From: Malacoraja senta
Taxonomy: Eukaryota
Assembly (NCBI GenBank): GCA_038087875.1
Contig: CM075988.1
Coordinates: 23,872,001-23,936,000 of the forward strand
Reading direction: 5' to 3'
DNA: 64,000 nt
The position numbers and the translations under genes were made by a program. The notes under the pieces are model-generated. The model had not been told where the DNA came from. It did no database searches and saw only the letters and a program-made list of their open reading frames with translations. Numbering within the stretch: the stretch's first letter is position 1; the number at the start of each line of letters is the position of its first letter. This document shows positions 1-64,000 of this stretch, piece by piece.

Positions 1-514
1 AGCATCTGCAGTTCCATGATGGTCCTCATGATTAGATATTTAAATCAGACTCTTTTGGTTCACTTTATATGTCAAGGGTGCCAGTTCAGGAAAGTTATAG
101 TGAAAATATAAAAAGTGAGGTATTGAGTCAAACCTGTTTCTGAACTAAAGCAACATTGCTGATGTTTCAGCAACATGTCTCTCAGGATGTGAGTGGCGAT
201 ACCCTTTAATGCCAATCTCCGAGAACTATCAATCCTCTGCACCCCATTGCAAGCATCATTTGAAAATCTTCCTTTTTATGTATTTCAACACTTCAACGAA
301 CCCCATTATTGGTTCAGGAACAAATAACAAAGCACTGAAGGAACTCAGTGGGCCAAGCACCTGCAGAGGCAAAACAATAGTCGAAGTTTGGGACTGATGC
401 ATGGACCCTGGAACAGCGCCCACTCTTTTGCCTCCACAGATGCTGCTTGGTCTGCTGAGTTCCTCCGGCAGTTTGGTTTTGCTCCAGATTCCAGCAACCG
501 CAACCTCTCGTGTG

Positions 515-650
515 GGGTGGAAGATTGCAACCATCACGTTGTCCGCCCCGTTTCAACGAATGCAATCAGCCTGGCGTACACAATCAAATAAGATCAAATA
601 GAACAAGTTGTCCTACAACTTTAGGCTGTGCACGCCATACGCAAGAAGAA
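515..650 (+). mobile_element. Short 3' end of a non-LTR retroelement ending in CACGCCATACGC(AAG)n; other copies at ~45597-45740 (-) and ~56665-56800 (-)
   Basis: Three near-identical ~135-bp copies in the window, all ending in a (GAA)n tail; clade not determined. Confidence 0.6.
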
Positions 651-2376
651 TCTCTTGTGTCTCTATTGTGGGTTCTGCTTCCAACACTGTTTCTTGCCCG
701 ACATTGATCCATAAGTATTCTCCATTTGAAGATCTCCAGCTCTGTCCTTGCTTTCTATTAGTGGATGCTCTTCATCAGTTCCCAACTTGCCAACCAGACT
801 GTGCAGGAAGGAACTGCAGATGCTGGTTCAAACCGAAGACTGACACAAAAATGCTGGAGAAACTCAGCGGGACGGGCAGCAACTTTGGAGAGAAGGAATG
901 GGTGACGTTTCAGGTCGAGACCCTTCTTCAGACTAGGAAGTCTGACTGTGGTGTTATCCCGAAGACAGATGCAAAATGCTGGAGCAACTCAGCGAGTCAG
1001 GCAGTATCTCTGCAGCCTCACTCTCTGGGCTCAGGGTGGCATGGATTAGAGTGGGAGGGATATTCAGAAAGGCAACAGCTCAAAGCCAAACGTATGTCGC
1101 AGTCAGCTGCCAATCCCTCTGAAACTGCAGTCTGTGGAAGGAACTCATCAACACACACAGAATGCACTGAGAGCAACCATTCAACAAGCAGAATGTTCTG
1201 GAAACTCTTCACTCAGTCCATGGAAAATTGGATAAATAAAACAGCCTTGTGAATTTATCCCCCAGAAGAAATGTTATTCTGTTTGGTTTCCTGACAGTGT
1301 TTGTGTCAAGAAATTGTCAGACAAATCTCTTGATTTTTTTCCTGGTTTGTCCGTTCCTAACTCTCACGGTGGGGTCTAACTCTGTGACCCTGCCAGAACC
1401 TGGTGAGCCACCTAGTGCTGCTCCTGCTACAGTGTGGATAGACACAAAGTGCTCGAGTAACTCAGCGGGGCAGGCAGCATCTCTGGAGAAAAGCAATGGG
1501 TGATGTTTCGGGTCGAGACCCTTCATCAGACTGAGGGAACAGGGAACCTTTACTGAACACACCCGCGGACGTCCACCAGCAAGTCTTCACCTCTTAAAAA
1601 TAGCGGAGTCAGGGGATATGGGGAGAAGGCAGGAACGGGGTACTGATTGGGGATGATCAGCCATGATCACATTGAATGGCGGTGCTGGCTCGAAGGGCCA
1701 AATGGCCTACTCCTGCACCTATTGTCTATTGTCTATTGTCTCACCCAAGCTCCAGGCTCAGCTCCACGCTGCAGGTTTCCCCGCTAAAAGATTCCCTCTC
1801 CCCTGAGGAAGGGTCAGTCTGAGGAAGAATCTCGACCCAAAACATCACATATTCCTTTTCTCGAGAGACTCTGATTTACTCCAGCATTTTGTGTCTGTCT
1901 CCAGGGTCAACCAACATCTGCAGTTCCTCCCTACTCATTTGTCCTACTACAGTGTAACGGACCCATGCTATCATAGGATAGGCTACACCTTAATTAGTAC
2001 AGGTGGCAGGGGTTATGGGGAGAAGGCAGGAGAATGGGGTTAGGATGGAGAGATCAATCAACCATGATTGAATGGTGGAGTAGAATCTAATGGCCTAATT
2101 CTACTCTTAGAACCTATGACCTTATGACCTCCCTTAATGCCTCTTCCCTTCCAAAACACCTTTTCCAGGTAAAGCGGCGATTGACTTGTATTTCTTCCAA
2201 GTTAGTGCACTGTATAAGCTGCTCACAACATGCTCTCCCCACTGGAGAACTCAAACACAGATCGAGCAGCCACTTTACAGACCAATGCAGTTCAGTTGCA
2301 AGTTGCCCATCACTGTAACTGAAGGGTCTCGACGCGAAACGTCACCTTTTCATTTTCTCCTGAGATGCTGCCTGAC

Positions 2377-2550
2377 AGTGTTTAAGAAGGAACTGCAGAT
2401 GCTGGAAAATCGAAGGTAGACAAAAGTGCTGGTGAAACTCAGCGGGTGCAGCAGCATCTATGGAGCGAAGGAAATAGGCAACGTTGCCTATTTCCTTCGC
2501 TCCATAGATGCTGCTGCACCCGCTGAGTTTCTCCAGCACTTTTGTCTACC
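2377..2550. mobile_element. Penelope-derived fold-back (inverted pseudo-LTR) mini-element inserted in an older pLTR copy
   Basis: Palindrome GTAGACAAAAG...CTTTTGTCTAC plus ~35-nt unpaired tail; 12-bp TSD ATGCTGCCTGAC at 2365-2376 and 2551-2562. Confidence 0.85.
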
Positions 2551-2630
2551 ATGCTGCCTGACTTGCTGAGTTACCTCAACATTTTGTGTCTATCTTTACT
2601 ATAAATCTTGAAATCACTCCATTAAACACC

Positions 2631-2664
2631 AGTCTGAAGAAGGGTCTCGACCCGAAACGTCACC
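2631..2664 (+). ncRNA. Minimal type I hammerhead ribozyme motif in a Penelope pLTR (predicted cleavage after C2661)
   Basis: CTGAAGA (2634-2640), extra A, stem II GGGTC/GACCC, GAAA (2654-2657), palindromic ACGT, then GTC triplet; activity not shown. Confidence 0.75.
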
Positions 2665-2870
2665 CATTCCTTCTCTTCAGAGATGCTGCCTGTCCCGCTG
2701 AGTTACTCCAGCATTATGTGTCTATCTTCGGATGAAGCATCTGCAGTTCCTTCCTAACCCTCCCTGACCCCTCTGTCTTTGGCTTCTCACATTGTCCCTT
2801 CAAAGTTCAATGTAAATTGAAGTAACAACATTTGACTTCCAGTGTAAATGAATTACAGTTCTTAGCTGTT

Positions 2871-3053
2871 AAAGAAGGAACTGCAGATGCTGGAAAATCG
2901 AAGGTACACAAAAATACTGGAGAAACTCAGCGGGTGCAGCAGCATCTATGGAGCGAAGGAAATAGGTAACGTTTCGGCCCGAAACGTTACCTATTTCCTT
3001 CGCTCCATAGATGCTGCTGCACCCGCTGAGTTTCTCCAGCATTTTTGTGTACC
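2871..3053. mobile_element. Penelope-derived fold-back mini-element
   Basis: Near-perfect palindrome centred on AACGTTTCGGCCCGAAACGTT; TSD TACAGTTCTTAGCTGTT at 2854-2870 and 3054-3070. Confidence 0.85.
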
Positions 3054-3603
3054 TACAGTTCTTAGCTGTTGCAAATGATTCCTCTTTCTACTTTATATTA
3101 CAATTGGCCATTTCAACCTGTAGCAGTAACTCGACATTTCTCTCTCCACAGATGCTACCTGACCTGCTGGGTATTTGCTGAATTCTCTTTCATTCTCTGT
3201 CCATGCTGCGTTCTGTATCTCACTGTCCAGGCAGATTCTCTTGTCTGTCCTCGTTCATCTCCTCCTGTCCACGGTTTCTCGAGGAAGCTGAGCTGTGATG
3301 AACAAATCAGACACTCCATAATCATTTTTATAATTCAATTTCTTTCGGGTCATCACCCTATCATAGACACCTACATTGCCCTCTCCAACTCGGGACCCCC
3401 CCCATTCCCCTCCCCCATTCCCCTCCCCCCTCCCCTCCCCCCTACCTTCACCGCCCCCCCCCCACCCTCACCGCCCCCCCTTCTCTAGATCTTGAAACAA
3501 GCCAATTTCTTAAATTTCCTAATTCTAATGAAAGGATATCAACCTGAAATGGTAACATTTAGTTTTTCTTCTCCACAGATGCTGCCTGATCTGTTGAGTA
3601 TTC

Positions 3604-4028
3604 TGTACACTCTGGAGTTTAGAAGGATGAGAGGGGATCTCATTGAGACATATAAGATTGTTAAGGGCTTCGACACTCTAGAGGCAGGAAACATGTTCCC
3701 GATGTTGGGGGAGTCCAGATCCAGGAGCCACCGTTTAAGAATAAGGAGTAAGCCATTTAGAACGGAGACGAGGAAACACTTTTTCTCACAGAGAGTGGTG
3801 AGTCTGTGGAATTCTCTGCCTCAGAGGGCGGTGGAGGCAGGTTCTCTGGATGCTTTCAAGAGAGAGCTAGATAGGGCTCTTAAAAATAGCGGGAGTCAGG
3901 GAATATGGGGAGAAGGCAGGAACGGGGTACTGATTGGGGATGATCAGTCATGATCACATTGAGTGGCGGTGCTGGCTCGAAGGGGCGAATGGCCTGTTCC
4001 TGCACCTATTGTCTATTGTCAATTGTAT
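3604..4028 (+). mobile_element. CR1 LINE 3' fragment (young subfamily, CTATTGT tail)
   Basis: Encodes the CR1 ORF2 C-terminus LYTLEFRRMRGDLIETYKI...FFSQRVVSLWNSLP; 3' UTR ends in (CTATTGT)n. Confidence 0.9.
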
Positions 4029-4406
4029 TTCCATCACTTTCTGCTTTTATTTCCTTATCATGTATCTGTACACTGTGAATGGCTCGATTGTAATCATGTG
4101 TAGTCTTTCCGCTGACTGGTTAGCACGCAACAAAAACCTCACTCTGTACCTCGGTACATGTGACAATAAACTAAACTGGACTAAACTGGATTTCCAATAT
4201 GTGCAGTTTCTGTTTTCAGTTTTATCCTGTCAACATACAACAGTGTGACTGACCCTTCTCATCCTAGACAGTGTGACCATGCTGATCTTGCACAGAATGC
4301 TTTCAGTGAGCTGAGCACAAGGGTTGACTTCGAGTTAAAGATTCATAGTGTGGGAACAGGCCCTTCAGCCCAACTTGCCCACACCGTCCAACATGTCTCA
4401 TCATCC

Positions 4407-4735
4407 AAGGTACACAAAAATGCTGGAGAAACTCAGCGGGTGCAGCAGCATCTATGGAGCGAAGGAAATAGGTAACGTTTCGGGCCGAAACCTTGTCGGG
4501 TACGTAGAACAATCCTTGTTAAATGCGTACCAGGGCCCCATCCCCGACCTCTACCTCCGCTACATCGATGATTGTTTTGGTGCCACATCCTGCACCCACA
4601 CACAACTGACTGACTTCATCCGCTTCACCACCAACTTCCATCCGGCACTCAAATACACCTGGACCATTTCCGACACTTCCCTACCATTCCTTGACCTCAC
4701 TATCTCCATCGCAGGTGATAGACTTCTTACCGACA
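4407..4735 (+). mobile_element. 5'-truncated Penelope-like element: inverted pLTR arm joined to a reverse-transcriptase fragment
   Basis: ~4495-4735 translates VGYVEQSLL...YLRYIDDCFG...FTTNFHPALKYTWTISDTSLPFLDLTISI, a Penelope-type RT YIDD region; preceded by an inverted pLTR arm. Confidence 0.85.
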
Positions 4736-5329
4736 AAATAAAATCAAGGTATGTCTCATCATCCATATCCCTCTAAACTTGTCCCACCCCCCCCCCCCCC
4801 CCCGCCAACTTCTATACTCAATGCTCTTACTGACTATAGACACAAAATGCTGGAGTAACTCAGCGGGACAGACAGCATCTTGTGCGAGATGGAATGGAGG
4901 AGGTTTCAGGTCGAGACCCTCCTTCGGGGTAAACCAACATCTACAGTTCCTTCCTAAACACACTCTGACTGACTTGCTATGACTGTGCTGCAATTTAGTG
5001 AAAAAACAAGGAATGACTTAAATTAACAAAGTGCTTTTCATGACCTTAAGCTGCCAGCATGCTTTACAGTGATGGTGGTAATTATTAGTTATTGTGGTAA
5101 TTTTGGATGCTTGGCAAAAGGGTTGGGCACACCAAGCAACAGTGTGATAATCAACAGATAATCAGGTTTTTGGTCTTGTAAATTTGCAGATAAACGTTAG
5201 TTTGGATGCAACAACACCGACATGTATTTACAGAGTTGTGATTATGCAGCAAAATACCCAAGACATTTTCGAGGGAATTTCATCAGACAAATATTTGACA
5301 CTCTTCCATTAAGGAAAATATTGGAGAGG

Positions 5330-5710
5330 GGATCTACCACAGTCGCTGCCTCAAAAAGGCTGCCAGCATCATCAAGGACCCACACCATCCTGGCCACACA
5401 CTCATCTCCCCGCTACCTTCAGGTAGACGGTACATGAGCCTGAAATCTGCAACATCCAGGTTCAGGAACAGTTACTTCCCCACAGCCATCAGACTATTAA
5501 ACTCAACTCCAACAAAACGCTGAACTTTAATAGCCTATTGCACTTTATCTGCTTATTTATGTGTGTGTATATATATATTCAATTGTATATGGACACACTG
5601 ATCTGTTCTGTATTTATTTATGCCTACAATATTCTGTTGTGCTGAAGCAAAGCAAGAATTTCATTGTCCTATCTGGGACACATGACAATAAACTCTCTTG
5701 AACTTGAACT
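5330..5710 (+). mobile_element. Rex1/Babar-type LINE 3' fragment
   Basis: Reads as KKAASIIKDPHHPGHTLISPLPSGRR...FRNSYFPTAIRLLN, the Rex1/Babar ORF2 C-terminus; 3' UTR ends GACAATAAACTCTCTTGAACTTGAACTT. Confidence 0.7.
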
Positions 5711-6784
5711 TGTTATATATCACCAACCAGCCTCTGTCCCAGCCCCACCACCTTGGACTATTTACGTTGTCAATCTTTCCTCTCCCCTCCCAGTTCTGAA
5801 CCTAAACCAGACCAGAATCAAATGAAGACAGAACAATTCATAAGTTACAGGAGCAGATTTAGGCCATTCGGCCCATCAAGTTTACTCTGCCATTCAATCA
5901 TGGCTGATGTAACTTTCCCCTCTCAACCCCATTCTCCCCATAACCCCTGACTCCCATACTAATCAGGAGTCAGTCAATCTCCACATTAAAACTATCCATT
6001 GACTTGGCCTCCACAGCCATCAGTGGCAATGAATTCCACAGATTCACCACTCATTGACCAAAGAAATTCCTCCTCATCTCCTTTCTAAAAGTATGTCCTT
6101 TTAATCTGAGGCTATGATATCTGGTCCTAGACTCTCCCACTAGTGGAAAAATAAAACATGATGTTAACAGGTGCTGAGAACATAAGGTGCAAAATTGGAA
6201 ATAACACAGACATCCTGGAGTGTTGTAGATTAGATTAGATTAGATTTTATTCTTGTCATTTGAACCTCAAAGAGGCTCAAACGAAACTCCGTTTCCACAG
6301 CCATACAAACAAAATAATTCAGTTGTATGACTGAAGGAGACGGCAAAGGGAAAACGGTGGGGGAATTAGGAGGTTAAATCTGAGGTAGTGACTTACTCAA
6401 GACCAGTGTGAGTTGACAAGCTGGGTCAAGAGAGTCAAGAGTGTTTTATTGTCATATGTCCCAGATAGAACAATGAAATTCTTACTTGCAGCAGCACAAC
6501 AGAATATGTAAGAAGGAACTGCAGATGCTGGTTTAAACAGAAGATAGACACAAAAAAGCTGGAATAACTCAGCGGGACAGGCAGCATCTCTGGAGAGAAG
6601 GAATGGGTGATGTCTGAAGATGGGCCTTGACCCAAAACGTCACCCATTCCTTCTCTCCAGAGATGCTACCTGTCCCGCTGAGTTGCTCCAGCACTTTGTG
6701 TCTATCTTCAGAATATGTGAACATAGTACACAGTAAAAAATATAATAAATGAGAAAAAAAAGTTCAATGTGTGTATCCATACTC

Positions 6785-7005
<221 letters not shown>

Positions 7006-7429
7006 CGAAAGGTTATTCTGATTCAGCTTGAGACAATTGCCAGGAATACTGATGCATTCCCGATCCGAAAAGTCACCTATCCATGTTCTCCAGAGATGGA
7101 CACAAAATGCTGGAGTAACTCAGCGGGACAGGCAGCATCTCTGAAGAGAAGGAATCTGTGACGTTTCAGGTCGAAACCTTCTCCAGAGATGCTGCCTGAC
7201 CCGCTGAGTGATTCCCGCACTTTGTGTCCTCTTGTGTTAACCAGCATCTGCAATTCCTTCTTTCTACGTACTGATGCAGTTTGTGACAAGGTGAAGGATT
7301 TTTGAATGGGAACACAGGTTAATGGCCTGGTCCTTCCAATATTTAGTTGGAGGAAGTTTAAAATGTTTATCACGGATTATTTTACATTCACCGACTTGCA
7401 TGGTGATGGCCTCGGTTTAATGTTGTAAC

Positions 7430-7810
7430 CGACGGGGGTCACCTCGCAAATGGGGCTCGTCAGCCTGGGAAGGCAGTCCATCTAGGAGAGGGAAAACTCT
7501 GATTTAAAACCCCCACTGCCTTGTGGCCGTATCCAGTCATGGAAAAGGCTCCTGGAGTAAACCTCAAGAAAATCCGGAGTCGGAGCCCCTAAGGCAGTTC
7601 GTCGTTGTCTACAACCTCGCTCTGGCAGCTCCTGCGACGGCGCTGGTGCCAAACTGTAACGGCCCTGCTGTTCCTTTGGATCGATCAGCGACGTGGAGAG
7701 TGGGGGACGTGCTGCATGGACAACAGCCTGTCCTCCATATGACATCGCCCAGGCTTGCATCCGACCAGGATGCATCACCCATGGTCAGTCATGACCAAGG
7801 GGGGCCTACT
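7430..7810 (+). mobile_element. Probable RTE-clade 5'-region-derived repeat
   Basis: Contains GGCAGTCCATCTAGGAGAGGGAAAACTCTGATTTAAAACC, resembling RTE (BovB/Expander-like) 5' regions from memory; CpG-rich relative to flanks. Confidence 0.45.
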
Positions 7811-8158
7811 CTTTTGCTAAACTGTCCAAGGTGTGTTTTATTGTCATGTGTCTCAGATAGAACAATGAAATTCTTACTTGCTGCAGCACAACAGAACATA
7901 TAAGCATAGTACACTGCAAACAATATTATAAAGAAGGGGGGAAAAGTTCAGAGTGTGTGTAATATGGACACACATACTGTGGCATTTTTTTCACGTTTTA
8001 ATTTAATTTTAATTTAAAGTTTGCATGTACCTTGTTGCGTGCTGTGACTGATGGCAGAACAATTTCCCTCCGGGGATGAATAAAGTTCTGTCGTATCGTA
8101 TTTGTGCTTTGTATTCGTATTTGTATTTGTGCTCCGAAGCCTAGACTTGCTAAGGCAG

Positions 8159-8283
8159 GTAGACAAAAGTGCTGGAGAAACTCAGCGGGTGCAGCAGCAT
8201 CTACGATGCTGCTGCACCCGCTGAGTTTCTCCAGCACTTTTGTCTACCTTCGATTTTCCAGCATCTGCAGTTCCTTCTTAAAC
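8159..8283. mobile_element. Short Penelope-derived fold-back element just upstream of the CpG island
   Basis: Palindrome centred near 8203; 14-bp TSD ACTTGCTAAGGCAG at 8145-8158 and 8284-8297. Confidence 0.85.
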
Positions 8284-8657
8284 ACTTGCTAAGGCAGTGC
8301 AGGGGAATTTCATTGAGTGAGAGGAGAATGTCTTCTCGCTGTGCCTGTGCTGAGTGTGTCTGTGCAGCCGAGTGTGAATGCCAGGCTCTGTGTGTGTGTG
8401 TGTGTGTGTGGCTACGCTCGGTTGCTGGAGTGGCCACAGCAATGCGGTGTGTGTGTGTGTGTGTTGAGCTTGTGTTGTAGTGAGCGCCGTGCCCAGTGTT
8501 GTGGGGCTGTGCTGAGCCCTGGTGCCGCTTGGAGCTGCTGTGAGAGGGAGCAGCGAGGACTCTTATTGTGACACGGCGGCTCCCTCAGCCCCCTTCCTCG
8601 CTCATCCATACTCGCTGCCGTTTGACAACAACAGACTAAGCAGCGGCGCCGAGCAGC

Positions 8658-8698
<41 letters not shown>

Positions 8699-8847
8699 AG
8701 AGAAGAGGGTGATCCAGAGCTGCCCTCGGGAAGGTTCGGGTTAAGGATTGTCCCCGGGGGGTTGGCTGAGGTCGGGGGCGGCGGGAGGAGCAGGGACGCC
8801 GCCGCCGCCGCCGCCGCCGAGTTGTGGCCGAGCCCGGGGCCCCGGTC

Positions 8848-8923
8848 ATGGGCCACGGGAGGAGGAGGAGGCCGAGGCCGCGCACAGCGAGCAACATGAG
8901 GCGGCTCGCCAGCGGCGCCCCAG
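8848..8923 (+). CDS. Candidate coding part of exon 1 of an unidentified gene (MGHGRRRRPRPRTASNMRRLASGAP, phase 1); may instead be 5' UTR or a uORF
   Basis: In-frame ATGs at 8848 and 8896 (AACATG, purine at -3) run open to donor CAG|GTACGT at 8923/8924; second possible donor CAG|GTGAGG at 8945/8946. Confidence 0.4.
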
Positions 8924-8974
8924 GTACGTGCGTGTGGTGGGACAGGTGAGGGCGGGCAGGCGGGCGGGCGGGCG

Positions 8975-9097
8975 GGCGGCAACATTGTAGCGCTGGGGCC
9001 GGGCGGCAACATTGTATCGGTGGGGACGGGCGGCAACATTGTATCGGTGGGGACGGGCGGCAACGCTGAGCCGCCGGAGCCGGCAACATTGTATCGG
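8975..9097 (+). repeat. 27-bp GC-rich minisatellite (~4.5 copies)
   Basis: GGCGGCAACATTGTATCGGTGGGGACG-type units starting at 8975, 9002, 9029, 9056 and ~9081. Confidence 0.9.
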
Positions 9098-9449
9098 CGC
9101 CGACCGCCGGCCCTCCCGTTACTTTGTTGCCGTCTTGTTAACCCTTTGTCTCCCGCCTGCCTGGATGGATGGATGGAGGGGGAGCCCCGTGTGTGTGTGA
9201 GCGGGTTGTGCCGCCGCCAGTAACGACCCCCATCCCACATCCCCATCCCCTCACCTCACGGCTACTGTTCATTTAATTAGCTATTGAAGGCAACAAAGAG
9301 ACAAAAAAAAAGATATATATATATATATAGAGAGATAATATGTACTGTGTGTAACTGGGAGCCGGGAGCGGGCCCGGCCGAGCATCATCGGTTCCCGGTC
9401 TGGGGAGAGTTAGCGGCGGATAGGAGGGAGGGAGAGGAGGGGGGGGGAA

Positions 9450-9580
9450 AGAGTGATTGACGCGGGATCAGCCAATAGGCGGCGGGTGAATGCAGTCGGG
9501 CCGCGGGGGAGGCCAATGGGAGCTGGGAGGGGGCGGGAGTTGTGGGTGGGGGGGAGGGGGCGGGAGTTGTAGTCCGGCGC
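9450..9580. promoter_or_regulatory. Second core-promoter motif cluster: CCAAT boxes, GC boxes, ZNF143/THAP11-type motif
   Basis: CCAAT at 9471 and 9513; GGGGCGGGAG twice; GGGAGTTGTAGTC (9562-9574) is the reverse complement of GACTACAACTCCC. Confidence 0.65.
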
Positions 9581-9848
9581 CCCGTCTGGGGGGGGGGGGG
9601 CTGTCCGTCTCCCTCCTCCCGTGGAGAGATGAGGGATGGATTGGGGGAGGGGGGGTGTAAATTCTCTCCCCCCAACCACACACACACCTTCCCCTGGCCA
9701 CTGGAGGAGTGGAGGTTGTGAGTCATGGGTAGGTGAGTGTTGTGAGGGCTCCCTCCCTCTCCTCACACAATCCATCCATCCATCCATCCATCCATCCACC
9801 CATGTGGTGAGTGAGGTGCAACCTCCTCCAGCTGTGCAGGTAGACTCC

Positions 9849-10048
9849 NNNNNNNNNNNNNNNNNNNNNNNNNNNNNNNNNNNNNNNNNNNNNNNNNNNN
9901 NNNNNNNNNNNNNNNNNNNNNNNNNNNNNNNNNNNNNNNNNNNNNNNNNNNNNNNNNNNNNNNNNNNNNNNNNNNNNNNNNNNNNNNNNNNNNNNNNNNN
10001 NNNNNNNNNNNNNNNNNNNNNNNNNNNNNNNNNNNNNNNNNNNNNNNN
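9849..10048. other. Assembly gap (200 N)
   Basis: Run of N of round length; true size unknown. Confidence 0.99.
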
Positions 10049-11968
10049 TTCGACATCTTTTCTTTGTAGAAATGCTGGACATTGTTGTATTTTCTCAAGT
10101 TCAGATATTAGATTTAGGGGGGTGGTGTGATTCTACTGCGATGTTGAAATAATCAAAGCATTTGATGGGGTAAACGGAGCAATTATGTTCTCTGGTGGTG
10201 GAATCCGTAATTAATACATCAGGGGCACAGAAGCCTACTGCAGGTGGTGGAATCTGGAGCAGAAAACAAACTGCTGGAGGAACACAGCAGGCCAGGACTA
10301 TTCGGAAATGAAATTGGGAAGCACTTCTTTTCACAAAAGCAATTCTGGAATTGTGTCTTCCAGAAGACTGGATGTCTGGCCCCAAAGCCCCGAATTCTCT
10401 CCCTAGTCTTTCTTGCTCTTTGCTTCCCCCTCCTCTCCCTCCCCCCCCCTCCCCCACTCTACTTACTCCTTTCTCCTCTCCCCCATCCCGTCTCTCCCTC
10501 TGATGTGTTCTATTAAGAAGCCCGTTCACTAACTAGGTGGTCACAAAATGCTGGAGTAACTCAGCGGGTCAGGCCTTTTCTCCAGAGATGCTGCCTGACC
10601 CGCTGAGTTACTCCAGTATTTTATGTCTATCTTCGGTGCAAACCAGCATCTGCAGTTCCTTCCTACACCATTCATTGAGTAAGTGTTCCTTCTGTTCTAA
10701 CATCTACTTGTAGATCCAGTGCCACGTTTTCTCGGGTAGTATTCCGACAAAAAGGCCTGGGGATATTTTACGACGTCTAAGGCTATATGTAAATACAATT
10801 TGTATTGATCGGAACCAAGTTGTAATGCTGAGTTGTTAGTTTGGAGATAGTTGGCAGTTGCTGGTAGAAATCTAAGCAAAGGCAATCAAAAGTTTTTGGA
10901 ACTTTATGGAATTAAAATGAAGTGTGTTCCATTGTTGTTGGTGTGATTATGCAGTTATTCTGCCCACAATATGTCAACTGTGCCGTAGTTTGCGAACTGT
11001 TGCTTCATTTGTGATCGCGATATAATCTCTAACTTGTGGGGAGAAACCGCGCAGTTTCTCTCCACCTCGCACCCTGCTCTGTCCCATGTGTGAATGATAT
11101 TTATTTGCTGCTCTGCAGATGTTGCGAACATGCTGTAATGTTGGTTTCATGGCAATGATTCCTCCCTGGGGTGTCCTCCTCCTGTCACATTCCACATGCC
11201 CCTTGGGTACAGTCCCCGACTGCTTCCCAAAGTCGGAACCAAGAGGATGTGCTTCATCTGTGAAGCTAACAAGCGGGTTTTGACGTTCACAAGTTCTAGC
11301 AGCATAATTAGGCCATTCGGCCCCTCAATTCTACTCCACCACTCAAATCATGGCTAGACACAAAATGCTGGAGTAACTCAGCGGGACAGGCAGCATCTCT
11401 GGAGAGAAGGAATGGGTGACGTTTCGTGGTCGAGACCCTTCTCTTCCTTCTTCGTCTGAAGGGTCTCGACCCGAAACGTCACCCATTCCTTCTCTCCAGA
11501 GATGCTGCCAGTCCCACTGAGTTACTCCAGCTTTTTGTGTCTATCTTCCATTAAACCAGCATCTGCAGTTCCTTCCTACACACTCAATCTATATTTCCCT
11601 CTCAACCCCACTCTCCTGCCATCTCACAACCCCTGACATTATTCCACTGTGAGAGGTAGACAAAAATGCTGGAGTAACTCAGGCGGGTGAGGCAGCATCT
11701 ATGGAGCGAAGGAATAGGTGACGTTTCGGGTCAAGACCCTTCTTCAGACTGAAGGTGTAATTTGTACACATGCGCCTGGAATAGACTTCTCTGAATTGGA
11801 CCAATATTCTTGCCCTAGATACCAGAATGAAGACATTTAGTAGAAACAAGGACCAGCCATTCGCCCCAGTCATTGGCCAGTATCTAGAGGCGAGTGCCCA
11901 CATGGTAATCAGTTACATTATCCCCAGCTGACTTTCCCCGACGGGAAATTGTACCTTTCCAACCCTGT

Positions 11969-12164
11969 TCAAGAAGGAACTGCAGATGGTGGAAAATCGA
12001 AGGTAGACAAAAATGCTGGAGAAACTCAGCGGGTGCAGCAGCATCTATGGAGCGAAGGAAATAGGCAACGTTTCAGGCTGAGAAGGGTTTCGGCTCAAAA
12101 CGTTGCCTATTTCTTCGCTCCATAGATGCTGCCGCACCCGCTGAGTTTCTCCAGCATTTTTGTC
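11969..12164. mobile_element. Penelope-derived fold-back element
   Basis: Palindromic arms with a degenerate hammerhead in the loop; TSD TACCTTTCCAACCCTGT at 11952-11968 and 12165-12181. Confidence 0.85.
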
Positions 12165-12251
12165 TACCTTTCCAACCCTGTCAGTAAGGATGTTTGATGT
12201 CAGTAAGAATGAATAAAGCCAATATTATAGGTATGTTTAATGCTTAATTAA

Positions 12252-12515
12252 GGGCGGCACGGTGGAGCAGCGGTAGAGTTGCTGCCTCACAGTGCCCGAG
12301 ACCCGGGATCGATCCAGACTAAGGATGCTCTCTGTAAGAGTTTGCATGTACTCCCTGTGACATGTGTGGGTTTTCTCCAGGAGCTCCGGTCTCCACTCAC
12401 ACTCCAAAGACGTACAGGTTTGCAGGTTAGTTGTCCCTAGGATTGTGTTAGTGTGCAGGTTGGCGCGGACTTGGTTGGCCGAGGGGCCTGGTTCCGTGCT
12501 GTATCTCTAAACTAA
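12252..12515 (+). mobile_element. HE1-like tRNA-derived V-SINE
   Basis: GGGCGGCACGGTGGAGCAGCGGTAGAG A-box head, B-box-like GGGATCGATCC, GTTTGCATGT...CTCCC core, CTAAACTAAA tail; related copies at ~14370-14625(-), 19080-19345(+), 28825-29285(-), 30120-30386(-), 41430-41695(+), 45358-45815(+), 49298-49603(-), 49700-50243(-). Confidence 0.85.
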
Positions 12516-12529
12516 ACCAGAGCCAACGC

Positions 12530-12800
12530 TAAGGCTCTCTAGGGGAGGACCACAGTCTAGGGTCCTTCCGCTGCTGGACATGGGGGGCAGGGTGTGGTGG
12601 AGACGCCCGTCAAAATAAGGGAAGAGATTCCACGCCAGTGGGCCACATGAGAGGCAAGGATGGGGCGTTAATTTGTGTAAACAGTGTTGAATGTATATAT
12701 CGCCTCCGAGAATGTCGGGTGGAGTCTTGTAAGGATCGTGATTGTATTGGATATATTTATTTCTCGAATAAAGTATATGTTGAAATAAATTTAAAAAAAT
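12530..12800 (+). mobile_element. Probable Tx1/L1-type LINE 3' UTR with poly(A)
   Basis: Ends GAATAAAGTATATGTTGAAATAAATTTAAAAAAA; a second partial copy is inverted at ~46770-46885. Confidence 0.55.
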
Positions 12801-13065
12801 CTCCAAAGTAAACTGGACTAAGTGAAGTGTGAATCTTAATGATCCTGTGTTATGTTATTTTGCAATCACAGGGGTGATTAGTTATGAGATTCAGTTACAA
12901 ATTGTTGGGGCACTTTGGCAGTTAGCCAGAGTCTGCTGTCCCTTGCTCATTAATGAGAGGTTATGAAACAATATCAGGGCAAGTGTCCTCAGTCAATGCT
13001 GCAAAGTCTGAATGGGAAAACCTCATGTACTCTCTCTGATTTGAGTAAGAAAGGGAAGTTCTGAC

Positions 13066-13445
13066 CAAAGATCCTATTGACCACTCCTGCTAAATGCAAT
13101 GGGCTGACGTGTAGTACGCAACGGAACGGAACCTGGGCCTTTTTTCCATCCATTTCCGTAACCCGACCCGACCCGACTCGCAGTGTAATCAACGTTGCGG
13201 GGGAACAGTTTGTGTTAATAAATTATAATTCTGACAATGAGAAGATTTTTACCAAATAACTTTTATTTTTTCGATGATTGTTTCTGTAACCGGCTCCCGT
13301 CTCCGCACTAGTATCCTATGGGATCTTTGGTGCGGAGACGGAAGCCGGTTACGGAAATGGGGCCGAAAATGACCCATGAATCTGCCCATGACCGTACTAC
13401 GTCTTTTTCGTCGAGTGGACTATCTTGCTCGCTATAGGATCTTTG
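13066..13445. mobile_element. hAT-type non-autonomous DNA transposon (MITE), copy 1
   Basis: TIR CAAAGATCCTAT/ATAGGATCTTTG; 8-bp TSD GTTCTGAC at 13058-13065 and 13446-13453. Confidence 0.85.
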
Positions 13446-13854
13446 GTTCTGACTCCATAGCATCTTTTCCATTCATTGGGGTGTGATTTGTACACATGTG
13501 CCTGGAATAGACTTGAGTTTGACCAATATTTCTGCCCGAGATTACGGACTGAACACGATACGATAGAACTTTATTTATCCCAGGAGGGAAGTTGATCTGT
13601 CAACAGTCATAAAAAACACAAAAAACATGAAATTAAAGTGACGAGTGGAAAGGATTGGGGATGTGCAAAGATGGGGGGGGGGGGTCAGTCTACCCCACGA
13701 CACAAGGGGAGGAGTTGTATTACATGTAGAACCAAGGATCTGGAGATGCTGTTGTACAAAATAAAACGTAGAATTCTGGAGTAACTCAGTGGGTAGGCAG
13801 CATCACTGGAGAACTTGGATCGGTGATGTTTCGGGTCAGGACCCTTCTTCAGAC

Positions 13855-14246
13855 CAAAGATCCTACAGCGAGCAAGATGGTCCACTCGACAAAAAGACGT
13901 AGTACGGTCATGGGCAGATTCATGGGTAATTTTCGGCCCCATTTCCGTAACCAGCTTCCGTCTCCGCACCAAAGATCCCATAGATACTAGTGCGAAGACG
14001 GAAGCCGGTTACGGAAACATCCTCGTAAAAATAAAAGTTCTTTGGTAAAAACCTTCTCCTCATTTTCAGAATTATAATTTATTAACACAAACTGTTCCCC
14101 CGCAACGTTGGTTACACTGCGAGTCGGGTCGGGTCCGGTTACGGAAATGGATGAAAAAAAGGCCCACGTTCCGCTCCGTTGCGTACTACACGTCAGCCCA
14201 TTGCATTTAGCAGGAGTGGTCTATCTTCCTTGCTATATGATCTTTG
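13855..14246. mobile_element. hAT-type MITE, copy 2, inverted relative to copy 1
   Basis: Same TIRs and internal sequence; 8-bp TSD CTTCAGAC at 13847-13854 and 14247-14254. Confidence 0.85.
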
Positions 14247-15632
14247 CTTCAGACTGCTTGCGATGGTGGAAAGGGGAAGCTAGAGGGGAGGAGCAGGAGA
14301 AAGCGTGGCAGGGAATAGGTGAGCACAGACCAGGTTTTTTTCGTTGGATAAGCAGATTTGGTTTTGTTTTGGTTACAGTGTGGAAACAGGCCTTTCAGCC
14401 CATTGAGTCCACATGGACCAGCAGTCACCCCGACACTAGTTAAGCCAATTAACCTGTAAACCTGCACGTCTTTGTAGTGTAGGAGGAAACCGGAGCGCCT
14501 GGAGAAAACTCACACGGCCACAGGGAGTACGAACAAACTGTACAGACAGCACCCGTAGTCAGGATCAAACTCGGGGACTCTGGCGCTGTAAGGCAGCAAC
14601 TCTACCGCTGCGCCACCGTGCCGGCCTAGATGGTTGCATACTATAGCATTTAGTACCTGGCAAATCAGGGTTGGGTTTCACCTTTCGACTGGCACCCCCT
14701 GCTCTTCCCAAACCATGTTGTAACGGTGTCAGGGGGTAATGGGGAGAAGGCAGGAGAAAATTGGGTTGAGAGGGAAAGATAGATCAGCCATGATTGGGCT
14801 GGCGGTGTAGACTTGATGGGCCGAATGGGCCCAATTCTGCTCCTGGAACCAATGAACTTATGAGCTCAGGTCCAATGACGTCAGTGTTTCAAAGTGCCTC
14901 TCCATCTGTTGTTCCATGGCATTATTCTTCCCTGTAGCTTCTTTGTGCCCTACAAGTCTATTGGACATCTTCTCTCAGCCGCTCTAAGCAAGTTACAGAC
15001 CGTTGCTATTGAGTTTCATCATTGAACCATTGGAGAGAGTGCCTTCATTTGTCACATCTTGTACAGTGGATTACATCCCTTAAATACCTTCAGCCTTGAA
15101 CCTCGCCTGCTTCATGCCCCGTGTGAAAACCTGCCTCAGCTGTACTAAAATACCAGGTAGACAAAAATGCAGGAGAAACTCAGCGGGTGCGGCAGCATCT
15201 ATGGAGCGAAGGAAATAGGCAACGTTTCCGGCCGAAACCCTTCTTCAGACCTTCTGTACTAAAATACCAGGCAAGAAGAGTTAAATATGTGTGAGAGTAT
15301 CGCTGTGATAAGCCTTGGGATATTTCAACTTATTAAAAATTTAAAAGAAGCCAAAATGCTGGAACGTCTCAGCAGGTCAGGCAGTGTGTATCAAGAGAGA
15401 AACCACAAATGCCCCTCTGTACATGTATTGATTGAGATATTGATTATTTCTTAGATGTTCTGTTGTTTTATTCTGGATTTCTAACATCTGCATTTCTTTC
15501 TTTTTGTCTCTGTAAATTGTGGTTGGTTTTGTTGCCAGTAGTTTGTGCCCAGTAATTGGGATGCAGTTCGGGATCCTTAGCTGAGTACCTTCATAAATTC
15601 TAGGAGCAGAATTAGACCATTCGGCCCATCGG

Positions 15633-16063
15633 GCTGGACTTGCACACTCTGGAGTTTAGAAGGATGAGAGGGAATCTTATTGAAACATATAAGATTGTTA
15701 AGGGTTTCAACATGCTAGAGGCAGGAAACATGTTCCCGATGTTGGGAGAGTCCAGAACCAGGGGCCACAGTTTAAGAATAAGGGGTAAGCCATTTAGAAC
15801 GGAGACGAGGAAACACTTTTTCTCACAGAGAGTGGTGAGTCTCTGGAATTCTCTGCCTCAGAGGGTTAGGGTTAGAGGCAGGTTCTCTGGATACTTTCAA
15901 GAGAGAGCTAGATAGGGCTCTTGAAGATAGCGGAGTCAGGGGATATGGGGAGAAGGCAGGAACGGGGTACTGATTGGGGATGATCAGCCATGATCACATT
16001 GAATGGCGGTGCTGGCTCGAAGGGCCGAATGGTCTACTCCTGCACCTATTGTTTATTGTCTAT
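15633..16063 (+). mobile_element. CR1 LINE 3' fragment, tail-to-tail with an older CR1 (~16066-16560, -)
   Basis: LEFRRMRGNLIETYKI...WNSLPQR plus CR1 3' UTR. Confidence 0.85.
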
Positions 16064-16684
16064 CGAGTCTACTTCACCATTCAATCATGGCTGATCTATC
16101 TTTCCCTCTCAACCCCATTCTCCTGCCTTCTCCCCATAACCTTTGACGCCCTTACTAATCGAGAACCTGTCAATCTTTGCTTTAAAAATACCCAATGATT
16201 TGGCCTCCACAGCCGGCTGTGGCAATGAATTCCTCTGGCTAAAGAAATTCCTCCTCATCTCCTTTCTAAAGGTACGCCCTTTTATTCTGAGGCTGAGCCC
16301 TCTGGTCCTAGACTCTCCCACTAGTGGAAACATCCTCTCCATGCCCATTCTATCTCGGCCATTCATTATTCAGTAGGTTTCAATGAGATTTCCTCTCATC
16401 CTTCTAAACTCCAGCAAGCGCAGGCCCAGAGCCATCAAATGCTCATCATGCATTAGAAGATTGATGATCATTTAGGGTTAAACCTCCTCTGGACCCTCTC
16501 CAACGTCAGCACATCCTTCCTCTGATATGTGGTCCAAAAACGCTCACAATATCCTCCACCTGAGAATGTGTATCACTCTAAATTGGAGAAATCCTACTGT
16601 TTACAACAATTTGATTGAGAAAAACTTCTTAGTAATAAATGGTCATCTCCTCATTGCAAGACTGCTGTCTTTCTGGACTCTTTA

Positions 16685-17431
16685 TAGACAATAGACAATA
16701 AGGTGCAGGAGTAGGCTATTCGGCCCTTCGAGCCATTCAATGTGATCATGGCTGATCATCCCCAATTAGTACCCCGTTCCTGCCTTCTCCCCATATCCCC
16801 AGACTCCGCTATTTTTAAGAGCCCTATCTAGCTCTCTTGAAAGCATCCAGAGAACCTTCCTCCACCGCCCTCTGAGGCAGAGAATTCCACAGACTCACCA
16901 CTCTCTGTGAGAAAAAAGTGTTTCCTCATCTCCGTTCTAAATGGCTTACTCCTTATTCTTAAACTGTGGCCCCTGGTTCTGGACTCCCCCAACATCGGGA
17001 ACATGTTTCCTGCCTCTAGCCTGTCCAAGCCCTTAACAATCTTACATGTTTCAATGAGATCCACTCTCATCCTTCTAAACTCCAGAGTGTACAAGCCCAG
17101 CTGCTCCATTCTCTCAGCATATGACAGTCCCGCCATCCCGGAAATTAACCTTGTAAACCTACGCTGCACTCCCTCAATAGCAAGAATGTCCTTCCTCAAA
17201 TTAGGGGACCGAAACTGCACACAATACTCCAGGTGTGGTCTCACTAGGGCTCTGTACAACTGCAGAAGGATCTCTTTGCTCCTATATTCGATTCCTCTTG
17301 TTATAAAGGCCAACATGCCATTCGCTTTCTTCACTGCCTGCTGTACCTGCATGCTTACTTTCATAGACTGATGAACAAGGACCCCCAGATCCCGTTGTAC
17401 TTCCCCTTTTCCCAACTTGACGCCATTTAGA
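16685..17431 (-). mobile_element. CR1 LINE ORF2 C-terminal fragment plus 3' UTR
   Basis: ORF 16828-17463: RDLGVLV...KKANGML...LYRALVRPHLEYCVQF...LETCKI, the typical CR1 post-RT domain. Confidence 0.92.
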
Positions 17432-17557
17432 TCAAAGAGAACCTTCTGCCGTGCCAATTCCATTTGGAATCTTGTTTTGGTAACAGGTGAGATTGCGAGT
17501 CAGTTTTAAAAATTGACTCCGCTTGGTCTCACCGATGTAGATCAGCTGACATCTAGA

Positions 17558-18066
17558 GCTGATCTACATCGGTGAGACCAAGCGGAAGGCTTGGCGATCG
17601 TTTCGCCGAACACCTCCGGTCGGTCCGCAATAACCAACCTGACCTCCCGGTGGCTCAGCACTTCAACTCCCCTCCCATTCCGTGTCTGACCTCTCTGTCC
17701 TGGGTCTCCTCCATGGCCACAGCGAGCAACACCGGAAATTGGAGGAAATGCACCTCATATTCCGCTTGGGCAGTCTACATCCTGGGGGCATGAACATTGA
17801 GTTCTCCCAACTCTGCTAGCCCTTGCTGTCCCCTCCCCTTCATCAGCCCTCTGGTTGTCTCCTCCCATCCCCCAGCCCTCGGGCTCCTCCTCCACCATTT
17901 TTCCTTTTTTCTTTCTTCTCCCCACCCCTATCAGTCTGAAGAAGGGTTTCGGCCCGAAACGTTGCCTATTTCCTTCGCTCCATAGATGCTGCTGCACCCG
18001 CTGAGTTTCTCCAGCATTTTTGTGTACCTTCGATTTTCCAGCATCTGCAGTTCCTTCTTAAACACA
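17558..18066 (+). mobile_element. Penelope-like element 3' part: degenerate GIY-YIG endonuclease fragment plus pLTR with hammerhead
   Basis: Frameshifted LIYIGETKR..LGDRFAEHLRSV...PVAQHFNSP...LIFRLGSLHPGGMNIEF, followed by the same pLTR/tail found in the mini-elements. Confidence 0.85.
17933..17966 (+). ncRNA. Minimal hammerhead ribozyme motif, subfamily B (GUU triplet, UUCG loop II)
   Basis: CTGAAGA (17936-17942)-A-GGGT TTCG GCCC-GAAA-CG-TT. Confidence 0.75.
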
Positions 18067-19395
18067 GTAGTTGAGGCCAGTTCATTGGCTATATTTAAGA
18101 GGGAGTTAGATGTGGCCCTTGTGGCTAAAGGGATCAGGGGGTATGGAGAGAAGGCGGGTACAGGATACTGAGTTGGATGATCAGCCATGATCATATTGAA
18201 TGGCGGTGCAGGCTCGAAGGGCCGAATGGCCTACTCCTGCACCTATTTTCTATGTTTCTATGTATCCTGCTCACATTCTCCCATGTGGTAGTCCAACTGG
18301 CATCTTCCAGTCCATTCACTTCAACTAGTCAGTCCTTATGTTTTAATTCGAGGGTAGGTGGGAAAGTTCGTTTTCTCATCTACATGTTCTCAACAAAGTG
18401 GATTGTGTCTCTTTCATACATTGTAATCAGGGAGTCCACCCCATTGGAACCACTGTCCAACCAGAAAACGATAGTTTAACTTGCTCTGTCTCCTTTCTGT
18501 CCTTTAATATCACACTGTTCTTGTTAATATGTTACTGTAATAAGACGTATCAATTTTTTGTAACGACTGTTTAAGAGCTCTTGAAAACCTTCGTTGTACC
18601 GCTTTTACAGTTTACCCTTGTCCGCCCTCTTGCCACCCGAATCGTGAAAAAAAGATTACATTTGTGAAACATGATTTTCCCATCTGAAAATCATGATTAC
18701 TCTGCCTCATAATGATCTGCTAAGTGCCTTGTTGCCACTTCCTTAATGATGGATTCTAGCATTTTTCCAGGCTAATAGGTCTACCGATTCCTATTTTGTG
18801 TTTCTTCTTTCTTAAGTGGCAGTGTTATACATTTGTGACGTTTCCAATCTGTTGGCACCAGAATGTAAGAAGTTTGGCAAGATCGTCACCAATACATGCA
18901 CTATCCCTAAAGCCGCCTCTTTGAGAACATTGGGGTACAAGTTGTCAGTACCAAGGAGGTTTGCTGGGATGATGCTCGCAAAAATGCCGACTGCCAGCAT
19001 GACGGAGGGTTGTTGAAAACTCGGTACGCCCATCCAGGGCTGTGACAAAGGCACTTGCTTTTAAGATCTGAACATGTTTAGCACGGTGGCGCAGCGGTAG
19101 AGGTGCTGCCTTACAGCGCCAGAGTCCTGGGTTCGATCCTGACTACGGGCGCTGTCTGTATGGAGTTTGTACGCACTCCCCCGTGACCTGCGTGGGTTTT
19201 CTCTGGTTTCCTCCCACACTCCAGAGACATGCAGGTCAATTGGCTCAGTGAAATTGCAAATCGTCCCTTGTGTGTGTAGGTTTGTGTTAATGTACGGGGA
19301 TCATTGGTCGGTTGGCCGAAGGATCTGTTTCCTCCGAAACTAAACCAAGGAACCGCGACCATCCGATGGCCAGAGACGGTATCTTTTGCATAGAC

Positions 19396-19770
19396 TTTAG
19401 AAGGATGAGAGGGGATCTCATTGAAACATATAAGATTGTTAAGGGTTTGGACATGCTAGAAGCAGGAAACATGTTCCCAATGTTGGGGGAGTCCAGAACC
19501 AGGGGCCACAGTTTAAGAATAAGGAGTAAGCCATTTAGAACGGAGACGAGGAAACATTTTTTCTCACAGAGAGTGGTGAGTCTGTGGAGGCAGGTTCTCT
19601 GGATGCTTTCAAGAGAGAGCTAGATAGGGCTCTTAAAAATAGCGGAGTCAGGGGATATGGGGGGAAGGCAGGAACGGGGTACTGATTGGGGATGATCAGC
19701 CATGATCACATTGAATGGCGGTGCTGGCTTGAAGGGCCGAATGGCCTACTCCTGCACCTATTGTCTATTG
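19396..19770 (+). mobile_element. CR1 LINE 3' fragment (similar young + strand copies at ~25679-26046, 29355-29741, 40441-40805, 42601-43027, 56277-56655)
   Basis: Near-identical sequence encoding ETYKIVKGLDTLEAGNMFPMLGESRTRGHSLRIRSKPF..., CTATTGT tail. Confidence 0.9.
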
Positions 19771-22700
19771 CTCGGCATCCCGGCGTTGGATTCTTGGCTA
19801 GCCGCTCTGGCCGTCTCGCATCGAGACGTTTCCATCAGGGGCCTTGCAGGAGACCGGAAATCCCGGAGAAAACCCACGCAGGTCACGGGGAGAACGTACA
19901 AACTCCGTACAGATAGCACCCGTAGTCAGGATCAAACCCGGGTCTCTGGGGCTGTGAGGCAGCTACTCTACCGCTTGCTCGAACGCAGCCTCAAACTACA
20001 GCCTCAAAGATCCCGGAACGACGGGCACATCACTGAACCTCCATCTCCTCCGTGAATGAGTAACCTCGTCCAATCCCACCAGGGGACGGCCACCCCCGAC
20101 AACATTCTGTATCCTTAATTTTTTCCAATGCGTTCTCCTTCGTGATATTAATGACTATAAGTTGCTCACTGCCACTGTACACTTTCCTTCTACATATTTG
20201 CTGCATTTATCATGTCCACAAGGATGAAGGCAGATGCACAATATCTATTTACTACCTTCGCCATTTTACTCTCTACAATTGCATCTGTCTTTGTCTGTGA
20301 AGGACCCCTAGGTATTTTAACATTCTCTTCCTTTTTGCATGAATGTGAAAGATATCCCAATCATTCTTTTATATTTCTTCTTTGTGTCCTATAATCTGTC
20401 ATTGTCTTATCTTTACTTGATCATTGATGCTATCAGTCTTCTGCTTCATTCCTTCTTTTGGCGAAACGTTATTAAGTCAGTTATTTTAATTTAATATTGT
20501 GTTTTGACCTTCTTAATTATCCACTTATCTTCTGGAGATTTTTTGTTTCTCAACAAATGTGATTTTTTTGGGAGGGGGGGGGGGAGAATTTAAAAAACAT
20601 TTCCTTGAGTGCTTGCTCCTATTTGTCCCTGCGATATCTGTCTGTTTTCCCGGTGTTGTACGTAAAATGCCAGAGGATTATCTGACTCATAGCTATCGGG
20701 CGAGTGCTTGACGTCGGGACACACAGAGCCTGGTGACCCCTCCCCCATAATGAGCTGCTGTGACGTGGGTGACCTTTGCGGGAGGGTCATTTCATTCAGA
20801 GTGCCAGACAATCTTCAGTCCGCATTACATCAGTGATAAGCAGAATGCAATGAGTAAATTACTGATGTTGGGTTGTTTTTTTCTCTTGCCCCAATGCCAT
20901 GAACTAGGAAAGTAGAATATTAACCAGCGATCTCGTTTATAAAAAAAACACACGTGGGTTTTTAATTGAGACACAAGGAATTGCAGATGCTGGAATCTTG
21001 GACAAAACCCAAAGTGTCGGAGTAACTCGGCGGGTCAGGCAGTATCTCTAGTGGGAACGTTTCAGTCTGGGACCCTTCTTCATTTTTCTTACACCATCAG
21101 TAATCTTAGACAGCCCATATATATTATAGCCATTTACTTATAGAGCATAATGTATTAATGTGGGAACAAATCTGCAGCTAGTTCATGCACAGCAAGATCC
21201 CACATATTTATTGTACATGATCCGGTAATCTGTGAGAAATGTTAGCCAGGGATGATTATTACTTGGGTTACCAGCAAGGAACCCATTTCCCTTGCCTGGA
21301 GCACCCTGCATGGTGGAGAGAAACAGCTAGATGCCCCTTGTGTAAGACTGTCAGCAGAGAATTGGATTGGGTTTGGCTGTGACGTTCCTGTGGTTAAATT
21401 ACCTGGTGGTAATTGCTGTTCAAAGGTTAGTTTAGTTTATAGAGATGCAGCACTGAACATACCTTTCGGACCACCGAGTCCACGCTGCCCAGCGATCACC
21501 CCCGTACACCAGCACCATCCTACACACTAAGGACAATTTAGAATTTTTACCAAAGCCAATTTCCTCCCACTCCTTAGCAGAGTTTTTTTTTTAGTTCTTA
21601 TCAAATTTGTGCAATCTATATATGATTTCTGTTTTTTGTATGTTGCCTGAATGTGGTGCTGGTGTCAGTAAGATTGTCGCTGTACCACACCTGTGCTTTT
21701 GACAATAAACTTGACTTGATTGGAACATGAACATGTGGCGGTGGGATTGACTGTGAGGTCAGGAGCAGGCAAAGCAAATGGTGGTTAAATGTGGTGGAGA
21801 ATACAACTGGTGCCATCCCTGGGAACAGCACTGGTTTGACGAGGTCTGTTTTCACCCTCGACCTGTCTTCAGACGCAATGGAAGATAGACACAAAATGCC
21901 GGAGTAACTCAGCGGGACAGGCAGCATCTCTAGAGAGAAGGAATGGGTGACGTTTCGGGTCAAGACCCTTCTTTCAGACTGGTGAAGAGTTGCTCCTGCA
22001 TTTTGTGTCCATCTTCAAATGACGTCACTCGCTCCAGACGGCTGTGCGGGCGCAAGAAGTCGCGCGCGACCTTCGCTGGACCGTCGCGGCTCAAAGCGAC
22101 CACGAGGTCGCGTAATTAACCTGCCAAGGACACGTAAGTGGGACAGGGGCTTAAGGTGTGGAATCGAGACAAGGGATGGAGATGAAGGAAATGTAGACTA
22201 GACCATTGCCAGCTAGGAGAAGGTAACAACAAAGCAAACAGATAAAATGCAAACAAACACAGTCAGACTGGTCGACACTTTCCTGGTCAATGTAATATCA
22301 GAAATAAGATGCGGTCTCTGTCGATGCCCATGTTTCGGTACAAATTGGCATTGAGTGGGTTGTCTAATTCAGGGGCAGTATGAGGTATAGTGTGATACCT
22401 GGCATTGGAGCAGAGTGGAGGGATGTATTCACAGTGAATGATTTTGACGCGCTGCCTTGTCCGTGCACCAACATCCGTGAACCCAGTCTGCGGAACTGGT
22501 TTAACCGTTTGCCGTCACCTCGCAGGGTTTGACAATTAAATCCCGCAACATGCCGAAGTGAAAGTTGGCAGATTCTCTGATTTCACCGGGAGAGTTGTGA
22601 ATCGGTGGAATTCTCTGCCACTGAAGGCAGTGGAGGCCAATTCACTGGATGTTTTCAAGAGAGAGTTGGATTTAGCTCTTGGGGCTGACGGAATCAAGGG

Positions 22701-23613
22701 CTATGGGAGGAAAGCAGGAACGGGGTACTGATTCTGGATGATCACCCATGATCACATTGAATGGCGGTGCTGGCTGGAAGGGCCGAATGGCCTACTCCTG
22801 CTCCTAGTTTCTATGCTTCTTCACGCGCCTGGTTATTGAAGTGGCGGAGCAGAGGGGACTGGTCTTGGTTTGTGCCCGTAGCAATAGAGCTGGTTTGTGG
22901 GTGATTGTGGACTGTGATGCCCGGATTGAATGCAGTGTCCACAGGCATCACCCCGTGTTGGCCGACTCTGCACATGTAAACTGCATTGTCCTGAGCTGTT
23001 TGTGTATCTTTCTGTGCCTATGCCCATATGATGTTGCTCTGAGAAACAGTATCAACTTGGTGAACAAGTGGTCTCATTCTATGTATTAGCACAATAAGAT
23101 ATAAAGTGTAGTTACTGTACTGAAGACTTCATGGATTTTGAATATAGAAGCTGTCAATGGATGGTCAAGTCGTTTGTGTGAGGAAAGTGGTGGTAGCATC
23201 ACCATATACCGCACCACCCCTGGGGAACTCTGCTGTTCAGCTTCCTCCAGTCCAACACACAACCTCCCACAAAGTACTGGAGTAAAGTTTAAAAAAAAAA
23301 AATCAAACTCGTGGTAATTTTCAGAAGTCATACAAAGTCAAAAATGAATACAAATTAACTTGGAAATAACTTTAGTAAATGTGAGTGAGCTGAGACAAAA
23401 AGATGAGGGATAAAGGTTAGGAGTATGAAGGGACTGCAGATGCTGCTTTAAACCAAAGATAGACACAAAATGCAGGAGTAACTCAGCGGGACAGGCAGCA
23501 TCTCTGGAGAGAAGGAATGGGTGACGTTTCGGACCCGAAACGTCACCCCGTTCCTTCTCTCCAGAGATGCTGCCTGTCCCGCTGAGTTACTCCAGCATTT
23601 TGTGTCTATCTAA

Positions 23614-24614
23614 AGGGCCTGCCCCACTGTACGAGGTAATTCAAGAGCTCTCCCGAGTTTAAAAAAAAAAATCAAACTCGTGGTGAGTACGTAGAATGTA
23701 CGTAGCGGCTACGTCGGAGCTCGAGGATGTCCCGTAGCGGCTCGTAGCGCTAACGGCAGGTACTCGGGAAACGCGGTAACTCGTGAAGTTTTTTCAGCAC
23801 TGTGAAAAATGTCCACGAGAGCCCCCCCCCCCCCGAGTACCTACGAACAACGGCTATTACCGTAATTCTCCGAGTTCGAATCGGGAAACTCGGGAGAACT
23901 CTTGAATTGTATTGTATTGTATTGTATATCTTTATTGTCATTTCCTGAGTATTCGCATACCCAGAGGAAACAAAAAACGTTCCTCAACCAGTGTCCATTT
24001 CAGTGTGTGCAGTGAAAATAAATAGAAGTAAAAATACATATATCATGAACAAATTAACACTCTACTCCAGTAAACATCAACAGGCGTTCCGATCGGCAGC
24101 GGCACGACAGTGGCTCTGCTGCAGTGTGTCCAGGTTGGTGGTTGGTGCACGATACTTTGGCAGGGGACAAAGTCCGTTTATCAGTCTTATAACCTGCGGG
24201 AAGAAGCTGAGGAGCATCCTGCTGGTTTTGCACCTAATGCTCCGGTACCTCTTCCCAGATGGCAGGATGGAGAATATGTGATGCGATGGGTGGTAGGGGT
24301 CTTTGATGATGGAGATGGCTCTGCTGATACATCTCTTCATGTATATGTCCAGCAGGAAAGGGAGTGGAGCACCAATAATCCTGCTGGCGGTCTTCACAAT
24401 CCTGTCTAGTTGGTGCCGTTCGTACGCCTTGCAGCTCCCGAACCAGGAAGTGATGCCGTAGGTTAATGTGCTCTCGATTGTCCCCTATAAAAAGTTCGTA
24501 GGTGTGTAGTGGGGAGACCTGCTTTACGTAGTCTTCGGAGAGGGTGTAGTCGCTGCTGGGCTCTCTTGACCAGTGCTGTGGTGTTGGTCGTGGACGTCCA
24601 GTGGGACAGGCCCT
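23614..24614. mobile_element. PIF/Harbinger-type MITE interrupted by a Rex1/Babar LINE fragment
   Basis: Left TIR AGGGCCTGCCCCAC after TAA, right TIR GTGGGACAGGCCCT followed by TTA; internal sequence matches the MITEs at 32892 and 59323. Confidence 0.7.
23905..24592 (-). mobile_element. Rex1/Babar LINE 3' fragment
   Basis: ORF 24077-24397 KTASRIIGAPLP...IIKDPYHPSHHIFSILPSGKRYRSI...SFFPQVIRLIN; (TACAA)n tail at ~23905-23927. Confidence 0.85.
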
Positions 24615-27600
24615 TTACTGTTCCCAAGACTTCAGGGATTTTGATGCCATTTTTTAAACAGAATCAATGGTGGGAAATAGCTTCCTGTAGGGCTCGGACT
24701 GATGCATGAAACACATGCTATTCTGCTGAAACCCACACTCTGATGAATTGAAGCATCTTTGGAATTGTAGACGGCTCTTCGTGGCTTGGTGTATTCTGAT
24801 TTTTTCCCCCCCCCTGACTTTTTCCATAAGAATTTTGGGAGAAGAATTTCTGGAATGATCCTAGCTTCTTGGAGTATTGTTAATGTTGAGAGAAGTACAA
24901 AACAGCAAATTCTCTGTAGTGTGTAAATTTCAACTGTAACTCCGACATTAGTAAGTTCGAAATGGCATTCGGTTTAGAATTATTTACGAAGGAACTGCAA
25001 GATGCTGGAAAAAAATCGAAGGTAGACAAAAATGCTGGAGAAACTCAGCGGGTGAGGGCAGCATCTATGGAGCGAAGGAAATAGGTGACGTTTCGGGTCG
25101 AGACCCAGAAAGCATCTATGGAGCGAAGGAATAGGCGACGTTTCGGGTCGAGACCCTTCCGGGTCTCGACCCGAAACGTCACCTATTCCTTCGCTCCATA
25201 GATGCTGCCTCACCCGCTGAGTTTCTCCAGCATTTTTGTCTAATTTCAGATGGTGCCCCGTACTACTCATAGAACCTTGGGTTAGAGCAGCAAAGATATC
25301 CAGGCCTTCAATTATATGGAGCAAAACTTGACATCCAGAGTTATAACGTCTGACATCTTGGAAACGGGCCCTTCGGCCCAACTTGCCCACACCAGCCAAC
25401 ATGTCCAGTCTAGACTAGTCCCACCTGCCTGCGTTTGGCCCATATCCCTCTAAACCTGTCCTATCCATCTACCTGTCCAAGTAAATGTTTCTTACATGTT
25501 GTGATAGTATCTGTTGGAGATGGACATTATGAACCATATAAGATTGTTAAGGGCTGAAGCGCCTGTTTCCACGCTGTGTCTCGAAGCTAAACTGTGACAG
25601 TGGCTCCTCTACTCCAGAGTGAGTCAAACATCATGGAACTGCGGCCCATTCAAACTCCGCACTTTTAGCTGAGAGGAGATAAGATTGTTAAGGGCTTGGA
25701 CGCACTAGAGGCAAGAAACATGTTCCCCATCTTGGGGGGAGTCCAGAACCAGGGGCCACAGTTTAAGAATAAGGAGTAAGCCATTTAGAACGGAGACGAG
25801 GAAACACTTTTTCTCACAGAGGGTGGTGAGTCTGTGGAATTCTCTGCCTCAGAGGGCGGTGGAGGCAGGTTCTCTGGATGCTTTCAAGAGAGAGCTAGAT
25901 AGGGCTCTTAAAATAGCGGTCTGGGGATATGGGGAGAAGGCAGGAACGGGGTACTGATTGGGGATGATCAGTCATGATCACATTGAATGGCAATGCTGGC
26001 TCGAAGGGCCGAAGGGCCTACTCCTGCACCTATTGTCTATTGTCTATCATGTGGTGCAATTGTAGCGCCAGACAACATGGTGGAAGTTGTCCTCTCCATG
26101 GAGACCCTGTACGGGGATTGGCTTGCTCCGTTGCAGATAGTGACACGTCACCTCAGTGGCTATAAATGTTTGACTAGTTTTTAACTAAAGTGTTGTGTGT
26201 GTGTTAACATTCCAGGTAGTGGAGGAAGGAGAAAATAAAAAAGTCCTCAAACTAACACAGTTCTACGTTTTTCTCGGCTATCTGCTGAATTCTCCCTCTT
26301 CTGAAGACATCATGTATTGTTGGGCTTTGCCAACCCAGTTCTATTGTTTGGCCAATGGTGGCAAAGTCAAGTATCCACGGTTGCAGTAGGATCAACTGTG
26401 TAGTGATGGGTCTGGAGTCAATGCATGCCGTACCAAGGAGGTGTCTCCTTCCATAAAGAGTGGTAACAAATACATTGAATCTTTATATGAATATCGCAGT
26501 TTGGGGGTCCTATTCCTATGGCCAATCCAGGGTTCTAGTCATAGAGTGATATAGTATGGAAACAGTCCCTTTGGCCCAACTTACCCACAACGGCCAATAT
26601 GTCCCAGCCACGCTAGCCCCACCTGCCTGCGTTTGACCCAAATCCCTCCAAACCTCTCCTATCCATGTACCTTTCTAAATGTTTCTCAAACATTGCGTTT
26701 GTGCTTGCCTCAACTATCTCCTCTGCCAGCCCGTTCCATAGGCCCACCATCCTTTGTGTGGAAAAGTTACCCCTCAGGTTCTTATTAAATCTTCCTCCCC
26801 CTCCCCCCACCTCCCATCGCGTTAAACTTATGACCTCTGGTTCTTGAACCAGGGGAATAGGATTGGAATGTAGTTGGGTTCTGTTCATCTTGTGCAGTAT
26901 TTTTGTTCGGGTATACCACACCGGAGTGGTCAAGGATTTGATTATCCATCCAGTGACCACCACCCACCCCCGCCCCACCTCAGGTAGCGGTTGCAGTCTT
27001 TGCTGATGTTAAAAATATCGATGTATCTGGCGTGCCGGCGGTGTGGTCACTGACCTATATTCATGTTTGCGCTACGTCCCTGTAGACCGACCGGTGTGGA
27101 CAGCGTGCAGAATGCAGAGTGATGATAGACACAAAACGCTGAGGTAATGGGACTGTCCCACTTTCCCAAGCTGCTCACGAATTCTCCCGAGTTTTCCCCT
27201 TGATTCAAACTCAGAGAATGTTCGTAACGGTTCCGTAGATATATCGTAGAGGCTCGTTATGTCAGCTGTAGGTATTCGGGGCATTAAATTTCGCAATTTT
27301 TCTCCTCCCGACTATCTTTTTACTCGTGGAGAGAAGGAACAGGTGACGTTTCAGGTCGAGACCCTTCTTCAGACTGAGAGTCGGGGGAAGGGGAAACGAG
27401 AGACATAGAGAGATATAGAACAAATGCAAAAAAGTTTTTTTTTAAGCCGCTGTTCTTGAGGTCTTCCCTCTTCCATTACTGGATGGAATGCAGAGTAGCA
27501 GTGTGAGGTTAGTAAGTAAGTAAGTAAGTTTATTGGCCAAGTATTCACATACAAGGAATTTGCCTTGGTGCTCTGCCCACCAAGTAACAACATGTGACAG

Positions 27601-30600
27601 TAGACACAAAATGCTGGAGTAACTCAGCGGGTCAGGCAGCATTTCTGGGTAGAAAGAATGGGTGGTGTTTTGTGTCGAGACCCTTCTTCAGACTGAGAGT
27701 CGGGGAGAGGGAAACTAGAGATAAGGAAGGATAAGGTGTGAGAACGTCAGTGTAAAAGAGCAACTGCACTTCCTTCCAACACAGCAGTGAGACGTTGCTT
27801 TCTACATTGGAGAAATGCATACGTTGGTGTTTCGTGTGGGTCTGACATTGGGATGACCATTCTTTTTGGTACATCTGGTGCGTATTTATAGCATAATTTC
27901 CATGTTTGGATCAAAATGTTGAAATTGTGGTTCAGTGAAAGTATAAAAACAAGGAACTGCAGATTCTGGTTTCCACAAATGGGCTCAAAGTGCTGGAGTA
28001 ACTCAGCGGGTCAGGCAGCGGGTCTGGAGAACGGGGATAGGTGACGTTTTGGGCCAGTCTGTTTCAGTTTACTCTGAAAAGGAATAGTGACCTATCCATG
28101 TTCTTTGGAGATGCTGCCTGACCTGCTGAGTTACTCCAGCACTCTGTGTCCATTTTAATAAAAGTTTAATAGTGATCAAGGGAATAAAACCAGCATAGCT
28201 ACAGGTGGAATACCGTGCTAGATATTTAATTTAATGCAAGTTTAATTTTATGAAAGTTTAATTTAGTGAAAGGGTTTTTTGAAAATGGTACTGTTACGAT
28301 ATGCAGGAAGAGAGATGCCAGTCAAATCTTTGAAGGTAACAAGTAGGAAATCTTTGTCAAAATTAATTCAGGCAAATATCTCAAAGGAGCCTTGCTTAGT
28401 CTTTAAGATAATTTTAATTCATAATGAAGCTCGTGAATTAGTGTCCATTTACAAGCATCATGGCTTTGGCTTGTGGTAAAGATTTACCAGAAGGGAACAT
28501 CTTCAGATAATAGACTTCAGTTATGTGGAGATGGCGATATTGTTGTTCTCAGCATAGAGATTTGAGAAGATTTCACAGCGATGTTCAAAAATCATGAAGG
28601 ATTTTTATTTTATATAAATAGAGAGAAACTGATTCCATATTTAAAAATGCCAGCAGCCAGACAACCAGCAACCATAACTTACTCAATATAATTGGCAAAT
28701 GTTTTCAGAGACAGCACGAGGAAGTAATTTTTTTATACAAGGAGTTTTGATGATCTGGAATGCCATAAAGGTTTGGTTGAGAGATACTGTAGTGAAATGC
28801 AAATTTTATGAAGGATTTGACTTTGGTTTAGAGATACAGCGCTGAAACAGGCCCTTCGGCCCACTGAGCCCGTGCCAACCAGTGTTCCCCGTCCACTAAC
28901 ATTATCCTACACACACACTAGGGACAATTTTCAATGATACAAAGCCAATTAACCCGAAGAATTAATCTGAAGAAGGGTCTCGCCCTGAAACGTCACCCAT
29001 TCCTTCCCTCCAGAGACGCTGCCTGTCCCGCTGAGTTACTCCAGCTTTTTGTGTCCATCTTCAGTTTAAACCAGCATCTGCAGTTCCTTCCTACACAATT
29101 AACCTACAAATCCGAACGGCTTTGGAGTGCGGGAGAAAAAGAGTGCGGAGATCCCGGAGAAAATCCACGCAAGTCACAGGAAGAATGTACAAAACATCCA
29201 TGCGGACAGCACCCGCGGCCAGGATCGAACCCGGGTATCTGGCGCTGTAAGGCGGGGACTCTACCGTCGTGCCACCGTGCCGCCCTACCGGATGGCGGAA
29301 GCAGATTCATTGGCGACTTTCAAAGGGTAGTGGAGTTATTTTCAAAAGGAAGTGGATCTCATTGAAACATATAAGATTGTTAAGGGCTTGGACACACTAG
29401 AGGCAGGAAACATGTTCCCGATGTTGGGGGGGAGTCCAGAACCAGGGGCCACAGTTTAAGAATAAGGAGTAAGCCATTTAGAACGGAGACGAGGAAACAC
29501 TTTTTCTCACAGAGAGTGGTGAGTCTGTGGAATTCTCTGCCTCAGAGGGCGGTGGAGGCAGGTTCTCTGGATGCTTTCAAGAGAGAGCTAGATAGGGCTC
29601 TTAAAAATAGCAGAGTCAGGGGATATGTGGAGAAGGCAGGAACGGGGTACTGATTGGGGATGATCAGCCATGATCACATTGAATGGCGGTGCTGGGCTCA
29701 AAGGGCCAAATGGCCTACTCCTGCACCTATTGTCTATTGTCTGTACTTGAAGGGTTAAAATTATGAGGCAGAAGGAAAGAAAAGGGGAACCAAGGCCCCA
29801 CTGGAGTGCTCTGGCAAAGAGTTGGCCAAGCATAGTGGGCCGAATGGCCTCCCACTGTGGTGACTCATTCTGTGGTGTGGTGTGGTCTGTAGAAAATTAT
29901 CAGCTTGTAAATATATGTGAAGGGGAGAGGGGGAGGGGGTTTGATGGAGGAGGGTCAGCAATAATCACGTAAATCTGGCTTTTAGAATGACGTAGTGTAT
30001 TAAAAACATACAAATCAATAATCCTTGAAAGTGTGGGTCAAAACATTATTTTTTCCTGGTAGTGAGACCAAAATGAGGGGGCATGATGTTAAAGTTAAAG
30101 TTGCGTCACATAGAAGTTTAGTTTTTGAGATACAGCGTGGTAATAGAGGCCCTTCAGCCCACCGAGTCCATGCCGGATCAGTGATCTTGTTCTATCCGAC
30201 ACAGTTTACAGAAGCCAATTAACATACAACCCCGCACGTCTCTGGAGCGTGGGAGGAAACCCAGGCAGGCGGTCACAAGGAGAGCGTGCAAAGTCCGTAC
30301 AGTCAGCACCCCGAGGTCAGGATCGAACCTGGGGTCTCTGGATCCGTGAGGCAGCAACTCTACCCGCTGCGCCACCGTGCCGCCCTCAAAATAAAGTCCA
30401 AGTGAAGTGAAATCTGGCCTTTTGAATACTGAAGGACAACAGAATATCCCGAAACTCCAACATAGTTTTGGACAATAGGTGCAGGAGAAGGCCATTCGGC
30501 CCTTCGAGCCAGCACCACCATTCAATGTGATCATGGCTGATCATCCCCAATCAGTACCCCGTTCCTGCCTTCTCCCCTGACTCCGCTATCTTTAAGAGCC

Positions 30601-30992
30601 CTATCTAGCTCTCTCTTGAAAGCATCCAGAGAACCTGCCTCTGAGGCAGAGAATTCCAGTTTTTATACAAGGAGTTTTGATGATCGGGAATGCCATCAAG
30701 GTTTAGCTGAGAGATACAGTAGGGAAATGCAAATTTTATGAAGGATTTGACCTGGGAAGACTTTAGTTTAGGGATACAGCGCTGAAACAGGCCCTTCGGC
30801 CCACCGAGTCCCTGCCAACCAGTGTTCCCCGTACGCTAACATTATCCTACACACACACTAGGGACAATTTTCAATGATACAAAGCCAATTAACCCGAAGA
30901 ATTAATCTGAAGAAGGGTCTCGACCCGAGACCTTTTGTGAGGCAAGAGGAGCAGGAGCTGGAATACCAAGGTGGGAAAATGAGAAGATATAG

Positions 30993-31587
30993 ATACATAG
31001 AAACATAGAAAATAGGGGCAGGAGGAGGCTATTCGGCCCTTCGAGCCAGCACCGCCATTCATTGTGATCATGGCTGATCATCCCCAATCAATAACCCGTG
31101 CCTGCCTTCTCCCCATATCCCTTGACTCCACTACCCCTAGAGCTCTATCTAACTCTCTTAAATCCATCCAGTGATTTGGCCTCCACTGCCCTCTGTGGCA
31201 GGGAATTCCATAAATTCACAACTCTCTGGGTGAAAACGTTTTTTCTCACCTCAGTCTTAAATGACCTCCCCTTTATTCTAAGGCTGTGGCCCCTGGTTCT
31301 GGACTCGCCCAACATTGGGAACATGTTTCCTGCATCTAGCTTGTCCAGTCCTTTTATAATTTTATATGTTTCTATAAGATTCCCCCTCATCCTTCTAAAC
31401 TCCAGTGAATACAAGCCTAGTCTTTTCAATCTTTCCTCATATGACAGTCCCGCCATCCCGGGGATCAATCTCGTGAACCTACGCTGCACTGCCTCAATCA
31501 CAAGGATGTCCTTCCTCAAATGAGGAGACCAAAACTGTACACAATACTCCAGATGTGGTCTTACCAGAGCCCTATACAACTGCAGAA
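30993..31587 (-). mobile_element. CR1 LINE 3' fragment (CTATGTTT-tail subfamily)
   Basis: ORF 31145-31579 YRALVRPHLEYCVQFWSP...YEERLKRLGLYSLE. Confidence 0.9.
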
Positions 31588-32891
31588 GTAAAGAAGTATA
31601 TAGATATGGGCCATTAATAACTGAATGGCTGAACTGGTTGAAGGGATGAAAAGGCCCCTGTTTATGTCGATGTTGTATGGAGTTGCTGTTTATTCAGGGT
31701 GAGGGCGGCATGTATAACTGAGCTGTGACTGTTCATACCCATTCTACAGTGTAAGAGCTCCTGACTAGAACAGTACAGAATCGCTGTTGATTCTGGCTCA
31801 CGGCCGTTCGCTGGGTAACTACAGAGGCATTGTATATTTGGGATAAGGGTCACCCGTAGCCTAACGTGTGCCGAGCTGCTGATTTTTTTTCGGTGGGGCA
31901 AGGGTTAACTTCCAGTGCCCATTGGAGAGGAAGGTGCTTCCTCTTGGTTGTTAGTTTCCTTTTTATATCAAGTGTTCTGAACCCTGTGTGGGGATTGGCT
32001 TGCTCCGTTGCAAATAGTGACACATCACCTCAGTGGCTATAAATGTTTGACTAGTTTTTAACTAAAGTGTCGGTGTGTGTGTGTTAACATTCCAGGTAGT
32101 GGAGGAAGGAGGGAAAAAAAAAGTCCTCAAACTAATTAAGTTCTATGTTTTTCTCGGCTATCTCCTGATTTCTCCCTCTTGTTTTGTTGGGCTTTGCCCA
32201 CCCAGTTCTATTGTTTGGCCAATGGTGGCAAAGTCAAGTATCCACGGTTGCTGTAGGATCAACTGTGTAGTAATGGGTCTGGAGTCGATGCGTGCCGTAC
32301 CAAGGAGGTGTTTCCTTCCATAAAGAGTGGTAACAAATACATTGAATCTTTATATGAATATCGCAGTTTTGAGGGTTTCGACTATTCCAGGGTCGTAGAC
32401 TGGTACAACGTGGACACAGGCCCTTCAGCCCAACTTGCCCACACCGGCCAACATGTCCCAACTACAAGGTAGACAAAAGTGCTAGAGAAACGCAGCGGGT
32501 GCAGCAGCATCTATGGAGTGAAGGAAATAGGCAACGTTTCGGGCCGAAACCCTTCTTCAGACTGCCTCCTTTTGCCTACCTTCGATTTTCCAGCATCTGC
32601 AGTAGTTCCTTCTTAAAACACCATGTCCCAACTACACTGGTCCCACCATGCCTGCGTTTGGCCCATATCCCTCCAAACCTGTCATATCCATGTACCTGTC
32701 TAACGGTTTCTTAAACGTTACCATAGAAGCTGCCTCACAACTACCTCCTCCGGCAGCTTGTTCCATACACCCACCGCCCTTCGTGTGAAAACGTCACCCC
32801 TCAGATTCCTATGTAATCTTTTCCCCTTCACCTTAAAGTTGCCAGATTGATTGACTTGGGTCAGGTTACTCACTGCCCCTTCTCAGGTTAA

Positions 32892-33212
32892 AAGCCCTGT
32901 CCCACGGTACGTGTTCATTCCAAGAGCTCTCCCGAGTTTAAAAAAAAATCAAACTCGTGGTAAGCACGGAGAATGAACGTAGCGGGTACGTCGGGGCTCG
33001 AGGACGTTTCTTAGCGCTAACGGCAGGTACTCGGGAAGACTCGCTAACGGCAGGTAAGCACGGGAAGACTCGTGAAGATTTTTCAACATGATGAAAAATG
33101 TCCACGAGAGCCCCGAGTACCGACGAGTGGCCATTACCGTAAATCTCCGAGTTCAAATCAGGGCAAACTCGGGAGAACTCTTGGAATGAACTCGTACCGT
33201 GGGACAGGGGTT
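32892..33212. mobile_element. PIF/Harbinger-type MITE, full length
   Basis: TIR AAGCCCTGTCCCACGGTAC / GTACCGTGGGACAGGGGTT flanked by a 3-bp TAA TSD; a near-identical copy lies at 59323-59646. Confidence 0.85.
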
Positions 33213-33399
33213 TAACTCCCACAAAGGTCGAGGTCGCAGTATGTCGCCCGAGACGCCACTTCTCGACGGTGTTTCTTGGGATGTAATCGAGTCCCACGGT
33301 GTGGAAACAGGGCCCCTTCGGCGACTCCCGCGCGGTCCCACCTACACAAGCCTACGCTGCACGGATCGCTAACACGTACCAGCTTTCTGCGCTTGATGC

Positions 33400-33544
33400 T
33401 CAACATAGACTGTTGGCAGGGAGGGCGTTTCGCCCACACTAGTCCGAGTGAGTGTGCAGCGGCGTTCACAAGCGCGAGTGTGCAAGAGTGAGCGTGCGGC
33501 TGAGTGAAGGGGTGTGAGCAAGGCCTGCTGAGGAGAGTGTGCAG
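33400..33544 (+). promoter_or_regulatory. Candidate alternative promoter / non-coding first exon
   Basis: Locally CpG-rich unique sequence ending at CAG|GTATAA (33544/33545); weak evidence. Confidence 0.25.
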
Positions 33545-34317
33545 GTATAACCCCCCCCCCCCCCCCCGAGGATGACATGGACTGCGTGTAGCTCTCTCCA
33601 GGAGCCCAACTACTGGCTGTTTACACTCTGGGTTCAGATGGCTGAGTGTTTGTTATTTTTTTATGAGCTGCTAAAGCTGGAATCTCTCGGCTCTGCCAGA
33701 AGAAACAGGACGGAATTTCCTTTGCTGTGTGCCAGCTTTAGCTGTTTGGACCTGCTGTTCCTGCAGCTGGCATTCTGCCAACAGAGCCCCGGCTCTGTCT
33801 GTAAGAGGCAGAGGCAGGTTAACCCTTTGCTCAGCTCTGCTTAAGCCAGACCCGATCTGAACTGTTGGGACTACAGGGACAATGAGGAAGATCAGGAAGC
33901 CCACTGGTGATTCAATGCTGCAGCAGTTTCTCTGGATTTCTACTCGAGTCCAATTTTCTGCGGTGGTTTTTGCCGGTTGATGCTTTACAAGTCCTTGGTT
34001 TCCAGTCCTCTCTCCATCGCACCGAGCGGCCATGCTTTCTGTGTGGAGTCCAGATAGTGTGTTCATCTCTTGAGCACAGTGACCGGGCAATGCTGGCTCA
34101 CCTGCCACCATGCACCCAAACATCCTGTCTTCTTATCGAGTCCACACACAAGATTAGAAGTTGTTCAGCCAGAGCTGAGCACACTTCTCGGCATCTGCAT
34201 ACAATGGTGTCTGTCTTGTCGCTTCTTGTGCGTGGTGGTGGAAGGATGGTGGAAACAGGGGCCACGAACGCTCTTTCCTTGACCCCAAACCTCCTGTGCA
34301 TGTAGAGAGCTTGTGGC

Positions 34318-37300
34318 CATAGACAATAGACAATAGGTGCAGGAGTAGGCCATTCGGCCTTTCGAGCCAGCACCGCCATTCAATGTGATTATGGCTGATC
34401 ATCCCCAATCAGTACCCCGTTCCTGCCTTCTCCCCATATCCTCTGACTCTGCTATTTTTAAGAGCCCTATCTAGCTCTCTCTTGAAATCCAGAGAACCTG
34501 CCTCCACCGCCCTCTGAGGCAGAGAATTCCACAGACTCACCACTCTCGGTGAGAAAAAGTGTTTCCTCGTCTCCGTTCTAAATGGCTTACTCCTTATTCT
34601 TAAACTGTGGCCCCTGGTTCTGGACTCCCCCAACATCGGGACCATGTTTCCTGCCTCTAGCGTGTCCAAACCCGTAACAATCTTATATGTTTCAATGAGA
34701 TCTCCTCTCATCCTTCTAAAATGAGTGAACTAGCAAACTGAGACAAGAGGCACATAGAGCAGCACGGTAAAGAATTTCACTGCACCTTGGTATACGTGAT
34801 AATAAAATAACCATTGTACAGGTACAGCCCTTCAGCCCAAAGTGCCTGGCCAAACATGATGCCAGGTTAAATTGATCTCTCCTGACCACATAAATTACTT
34901 CTACTTGGAGCTCTTTGGTAGAAGCCGTGTTCCCTTCATTTTCCTTGTGCTCTTTCATCCAGATCCCAATACCCCATTCACCCAGCTCCCGGGCAGTAGC
35001 TATGCAAGCCATTCCAGGACTCTGCTGATTCCCAATAGACAGCACAGGAAGAGCATGAATCATTTCCTCTATCCTGGATTAATTTGTCATTCAGAGATCC
35101 AAATGTTCGTTGGCAGTCATGCTGTCATGGATCATACCTCCTCTTCATTTGCACACATGTCTTTGCACCCCCTTGACTCTATACATTCATGCCACACGCA
35201 CGTGCTCCCATCTGCCCTGCGCTTTTTTCTCTCTTGCGTTTTTACTCTTCTATAATATAGACATAGAAAATAGGTGCAGGAGGAGGCCATTTGGCCCTTC
35301 GAACCAGCACCGCCATTCATTGTGATCATGGCTGATCATCCACAATCAGTAACCCATGCCTGCCTTCTCCCCATATCCCTTGACTCCACTAGCCCCTAGA
35401 GCTCTATCTAACTCTCTCTTAAATCCATTCAGTGATTTGGCCTCCACTGCCCTCTGTGGCAGAGAATTCCACAAATTCACAACTCTCTGGGTGAAACGTT
35501 TTTTTTCTCATCTCACTTTTAAATGGCCTCCCTTTATTCTTAGACTGTGTGGCCCCTGGGTCTGGACTCGCCCAACATTGGGAACATTTTTTCCTGCATC
35601 TAGCTTGTCCAGTCCTTTTGTAATTTTATACGTTTCTATAGATCGATAACTAATTTCTATAACGGCATCTTGGTTTACAAAGCACTGTTTGTAAAATGGT
35701 AATGTCGACCGATACATTTTCATGCTGAGCCACTTAAGAAGATATCGAGACAAGTACCTAGAAAGCTTAAGAATGGGGAAAAGTTTATTTAGTTGAAGAC
35801 TAGATGGAGAAGTTTTGGGGTCGAATTCCCAAGCTCAAGGCCTGGGCCGTTCAAAGCACAGCTAGTAGAACTAGTGATTAAAAGCAAGGATATGCAAGAG
35901 GGCAGAAGTAGAGGAAGACGAAGGTAGACAAAAGTGCTGGAGAAACTCAGCGGGTGAGGCAGCATCTATGGAGCGAAGGAATAGGTGACGTTTCGGGTCG
36001 AGACCCTTCTTCAGACTGTTTCCACTGGTGGGAGAGTCTAGGACCAGAGGTCATAGCCTCAGAATTAATGGCCGCTCTTTTAGAAAGGACGTGAGGAGGA
36101 ACTTCTTTAGTCACAGGGTAGTTTATCTGTGGAACACATTGCTGCAGAGGGCTGTGGAGGTCAAGTCAGTGGATGTTTTTAAGCAGAAATAGACAAATTC
36201 TTGATTAGAACGGGTGTCGAGGATTATGGGGAGCAGGCAGGAAAATGGGATGAGGAGGCAGAGATAGGTCATAGACAATAGACAATAGGTGCAGGAGTAG
36301 GCCATTCGGCCCATCGAGCCAGCACCGCCATTCAATGTGATCATGGCTGATCATCCCCAATCAGTACCCCGTTCCTGCCTTCTCCCCATATCCCCTGACG
36401 CCGTTATTTTTATGAGCCTGATCTAGCTCTCTCTTGAAAGCATCCAGAGAACCTGCCTCCACCGCCCTCTGAGGCAGAGAATTCCAGACTCACCACTCTC
36501 TGTGAGAAAAAGTGTTTCCTCGTCTCTGTTCTAAATGGCTTACTCCTTATTCTTAAACTGTGGCCCCTGGTTCTGGACTCCCCCAACATCGGGAACATGT
36601 TTCCTGCCTCTAGCGTGTCCAAACCCTTAACAATCTTATATGTTTCAATGAGATCTCCTCTCATCCTTCTAAAATGAGTGAACTAGCAAACTGAGACATA
36701 GAGGCACATAGAGCAGCACGGTAAGAATTTCACTGCACCTTGGTATACGTGATAATAAAATAACCATTGTACAGGAACAGGCCCTTCAGCCCAAAGTGCT
36801 GGGGCCAAACATGATGCCAGGTTAAATTGATCTCTCCTGACCACATAAATTACTTCTACTTGGAGCTCTTTGGTAGAAGCCGTGTTCCCTTCATTTTCCT
36901 TGTGCTCTTTCATCCAGATCCCAATACCCCATTCACCCAGCTCCCCGGGCAGTAGCTATGCAAGCCATTCCAGGACTCTGCTGATTCCCAATACACAGCA
37001 CAGGAAGAGCATGAATCATTTCCTCTATCCTGGATTAATTTGTCATTCAGAGATCCAAATGTTCGTTGGCAGTCATGCTGTCATGGATCATACCTCCTCT
37101 TCATTTGCACACATGTCTTTGCACCCCTTGACTCTATACATTCATGCCACACGCACGTGCTCCCATCTGCCCTGCGCTTTTTCTCTCTCTTGCGTTTTTA
37201 CTCTTTTCTATAATATAGACATAGAAAATAGGTGCAGGAGGAGGCCATTTGGCCCTTCGAACCAGCACCGCCATTCATTGTGATCATGGCTGATCATCCA

Positions 37301-38510
37301 CAATCAGTAACCCATGCCTGCCTTCTCCCATATCCCTTGATTCCGCTAGCCCTAGAGCTCTATCTTTTAAATCCATTCAGTGATTTGGCCTCCACTGCCC
37401 TCTGTGGCAGAGAATTCCACAAATTCACAACTCTCTGGGTGAAAACGTTTTTTTCTCATCTCACTTTTAAATGGCCTCCCCTTTATTCTAAGACTGTGTG
37501 GCCCCTGGTTCTGGACTCGCCCAACATTGGGAACATTTTTTCCTGCTTCTAGCTTGTCCAGTCCTTTTGTAATTTTATACGTTTCTATAGATTGATAACT
37601 AATTTCTATAACGGCATCTTGGTTTACAAAGCACTGTTTGTAAAATGGTAATGTCGACCGATACATTTTCATGCTGAGCCACTTAAGAAGATATCGAGAC
37701 AAGTACCTGAAAGCTTAAGAATGGGGAAACGTTTATTTTGTTGAAGACTAGATGGGGAAGTTTTGGGGTCGAATTCCCAAGCTCAAGGCCTGGGCCGTTC
37801 AAAGCACAGCTAGTAGAACTAGTGATTAAAAAGCAAGGATATGCAAGAGGGCAGAAGTAGAGGAAGACGAAGGTAGACAAAAGTGCTGGAGAAACTCAGC
37901 GGGTGAGGCAGCATCTATGGAGCAAAGGAAATAGGCAACGTTTCGGCCCGAAACCCTGAAGGAAATAGGCAACGTTTCGGGACGAAACCATTTGACCATA
38001 TTCCTCCAAACCTTTCCTATCCAAGGTACACAAAAATGCTGGAGAAACTCAGCGGGTGCAGCAGCATCTATGGAGCGAAGGAAATAGGCAACGTTTCGGC
38101 CGAAACCCTTCCGGGTTTCGTCCCGAAACGTTGCCTATTTCCTTCAGGGTTTCGTCCCGAAACGTTGCCTATTTCCTTCGCTCCATGGATGCTGCTGCAC
38201 CCGCTGAGTTTCTCCAGCATTTAGGTGATGTTTCGGGTCGAGACCCTTCTTCAGACTGTTTCCACTGGTGGGAGAGTCTAGGACCAGAGGTCATAGCCTC
38301 AGAATTAAAGGGCGCTCTTTTAGAAAGAACGTGAGGAGGAAGTTCTTTAGTCACAGGGTAGTTTATCTGTGGAACTCATTGCTGCAGAGGGCTGTGGAGG
38401 TCAAGTCAGTGGATGTTTTTAAGGCAGAGATAGACAAATTCTTGATTAGAACGGGTGTCAAGGATTATGGGGAGCAGGCAGGAAAATGGGATGAGGAGGC
38501 AGAGATAGGT
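34318..38510. repeat. Tandem duplication: unit 1 34318-36269, unit 2 36270-38510, bounded by same-orientation CR1 fragments (third CR1 at 38511-39068)
   Basis: Unique spacer sequence (e.g. ATGAGTGAACTAGCAAACTG, GGTAATGTCGACCGATAC) occurs twice in the same order ~1.95 kb apart. Confidence 0.92.
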
Positions 38511-39718
38511 CATAGACAATAGACAATAGGTGCAGGAGTAGGCCATTCGGCCCATCGAGCCAGCACCGCCATTCAATGTGATCATGGCTGATCATCCCCA
38601 ATCAGTACCCGTTCCTGCCTTCTCCCCATATCCCCTGACTCTGCTATTTTTAAAGCCCTATCTAGCTCTCTTTTGAAAGCATCCAGAGAACCTGCCTCCA
38701 CCGCCCTCTGAGGCAGAGAATTCCACAGACTCACCACTCTCTGTGAGAAAAAGTGTTTCCTCGTCTCTGTTCTAAATGGCTTACTCCTTATTCTTATACT
38801 GTGGCCCCTGTTTCTAGACTCCCCCAACATCGGGAACATGTTTCCTGCCTCTAGCGTGTCAAAGCCCTTAACAATCTTATATGTTTCAATGAGATGCCCT
38901 CTCATCCTTCTAAACTCCAGAGTGTACAAGCCCAGCCGCTCCATTCTCTCAGCATATGACAGTCCCCGCCATCCCGGGAATTAACCTTGTAAACCTACGC
39001 TGCGCTCCCTCAATAGCAAGAATGTCCTTCCTCAAATTAGGGGACCAAACTGCACACAATACTCCAGATTGAATGGCGGAGTGATTGAATGGCAGAGTGG
39101 ACCTGATGGGCCGAATGGCCTAATTCTGCTCCCATGACTTGTGAACTTGTGAGAGGGCGAGGATGTGTATGAACTTGAAAACAAGGAGGAAATGTTTTGT
39201 GTTGGGATGTGGCACAGATGATAACCAATGCCTAAGCAAGCGCAAGCCTAATGAGCAAGCAGGACTTTGTGTGACTTTCGGATATGTGGACTGGCCTGTT
39301 TGATGAGTTAATTTGGCACAAGGTGTGAGATGGAAGGCCAGCGGTGAGAACATTGGAACTGGAGATAACAGCATGACTTATAGTTTCATCAGCAGATGAC
39401 TTGAGGCAAAACATTTTATGGAGGTAGCAGTAGTGTATAGTCATTGATGGGGTGATTTGTGGATGAAAGCCCGTCTGGGTAAAATATGACGACAAGATTT
39501 CAAAAAATCGTTTTCAAACAAGAGCTATAGCGAGGGGTGGTGGCAGTGTGGTGAGATCTAAACAAGGTCTTGAGGTAGTGAGTCTGGGAGTTGAGTCACA
39601 CAGCATGGAAACGGGCCCTTCGGCCAACTTGCCCATGCCGGCCAAGATGCCCCGTCCACACGGGTCCCACACGCCCGCCATTTGACCCATATTCCTCCAA
39701 ACCTTTCCTATCCAAGGT

Positions 39719-40112
39719 ACACAAAAATGCTGGAGAAACTCAGCGGGTGCAGCAGCATCTATGGAGCGAAGGAAATAGGCAACGTTTCGAGACGAAACCC
39801 TGAAGGAAATAGGCAACGTTTCGGGACGAAACCCGGAAGGGTTTCGGGCCGAAACGTTGCCTATTTCCTTCGCTCCATAGATGCTGCTGCACCCGCTGAG
39901 TTTCTCCAGCATTTTTGAGTACCTTGGATAGGAAAGGTTTGGAGGAATATGGGTCAAATGGTTTCGTCCCGAAACGTTGCCTATTTCCTTCAGGGTTTCG
40001 GGCCGAAACGTTGCTATTTCCTTCGCTCCATAGATGCTGCTGCACCCGCTGAGTTTCTCCAGCATTTTTGTGTACCTTCGATTTCCAGCATCTGCAGTTC
40101 CTTCTTTTAACA
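39719..40112. mobile_element. Complex Penelope fold-back element containing an inverted copy of its own flank
   Basis: TSD CTTTCCTATCCAAGGT at 39703-39718 and 40113-40128; 39919-39961 is the reverse complement of 39678-39720. Confidence 0.8.
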
Positions 40113-43100
40113 CTTTCCTATCCAAGGTTTGGATCCACTTTTCCTATCCAAAACAATCCAGAGTTTGTTGTGGGAAGGAACCGCCGATGCTGGTTTATAC
40201 CGAGGTAGACTCAAAAATGCTGGAGTAACTCAGTGGGTCAGGCAGCATCTCTGGAGAAAAAGAAATAGGTGACATTTCAGCCGGGACCCCTCTTCACACT
40301 CAAGAAGTTCTGACTTTGAAACGTTGCCGATTCTTTTCCTCCAGAGATGCTGCCTGACCCACTGAGTTGCTCCAGCATTTTTGTGTCGACAGTCCAGAGC
40401 TTGTCTGGATTAGTTGGTTCATCCAATCTCTGGATTGTTAAGATTGTTAAGGCTTGGACACGCTAGAGGCAGGAAACATGTTACCGATGTTGGGGGAGTC
40501 CAGAACCAGGGGCCACAGTTTAAGAATAAGGAGTAAGCCATTTAGAACGGAGACGAGGAAACACTTTTTCTCACAGCTAGTGGTGAGTCTGTGGAATTCT
40601 CTGCCTCAGAGGGCAGTGGAGGCAAGGTTCTCTGGATGCTTTTCAAGAGAGAGCTAGATAGGGCTCTTAAAAATAGCGGAGTCGGGGGGATATGGGGAGA
40701 AGGCAGGAATGGGGTACTGATTGGGGATGATCAGCCATGATAACATTGAATGGCGGTGCTGGCTCGAAGGGCCGAATGGCTGCACCCATTGTCTATTGTC
40801 TATTGGATAAAGTCACTCAGCATTTGAGGTTTGCATGGAATCACGGCAATGGTACATGCTGGTTGAAGTTGTGTGTTTTTGAAACACCAGTGTTCTTGTT
40901 AAGGACTGTTGGCAGCTTCTGCCTTCATTAATAGACCCATTTAACATTGAGCAGTTTTGTCGGGAGTAAAGAAAAATAAGAAAAAGTTCCACTGGCACGA
41001 GGGTTAGTAACCATAGGACACGGATTTGTTGCTCACCAAAGAAACAAAAAAGGATACAAACAAATAGCAAAATATATATATTTTTAAAGATATTGAATGC
41101 CTTCCCTGAAAGGTAAATGGATCCAAATTAATGACTTGAAAACTTGAAATGAACTGATGAATATTTAAAGGGAAATTTTGCTTGTCATTTGGTCTAATTG
41201 CTTTTGGAAGAGTCGGCACAGGGATGAAGGGCCGAATGGCCTCTCGCTCTGTGATCGGAGCATATTAGCTGGTCTCTGTCTGTGTAAGCAGGTTGTCACT
41301 GCCGGTACAGTTGTTTAGGAAGGAACAGCAGACGCTGGCGTAAAACGCTAGAGTAACTCAGCGGGACAGGCAGCAACTCTGGTGAGAGGGAAGTGGGTGA
41401 CGTTTCGGGTCGAGACCCTTCTTCGGACTAAGTTGTAGAGGTGCTGCCTTACAGTGCTGGAGACCCGGGTTCCATCCTGACTGCAGGGTTATTTGTACGT
41501 TCTCCCTGTGACTGCATGGGTTTTCCCCGGGTGCTCCGGTTCCCTCCACCCCCCCCCCCCCCCCCCCCAAAGACGTGCAGGTTTGTAGGTTAATTGGCTT
41601 CGGTAAAGATTGTAAATTGTTCCTAGTGTGTAGGATAGTGCTAGTGTATGGGGATCGGCACGAACGCGGAGGGCTGAAGGATCTGTTTCTGCGATCAACT
41701 ATTGCTTTTCTGCAGAGATGCTGTCTGACCCGCAAAGTTACTCCAGCTGTTTGTGTCTGTCTTCAGTTCAAACCAGCATCTGCAGTTCCTTCCTACAGAT
41801 GATGCCAAGTTACATTGGTCTCATCTGCCTGTACATGATCCATATCCCTCTATTCCCTGCAATTCCACGTGCCTAAAGTCACTTAAACGCCACTCTCGTA
41901 TCTGCCTCCACCACAACCTCTGGCAATGTGTTCCTGGCCCCCACTACTCTCTGTAAAACAAAAAACTTGCCCCGAACATCTCCGTTAAATGTTTGTGTTT
42001 AAGAGGGAACTGCAGATTCTGGAAAATCGAAGGTAGACAAAAGTGCTGGAGAAACTCAGCGGGTGCAGCAGCATCTATGGAGCGAAGGAAATAGGCAACG
42101 TTTCGGGTCTGAAGAAGGGTGTCGGCCCGAAACGTTGCCTATTTCCTTCGCTCCATAGATGCTGCCTCACCCGCTGAGTTTCTCCAGCATTCTTGTCAAC
42201 CTTGCATTAAATTTCCCCCCTCTCACTTTCAGGCTGTCTCCAGTATTGGACATTTCCACCCTGGTTCTGACTGTCTTACCAATCTACGCTTCTCATCATT
42301 TCACATACAGATTTTGTATTTATAATGTAGCCTGTTTTTGGAAACGTCAGGCTATATGGCTGCAGAATTTATTTAATGAAGAGCTTTGACTTCTCTCCCC
42401 ACCCACACGTGGTCTCCTCTCCCTGCCGCTGGCTCGCTCGCTGGAGTTCCCCTCACCCCCCCTCTTCTCAGCCCTTACAAAATACCCAAAACAATTTCAA
42501 AATGCTCTACCTGTCCAACCAGGTATGAGCAGGGAAAAGGAATAGGTGACGTTTCTGGTCGAGACCTTTCTTCAGATGTGGTCTATTCCTTTTCTCCAGA
42601 GCAGCTGGGCTTGTACACTCTGGAGTTTAGAAGGATGAGAGGTAATCTAATTGAAACATATAAGATTGTTATGGGTTTGGACATGCTGGAGGCAGGAAAC
42701 ATGTTCCCGATGTTGGGGGGAGTCCAGAACCAGGGGCCACAGTTTAAGAATAAGGAGTAAGCCATTTAGAACGGAGACGAGGAAACACTTTTTCTCACAG
42801 AGAGTGGTGAGTCTGTGGAATTCTCTGCCTCAGAGGGCGGTGGAGGCAGGTTCTCTGGATGCTTTCAAGAGAGAGCTAGATAGGGCTCTTAAAAATAGCG
42901 GAGTCAGGGGATATGGGGAGAAGGCAGGAACGGGGTACTGATTGGGGATGATCAGCCGTGATCACATTGAATGGCGGTGCTGGCTCGAAGGGCCGAATGG
43001 CCTACTCCTGCACCTATTGTCTATTGTTTGTAGGTTAATTTTACTTTGGTGAAAGTTGTAAATTGTCCCTAGTGTGTAGGATTATGCTAGTGTACGGGGT

Positions 43101-43908
43101 GATCGCTGGTCAGCGCAGATACTAGCTGTATCTCTAAACTATGTTAAACTCTTGAAGGGTATCAGCAGTAGTCACTTTGTAGCTCATGGTGAGGTATGTA
43201 ACATGAGCAAAAGCAGAAAGAAAGTAGACAAGAAATGCTGGAGACACTCAGCGGGTGAGGCAGCATCTATGGAGAAAAGGAGGAGGCGATGTTTCGGGTC
43301 GAGACCCTACGTCACCTATTCCTTTTCTCCATAGATGCTGCCTCACTCGCTGAGTTTCTCCAGCATTCTTGTCTACTTTCGATTTTTTTTCCAGCATCTG
43401 CAGTTCCTTCTTAAACTAAAGCAGAAAGAATGTCAGTTTTCTCTTTCTGGAGATTTTCCAAAACATCTAGGAAACCTGAAGGGATAGTTAGTTTTCCCCG
43501 TCAACAAAACAAATTAATTTCAGGATCCATTGACCCTGTCGCGGAACCTGCGCCCTTATCTTAATCTGCTGTCTCCCACTGAAGAAAACTCGCGTTGAGT
43601 TTTCCTCCTTGTCCACGCCAAGTGAGGGACTGTCTCTTTAAAGAGGACTGTCTGTGGATTCCTGATGGATTGCGAAATGTGAACTTACTCCTGCTGCTTG
43701 CTCCACTTGGCTCCACTTGCAGCATTCCTTGGGGAGGGGATGGGGAAACATTCACCTTTGACCCCCAGAACATGCGAACTCTCAATGTGTGCGCACTGAC
43801 TAATCATCCTCCTCAGTCCTCTCTCCCACTCTGACTGGGAATGAAAATTGCTTATTTCCTTTTAGCCCTCCTGATTAGTTTTTTTCTCTCTCTCTCTCCC
43901 TCTGGCAG

Positions 43909-44202
43909 GAGGGGAGAGGCGGACGGGACCGCGAATTAGAGAGGGGAGAAAGCTTTTAAATAAAACCACACAACTGCTCACACTCTGCGGCATTCCCAGC
44001 TCTCTCCACCGAGTTTAAACTGAGCTTTTTAAAATGTGAATGTCCTTTTGTAAAACTTGCAATCCTTGCACCCCTGGAGAGAAATGTTCTCCCGACCTGG
44101 TAACCGGCCGGCATTGAGGGACTTCCGTTATGTGGAGACACTTTTCAACAAAACTAAGATCGATCTCTTTATAGCAGAGGCTAAGAAGGATTTGACGGAG
44201 AG
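43909..44202 (+). other. Candidate exon with possible start codon at 44084 (MFSRPGNRPALRDFRYVETLFNKTKIDLFIAEAKKDLTE, phase 2)
   Basis: Branch-like CTGAT (43871), long polypyrimidine tract, CAG acceptor at 43908, donor GAG|GTAATA at 44202/44203; frame open from ATG 44084 to the donor; lies in repeat-free DNA. Confidence 0.4.
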
Positions 44203-44473
44203 GTAATATATTTCACAGGCATTTCCACACCATAAATAAGGAGAGTCTGTTCTTGCTGGCAAAAGGATCAGTTACCAGAAGATTTAAGATTCAAGGTGAT
44301 TAGTAAACTAAACGGCAGGAAGGTGCCGAGAATATTTTTAGAGAGGGAAGTCCAGTGTTGTTTATTGTCACGTGTACTGAGGTACAGTGAAAAGCTTTTG
44401 TTGCGTGCTAACCAGTCAGCGGGAAAACTATACCTGATTACAGTCAAGCCATTTACAGTGGACAGATACATGA

Positions 44474-44764
44474 TTTTTTTTATTAGAAGCAATTGTACAA
44501 GGATAAAACATTCGGCATGTAAAATTATACAATTTATTGTTCAGCTTTTAACCTTTTAACCTGAAAATTAGGGAAAAGAAGAGAGAAAGAACAACAGAGA
44601 AGAAAATAAAAAAATAAAAAAAATAAAAAGAAAAAAAGAAAAAAGTGGAGATATACCTGCCCCCCCCCCCCCCCCATCCCAGAATCGGATTTAAATCCAA
44701 ATTTGTGTTGCACCATACTAGTAAGAATTCGGTAAAGGGTGTCCATGTCTTGAAAAACTGATCT
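44474..44764 (-). mobile_element. L1-clade LINE 3' end inserted into another repeat
   Basis: Minus strand reads DQFFKTWTPFTEF (L1 ORF2 terminal motif F.KTW.PF), T-rich UTR, poly(A); TSD ACAGATACATGA at 44462-44473 and 44769-44780. Confidence 0.75.
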
Positions 44765-46001
44765 GTGTACAGATACATGATAAGGGAATAACGTTTAGTG
44801 CAAGGCAAAGCCAGCAAAGTACAAAATGTAAATTAGAATGAACTGATGGGGAAGGAGGGGGAAGTAAAAGTTCCACGGCAACGTTTAAATACAGAAGCGG
44901 ATAAATGCTTGTGGTGGGAGCAAGGCTGAAAGAAAAAGTTGTGTAGGAGAGGGGTTGGCAATGAGTTTGAGCGCACAGGATTGTTGCAGGAATTACTTGG
45001 TAAGAAGGTTGGGGCAATATCAGATTGGTCACCTTACTGAATTAGTAACCCGGAGGCCTAAACTAATATTTAAATAGCAGAAGTTCAAATACTAACACAC
45101 ATGCAGGGGAGTTTTAATTTAGGAATAAAACAGCATGTGTTTTATCTGAGCGGGAATTGCATGCTGATGCCCATTGCTCGATGAGACTGAGTTGGTGCAT
45201 TATCTAGCTGGGTCTGTAATGAGTATGTCTCTGCTTTTGGGAACAGACTACTGCGACGTCATTTGCCCCTGCCCTTGCATCAATCAGCCTTTCGACTGAA
45301 GGCCATGCCTGTTACCTTTTAGATTTGATTATTCCAATAATTTCCAAGCAGGTTTAGAGGGTGGCGCAGCGGTAGAGTTGCTGCCTCACGGCGCCAGAGA
45401 CCCGGGTTCGATCCTGACAACAGGTGCTGTCTGTACGGGGTTTGTACGTTCTCCCCGTGACCTGCGTGGGTTTTCTCCAGGGGCTCCGCTTTCCCCCCAC
45501 TTTCCAAAGACGTGCAGGTTTGTAGGTTAATTGGCTTCGGTAAAAAAATGGTAAATTGTCCCTGGGGTGTGTAGGATAGTTCTAGTGTTAGGTGTCTTCT
45601 GCTTCTTCTTGCGTATGGCGTGCACAGCCTAAAGTTGTAGGACAACTTGTTCTATTTGATCTTATTTGATTGTGCACGCCAGGTTGATTGCATTCGTCGA
45701 AACAGGGCGGACCACGTGAAGGTTGCAATCTCCCACCCCTGGTTTGACCGCTGGTTTGCGCAGTCTCGGTGGGCCCAAGGGCCTGTTTCCGAGCTGTATC
45801 TCGAAACTAAACTAAGCTATATCCTCCGCTTTACACACTGTACCTTCAGGTCACCCAGAACTATTTGAACCCAAGCTCCTGATTACTCATTTCCCTGTGC
45901 TTGGTAAGCTGATGGCTTTTGCCCCAGCAATACATTGGTTTTCATATCCTGCTGCTTACAATTCACTGGGATCGCACTGAGGGCACCTATTCTAATTACC
46001 T

Positions 46002-46600
46002 GGTAGACAAAAGTGCTGGAGAAACTCAGCGGGTGCAGCAGCATCTATGGAGCGAAGCGATTTCCTTCGCTCCATAGATGCTGCTGCACCCGCTGAGTTT
46101 CTCCAGCACTTTTGTCTACCTTCGATTTTCCAGCATCTGCAGTTCCTTCTTAAACATTATTCTAATTACCTTCCGGTTGATCTCAAGGTTGCTGGACACT
46201 TTAATTCTCCTTCCCATTCCTACACAGACCTTTCTGTCCTCGGTCTCCTCCATTGTCAGACTGAGGCTCAATGCAAATTGGAGGAACAGGATCTCATATT
46301 TCACTTGGGCAGCTTACATCCCAGTGGTATGAATATTGATTTCTCTCACTTCAGGTAGCCCCGGCATTTCCTCTCTCTCCATCCCTCCCCCACCCAAGTC
46401 GCACCAGCTTCTCATTTTCACCCAACAAACAGCTAACAATGGCCTGTTTCCTTTACCATCGTTACTTTTTTGCATATCTTTCATTCATTGTTCTTTATCT
46501 CTCCACATCATCGTCTATATCTCTCGTTTCCCTTACCCCTAACGTCACCATTTCCTTCTCTCCAGAGATGCTGCCTGTCCCGCTGAGTAACTCCAGCTTC
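46002..46600 (+). mobile_element. Fold-back element (46002-46157) inserted ahead of a Penelope endonuclease C-terminal fragment and partial pLTR
   Basis: TSD TATTCTAATTACCT at 45988-46001 and 46158-46171; downstream VAGHFNSPSHSYTDLSVLGLLHC...KLEEQDLIFHLGSLHPSGMNIDFS. Confidence 0.8.
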
Positions 46601-47838
46601 ACATATTCTAGAGTTTGGTTGAGTTAGATTTAGCTCTCGTGGCTATCGGATTCAGGGGATATGGGGAGAAGGCAGGAACAGGATACTGATTTTGGATGAT
46701 CAGCCATGATCACATTGAATGGCGGTGCTGGCTCTAAGGGACGAATGGCCTACTCCTGCACCTATTTTCGGATGTGGCCCACTAGCGTGGAATCCCTTCC
46801 CTTATTTTGAGAGGCGTCTGCACCACACCCTGCCCCCCATGTCCAGCAGCGGAAGGACCCTAGCCTGTGGTCCCCACCCACAGAGATCAGCCGTGATTGA
46901 ATGGTGGAATAGAAATTGCCTACTTCTGCTCCGACAAGCTACGAACTATGAAAGAAAGGGAGAGCCTTTAATCCCACCCACATCCTAGCGACAAACCCCT
47001 CAGCATCATTCAGTTGCTCTCTCTCTCTCTCTCTCTCTCTCGGGCCCACAAGGCATCAAACCAGATGTCTGTTTTGGCACGAAGAGAGCGGGGCTTCAAC
47101 TTGCGCAGGAAGGTTCTGCAGATGCTGGTTTAAACCAAAGATAGACGCAAAAAGCATGAGTAACTCAGCGGGACAGGCAGCATCTCCGGAGAGAAGGAAC
47201 GGGCGACGTTTCGGGTCAAGACCCTTCTTCAGACTGGGCTTCAACTTAATGTAATGCAGGGTTCACCCGCCCCATGGAATAGATCTGTCTGAATGCAACA
47301 GGTTGGGTGCCGGTTATCGACCCGCTCTGAGCTATTTAAGGACAGAGGGGTTTTCAGCCAAGTAACCAGAGTCTCTGAAGAAGGGTGTTGACCCGAAACG
47401 CCACCCGTTCCTTCTCCCCAGAGATGCGGCCTGTCCCGCTGAGTTACTCCGGCATTTGTGTGTGTGTGTGTGTGGAGTGTCTCTCTCGGACTTTCGGGTC
47501 GTGACTCAACTGACAACCGTTGATGAGAATTTTTTGACTTCACAGCTTAACAGGAAGTGGATAATAATGAGTCAAAACAGGAAATGGTTGGAGGTAGTTA
47601 TTTGTTCAAGTGTTGACGCTCGATGCTGAATGAGCGGTGCCGGGGGACTGCGTCTGACGGCAGGTCCTGACGCGCTCCTTAGCGCATCTGAGACCAAACG
47701 TCTAATTGAGCTTTGTTGCCGAGATTCTGTCTGCTGGGTGCAGGGGAGAGGGCCGACGGGTGTGCGCCACACTGCCCGTGCCGTTAAAATCAGGTCACAG
47801 ACGGAAGGCTCTCTGTCACACAGCGCCTTCCTTGATCT

Positions 47839-48917
47839 TAGACAATAGACAATAGAAACATAGAAAATAGGTGCAGGAGTAGGCCATTCGGCCCTTCGAA
47901 CCTGCACCGCCATTCAATATGATCATGGCTGATCATCCAACTCAGTATCCTGTACCTGCCTTCTCTCCATACCCCCTGATCCCTTTAGCCACAAGGGCCA
48001 CATCTAACTCCCTCTTAAATATAGCCAATGAACTGGCCTCAACTACATTCTGTGGCAAAGAATTCCAGAGATTCACCACTCTCTGTGTAAAAAATGTTTT
48101 TCTCATCTCAATCCTAAATGATTTCCCCTTTATCCTTAAACTGCGACCCCTTGTTCTGGACTTCCCCAACATCGGGAACAATCTTCCTGCATCTAGCCTG
48201 TCCAACCCCTTAAGAATTTTGTAAGTTTCTATAAGATCCCCCCTCAATCTTCTAAATTCTAGTGAGTACAAGCCGAGTCTATCCACTTTCTTCATATGAA
48301 AGTCCTGACATCCCAGGAATCAGTCTGGTGAACCTTCTCTGTACTCCCTCTATGGCAAGAATGTCCTTCCTCAGATTAGGAGACCAAAACTGTACGCAAT
48401 ACTCCAGGTGTGGTCTCACCAAGACCCTGTACAACTGCAGTAGAACCTCCCTGCTCCTATACTCAAATCCTTTTGCTAGGAATGCTAACATACCATTCGC
48501 TTTCTTCACTGCCTGCTGCACCTGCATGCCTACTTTCAATGACTTGTGTACCATGACACCCAGGTCTCGTTGTATCTCCCCTTTTCCTAATCAGCCACCA
48601 TTCAGATAATAGTCTACTTTCCTGTTTTTGCCACCAAAGTAGATAACCTCACATTTATCCACATTATACTGCATCTGCCATGCATTTGCCCACTCACCCA
48701 GCCTATCCAAGTCATCTTGCAGCCTCCTAGCACCCTCCTCACAGCTAACACTGCCCCCCAGCTTCGTGTCATCCGCAAACTTGGAGATGTTGCATTCAAT
48801 TCCCTCGTCCAAATCATTAATATATATTGTAAATAGCTGGGGTCCCAGCACTGAGCCTTGCGGTACCCCACTAGTCACTGCCTGCCATTCTGAAAAGGAC
48901 CCGTTTACTCCTACTCT
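47839..48917 (-). mobile_element. Longest CR1 LINE fragment (RT core to 3' UTR, broken frames); a second CR1 3' end abuts at ~48918-49119
   Basis: VTSGVPQGSVLGPQLFTIYINDLD...ISKFADDTKL...LQDDLDRL; continues in ORFs 48279-48554 and 47942-48295. Confidence 0.93.
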
Positions 48918-49818
48918 TTGCAGGAGTAGGCCATTCGGCCCTTCGAGCCAGCACCGCCATTCAATGTGATCATGGCTGATCATCCCCAATCAGTACCCCG
49001 TTCCTGCCTTCTCCCCATATCCCCTGACTCCACTAGTTTTAAGAGCCCTATCCAGCTCTCTCTTGAAAGCATCCAGAGAATCTGCCTCCACCGCCCTCTG
49101 AGGCAGAGAATTCCACAGACATTTTCTCCGCATTGTCGACTGTCTCAGGGGACCTGGTAAGATGTATATAAAATTATTAGAGGCGTACGTGGGGTAGATG
49201 GTCAGAATCTTTTTCCCGGAATGGCAAAATCGAATGCTCAAGGGTATGGCTTTAAGATGAGAGGGGCAATGTTTAAAGGAGATGTCCAAAGGGGCGAGTT
49301 TAGTTTACAGATACAGCACGGAAACAGGCCCTTCAGCCCACCGAGTCCGCACTGACCAGCGATCCCCGCACACTAACACTATTCTATACAAGGGACAGCT
49401 CACACTTAGACCAAGCCAATTAACCTACGAACCTGTACGTCTTTGGAGTGTGGGAGGAAACCGGAGTTCTCTGAGAAAACCCACGCCGGTCACGGGGAGA
49501 GCGAGCGTACAAACTCCGTACAGACAGCACCCGTAGTCAGGATCGAACCCGGGTCTCTGGCGCTGTGAGGCAGCAACTCTACCGCTGCGCCACCGTGCTG
49601 CCCAAAAGTGTTTTATATGAATGGTGGTGAGTGCCTGGATGTGCTGCCTGGGATAGTAGTCGAGTCAGAGACGATAGTGGCAGGTGAAGAGACTTTAGAG
49701 ACACAGCATAGAAACAGGCCCTTCGGCCCACCGTGTCCGCATCACCCCGCACACTAACCTACGCACACTAGGGGTGATTTTTTACATTCTAACAAAACCA
49801 ATTAACCTACAAACCTGT

Positions 49819-50066
49819 GTAAGATGGAACTGCAGATGTTGGTTAAAATCGAAGGTAGACACAAAATGCTGGAGTAACTCAGCGGGTGAGGCAGCATCTA
49901 TGGTGAGAAGGAATGGGTGACGTTTCGGATCGAGACCCTTCTTCAGACTGATGTCAAGGGAGGGGGCGGGACTCTGTCTGAAGAAGGGCCTCGACCCGAA
50001 ACGTCACCCATTCCTTCTCCCCATAGATGCTGCCCCAACCGCTGAGTTACTCCAGCATTTTGTGTC
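49819..50066. mobile_element. Penelope fold-back element with hammerhead cores on both arms, inserted into an HE1 SINE
   Basis: TSD AACCTACAAACCTGT at 49804-49818 and 50067-50081; minus-strand core ~49919-49946, plus-strand core ~49978-50005. Confidence 0.85.
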
Positions 50067-50869
50067 AACCTACAAACCTGTATACATTTGGAGTGTGGGA
50101 GGAAACCGGAGCACCCGGAGAAAACCCAGGTGTCACACAGAGAACGTGCAAACTCCGCACAGACAGCACCCGTAGTCAAGTGCGAACCTGGGCCTCTGGC
50201 GCTGTAAGGCAGCGACTCCTAACACTGTGCCACAGTGCGGCCCAAAAAAGACCTTTGGATTGGCACGTGGATATACAAAGGACATTTATTTATTGTCACA
50301 TCCACCAATCGGTGGTAGTGAAATTGGACTTGCTATTTCAGCACACAAATAAAGATAAGACACAACATTAAAGAATTTAACAATAAACATAAAAACATCC
50401 CCCCCACGATGGTTCCCACTGTGGGGGAAGGCAGCAAAGTCCAGTCCCGTCCCCTGTCCACCCATAGACGGGCCTATCGTGGCCTCCGCAGTCGGCACTA
50501 CGGCAGCCGGATGCCGGGAAGATGGAGTTCTGGCGTCGGGTGAACACTCCTCAGCAGCTTGGAGTGTCTGGAGTGGATATGCAGGGAATGGAAGGATATG
50601 GATTATGGGCAGGCAGATATCATCACGTTCAGCAAGGCTCTGTTCTTGTGCTGTACTGTTCTATGTTCTATTTACCAGAACACCAAAAGATTTAAAAATA
50701 GATAATTCTGTGGGATCTCTTCCATCCGCATGCGATGGCAAGATGGGCTTGTACTTGATATGTCTCGATGTGGGAGAAGGCAGGAACGGGGTACTGATTG
50801 GGGATGACCAGCCATGATCACATTGAATGGCGGTGCTGGCTCGAAGGGCCGAATGGCCTACTCCTGCGT

Positions 50870-51507
50870 CTATTGTCTGTTGTCTGTTGTTTATTGTCTG
50901 TTGTCTGTTGTCTATTGTCTGTTGTCTATTGTCTGTTGTCTATTGTCTATTGTCTGTTGTCTATTGTCTGTTGTCTGTTGTCTATTGTCTATTGTCTATT
51001 GTCTGTTGTCTGTTGTCTATGGTCTATGGTCTATGGTCTATGGTCTATGGTCTATGGTCTATGGTCTGTGGTCTGTGGTCTGTGGTCTGTGGTCTGTGGT
51101 CTGTTGTCTGTTGTCTGTTGTCTACTGTCTGTTGTCTGTTGTCTATTGTCTATTGTCTGTTGTCTGTTGTCTGTTGTCTGTTGTCTGTTGTCTGTTGTCT
51201 GTTGTCTGTTGTCTGTTGTCTGTTGTCTGTTGTCTGTTGTCTATTGTCTATTGTCTGTTGTCTGTTGTCTGTTGTCTGTTGTCTATGGTCTATGGTCTAT
51301 GGTCTATGGTCTATGGTCTATGGTCTATGGTCTATGGTCTATGGTCTATGGTCTATGGTCTATGGTCTATGGTCTATGGTCTATGGTCTATGGTCTATGG
51401 TCTATGGTCTATGGTCTATGGTCTATGGTCTATGGTCTATGGTCTATGGTCTATGGTCTATGGTCTGTTGTCTATTGTCTATTGTCTATTGTCTGTTGTC
51501 TATTGTC
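50870..51507 (+). repeat. 7-bp minisatellite (TATTGTC/TGTTGTC/TATGGTC/TGTGGTC) expanded from a CR1 tail
   Basis: Directly follows the CR1 3' UTR at ~50772-50870; about 90 heptamers. Confidence 0.95.
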
Positions 51508-51610
51508 TTCATCAGTGTAACACTTTGTCAGCATTGCACTGGGAATGATGGTTTGGACTTTGTGGTCTTTGGATTGGAACTTTAACACGCAAATTAATAG
51601 GCAGCTAAAA

Positions 51611-51854
51611 AGGGCCTGTCCCACTCGGACGATTTTTTTCCGGTGACTGCCAGCGCCATATCAGTGTCGGCAAAAGATTTTTTGAACATTTTCAAAATCC
51701 AGCGGCGACAAAAAAATGTTGCGACACTTGAGAAAACACCGCCCGTCAATACGTCGTCGCGCCACGTCACCGCCGCAAATTTTTCGGCGGCCCGATACGT
51801 CAGTCAACGATGCCGGCAGTCGCCCCGAAAAAATCGCCAAGTGGGACAGGCCCT
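51611..51854. mobile_element. Harbinger-type MITE, second internal type (fragments also at ~22019-22150, 52140-52315, 61021-61115)
   Basis: TIR AGGGCCTGTCCCACT / AGTGGGACAGGCCCT; CpG-rich interior; TSD not clean. Confidence 0.7.
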
Positions 51855-52681
51855 TATCAGTCCTTCTGTTGAATCGGCCTTTAGAGAAGTTAAAAAAAAA
51901 AATCGTATTCATTGCCAGGATATAGACGTCACTGACAAGGCAAGCACGTACTGCCTATCTGTAGTCCTGCTTGATAAAGGAACGATGATGACCTGCTGCC
52001 TTGAGCCCATGTGGTGATAACGTCCCTGGTGTTGCCGGGCGGGAGTCCCAGCATTCTCACCACTCTTTGGTTCAGTTTAGTTTAGTTCAGAGATACAGCG
52101 TGGAAGCCGACCCTTCGGCCCACCGAGTCCACATCGCGGGGTGCCTGACGCCTGTTTGGGGGGGGGGCGAGTAGTCGCCCAAAGAGTCGTACCTTTTTTT
52201 TTTCTGGTCGCCGCTGGATTTTCGACCCGTTTGAAAGTTTTCGGCCGACCCGCTGGCGACTATGACGGGTGCCGGCAAGTCGCCGGGAAACAATCGCGTA
52301 AGTGGGACAGGCCCTTGAGGGAGTTAGGGAGGCTGGATTTGTCCAATGAAGCAAAATAGCGTGCGGTGGGAGCGGCATCTCACTGGCTGATAGTTTCTGC
52401 TCCCTGCCTCTTTACTCAGCAAACAGACGCTGAACTTGAACATGTTTGCTAAAAAACCCTGTCCGTGTTCTGTCGCCACAGCAACCGCCACTTCCTCGGC
52501 CTCTTGTACTTCTTAGCAGAGCAGGAGTAGCAACTGGGGTGTGTCTGTTGATTGGCACAGCCTTGCTGGGCTGTTTCATGCCCGATAGACTATGGAATGA
52601 GAACTACAGTGTCGAGGTGTATTCCATCACATCTCTCTACATCACCGTCTATATCTCTCGTCTCCCTCTCCCCTGACTCTC

Positions 52682-52715
52682 AGTCTGAAGAAGGGCCTCG
52701 ACCCGAAACGTCACT
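52682..52715 (+). ncRNA. Minimal hammerhead ribozyme motif with 3-bp stem I (AGT/ACT)
   Basis: AGT-CTGAAGA-A-GGG CCTCGA CCC-GAAA-CG-TC-ACT. Confidence 0.7.
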
Positions 52716-54039
52716 CATTCCTTCTCTCCAGAGATGCTGCCTGACCCGCTGAGTTACTCCAGCATTTTGTGTCTATCTTTGGCCATTTGATACATTTGGT
52801 CATTCCACGGTTTATGCTTCACTGTTATTCCTTCATCTAAAGCCACCATCCTTCATTTCTTCTTCATTTACTTATCTAGGTTCCGATTAAATGCACCAAC
52901 TCTATACTTCTCAGCTACTCAACATAGTAATATTCCCACCGCTCTTTAGTTAAAGTTTCTTCAGGAGTTTCCGCTGGATTTATCCATGGTGTGTGCCATG
53001 TATTTATTTATACATCGCTCCAAATTCCGGGCCCTTGCGCAAGAGGAAGCCGCCACCTCGTTCGAACCAATTTTGAAACTCAAAGACCTTTATCAGAGAC
53101 TTGCAGAGAATGAGGCCCTTCGGCCAAACCTGTCCATGCTGGCCAAGTTGCCCAACCCAGCATGTCCTGTGTGCCCGGCCTCTATTTCAACCTTTCCTGT
53201 GTAGGAAGGAACTGCAGGTGCTGGTTTACACCGAAGACAGACACAAAATGCTGGAGTAACTCAGCGGAACAGGCAGCGTCTCTGGATAGAAGGAATGGGT
53301 GACGTTACAAATCGGGACTGAAGAAGGGTCCCGACTCGAAACGTCACCCATTCCTTCTCTCCAGAGATGCTGCCTGTTCCACTGAGTTACACCAGCATTT
53401 TGTGCCTATCTTCGGTGTAAACCCTTCCTATTAGTTTAGTTTAGATACAGCGTGGATATTCAATATGATCATGGCTGATCATCCAAAATCAGTACCCTGT
53501 TCCTGCTTTCTCCCCATATCTCCATAAGTGTTGCATCTTAAACCTCTGCCTCTAGCCTGGGGAATATACTGTTGCTGTTTACCTTGTCTATGCCTCTCAT
53601 GACATCCTAAACTTCTGAGGTCACCCCACAGCTTCTGAGACTCTAGGAACGTTATATAATCTATCCAGCCTCTTCTTCCTCGTGTCCGGCCATCTTCCAT
53701 ACCACGTCTTTCCGGTCGGTCAGTGACGGTTGACGGTCGGTGGTTGCAGAATTGGCTACTTCAGTCAGTCACTGTGGTACAGTTTCTGTCGTCAGCATTG
53801 CCCGGGATGCACCACGCGGAGGCTTCTGCTTGCATCCCAGCCTCTCCTTTTAATCTAACCCTTCAAACCCAATAATATTCCCATGCACCCTTCCCAGTGT
53901 AAGGACATTCTTGCTGTAGCAGGGTGACCAAGACGACTGAGTATCCCCAAATGTGGTTTACTGTTGTCTTGTTGAGCTCTAACATTATGTTTCAAATCAA
54001 TGCCCTGATTGTCCTTCACCACCCTGTCTACCTGCAAGG

Positions 54040-54415
54040 GCCAGGAAGCGAGCGGGCAAGATGATCTCTGACCCCTCTCACCCTGGCCACAAACTCTTTG
54101 AATCACTTCCCTCTGGAAGGCGACTCCGGACTGTCAAAGCTGCCACAGCCAGACATAAAAACAGTTTTTATCCACGAGTAGTTGCTCCACTCAACAGCCA
54201 AAAATCTGTAGCCTCCCTTTGATCTGGTATTTTGTTGGTTCACATGCTTGATCAATGGTGTTTTATCATTAATGTTTTATTATTATTAATGTTTAGTGTT
54301 TTCTGAGTCATTCGTAACTGTCACTGTATGTCATGTTGTTACTTGTGGGTGGAGCACCAAGGCAAATTCCTTGTATGTGAATACTTGGCCAATAAACTTA
54401 CTTACTTAACTTACT
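54040..54415 (+). mobile_element. Rex1/Babar LINE 3' fragment
   Basis: SDPSHPGHKLFESLPSGRRLRTVKAATARHKNSFYPRVVAPLN; tail CAATAAA(CTTA)n; same tail inverted at ~27510-27595. Confidence 0.8.
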
Positions 54416-55878
54416 TGCCTGTGTCACTGCTTCCATGGGACTATGTACTGTTCTCGTTCAGCTGGCAGTACTTCTACCACCCTCTCTACTGCCCTTTTAT
54501 TCTGAGGCTGTGCCCTCTTGTCCTAGACTCTCCCTCGTGTGGAAGCATCTTGCCACATCCGCTCTATCCAGACCTATTTGGTAAGTTTCAACAAGGTCCT
54601 CCTTCAGAAGAGTGAGAGTCTGGGACCAGAGGCCGCAGCCTCAGTATTAACGGACGCACCTTTATAAAGGAAATGAGGAGGAATATCTTTAGTCGCAGGG
54701 CGATGAATCTGTGCAATTCATCGCCACAGAAAGCTGTGGAGGCCAAGTCAATGGATATTTTTACGGCGTAGATTGCTTAGACAATAGACAATAGGTGCAG
54801 GAGTAGGCCATTCGGCCCTTCGAGCCAGCACCGCCATTCAAAATGATCATGGCTGATCATCCCCAATCAGTACCCCGTTCCTGCCTTCTCCCCATATCCC
54901 CTATTTTTAAGAGCCCTATCTAGCTCTCTCTTGAAAGCTTAGTACGGGTGTCGGGGGTTATGGGGAGAAGGCAGGAGAATGGGGTTTGGAGGGAAAGCTG
55001 GATCTGTCACGAATGAATGGCGGAGTAGACTTGGTGGGCCGACTGGCCTAATTCTGCTCCTATAACCTATGAACTAAATTACAGGGATTCCAGGCTCAGT
55101 GCTGTCAAATGCTCCATGCATGTATTGTTGCATGCACTTGTAGTGAGTATCACAGGGTGGAGAGGTGAATTCATGAAACCATTCTGGCCCTTGTCTTGTG
55201 TATCCGTACACGGCTCATTTGTAATCATGTATTGTCTTTCTGCTGACTGGTTAGCACGCAACAAAAGCTTTTCACCAACCTGGCAATAAACTAAAATAAC
55301 AACTTAACTGAACCGAACTGAATTCATGCTGCTGGAACCCTTTATCTTAAACCAGTAAAAAAGTGCAACATTCTAGGAAGCTTGTATCTGCGGAGAGGGT
55401 GACAAGGGGTTAATGGGTGACCATTGCTATTTTTTACTCTGCAGAAGCAATTGCAGCAATTTTCGAGTTTTATTTCAGTCTTGCAGTGTTTCTCATTTTG
55501 AACGTCCCCTGCAGCTCAGTGCCCACCGCAAGCCCGCCGTGTAATTAGACATCAGTCCCGGGACTCGGGAGATGCTGCAAGTTGGATGTGTTGATACCAT
55601 TGAAACCCCTTCTGGCCATCCAGAGCCGGACGTTCGTTTCAGAGATATTAACTCTCCTCTTTATTGGCCTGTGAGAGTCCCTTCCGCAAATCCACGCACC
55701 TCCAGGGGTAGAGAGGGATGGTTCGGAGCCTTTAAGTTAATGAAGCTGGAGTTTCAGAGAGAGAGAGAGAGAGGGAGAGGGAGAGAGAGAGAGACACAGA
55801 GAGAGACACAGAGAGAGAGGGAGAGAGACTGTGAGTTTGTGCGGTAGCAGCCTTGGTCTGGCAGGGCGGCCAGCCATC

Positions 55879-55915
55879 ATGTTGGCCAGTCGGCTGCACA
55901 GTCGGGGAGCCAGCG
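55879..55915 (+). CDS. Candidate coding part of an alternative first exon (MLASRLHSRGAS, phase 1)
   Basis: GCCATCATG context, open to donor GCG|GTGAGC at 55915/55916; preceded by a (GA)n tract and CpG-richer unique DNA, as at exon 1. Confidence 0.35.
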
Positions 55916-56812
55916 GTGAGCCTGGTTCGGCACAGGCGGTGAGGGAAGCAGGAAGGCTGATCACACCACGGCTATTTTGGGAGTCTGTGCTAGCTGTGGA
56001 ATGTGCTGCTGATGTCATTTACTACAGCAAGAATGGAACAGATGGTGTGGGGTGAAGAGCAGACAGGACTGGGACCAACTGGGTGGATTTAACTCCTTCC
56101 ATTTCAGTCTGCATCAGATGCGTATGTCTGTGATCTGCCTACCGCTTACTGCCTATTTAATGCAACAGCTAACCATGGCCTCTTTCCTTTCTCAAGGTTA
56201 CTTTTATGTATATCTTCCATTTGTTTCTTCTATCTCTCAATATCACCGTCCATATCTCTAATTTTCCCTCTCCCCTGAAACATATAAGATTGTTAAGGGT
56301 TTGGACACGCTAGAGGCAGGAAACATGTTCCCGATGTTGGGGGGAGTCCAGAACCAGGGGCCACAGTTTAAGAATAAGGAGTAAGCCATTTAGAACGGAG
56401 ACGAGGAAACACTTTTTCTCACAGAGAGTGGTGAGTCTGTGGAATTCTCTGCCTCAGAGGGCGGTGGAGGCAGGTTCTCTGGATGCTTTCAAGAGAGAGC
56501 TAGATAGGGCTCTTAAAAATAGCGGAGTCAGGGGATATGGGGAGAAGGCAGGAACGGGTACTGATTGGGGATGGTCAGCCATGATCACATTGAATGGCGG
56601 TGCTGGCTCGAAGGGCCAAATGGCCTACTCCTGCACCTATTGTCTATTGTCTATTGACTATTGACTCTTCTTCTTGCGTACGGCGTGCACAGCCTAAAGT
56701 TGTAGGACAACTTGTTCTATTTGATCTTATTTGATTGTGCACGCCGGGTTGATTGCATTCGTCGAAACAGGGGCGGACCACGTGAAGGTTGCAATCTCCC
56801 AGCCTGACCTTC

Positions 56813-56846
56813 GGTCTGAAGAAGGGTGTCGACCCGAAACGTCACC
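56813..56846 (+). ncRNA. Minimal hammerhead ribozyme motif with stem I GGT/ACC
   Basis: GGT-CTGAAGA-A-GGGT GTCG ACCC-GAAA-CG-TC-ACC. Confidence 0.7.
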
Positions 56847-58179
56847 TATTCCCCCTCCCCAGAGATGCTGCCGCCTGATCCGCGGAGTTACTCCCGCTTT
56901 TTTGTGTCTAAAATATCTCGCTTCTGCATTTCTCCTTGTGCTTGGGATAAATGTCCCAAGGTGCTTCACGGAAGTGCTGTTAAATAAACGTTGACACGGA
57001 GGAGGAAGTAAGGTGCACGGTGACGTAACATGTATTTTAATGAAAGACGGCGTTATTCAGTGAAGCAATCCCAGAGCTGCTGAAGGCACAGCCACAGTTA
57101 GTGGAGCCTGCCCCCGAAGACATTGGGGATGTGCGCGAAGGCAGAATTGCCTCTGGGAGGGCTGGTTGATGGACAAGATTAGGAAGTGCAAGGCTACGGA
57201 AGGGTCTGATGTCAAAAGAAGGAACACTTTAGTGCTGAGCCTGTCTGAACAGTAGGCGAAGCCAGAAAAATGTATAGGCCTTTTGCACTTTGACCCTTCC
57301 ACGCACTGACACTCCCACCCTGGAAACTTGAACACATATTTGAGGCTGTTACCCGCTGAATATTATTTATGGAATGCTGCCATCAGGAGGAAGTCACAGG
57401 TGCGTGAGCGCCATTGCCTCAAGGTTCAAGAACTGCTTCTTCCCATCAAACACCACGTTCTCGGTCCAAACCCTAACCTCAAACCATTTGAACCGCGCGG
57501 GATTCTCCACTACTCTGATTGCTCCAAGCACTTCAGTTTTTCATTGGTTCATAAGTCATAGGAGCAGAATTAGGCCATTCAGCCCATCGAGTCTCAGTCA
57601 TAGCTGATCTATTTTTCACTCTCAACCCCATTCCCCCGCCTTCTGCCCATAACCAATCAAGTATTTGTCAATCTCTACCTTAAAAAGCAGCCATTGACTT
57701 GGCCTCCACAGCCGTCTGTGGCAATGAGTTCCACAAGTCAAGTCACTTTTATTTCTATAGCACATTTAAAAAACAACTCTCGTTGGCCAAAGTGCTTCAC
57801 ATTGGTGGAGATACTAACGTTATACAACAGTGGTTCATAGATTAGGTACATACATAAATACATACATATAGCCCTCCCTCAGAGGACCACAGGTTCACCA
57901 CAGGTTTTTGCATCACTTTGGTCTGGTTCACTTGGCGAAACTGGCCATTTATTGTACATTTTATTGTTGTTGCATCTAATATGCCCGTAAACCTGCAGCA
58001 GGTAAGAATTTTATTGTTCCCAGAAAAATCACTCCGCAGATCAGCGGGCATGGATTCACGATGAGGTGGAAGATATGTAGAGGGGATACAAGAGAGACCA
58101 TCTCACCTTCCCACCCTAAGAGTGGCCAGTACGTGGAACGCACGGCCTGTGAGAGAGTGTGGTGGAAGCTAGGGATAAC

Positions 58180-58546
58180 AGACAATAGACAATAGGTGCA
58201 GGAGTAGGCCATTCGGCCCTTTGAGCCAGCACCGCCATTCAATGTGATTATGGCTGATCATCCCCAATCAGTACCCCGTTCCTGCCTTCTCCCCATATCC
58301 CCTGACTCCGCTATTTTTAAGAGCCCTATCTAGCTCTCTCTTGAAAGCATCCAGAGAACCTGCCTCCACCGCCCTCTGAGGCAGAGAATTCCACAGACTC
58401 ACCACTCTCTGTGAGAAAAAGTGTTTCCTCGTCTCCGTTCTAAATGGCTTACTCCTTATTCTTAAGCTGTGGCCCTGGTTCTGGACTCCCCCAACATCGG
58501 GAACATGTTTCCTGCCTCTAGCGTGCCCAAACCCTTAACAATCTTC
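58180..58546 (-). mobile_element. CR1 LINE 3' fragment
   Basis: Reverse complement of the young CR1 3' end; AGACAATAGACAAT tail. Confidence 0.9.
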
Positions 58547-59322
58547 TGAAGATGTGAATCCATGAGGCAGGGAAGGCAATGGACCAAGTGCTGCGAGACA
58601 GGTTTAATACTGAAGGCTGCTCTCTGGTCAATGTGAACGGTTTGAGTTAGAGTCCTAGAGTGCTGCAGTGTGGAAACAGGCCCTTCGCCCAACTTGTACA
58701 AGGCCGATCGGGATGCCCCTGCCAACCTAGTCCATTTAAGCTGGAAAGAGTGTAGAGAGAGGATGTGGCCAGGACTGGCCATTTCCTACGAAACCTTTCC
58801 CATTCATGTACTGTTTAAGAAGGAACTGCAGATGCTGGAACAATCGAAGGTAGACAAAAATGCTGGAGAAACTCAGCGGGTGAGGCAGCTTCTATGGAGC
58901 GAAGGAATAGGTGACGTCGCCTATTCCTTCGCTCCATAGATGCTTTCCGGGTCTCGACCCGAAACATCACCTATTCCTTCGCTCCATAGATGCTGCCTCA
59001 CCCGCTGAGTTTCTCCAGCATTTTTGTCCACCATCAATGCGCCAATCTGTTAAATGTTGTTATTAGTACTGGTGCTGACTCGAAGGGCCGAATGGCCTAC
59101 TCCTGCACCTATTGTCTACCTGTCTCATTTACTTCATCTGGCGACACGTTCCAGACACCCACCACCGTCTGAAAAAGTTGCCGCTCTGGTTCCTGTTCAA
59201 TCTTTCCCCTCCCACCTTAAACCTGTGGCCTCCAGTCCTTCCTCCTCCTACCTGTCTCCTCTCGTGTTATTATACACCCCTGTAAGATCACCCTCCCAGC
59301 CTCCTGCACTGCAAGAGATTAA

Positions 59323-59646
59323 AATCCCTGTCCCAACGGTGCGAGTTCATTCCAAGAGCTCTCCCGAGTTAAAAAAAAAAATCAAACTGGTGGTAAGCAC
59401 GGAGAATGAACGTAGCGGGTACGTCGGAGCTCGGGGACGTCTCTTAGCGCTAACGGCAGGTACTCGGGAAGACTTGCTAACGGTAGGTAAGCACGGGAAG
59501 ACTCGTGAAGATTTTTCATACATGTTGAAAAATGTCCACGAGAGCCCCGAGTACCGACGAGTGGCCATTACCGTAAATCTCCGAGTTCGAATCAGGGCAA
59601 ACTCGGGAGAGCTCTTGGAATGAACTCGTACCGTGGGACAGGGGTT
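59323..59646. mobile_element. PIF/Harbinger-type MITE, full length
   Basis: TIRs AATCCCTGTCCCA / TGGGACAGGGGTT, TAA TSD on both sides. Confidence 0.85.
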
Positions 59647-59734
59647 TAAGTCCGAGCCTGCTCAACCTCCCCCTCCAGCTCAGCTTCTTGAGTCCTGGCA
59701 ACGTCCTCTCAAATCCCCTCGACACTTTCCAGCT

Positions 59735-59925
59735 TAATATCCTTCTTCCGGAAGCACTTTGATGAGACGACATTGACGAAATCTTTTGCGTGCCTTGAGG
59801 TGCCTGCTATTGGTGACCAGAAGCCTGTTGGAGAGAAGAATCGTTGCTTCCCTGTAGACCAGGAGTTTTGTCCTGGGTCTGAGGTCTTGATGTTTAAATG
59901 CTGTTTTCGTCAAACAGCCATCCAT
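59735..59925 (-). mobile_element. Degenerate RTE-clade LINE ORF fragment
   Basis: AFKHQDLRPRTKLLVYREA...RHLKARKRFRQCRLIKVL resembles the RTE post-RT segment. Confidence 0.55.
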
Positions 59926-60035
59926 GAATGCCCAGCTTTGCAGTGATCATCGCTCTTCAACATTATCTGCTTGGCTTAAATCATTCTGGGACATCCTGGG
60001 TTTACTGTGCAAGGGATTTGTCATACACTGCCTCA

Positions 60036-60368
60036 AGGACCTGTCCCACTGTCCCGAGTTATTCACAAATTCTCCCGAGTTTTTTAAACTCGCAGAATGT
60101 TCGTTACGAGTCCGTAGGAGTCCGTGGATATATCGTAGCGGCTCGTTATGCCAGCCGTGGGAACTCGGGGCATCAGGTAATTCGGGACGTTTTTTCCAGC
60201 CCGATGAAAAATGTCCACGAGTTTAAAAAAATAGCCCCGGGTATCCACGGCTGGCAAAACGAGCCGCTACGATATATCCACGGACTCCTACGGACTCGTT
60301 ACGAACATTCTGCGAGTTTGTAAACTTGGGAGAATTCGTGAATAACTCAGGAAAGTGGGACAGGCCCT
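60036..60368. mobile_element. Harbinger-type MITE with long inverted arms (partial copy at ~27148-27330)
   Basis: TIR AGGACCTGTCCCACT / AGTGGGACAGGCCCT; inverted homology extends ~120 bp inward. Confidence 0.8.
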
Positions 60369-62377
60369 TTAGACTGAACCTTCGCCCAATGTCTAAATGT
60401 TGCTGTTTGGTTTATTATTCCTGGGTCTAATATCTTGCCATCAGGTTTAGAATTGCTACATCGTGAGTGTCTGTCTCGGTTTGATTTACTGAACTTGACA
60501 TCGATGTCTGGCTCTTGGGGTTTCATTTACAAAACTTGGTCCTAGTCTCTAACGTTTAGGCTTTAGTTTATCGTGCTTGTATCCACCGTCTAACTCGGTT
60601 TGGCTGGATGCAATTGAGTCCAGCGTCAGACTGTAGGGGCTTGTTTGATTTATTATATCTACAGCCAAGGTAAGTTTGAGTAATGTATTATTGAATGCCC
60701 TATCCAAGGCGCTGTCTATGTCTCTCTATGGCATTGCCTCTCGGATCTCACCTCATGTTAAACCTCAATTCTGCCAGTCCCTTCGAATAACTTGGGCACT
60801 CTGCTGTGACTGTCCACACTGCTCCTCCTGCAACTCTACCGCTGCGCCACCCACAGCCACAGGTGATGCAGGGTGATGAGTCTAGGGAGGGTGCGGTGGG
60901 TGGAAGTATAGAGAAGATGAGCAAAGGGCACGTGAATGGGGATGCAAGAGACTGGCGAGAATGAGGAAGTAACACTGAGATGCTATTGTCACGTGTACCA
61001 AGGTACAGTGAAAAGCCTCAAGGGCCTGTCCCACTTAGGCGAATTTTTAGGCGACTGCCGGCGACAGTCACAGTCGTAGCGGGACGCCGAAATGGACACA
61101 CCCTACGACAAGCTACGAAGGTAGACAAAATTGCTGGAGAGACTCAGCGGGTGCAGCAGCATCTAAGGAGCGAAGGAAATAGGCAACGTTTCGTGGCCGA
61201 AACCCTTCTTCAGCCTCAAACCCCAAACGTTGCCTATTTCCTTCGCTCCATAGATGCTGCCGCACCCGCTGAGTTTCTCCAGCACTTTTGTCTACCTTCG
61301 ATTTTCCAGCATCTGCAGTTCCTTCTTGAACGGTAATATAATGGAACAGTTAAAGATGAGGTGGAAGGTAGACACAAAATGCTGCAGTAACTCAGCGGGA
61401 CAGGCAGCATCGCCCATTCCTTCTCTCCAGAGATGCTGCCTGTCCCGCTGAGTTACCTTCGGGGTCTCGACCCGAAACGTCCCCCATTTCCTTCTCCCCA
61501 GAGATGCTGCCTGTCCCGCCGAGTTACTCCAGCATTTTGTGTCTACCTTTGATTTCAACCGGCATCTGCAGTTCTTTCTTGCACAAAAGATGAGGGTAGA
61601 CTAGACACGGAGAACAATTTCCACATCCAAAATGGTACTGTGGAATCCACACGGTCAGTTTCTGTGCTGCTGGGATCCAAAAACAAGAACAAGCTTAATA
61701 CCTGTGTAGGAAGGAACTGCAGATGCTGCTTTATACCGAAGATAGACACAAAGTGCTGGTGCAACTCGGCGGGTAGCATCTCTGGAGAGAAAGGATGGAT
61801 GACGTTTTGGGTCGGAACCCTTCTTCAGACTGAAAGTAGGTGGGCCGGGAGGTGGGGGAGTAGAAGGCGGGAGGTAGGAAAAGTAGAGTGGGGGGGGGGG
61901 GTGTGTGAATTGGAGGTAGGAAAGATTTTCTGAGTATGGGCAAGATATGAGTATATGTCTCCCGTTCTCTTCCCCTCCCCACTCTACTCTCAGTCTGAAG
62001 TTCGAAACCGAAACCTTTTTTCTCCAGAGATGCCGCCTTGACCCACTGAGTTACTGCGGTGCTTCGTGCCTATCTCCAGTTAGCTTTAATATGTATTTTA
62101 GGAGGTGGTTGTAAAATATCGGTGCGTTTTCTTTCGGGGGGCCTTCAAGGATTTTATTCTCGATCTAGCGCTGAATCCAGAGCTGATGTTCTGGCTGCTG
62201 GATGGGACATGGGAATAACGGGCTTTGAGATGCACGGCAAGCGGTTGTGAAGGGGCAAGTCTCGGAGCCCGAAGCCGATATTGCGCCTCGCAAATCATTG
62301 ATGATCACATTGATCAGTGTTACTTGAGTTCCAAATCTTTTTGTCTTTCAAATTAACAACCTGGGTCTGGCAAAGGA

Positions 62378-62750
62378 AGTCAAGTCAAGTCAAGTCACTT
62401 TTATTTCTATAGCACAGTTAAAAAACAACTCTCGTTGACCAAAGTGCTTCACATTGGTGGAGATACTAATGTTATACAACAGTGGTTCATGGATTAAGTA
62501 CATACATGAATACATACATATAGCCCTCCCTCAGAGGACGTCAAGAAAGGCTTGAGAGTAAAGATGAGTTTTTAGTCTCGACTTAGAGTCGATGGAGGGG
62601 GAAGTTCTGATGGGAAGAGGGATGCTGTTCCACAGTCTAGGAGCTGCACCGGCAAAGGCGCAGTCGCCCCTGAGCTTATGCCTAGACCGCGGGATGTTCA
62701 GTAACCCCAAGTCGGCCGATCTGAGGGACCTGGAGGTGGTGTGGTGGGTG
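62378..62750 (-). mobile_element. L2-clade LINE 3' fragment (shorter copy at ~57735-57887)
   Basis: RSLRSADLGLLNIPR...GDCAFAGAAPRLWNSIPLPIR...KSRLKTHLY; (CTTGA)n tail. Confidence 0.8.
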
Positions 62751-63369
62751 AGCAGGTTCAGGAACAGCTTCTTCCCTGCGGCTGTTAACACTACTGAACT
62801 CTGCACCTCGGTGATAGCCAGTCACCCCCCTCCCGGACACTCCTTCCCCCTGAAAAATTGCACTACTGATACTGCTGTACATATATATATTTTACTGCTC
62901 ATTATTCCTAAGTTCGCTCTTCTGGGTGAGATGCTAACTACATTTCGTTGTCTCTGTACTGTACACTGCACAATGACAATTCAAGATTGAATTGAATTGA
63001 ATTGAATTGAATTTTGACTTTTGAGGAAAATGGGTATACGTTGGTGTCAGGACGGTGAGATGTTGAGGCCACAGATGAATTGCTAACGCCAGGCAGCTAG
63101 CTGGCTCTCTTTAGCTTCACACTCACACACTGGAGTCTCTGGGAGCAGAGAATAGCACTCAAATCAGTCACATCAGGTAACGCAAAATTAATGAGCTGCT
63201 GTTTGCAAAACTCCGGGGCCTTGGTAATAGCTGTTTAGCACCTCCTGCCTGTTATGCCATCGATCGGAATGCCTCTGCTCTCCCTCCAAGCAGATCTTTA
63301 TCTAATTGGGCCCTGGTGTGATTCTGAAGGGGCACACACTCCTACGAAGAAAGGGAGGCTGAGAACAGA

Positions 63370-64000
63370 CCAGGTAGACATTGTTTCGCTGAACACCTTC
63401 ACTCGGTCCCCAGATCTCCCGGTTGCTGGACACTTTAATTCCCCCTGTTTAAGAAGGAACTGCAGATGCTGGAAAATCGAAGGTAGACAAAAGTGCTGGA
63501 GAAACTCAGCGGGTGCAGCAGCATCTATGGAGCGAAGGAAATAGGCAACGTTTCGGCCCGAAACCCTTCCGGGTTTCGTCCCGAAACGTTGCCTATTTCC
63601 TTCAGGGTTTCGTCCCGAAACGTTGCCTATTTCCTTCGCTCCATAGATGCTGCTGCACCCGCTGAGTTTTCTCCAGCATTTTTATCTCAGTTTAATTCCC
63701 CTTCCCATTCCCACACTGACCTATCTGTCCTGGGCCTCCTCCATTGTCAGAATGAGGCCACATGTAAACTGGAGGAACAGCACCTCATATTTCACTTGGG
63801 CAGCTTACAGCCCAGTGGTATGAATATTGATTTTTCCAACTTTAAGTAACGCCTGCATTCCCTCCCTCTCCATCCCTCCCTACCCAAGTCGCACCAGCTT
63901 TCATTCCGACCTAGCTACGGCTAACAAACCCCTTTTCCTATATCACCGTTACCTTTTTGCATATCTTTCATTCATTTGTTCTATATCTCTCTCTCTACAT
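63370..64000 (+). mobile_element. Penelope endonuclease C-terminal fragment interrupted by a fold-back element (63445-63690)
   Basis: PDLPVAGHFNSP | SHSHTDLSVLGLLHC...KLEEQHLIFHLGSLQPSGMNIDFSNFK; TSD TTTAATTCCCC at 63434-63444 and 63691-63701. Confidence 0.85.

Follow-up and report, generated by a model that had tools for sequence, protein, structure and literature searches.

Penelope-derived arms in the window

The window (the whole 64-kb stretch of DNA that was analysed) is densely strewn with short sequences which, judged by sequence comparison, are 3'-end pieces from the pseudo-LTR (pLTR) of autonomous Penelope-like elements. We refer to each such piece as an arm, and we compared the 91 arms of the window with a sample of 482 others (573 in all; the number in the whole genome is estimated at 780,000). 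The unit had been described in the initial annotation as about 110–190 nt long, but the arms are mostly 45–135 nt with a median of 98 nt, and 54 of the 91 sit in head-to-head inverted pairs, an arrangement absent from that account. Positions within arms are numbered from the C of CUGA, with cleavage by the hammerhead predicted after position 28. It should be noted that arm ends are BLAST alignment limits blurred by a few nucleotides, that some references were without upstream sequence, and that of the 327 singles, 45 plus the window loci were inspected closely for tiny second arms while 203 may conceal some.

Table 1. Penelope-derived features of the window
Feature	Position	Strand	Details
All arms	406..63683	both	91 arms (27 head-to-head pairs, 37 singles); 9,237 bp in total
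Single tailed arm	2628..2756	+	Family A; starts at −5; intact hammerhead
Head-to-head pair	2867..3054	tailed −, tail-less +	17-nt duplication; junction in stem II
Tail-less arm on a Penelope RT fragment	4403..4734	− / +	Inverted tail-less arm (4403–4492, −) joined directly to RT fragment (4492–4734, +, YIDD); architecture of the minis on a longer copy
Head-to-head pair	8157..8285		No hammerhead; arms begin at positions 48 and 50; 14-nt duplication
Head-to-head pair	11966..12170		Tailed and tail-less arm; duplication of 14–17 nt
Single tail-less arm	15147..15250	−	Starts at −1; duplication of at least 13 nt
5'-truncated family-B Penelope	17557..18065	+	GIY-YIG C-terminus, frameshifted, stop at 17817–17819, tblastn match to intact ORF residues 1163–1247; then pyrimidine-tract 3' UTR, hammerhead from 17936, full tail; 96% identical to L021 pLTRs
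Minimal type I hammerhead motif (descriptor match)	17936..17965	+	CUGAAGA, extra A, 4-bp stem II, UUCG loop, GAAA, palindromic ACGU stem III, 2-bp stem I; predicted cut after 17963; folding does not favour the hammerhead as monomer
Fold-back with P50 centre	24983..25247		50-nt duplication
Pair	32466..32617		Tailed arm ends at 83, next to the short start site; tail-less arm reaches −3; 15-nt duplication
P34 fold-back	38019..38227
Second P34 fold-back	39710..39929		One flank common to the 38-kb locus
Head-to-head pair	46002..46156		Without hammerhead; 14-nt duplication
Family-A Penelope endonuclease end	46149..46599	+	With 3' UTR and deleted pLTR
Single tailed arm	47105..47237	−	12-nt target duplication abuts the 5' end at about −2
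Pair	49814..50071		Hammerhead in both arms; predicted 80%-paired hairpin burying the core; 15-nt duplication
Fold-back with P50 duplication junction	58812..59038		Flanks unlike the 25-kb locus
Third P34 fold-back	63446..63683		Own target-site duplication; outer-arm variant unlike the 38/39-kb copies
Penelope endonuclease C-terminal fragment	63691..63843	+

The parent elements

An intact parent is provided by L021, which has a single ORF of 1,249 residues with a reverse transcriptase (RT; RVT_1 at 733–902, E 2e-6; motif YIDD) and, at the C-terminal end, a GIY-YIG endonuclease (1153–1186, E 0.0015; motif YIGET), both scoring below the Pfam curated cut-offs. Its direct pLTRs are 96% identical to 17876–18066 of the window, and here, as the initial annotation had it, the unit does terminate a Penelope endonuclease fragment (placed by tblastn at 17556–17810). 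Like L021, L023 and L032 are partial tandems giving direct pseudo-LTRs. The one-end-only tail of 30–40 bp, the inverted 5' copy and the target-site duplication are those of EN+ Penelope-like elements, and a CX4CX2C linker at residue 1116, between the RT and the endonuclease, fits the CX2-5CXXC pattern given as a criterion of the Neptune clade, and as common to Nematis, in PMC8557442. At the level of sequence this points to Neptune (or Nematis) for the parent family. The arms grade in length into kb-long, ORF-bearing copies with the same two end sites, and each of the kb-scale inverted pairs L035, L038 and L039 combines the two outer-end classes described below.

The hammerhead motif

All 12 places at which a hammerhead-like motif had been reported contain one, with a single start shifted from 11746 to 11747, and a strict motif pattern has 20 matches in the window. 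A descriptor of the minimal hammerhead (CUGANGA, GAAA, UH, the extra nucleotide, G10.1–C11.1 and a palindromic stem III) finds 11 matches in the window and 34 in a 1.2-Mb genome sample, with none in any of 30 and five shuffles, respectively, and the genome of 1.94 Gb contains 13,276 and 11,606 exact copies of its two main 31-mers (none for the reversed-pattern control). The reading of the motif as the minimal type I hammerhead found in Penelope pLTRs stands as annotated, but not its general presence, as it is complete in only 11 of the 91 window arms and 34 of the 482 sample arms. Stem II, given earlier as GGG(N6)CCC, is better read from the sequence as 4 bp closed by a YUCG tetraloop, and for stem I both sequence and folding give 2 bp, not the 4–5 bp of helix I in the minimal hammerhead of Penelope-like elements (PLEs). 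The check by Rfam came out negative, with no hammerhead at gathering score over the window and none up to E 10 over 17800–18100. Five natural stretches, when folded, had z-scores of −0.9 to 0.4 and did not take up the hammerhead fold, which in the monomer costs 5–11 kcal/mol with a stem I probability of about zero, and transcripts of pairs are predicted to form hairpins of about −150 to −190 kcal/mol in which the core is paired.

The core is more conserved than its neighbourhood: amongst four large subfamily clusters, none of 11 core positions is variable compared to 17 of 64 downstream (Fisher p 0.046; two small, noisy clusters with 17 of 254 arms were left out). Because of this conservation across subfamilies, the hammerhead probably plays a part at some step in the autonomous element.

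Inner ends and the cleavage site

The inner (5') ends of the arms peak just upstream of CUGA, and only four of 246 arms start within 2 nt of the cleavage site (positions 27–31). The end hazard per nucleotide is 0.067 at −6 to +3 versus 0.005 at 27 to 33 (tested with references having upstream sequence and the 246 of 573 arms with at least 85% identity). Genome-wide, 7,780 of the 11,606 exact family-B cores have three more upstream bases and 3,063 have eight, and these eight bases are carried by 39 of 41 long copies. Target duplications often abut the arm start. We ruled out missing upstream references as the source of the peak since the flanks on that side are for the most part unrelated (a high-scoring partner exists for 10 of 114) and the family-B genome counts drop equally. 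Splicing from a donor-like site at the ORF start to an acceptor-like CAG before the hammerhead was also considered as the cause of this boundary and rejected, for that donor only; the predicted joined form has nine genome-wide matches, none with the donor exon, and several copies have no host exon between the duplication and the element. Read from the DNA ends alone, the stop at −7 to +3 is likely to be the 5' end of an RNA that would begin at an initiator-like TCAGT. A similar picture would be expected if the RT stalled at the pyrimidine tract or the TCAG-T-CTGA palindrome. Contigs from four sequencing runs of other organisms, taken to be RNA only by guess, have loose ends at the same places; we set them aside as evidence, since such contigs cannot reveal RNA ends and their 5' ends partly reflect differences between subfamilies.

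These ends bear directly on the suggestion in the initial annotation that the arms are a retrozyme-like, protein-free mobile unit, in which a non-autonomous pLTR unit would be transcribed, self-cleaved as a dimer, circularised and reinserted by the Penelope protein. In its favour, tens of thousands of copies keep the minimal hammerhead intact and conserved, and animal retrozymes do derive from pLTRs (10.64898/2026.07.22.740005), but we consider this explanation extremely unlikely: the pieces are 3' ends of autonomous families and grade into ORF-bearing copies, their 5' ends avoid a cleavage site which has no end peak, the full motif is missing from 80 of the 91 window arms, and the predicted folding pairs the core in pair transcripts and disfavours the hammerhead in monomers. 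Nor are there tandem arrays of complete hammerheads (six same-strand neighbours within 1 kb amongst 84 relaxed core matches in 1.26 Mb), and the canonical retrozyme hammerhead, with a 6-bp helix I and loop contacts, was found by neither Rfam nor folding. The minority that does recur as a unit consists of fold-back centres without the CUGA core, and not of hammerhead units. As the ends of the units miss the predicted cut site of the ribozyme, we favour the reading that they are likely to be aborted Penelope insertions, rather than a self-cutting RNA element.

Outer ends and the composition of pairs

The outer ends of the 482 sample arms are bimodal, falling at about 93–96 (tail-less) and 128–132 (tailed), some 35 nt apart. 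The 123 pairs comprise 89 with one tailed and one tail-less arm, 14 that are tail-less twice, five that are tailed twice and 15 unclassed, so that the mixed type makes up 89 of 108 classed pairs compared to an expected 50% (p 2e-12). Target-site duplications of at least 8 nt flank 49 of 122 pairs (25 of 44 young pairs; control, 4 of 500), with none of this length in the other 73. Subfamily variants are common to both arms of a pair in 35 of 40 and 33 of 36 comparisons (20 and 24 expected, respectively), and wholesale conversion of one arm by the other was ruled out, as private changes are mostly unshared (seven common to both arms, 50 not).

Fold-backs might also arise by self-priming on the antisense template, or by a single cDNA folding back as a hairpin, with the endonuclease trimming the second end. 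Self-priming has been proposed for rotifer Penelopes (PMC3846280), and it would suit both the sharing of subfamily variants between arms and the several junctions located at perfect palindromic points (ACGT, the stem II centre and TCAG-T-CTGA). We regard it as improbable, however, given that many junctions are asymmetric and either arm can be the longer, that 13 of the 89 tailed arms stop at positions 64–100 (seven of them at 83–97, beside the short start site) as two colliding polymerases would give, and that both outer ends match the two start-site classes known in vitro.

Probable priming of both strands at two start sites

A Penelope protein studied in vitro cuts and extends both strands, and uses two start sites bounding the tail without needing hammerhead cleavage (PMC11167929). 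We think that the arms probably result from RT priming at two internal start sites and copying of the first 95–130 nt of the RNA, with some centres later copied between neighbours, though part of this is inferred. The endonuclease would nick the two target strands at points about 14 nt from each other; a cDNA begun at the distal site would give the tailed arm, and one begun at the proximal site the tail-less arm. Both would be copied from RNA of the same source and be united head-to-head through short homologies, in many cases at the palindromes of the hammerhead itself, and cDNAs that ran on would stop at −7 to +3, where the RT runs off the probable 5' end of the RNA. The hammerhead would merely be carried along without setting the ends. 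A second process may copy centres between nearby insertions, most likely through ectopic gene conversion after a break in the palindrome or pLTR. We note that the in vitro start sites show no difference between strands (PMC11167929), and hence the one-long-one-short rule is not predicted by that work alone.

Shared asymmetric centres

Some asymmetric, hammerhead-less centres recur at separately inserted sites, including five loci of the window. The P34 centre consists of a 34-nt duplication and a CCC-GGAA-GGG junction without the CUGA core, and 30 of 39 P34 loci have their own duplication of at least 10 nt (control, 6 of 300). Centre variants are found with all three outer variants, and the centre is thus unlinked from the ends; neighbours have the centre variant in common in 93% of 59 pairs versus 41% of 722, and the outer variant in 42% versus 41%. 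Shared-centre copies cluster near chromosome ends, with 0 of 89 on C1 and C2 (30% of the genome; p 9e-15). Carriers of module M have varied 5' truncations and several upstream haplotypes that are also present in ordinary copies. The distribution of variants fits a spread of centres by local gene conversion between neighbouring fold-backs, and we found no paper in the literature on recurring asymmetric, hammerhead-less centres with neighbour-shared variants. The side on which the tail lies (18 left, 17 right) does not serve to prove twin priming and was dropped, given that centres can flip within the palindrome or be converted in either direction.

The shared centres could instead belong to true non-autonomous palindromic minis, copied by Penelope protein from a few masters and inserted near their source, or reflect a cDNA template switch onto a nearby transcript. 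The distinct target duplications of P34 loci and the varied truncations of M carriers would agree with this, a tail on either side would equally follow from twin priming on a palindromic RNA, and the upstream diversity of M carriers, at 1.9% compared to a background of 3.2%, partly favours few source copies over conversion. We nonetheless hold it to be rather unlikely, since centre variants are unlinked from outer-arm variants, neighbours agree in the former and not the latter, M carriers span several upstream haplotypes of ordinary copies, and C1 and C2 lack shared-centre copies although ordinary family-B cores have an average density on the first 15 Mb of C1. Sequencing through hairpins is difficult, and assembly or polishing might have pasted one centre into many of them. 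Such an artefact is very unlikely when private centre variants mark neighbourhoods 0.2–4 Mb wide (L260/261, L291–295 and L296–298), the unit number varies from two to seven, and copies bear their own mutations.

Combining conversion of centres with priming at two sites, we tentatively suggest, at somewhat below even chances, that Penelope integrates by using its pair of RT start sites jointly, one for each target strand, and litters the genome with strong-stop-like fold-backs. These would host a protein-free 'centre drive' that does not require the ribozyme, in which local conversion carries asymmetric palindrome centres and a 200-nt fold-back module from an existing Penelope end to those nearby, at chromosome ends and on small chromosomes.

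Significance and comparison with known systems

The integration of PLEs and the role of their hammerhead are regarded as open questions (PMC11167929 and PMC8557442). The estimated 780,000 insertion ends offer a readable record of the Penelope integration reaction, which would say that the template is not defined by the ribozyme, that a single event involves both start sites, and at what point the RNA probably starts. If centres do spread, they would be simple selfish DNA that relies on repair to move amongst the remnants of transposons, and would mark the places at which ectopic recombination acts. A scan for motifs would be liable to count these stumps wrongly as retrozymes.

In LINE-1 twin priming, both target strands prime and an inversion flanked by a duplication results. 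Here, in contrast, the two primers would start at fixed sites separated by 35 nt and copy one and the same stretch, and the product is therefore a fold-back. Non-allelic gene conversion spreads variants between already inserted transposon copies; what would move here are whole asymmetric centres or a 200-nt module, with a Mb-scale geography.

The overall pattern of these insertions is already published: EN+ Penelope-like insertions (PMC3846280 and PMC8557442) are likewise 5'-truncated, with an inverted 5' copy, a one-end tail of 30–40 bp, target-site duplications and junction palindromes, though here they are reduced to 100–260 bp and number an estimated 780,000 arms per genome. The one-long-one-short rule and the inner-end peak are in addition quantified here. 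The published PLE minimal hammerheads, in the portions available, share the core, the extra nucleotide after A9, G10.1–C11.1 and the palindromic stem III, and are mostly single motifs ascribed to truncated PLEs with some opposite-strand pairs; a D. virilis variant has a 2-bp helix I, as here. Our data differ in that the copy ends are mapped, and lie away from the cleavage site. Animal non-LTR retrozymes (PMC7229834; 10.64898/2026.07.22.740005) are also non-coding and pLTR-related with a type I hammerhead, but they form head-to-tail tandem units with a hammerhead in each and are expressed as circles, whereas the arms are scattered singly or as head-to-head pairs, and most of them have no intact hammerhead. 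Poseidon of Anolis, PAc (PMC11167929), is alike in having two start sites for the RT that bound the tail, in the cutting and extension of both strands and in having no need of hammerhead cleavage. It differs in that its ORF starts inside the hammerhead and not about 35 nt after the tail as found here, and in that the CX4CX2C linker of our family points to Neptune (or Nematis).

Parent element of the short repeats

The hammerhead-bearing repeats of the window are ends of a Penelope-like element, as the initial annotation had proposed. Used as a query, the reverse transcriptase (RT) fragment at 4492-4734 matched numerous near-identical copies elsewhere in the genome that have long open frames, and 20 of these were fetched. 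One of these loci, L021, carries a 1,249-aa ORF with RT and GIY-YIG matches (both below Pfam's cut-offs) and a CX4CX2C linker of the type characteristic of Neptune or Nematis, and its direct Penelope pseudo-LTRs (pLTRs) are 96% identical to window positions 17876-18066. The hammerhead starts ~116 nt past the stop codon in L021, and in tandem copies the ORF starts ~35 nt beyond the tail. Family A (30 loci), which is older, is distinct in endonuclease and 3' UTR and has the pLTR in common with family B; the UTRs of the two are unlike upstream of CAGT and alignable from CAGT onward.

We note that aa 250-520 of the L021 ORF, ahead of the RT, form a long, proline-rich and internally repeated region which brings the ORF to a length that is long for the class. 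A pyrimidine tract and CAG lie immediately before the hammerhead (L021:7700-8000, minus strand), and a donor-like site marks the start of the ORF. In D. virilis, helix I is where an intron ends (PMC4209133); no spliced skate copy using the ORF-start donor-like site was found.

Abundance and conservation of the hammerhead

The motif was present at all 12 places where it had initially been reported, and a minimal-hammerhead descriptor gave 11 matches in the window, 34 in a genome sample (120 evenly spaced stretches of 10 kb) and none in shuffled sequences. The two commonest exact 31-mers have 13,276 and 11,606 copies genome-wide. Counting each aligned piece of pLTR found by BLAST with ten natural copies as an arm, we recovered 91 from the window and 482 from the sample, the latter extrapolating to ~780,000 in the genome. 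The median arm is 98 nt long (36/573 exceed 250 nt), and few arms keep the complete motif (window, 12%; sample, 7%). The window has 142 arms per 100 kb versus 34-59 in genome samples, young family-B arms being ~10x denser in it; its distance to the end of chromosome C12 is 4 Mb.

In four subfamily clusters (237/254 arms) all 11 core positions were invariant whereas 17 of 64 downstream positions varied (p 0.046). H17 is C or U, and substitutions at positions 17 and 29 preserve pairing. These observations argue against the ribozyme being irrelevant; to judge from these alignments, the hammerhead has probably been maintained in the autonomous Penelope lineage. Folding did not predict the hammerhead for monomer RNA and placed the core in buried positions in predicted pair transcripts. 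Work by Lünse from 2017 is said to show that such hammerheads cleave as dimers.

Inner ends of the arms

The ribozyme does not set the arm ends. Numbering from the C of CUGA, with cleavage predicted after position 28, the end hazard per nt was 0.005 at 27-33 versus 0.067 at -6 to +3, and only four of the 246 arms tested (at least 85% identity, references including upstream sequence) started at 27-31; 128 singles gave the same pattern. Exact family-B cores number 11,606 genome-wide, but 7,780 when three extra bases upstream are required and 3,063 when eight are; those eight are present in 39 of 41 long copies. Among the 45 singles inspected, the start is often adjoined by target duplications. 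The simplest reading of these sequences would have the RNA begin at TCAGT, a match to the initiator consensus. Alternatively, the inner-end peak may reflect a stall at the pyrimidine tract. An RNA starting at TCAGT can be set beside the internal promoter described within the Penelope pLTR (PMC2377424) and the finding that RT requires RNA downstream of the tail (PMC11167929). Such downstream RNA occurs only at the pLTR-ORF junction, and priming there on RNA starting in that pLTR would limit products to 95-130 nt.

Head-to-head pairs

The window and sample together contain 123 head-to-head pairs and 327 singles. Outer ends fall at ~128-132 with the tail (L arms) or at ~93-96 without it (S arms), and the pairs comprise 89 L+S, 14 S+S, five L+L and 15 with an unclassed arm, L+S (89/108 classed pairs) being far over the 50% expected. 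Of 122 pairs, 49 have target-site duplications of at least 8 nt, most often 13-15 nt long (mismatched-flank control, 4/500). Junctions are mostly unique, some lying at the motif's own palindromes, and the L arm stops at 64-100 in 13 of the 89 L+S pairs, seven of these at 83-97, beside the S site. In 48 family-B pairs the two arms match at subfamily variants, while private changes are mostly unshared; the arms therefore came from one source and later decayed separately. Copies of kilobase length also have outer ends at the L and S sites, and inverted pairs of that size combine an L end with an S end; the short arms and fold-backs thus sit at the lower end of a continuous range of lengths.

Shared centres

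P34, an asymmetric centre without CUGA, is common to three window fold-backs. The 20-nt junction of this centre occurs 2,246 times, in many cases within a composite repeat (Table) where the centre lies inside tandem antisense pLTR units (66 nt) from an older subfamily, lacking the hammerhead 5' half; exact matches to the diagnostic junction of this repeat number 1,385 and are strongly clustered. The 89 copies of an exact 64-mer from stand-alone P34 are found chiefly towards chromosome ends and on small chromosomes; C1 and C2, which make up 30% of the genome, have none (p 9e-15). Ordinary family-B cores are at average density over the first 15 Mb of C1.

We examined 70 of these 89 loci and set aside 21 for shared sequence past the called end: 18 that carry the module M described below, a single true flank duplicate and two others. 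Of the 49 kept, 18 have a left-hand tail and 17 a right-hand one; a target duplication of its own, at least 10 nt long, flanks each of 30 loci among the 39 classed. The centre variant was alike in 93% of 59 neighbour pairs (<1.5 Mb) versus 41% of 722 cross-chromosome pairs, a likeness reached in 0 of 2,000 permutations, while neighbours and cross-chromosome pairs were alike in 42% and 41% for the outer-arm variant and in 42% and 48% for the tail side. The centres thus probably move locally and separately from the ends.

Module M (~200 nt) joins P34 to one further fold-back and lies within 19 single Penelope ends with 5' limits ranging from +36 to beyond -400. Flanks match over at least 10 nt in 11 of the 19 (two doubtful) versus 10 of 100 controls. 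The M junction has 32 exact copies, 23 of them in two regions on C16 and C17, and nine long carriers have several upstream haplotypes, though they are less divergent among themselves (1.9%) than the background (3.2%). For a second centre, P50, the 19 exact matches likewise lie at chromosome ends and on unplaced contigs.

Local ectopic conversion, slightly more likely than not, is the reading we favour for the spread of shared centres; local copying or template switching at integration is a less probable account, and an artefact is improbable. Most junctions in the unbiased sample are unique, and spreading is therefore limited to a minority of loci.

Separately, the 50-nt P50 unit forms short tandem arrays (Table), none with a CUGA core. 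Duplicated or inverted window segments around P34 fold-backs suggest rearrangement at these palindromes. Of the other window repeats, the LINE fragments are probably CR1-like, and the 27-nt repeat likely belongs to another interspersed element.

Table. Locations of centre-bearing loci and of other repeats
Feature	Location	Remark
Composite repeat	L191-L205, L207, L208, L213, L216, L219	Dense at G000:C2:86.6-90.5 Mb
Module M carriers	L249, L265-L275, L278-L280, L282-L284, L299	
P50 arrays	L310-L314, L316	
Local duplicated/inverted segments	window 35902-36032, 37850-38270, 39700-40125	Flanks in common
LINE 3'-end fragments	window 16828-17499, 31145-31693, 38582-38980, 47942-48989	Many
7-nt minisatellite	window 50868-51508	92 copies
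27-nt two-copy repeat	window 33015-33072, 59449-59503	Same repeat, twice

Comparison with known elements

The feature first annotated is real, but its retrozyme-like reading fails. Animal retrozymes are described as tandem units with a hammerhead in each (PMC7229834; bioRxiv 10.64898/2026.07.22.740005, a study whose supplements include one cartilaginous fish and may list the present family), whereas the skate repeats formed no tandem hammerhead arrays in 1.26 Mb (84 relaxed core matches, six same-strand neighbours <1 kb apart) and their motif is mostly incomplete. Dispersed single and opposite-strand minimal hammerheads have already been ascribed to truncated Penelope-like elements in PMC4209133.

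Hammerheads in pLTRs, truncation, inversion and the tail are already in print; in searches of openly accessible papers we found no published account of the inner-end peak, the one-long-one-short statistic or centre spreading among Penelope fold-backs. What makes the repeats valuable is the information that their ends hold on how Penelope integrates, together with the centres that probably spread locally.

The skate pairs agree with the form of published Penelope-like insertions, an inverted copy with the tail on one end (PMC8557442 and PMC3846280). Their architecture also agrees with the in vitro behaviour reported in PMC11167929, where cutting and extension take place on both strands and extension begins at two sites on either side of the tail, and we infer twin priming, in which each pair would have been primed from both start sites.
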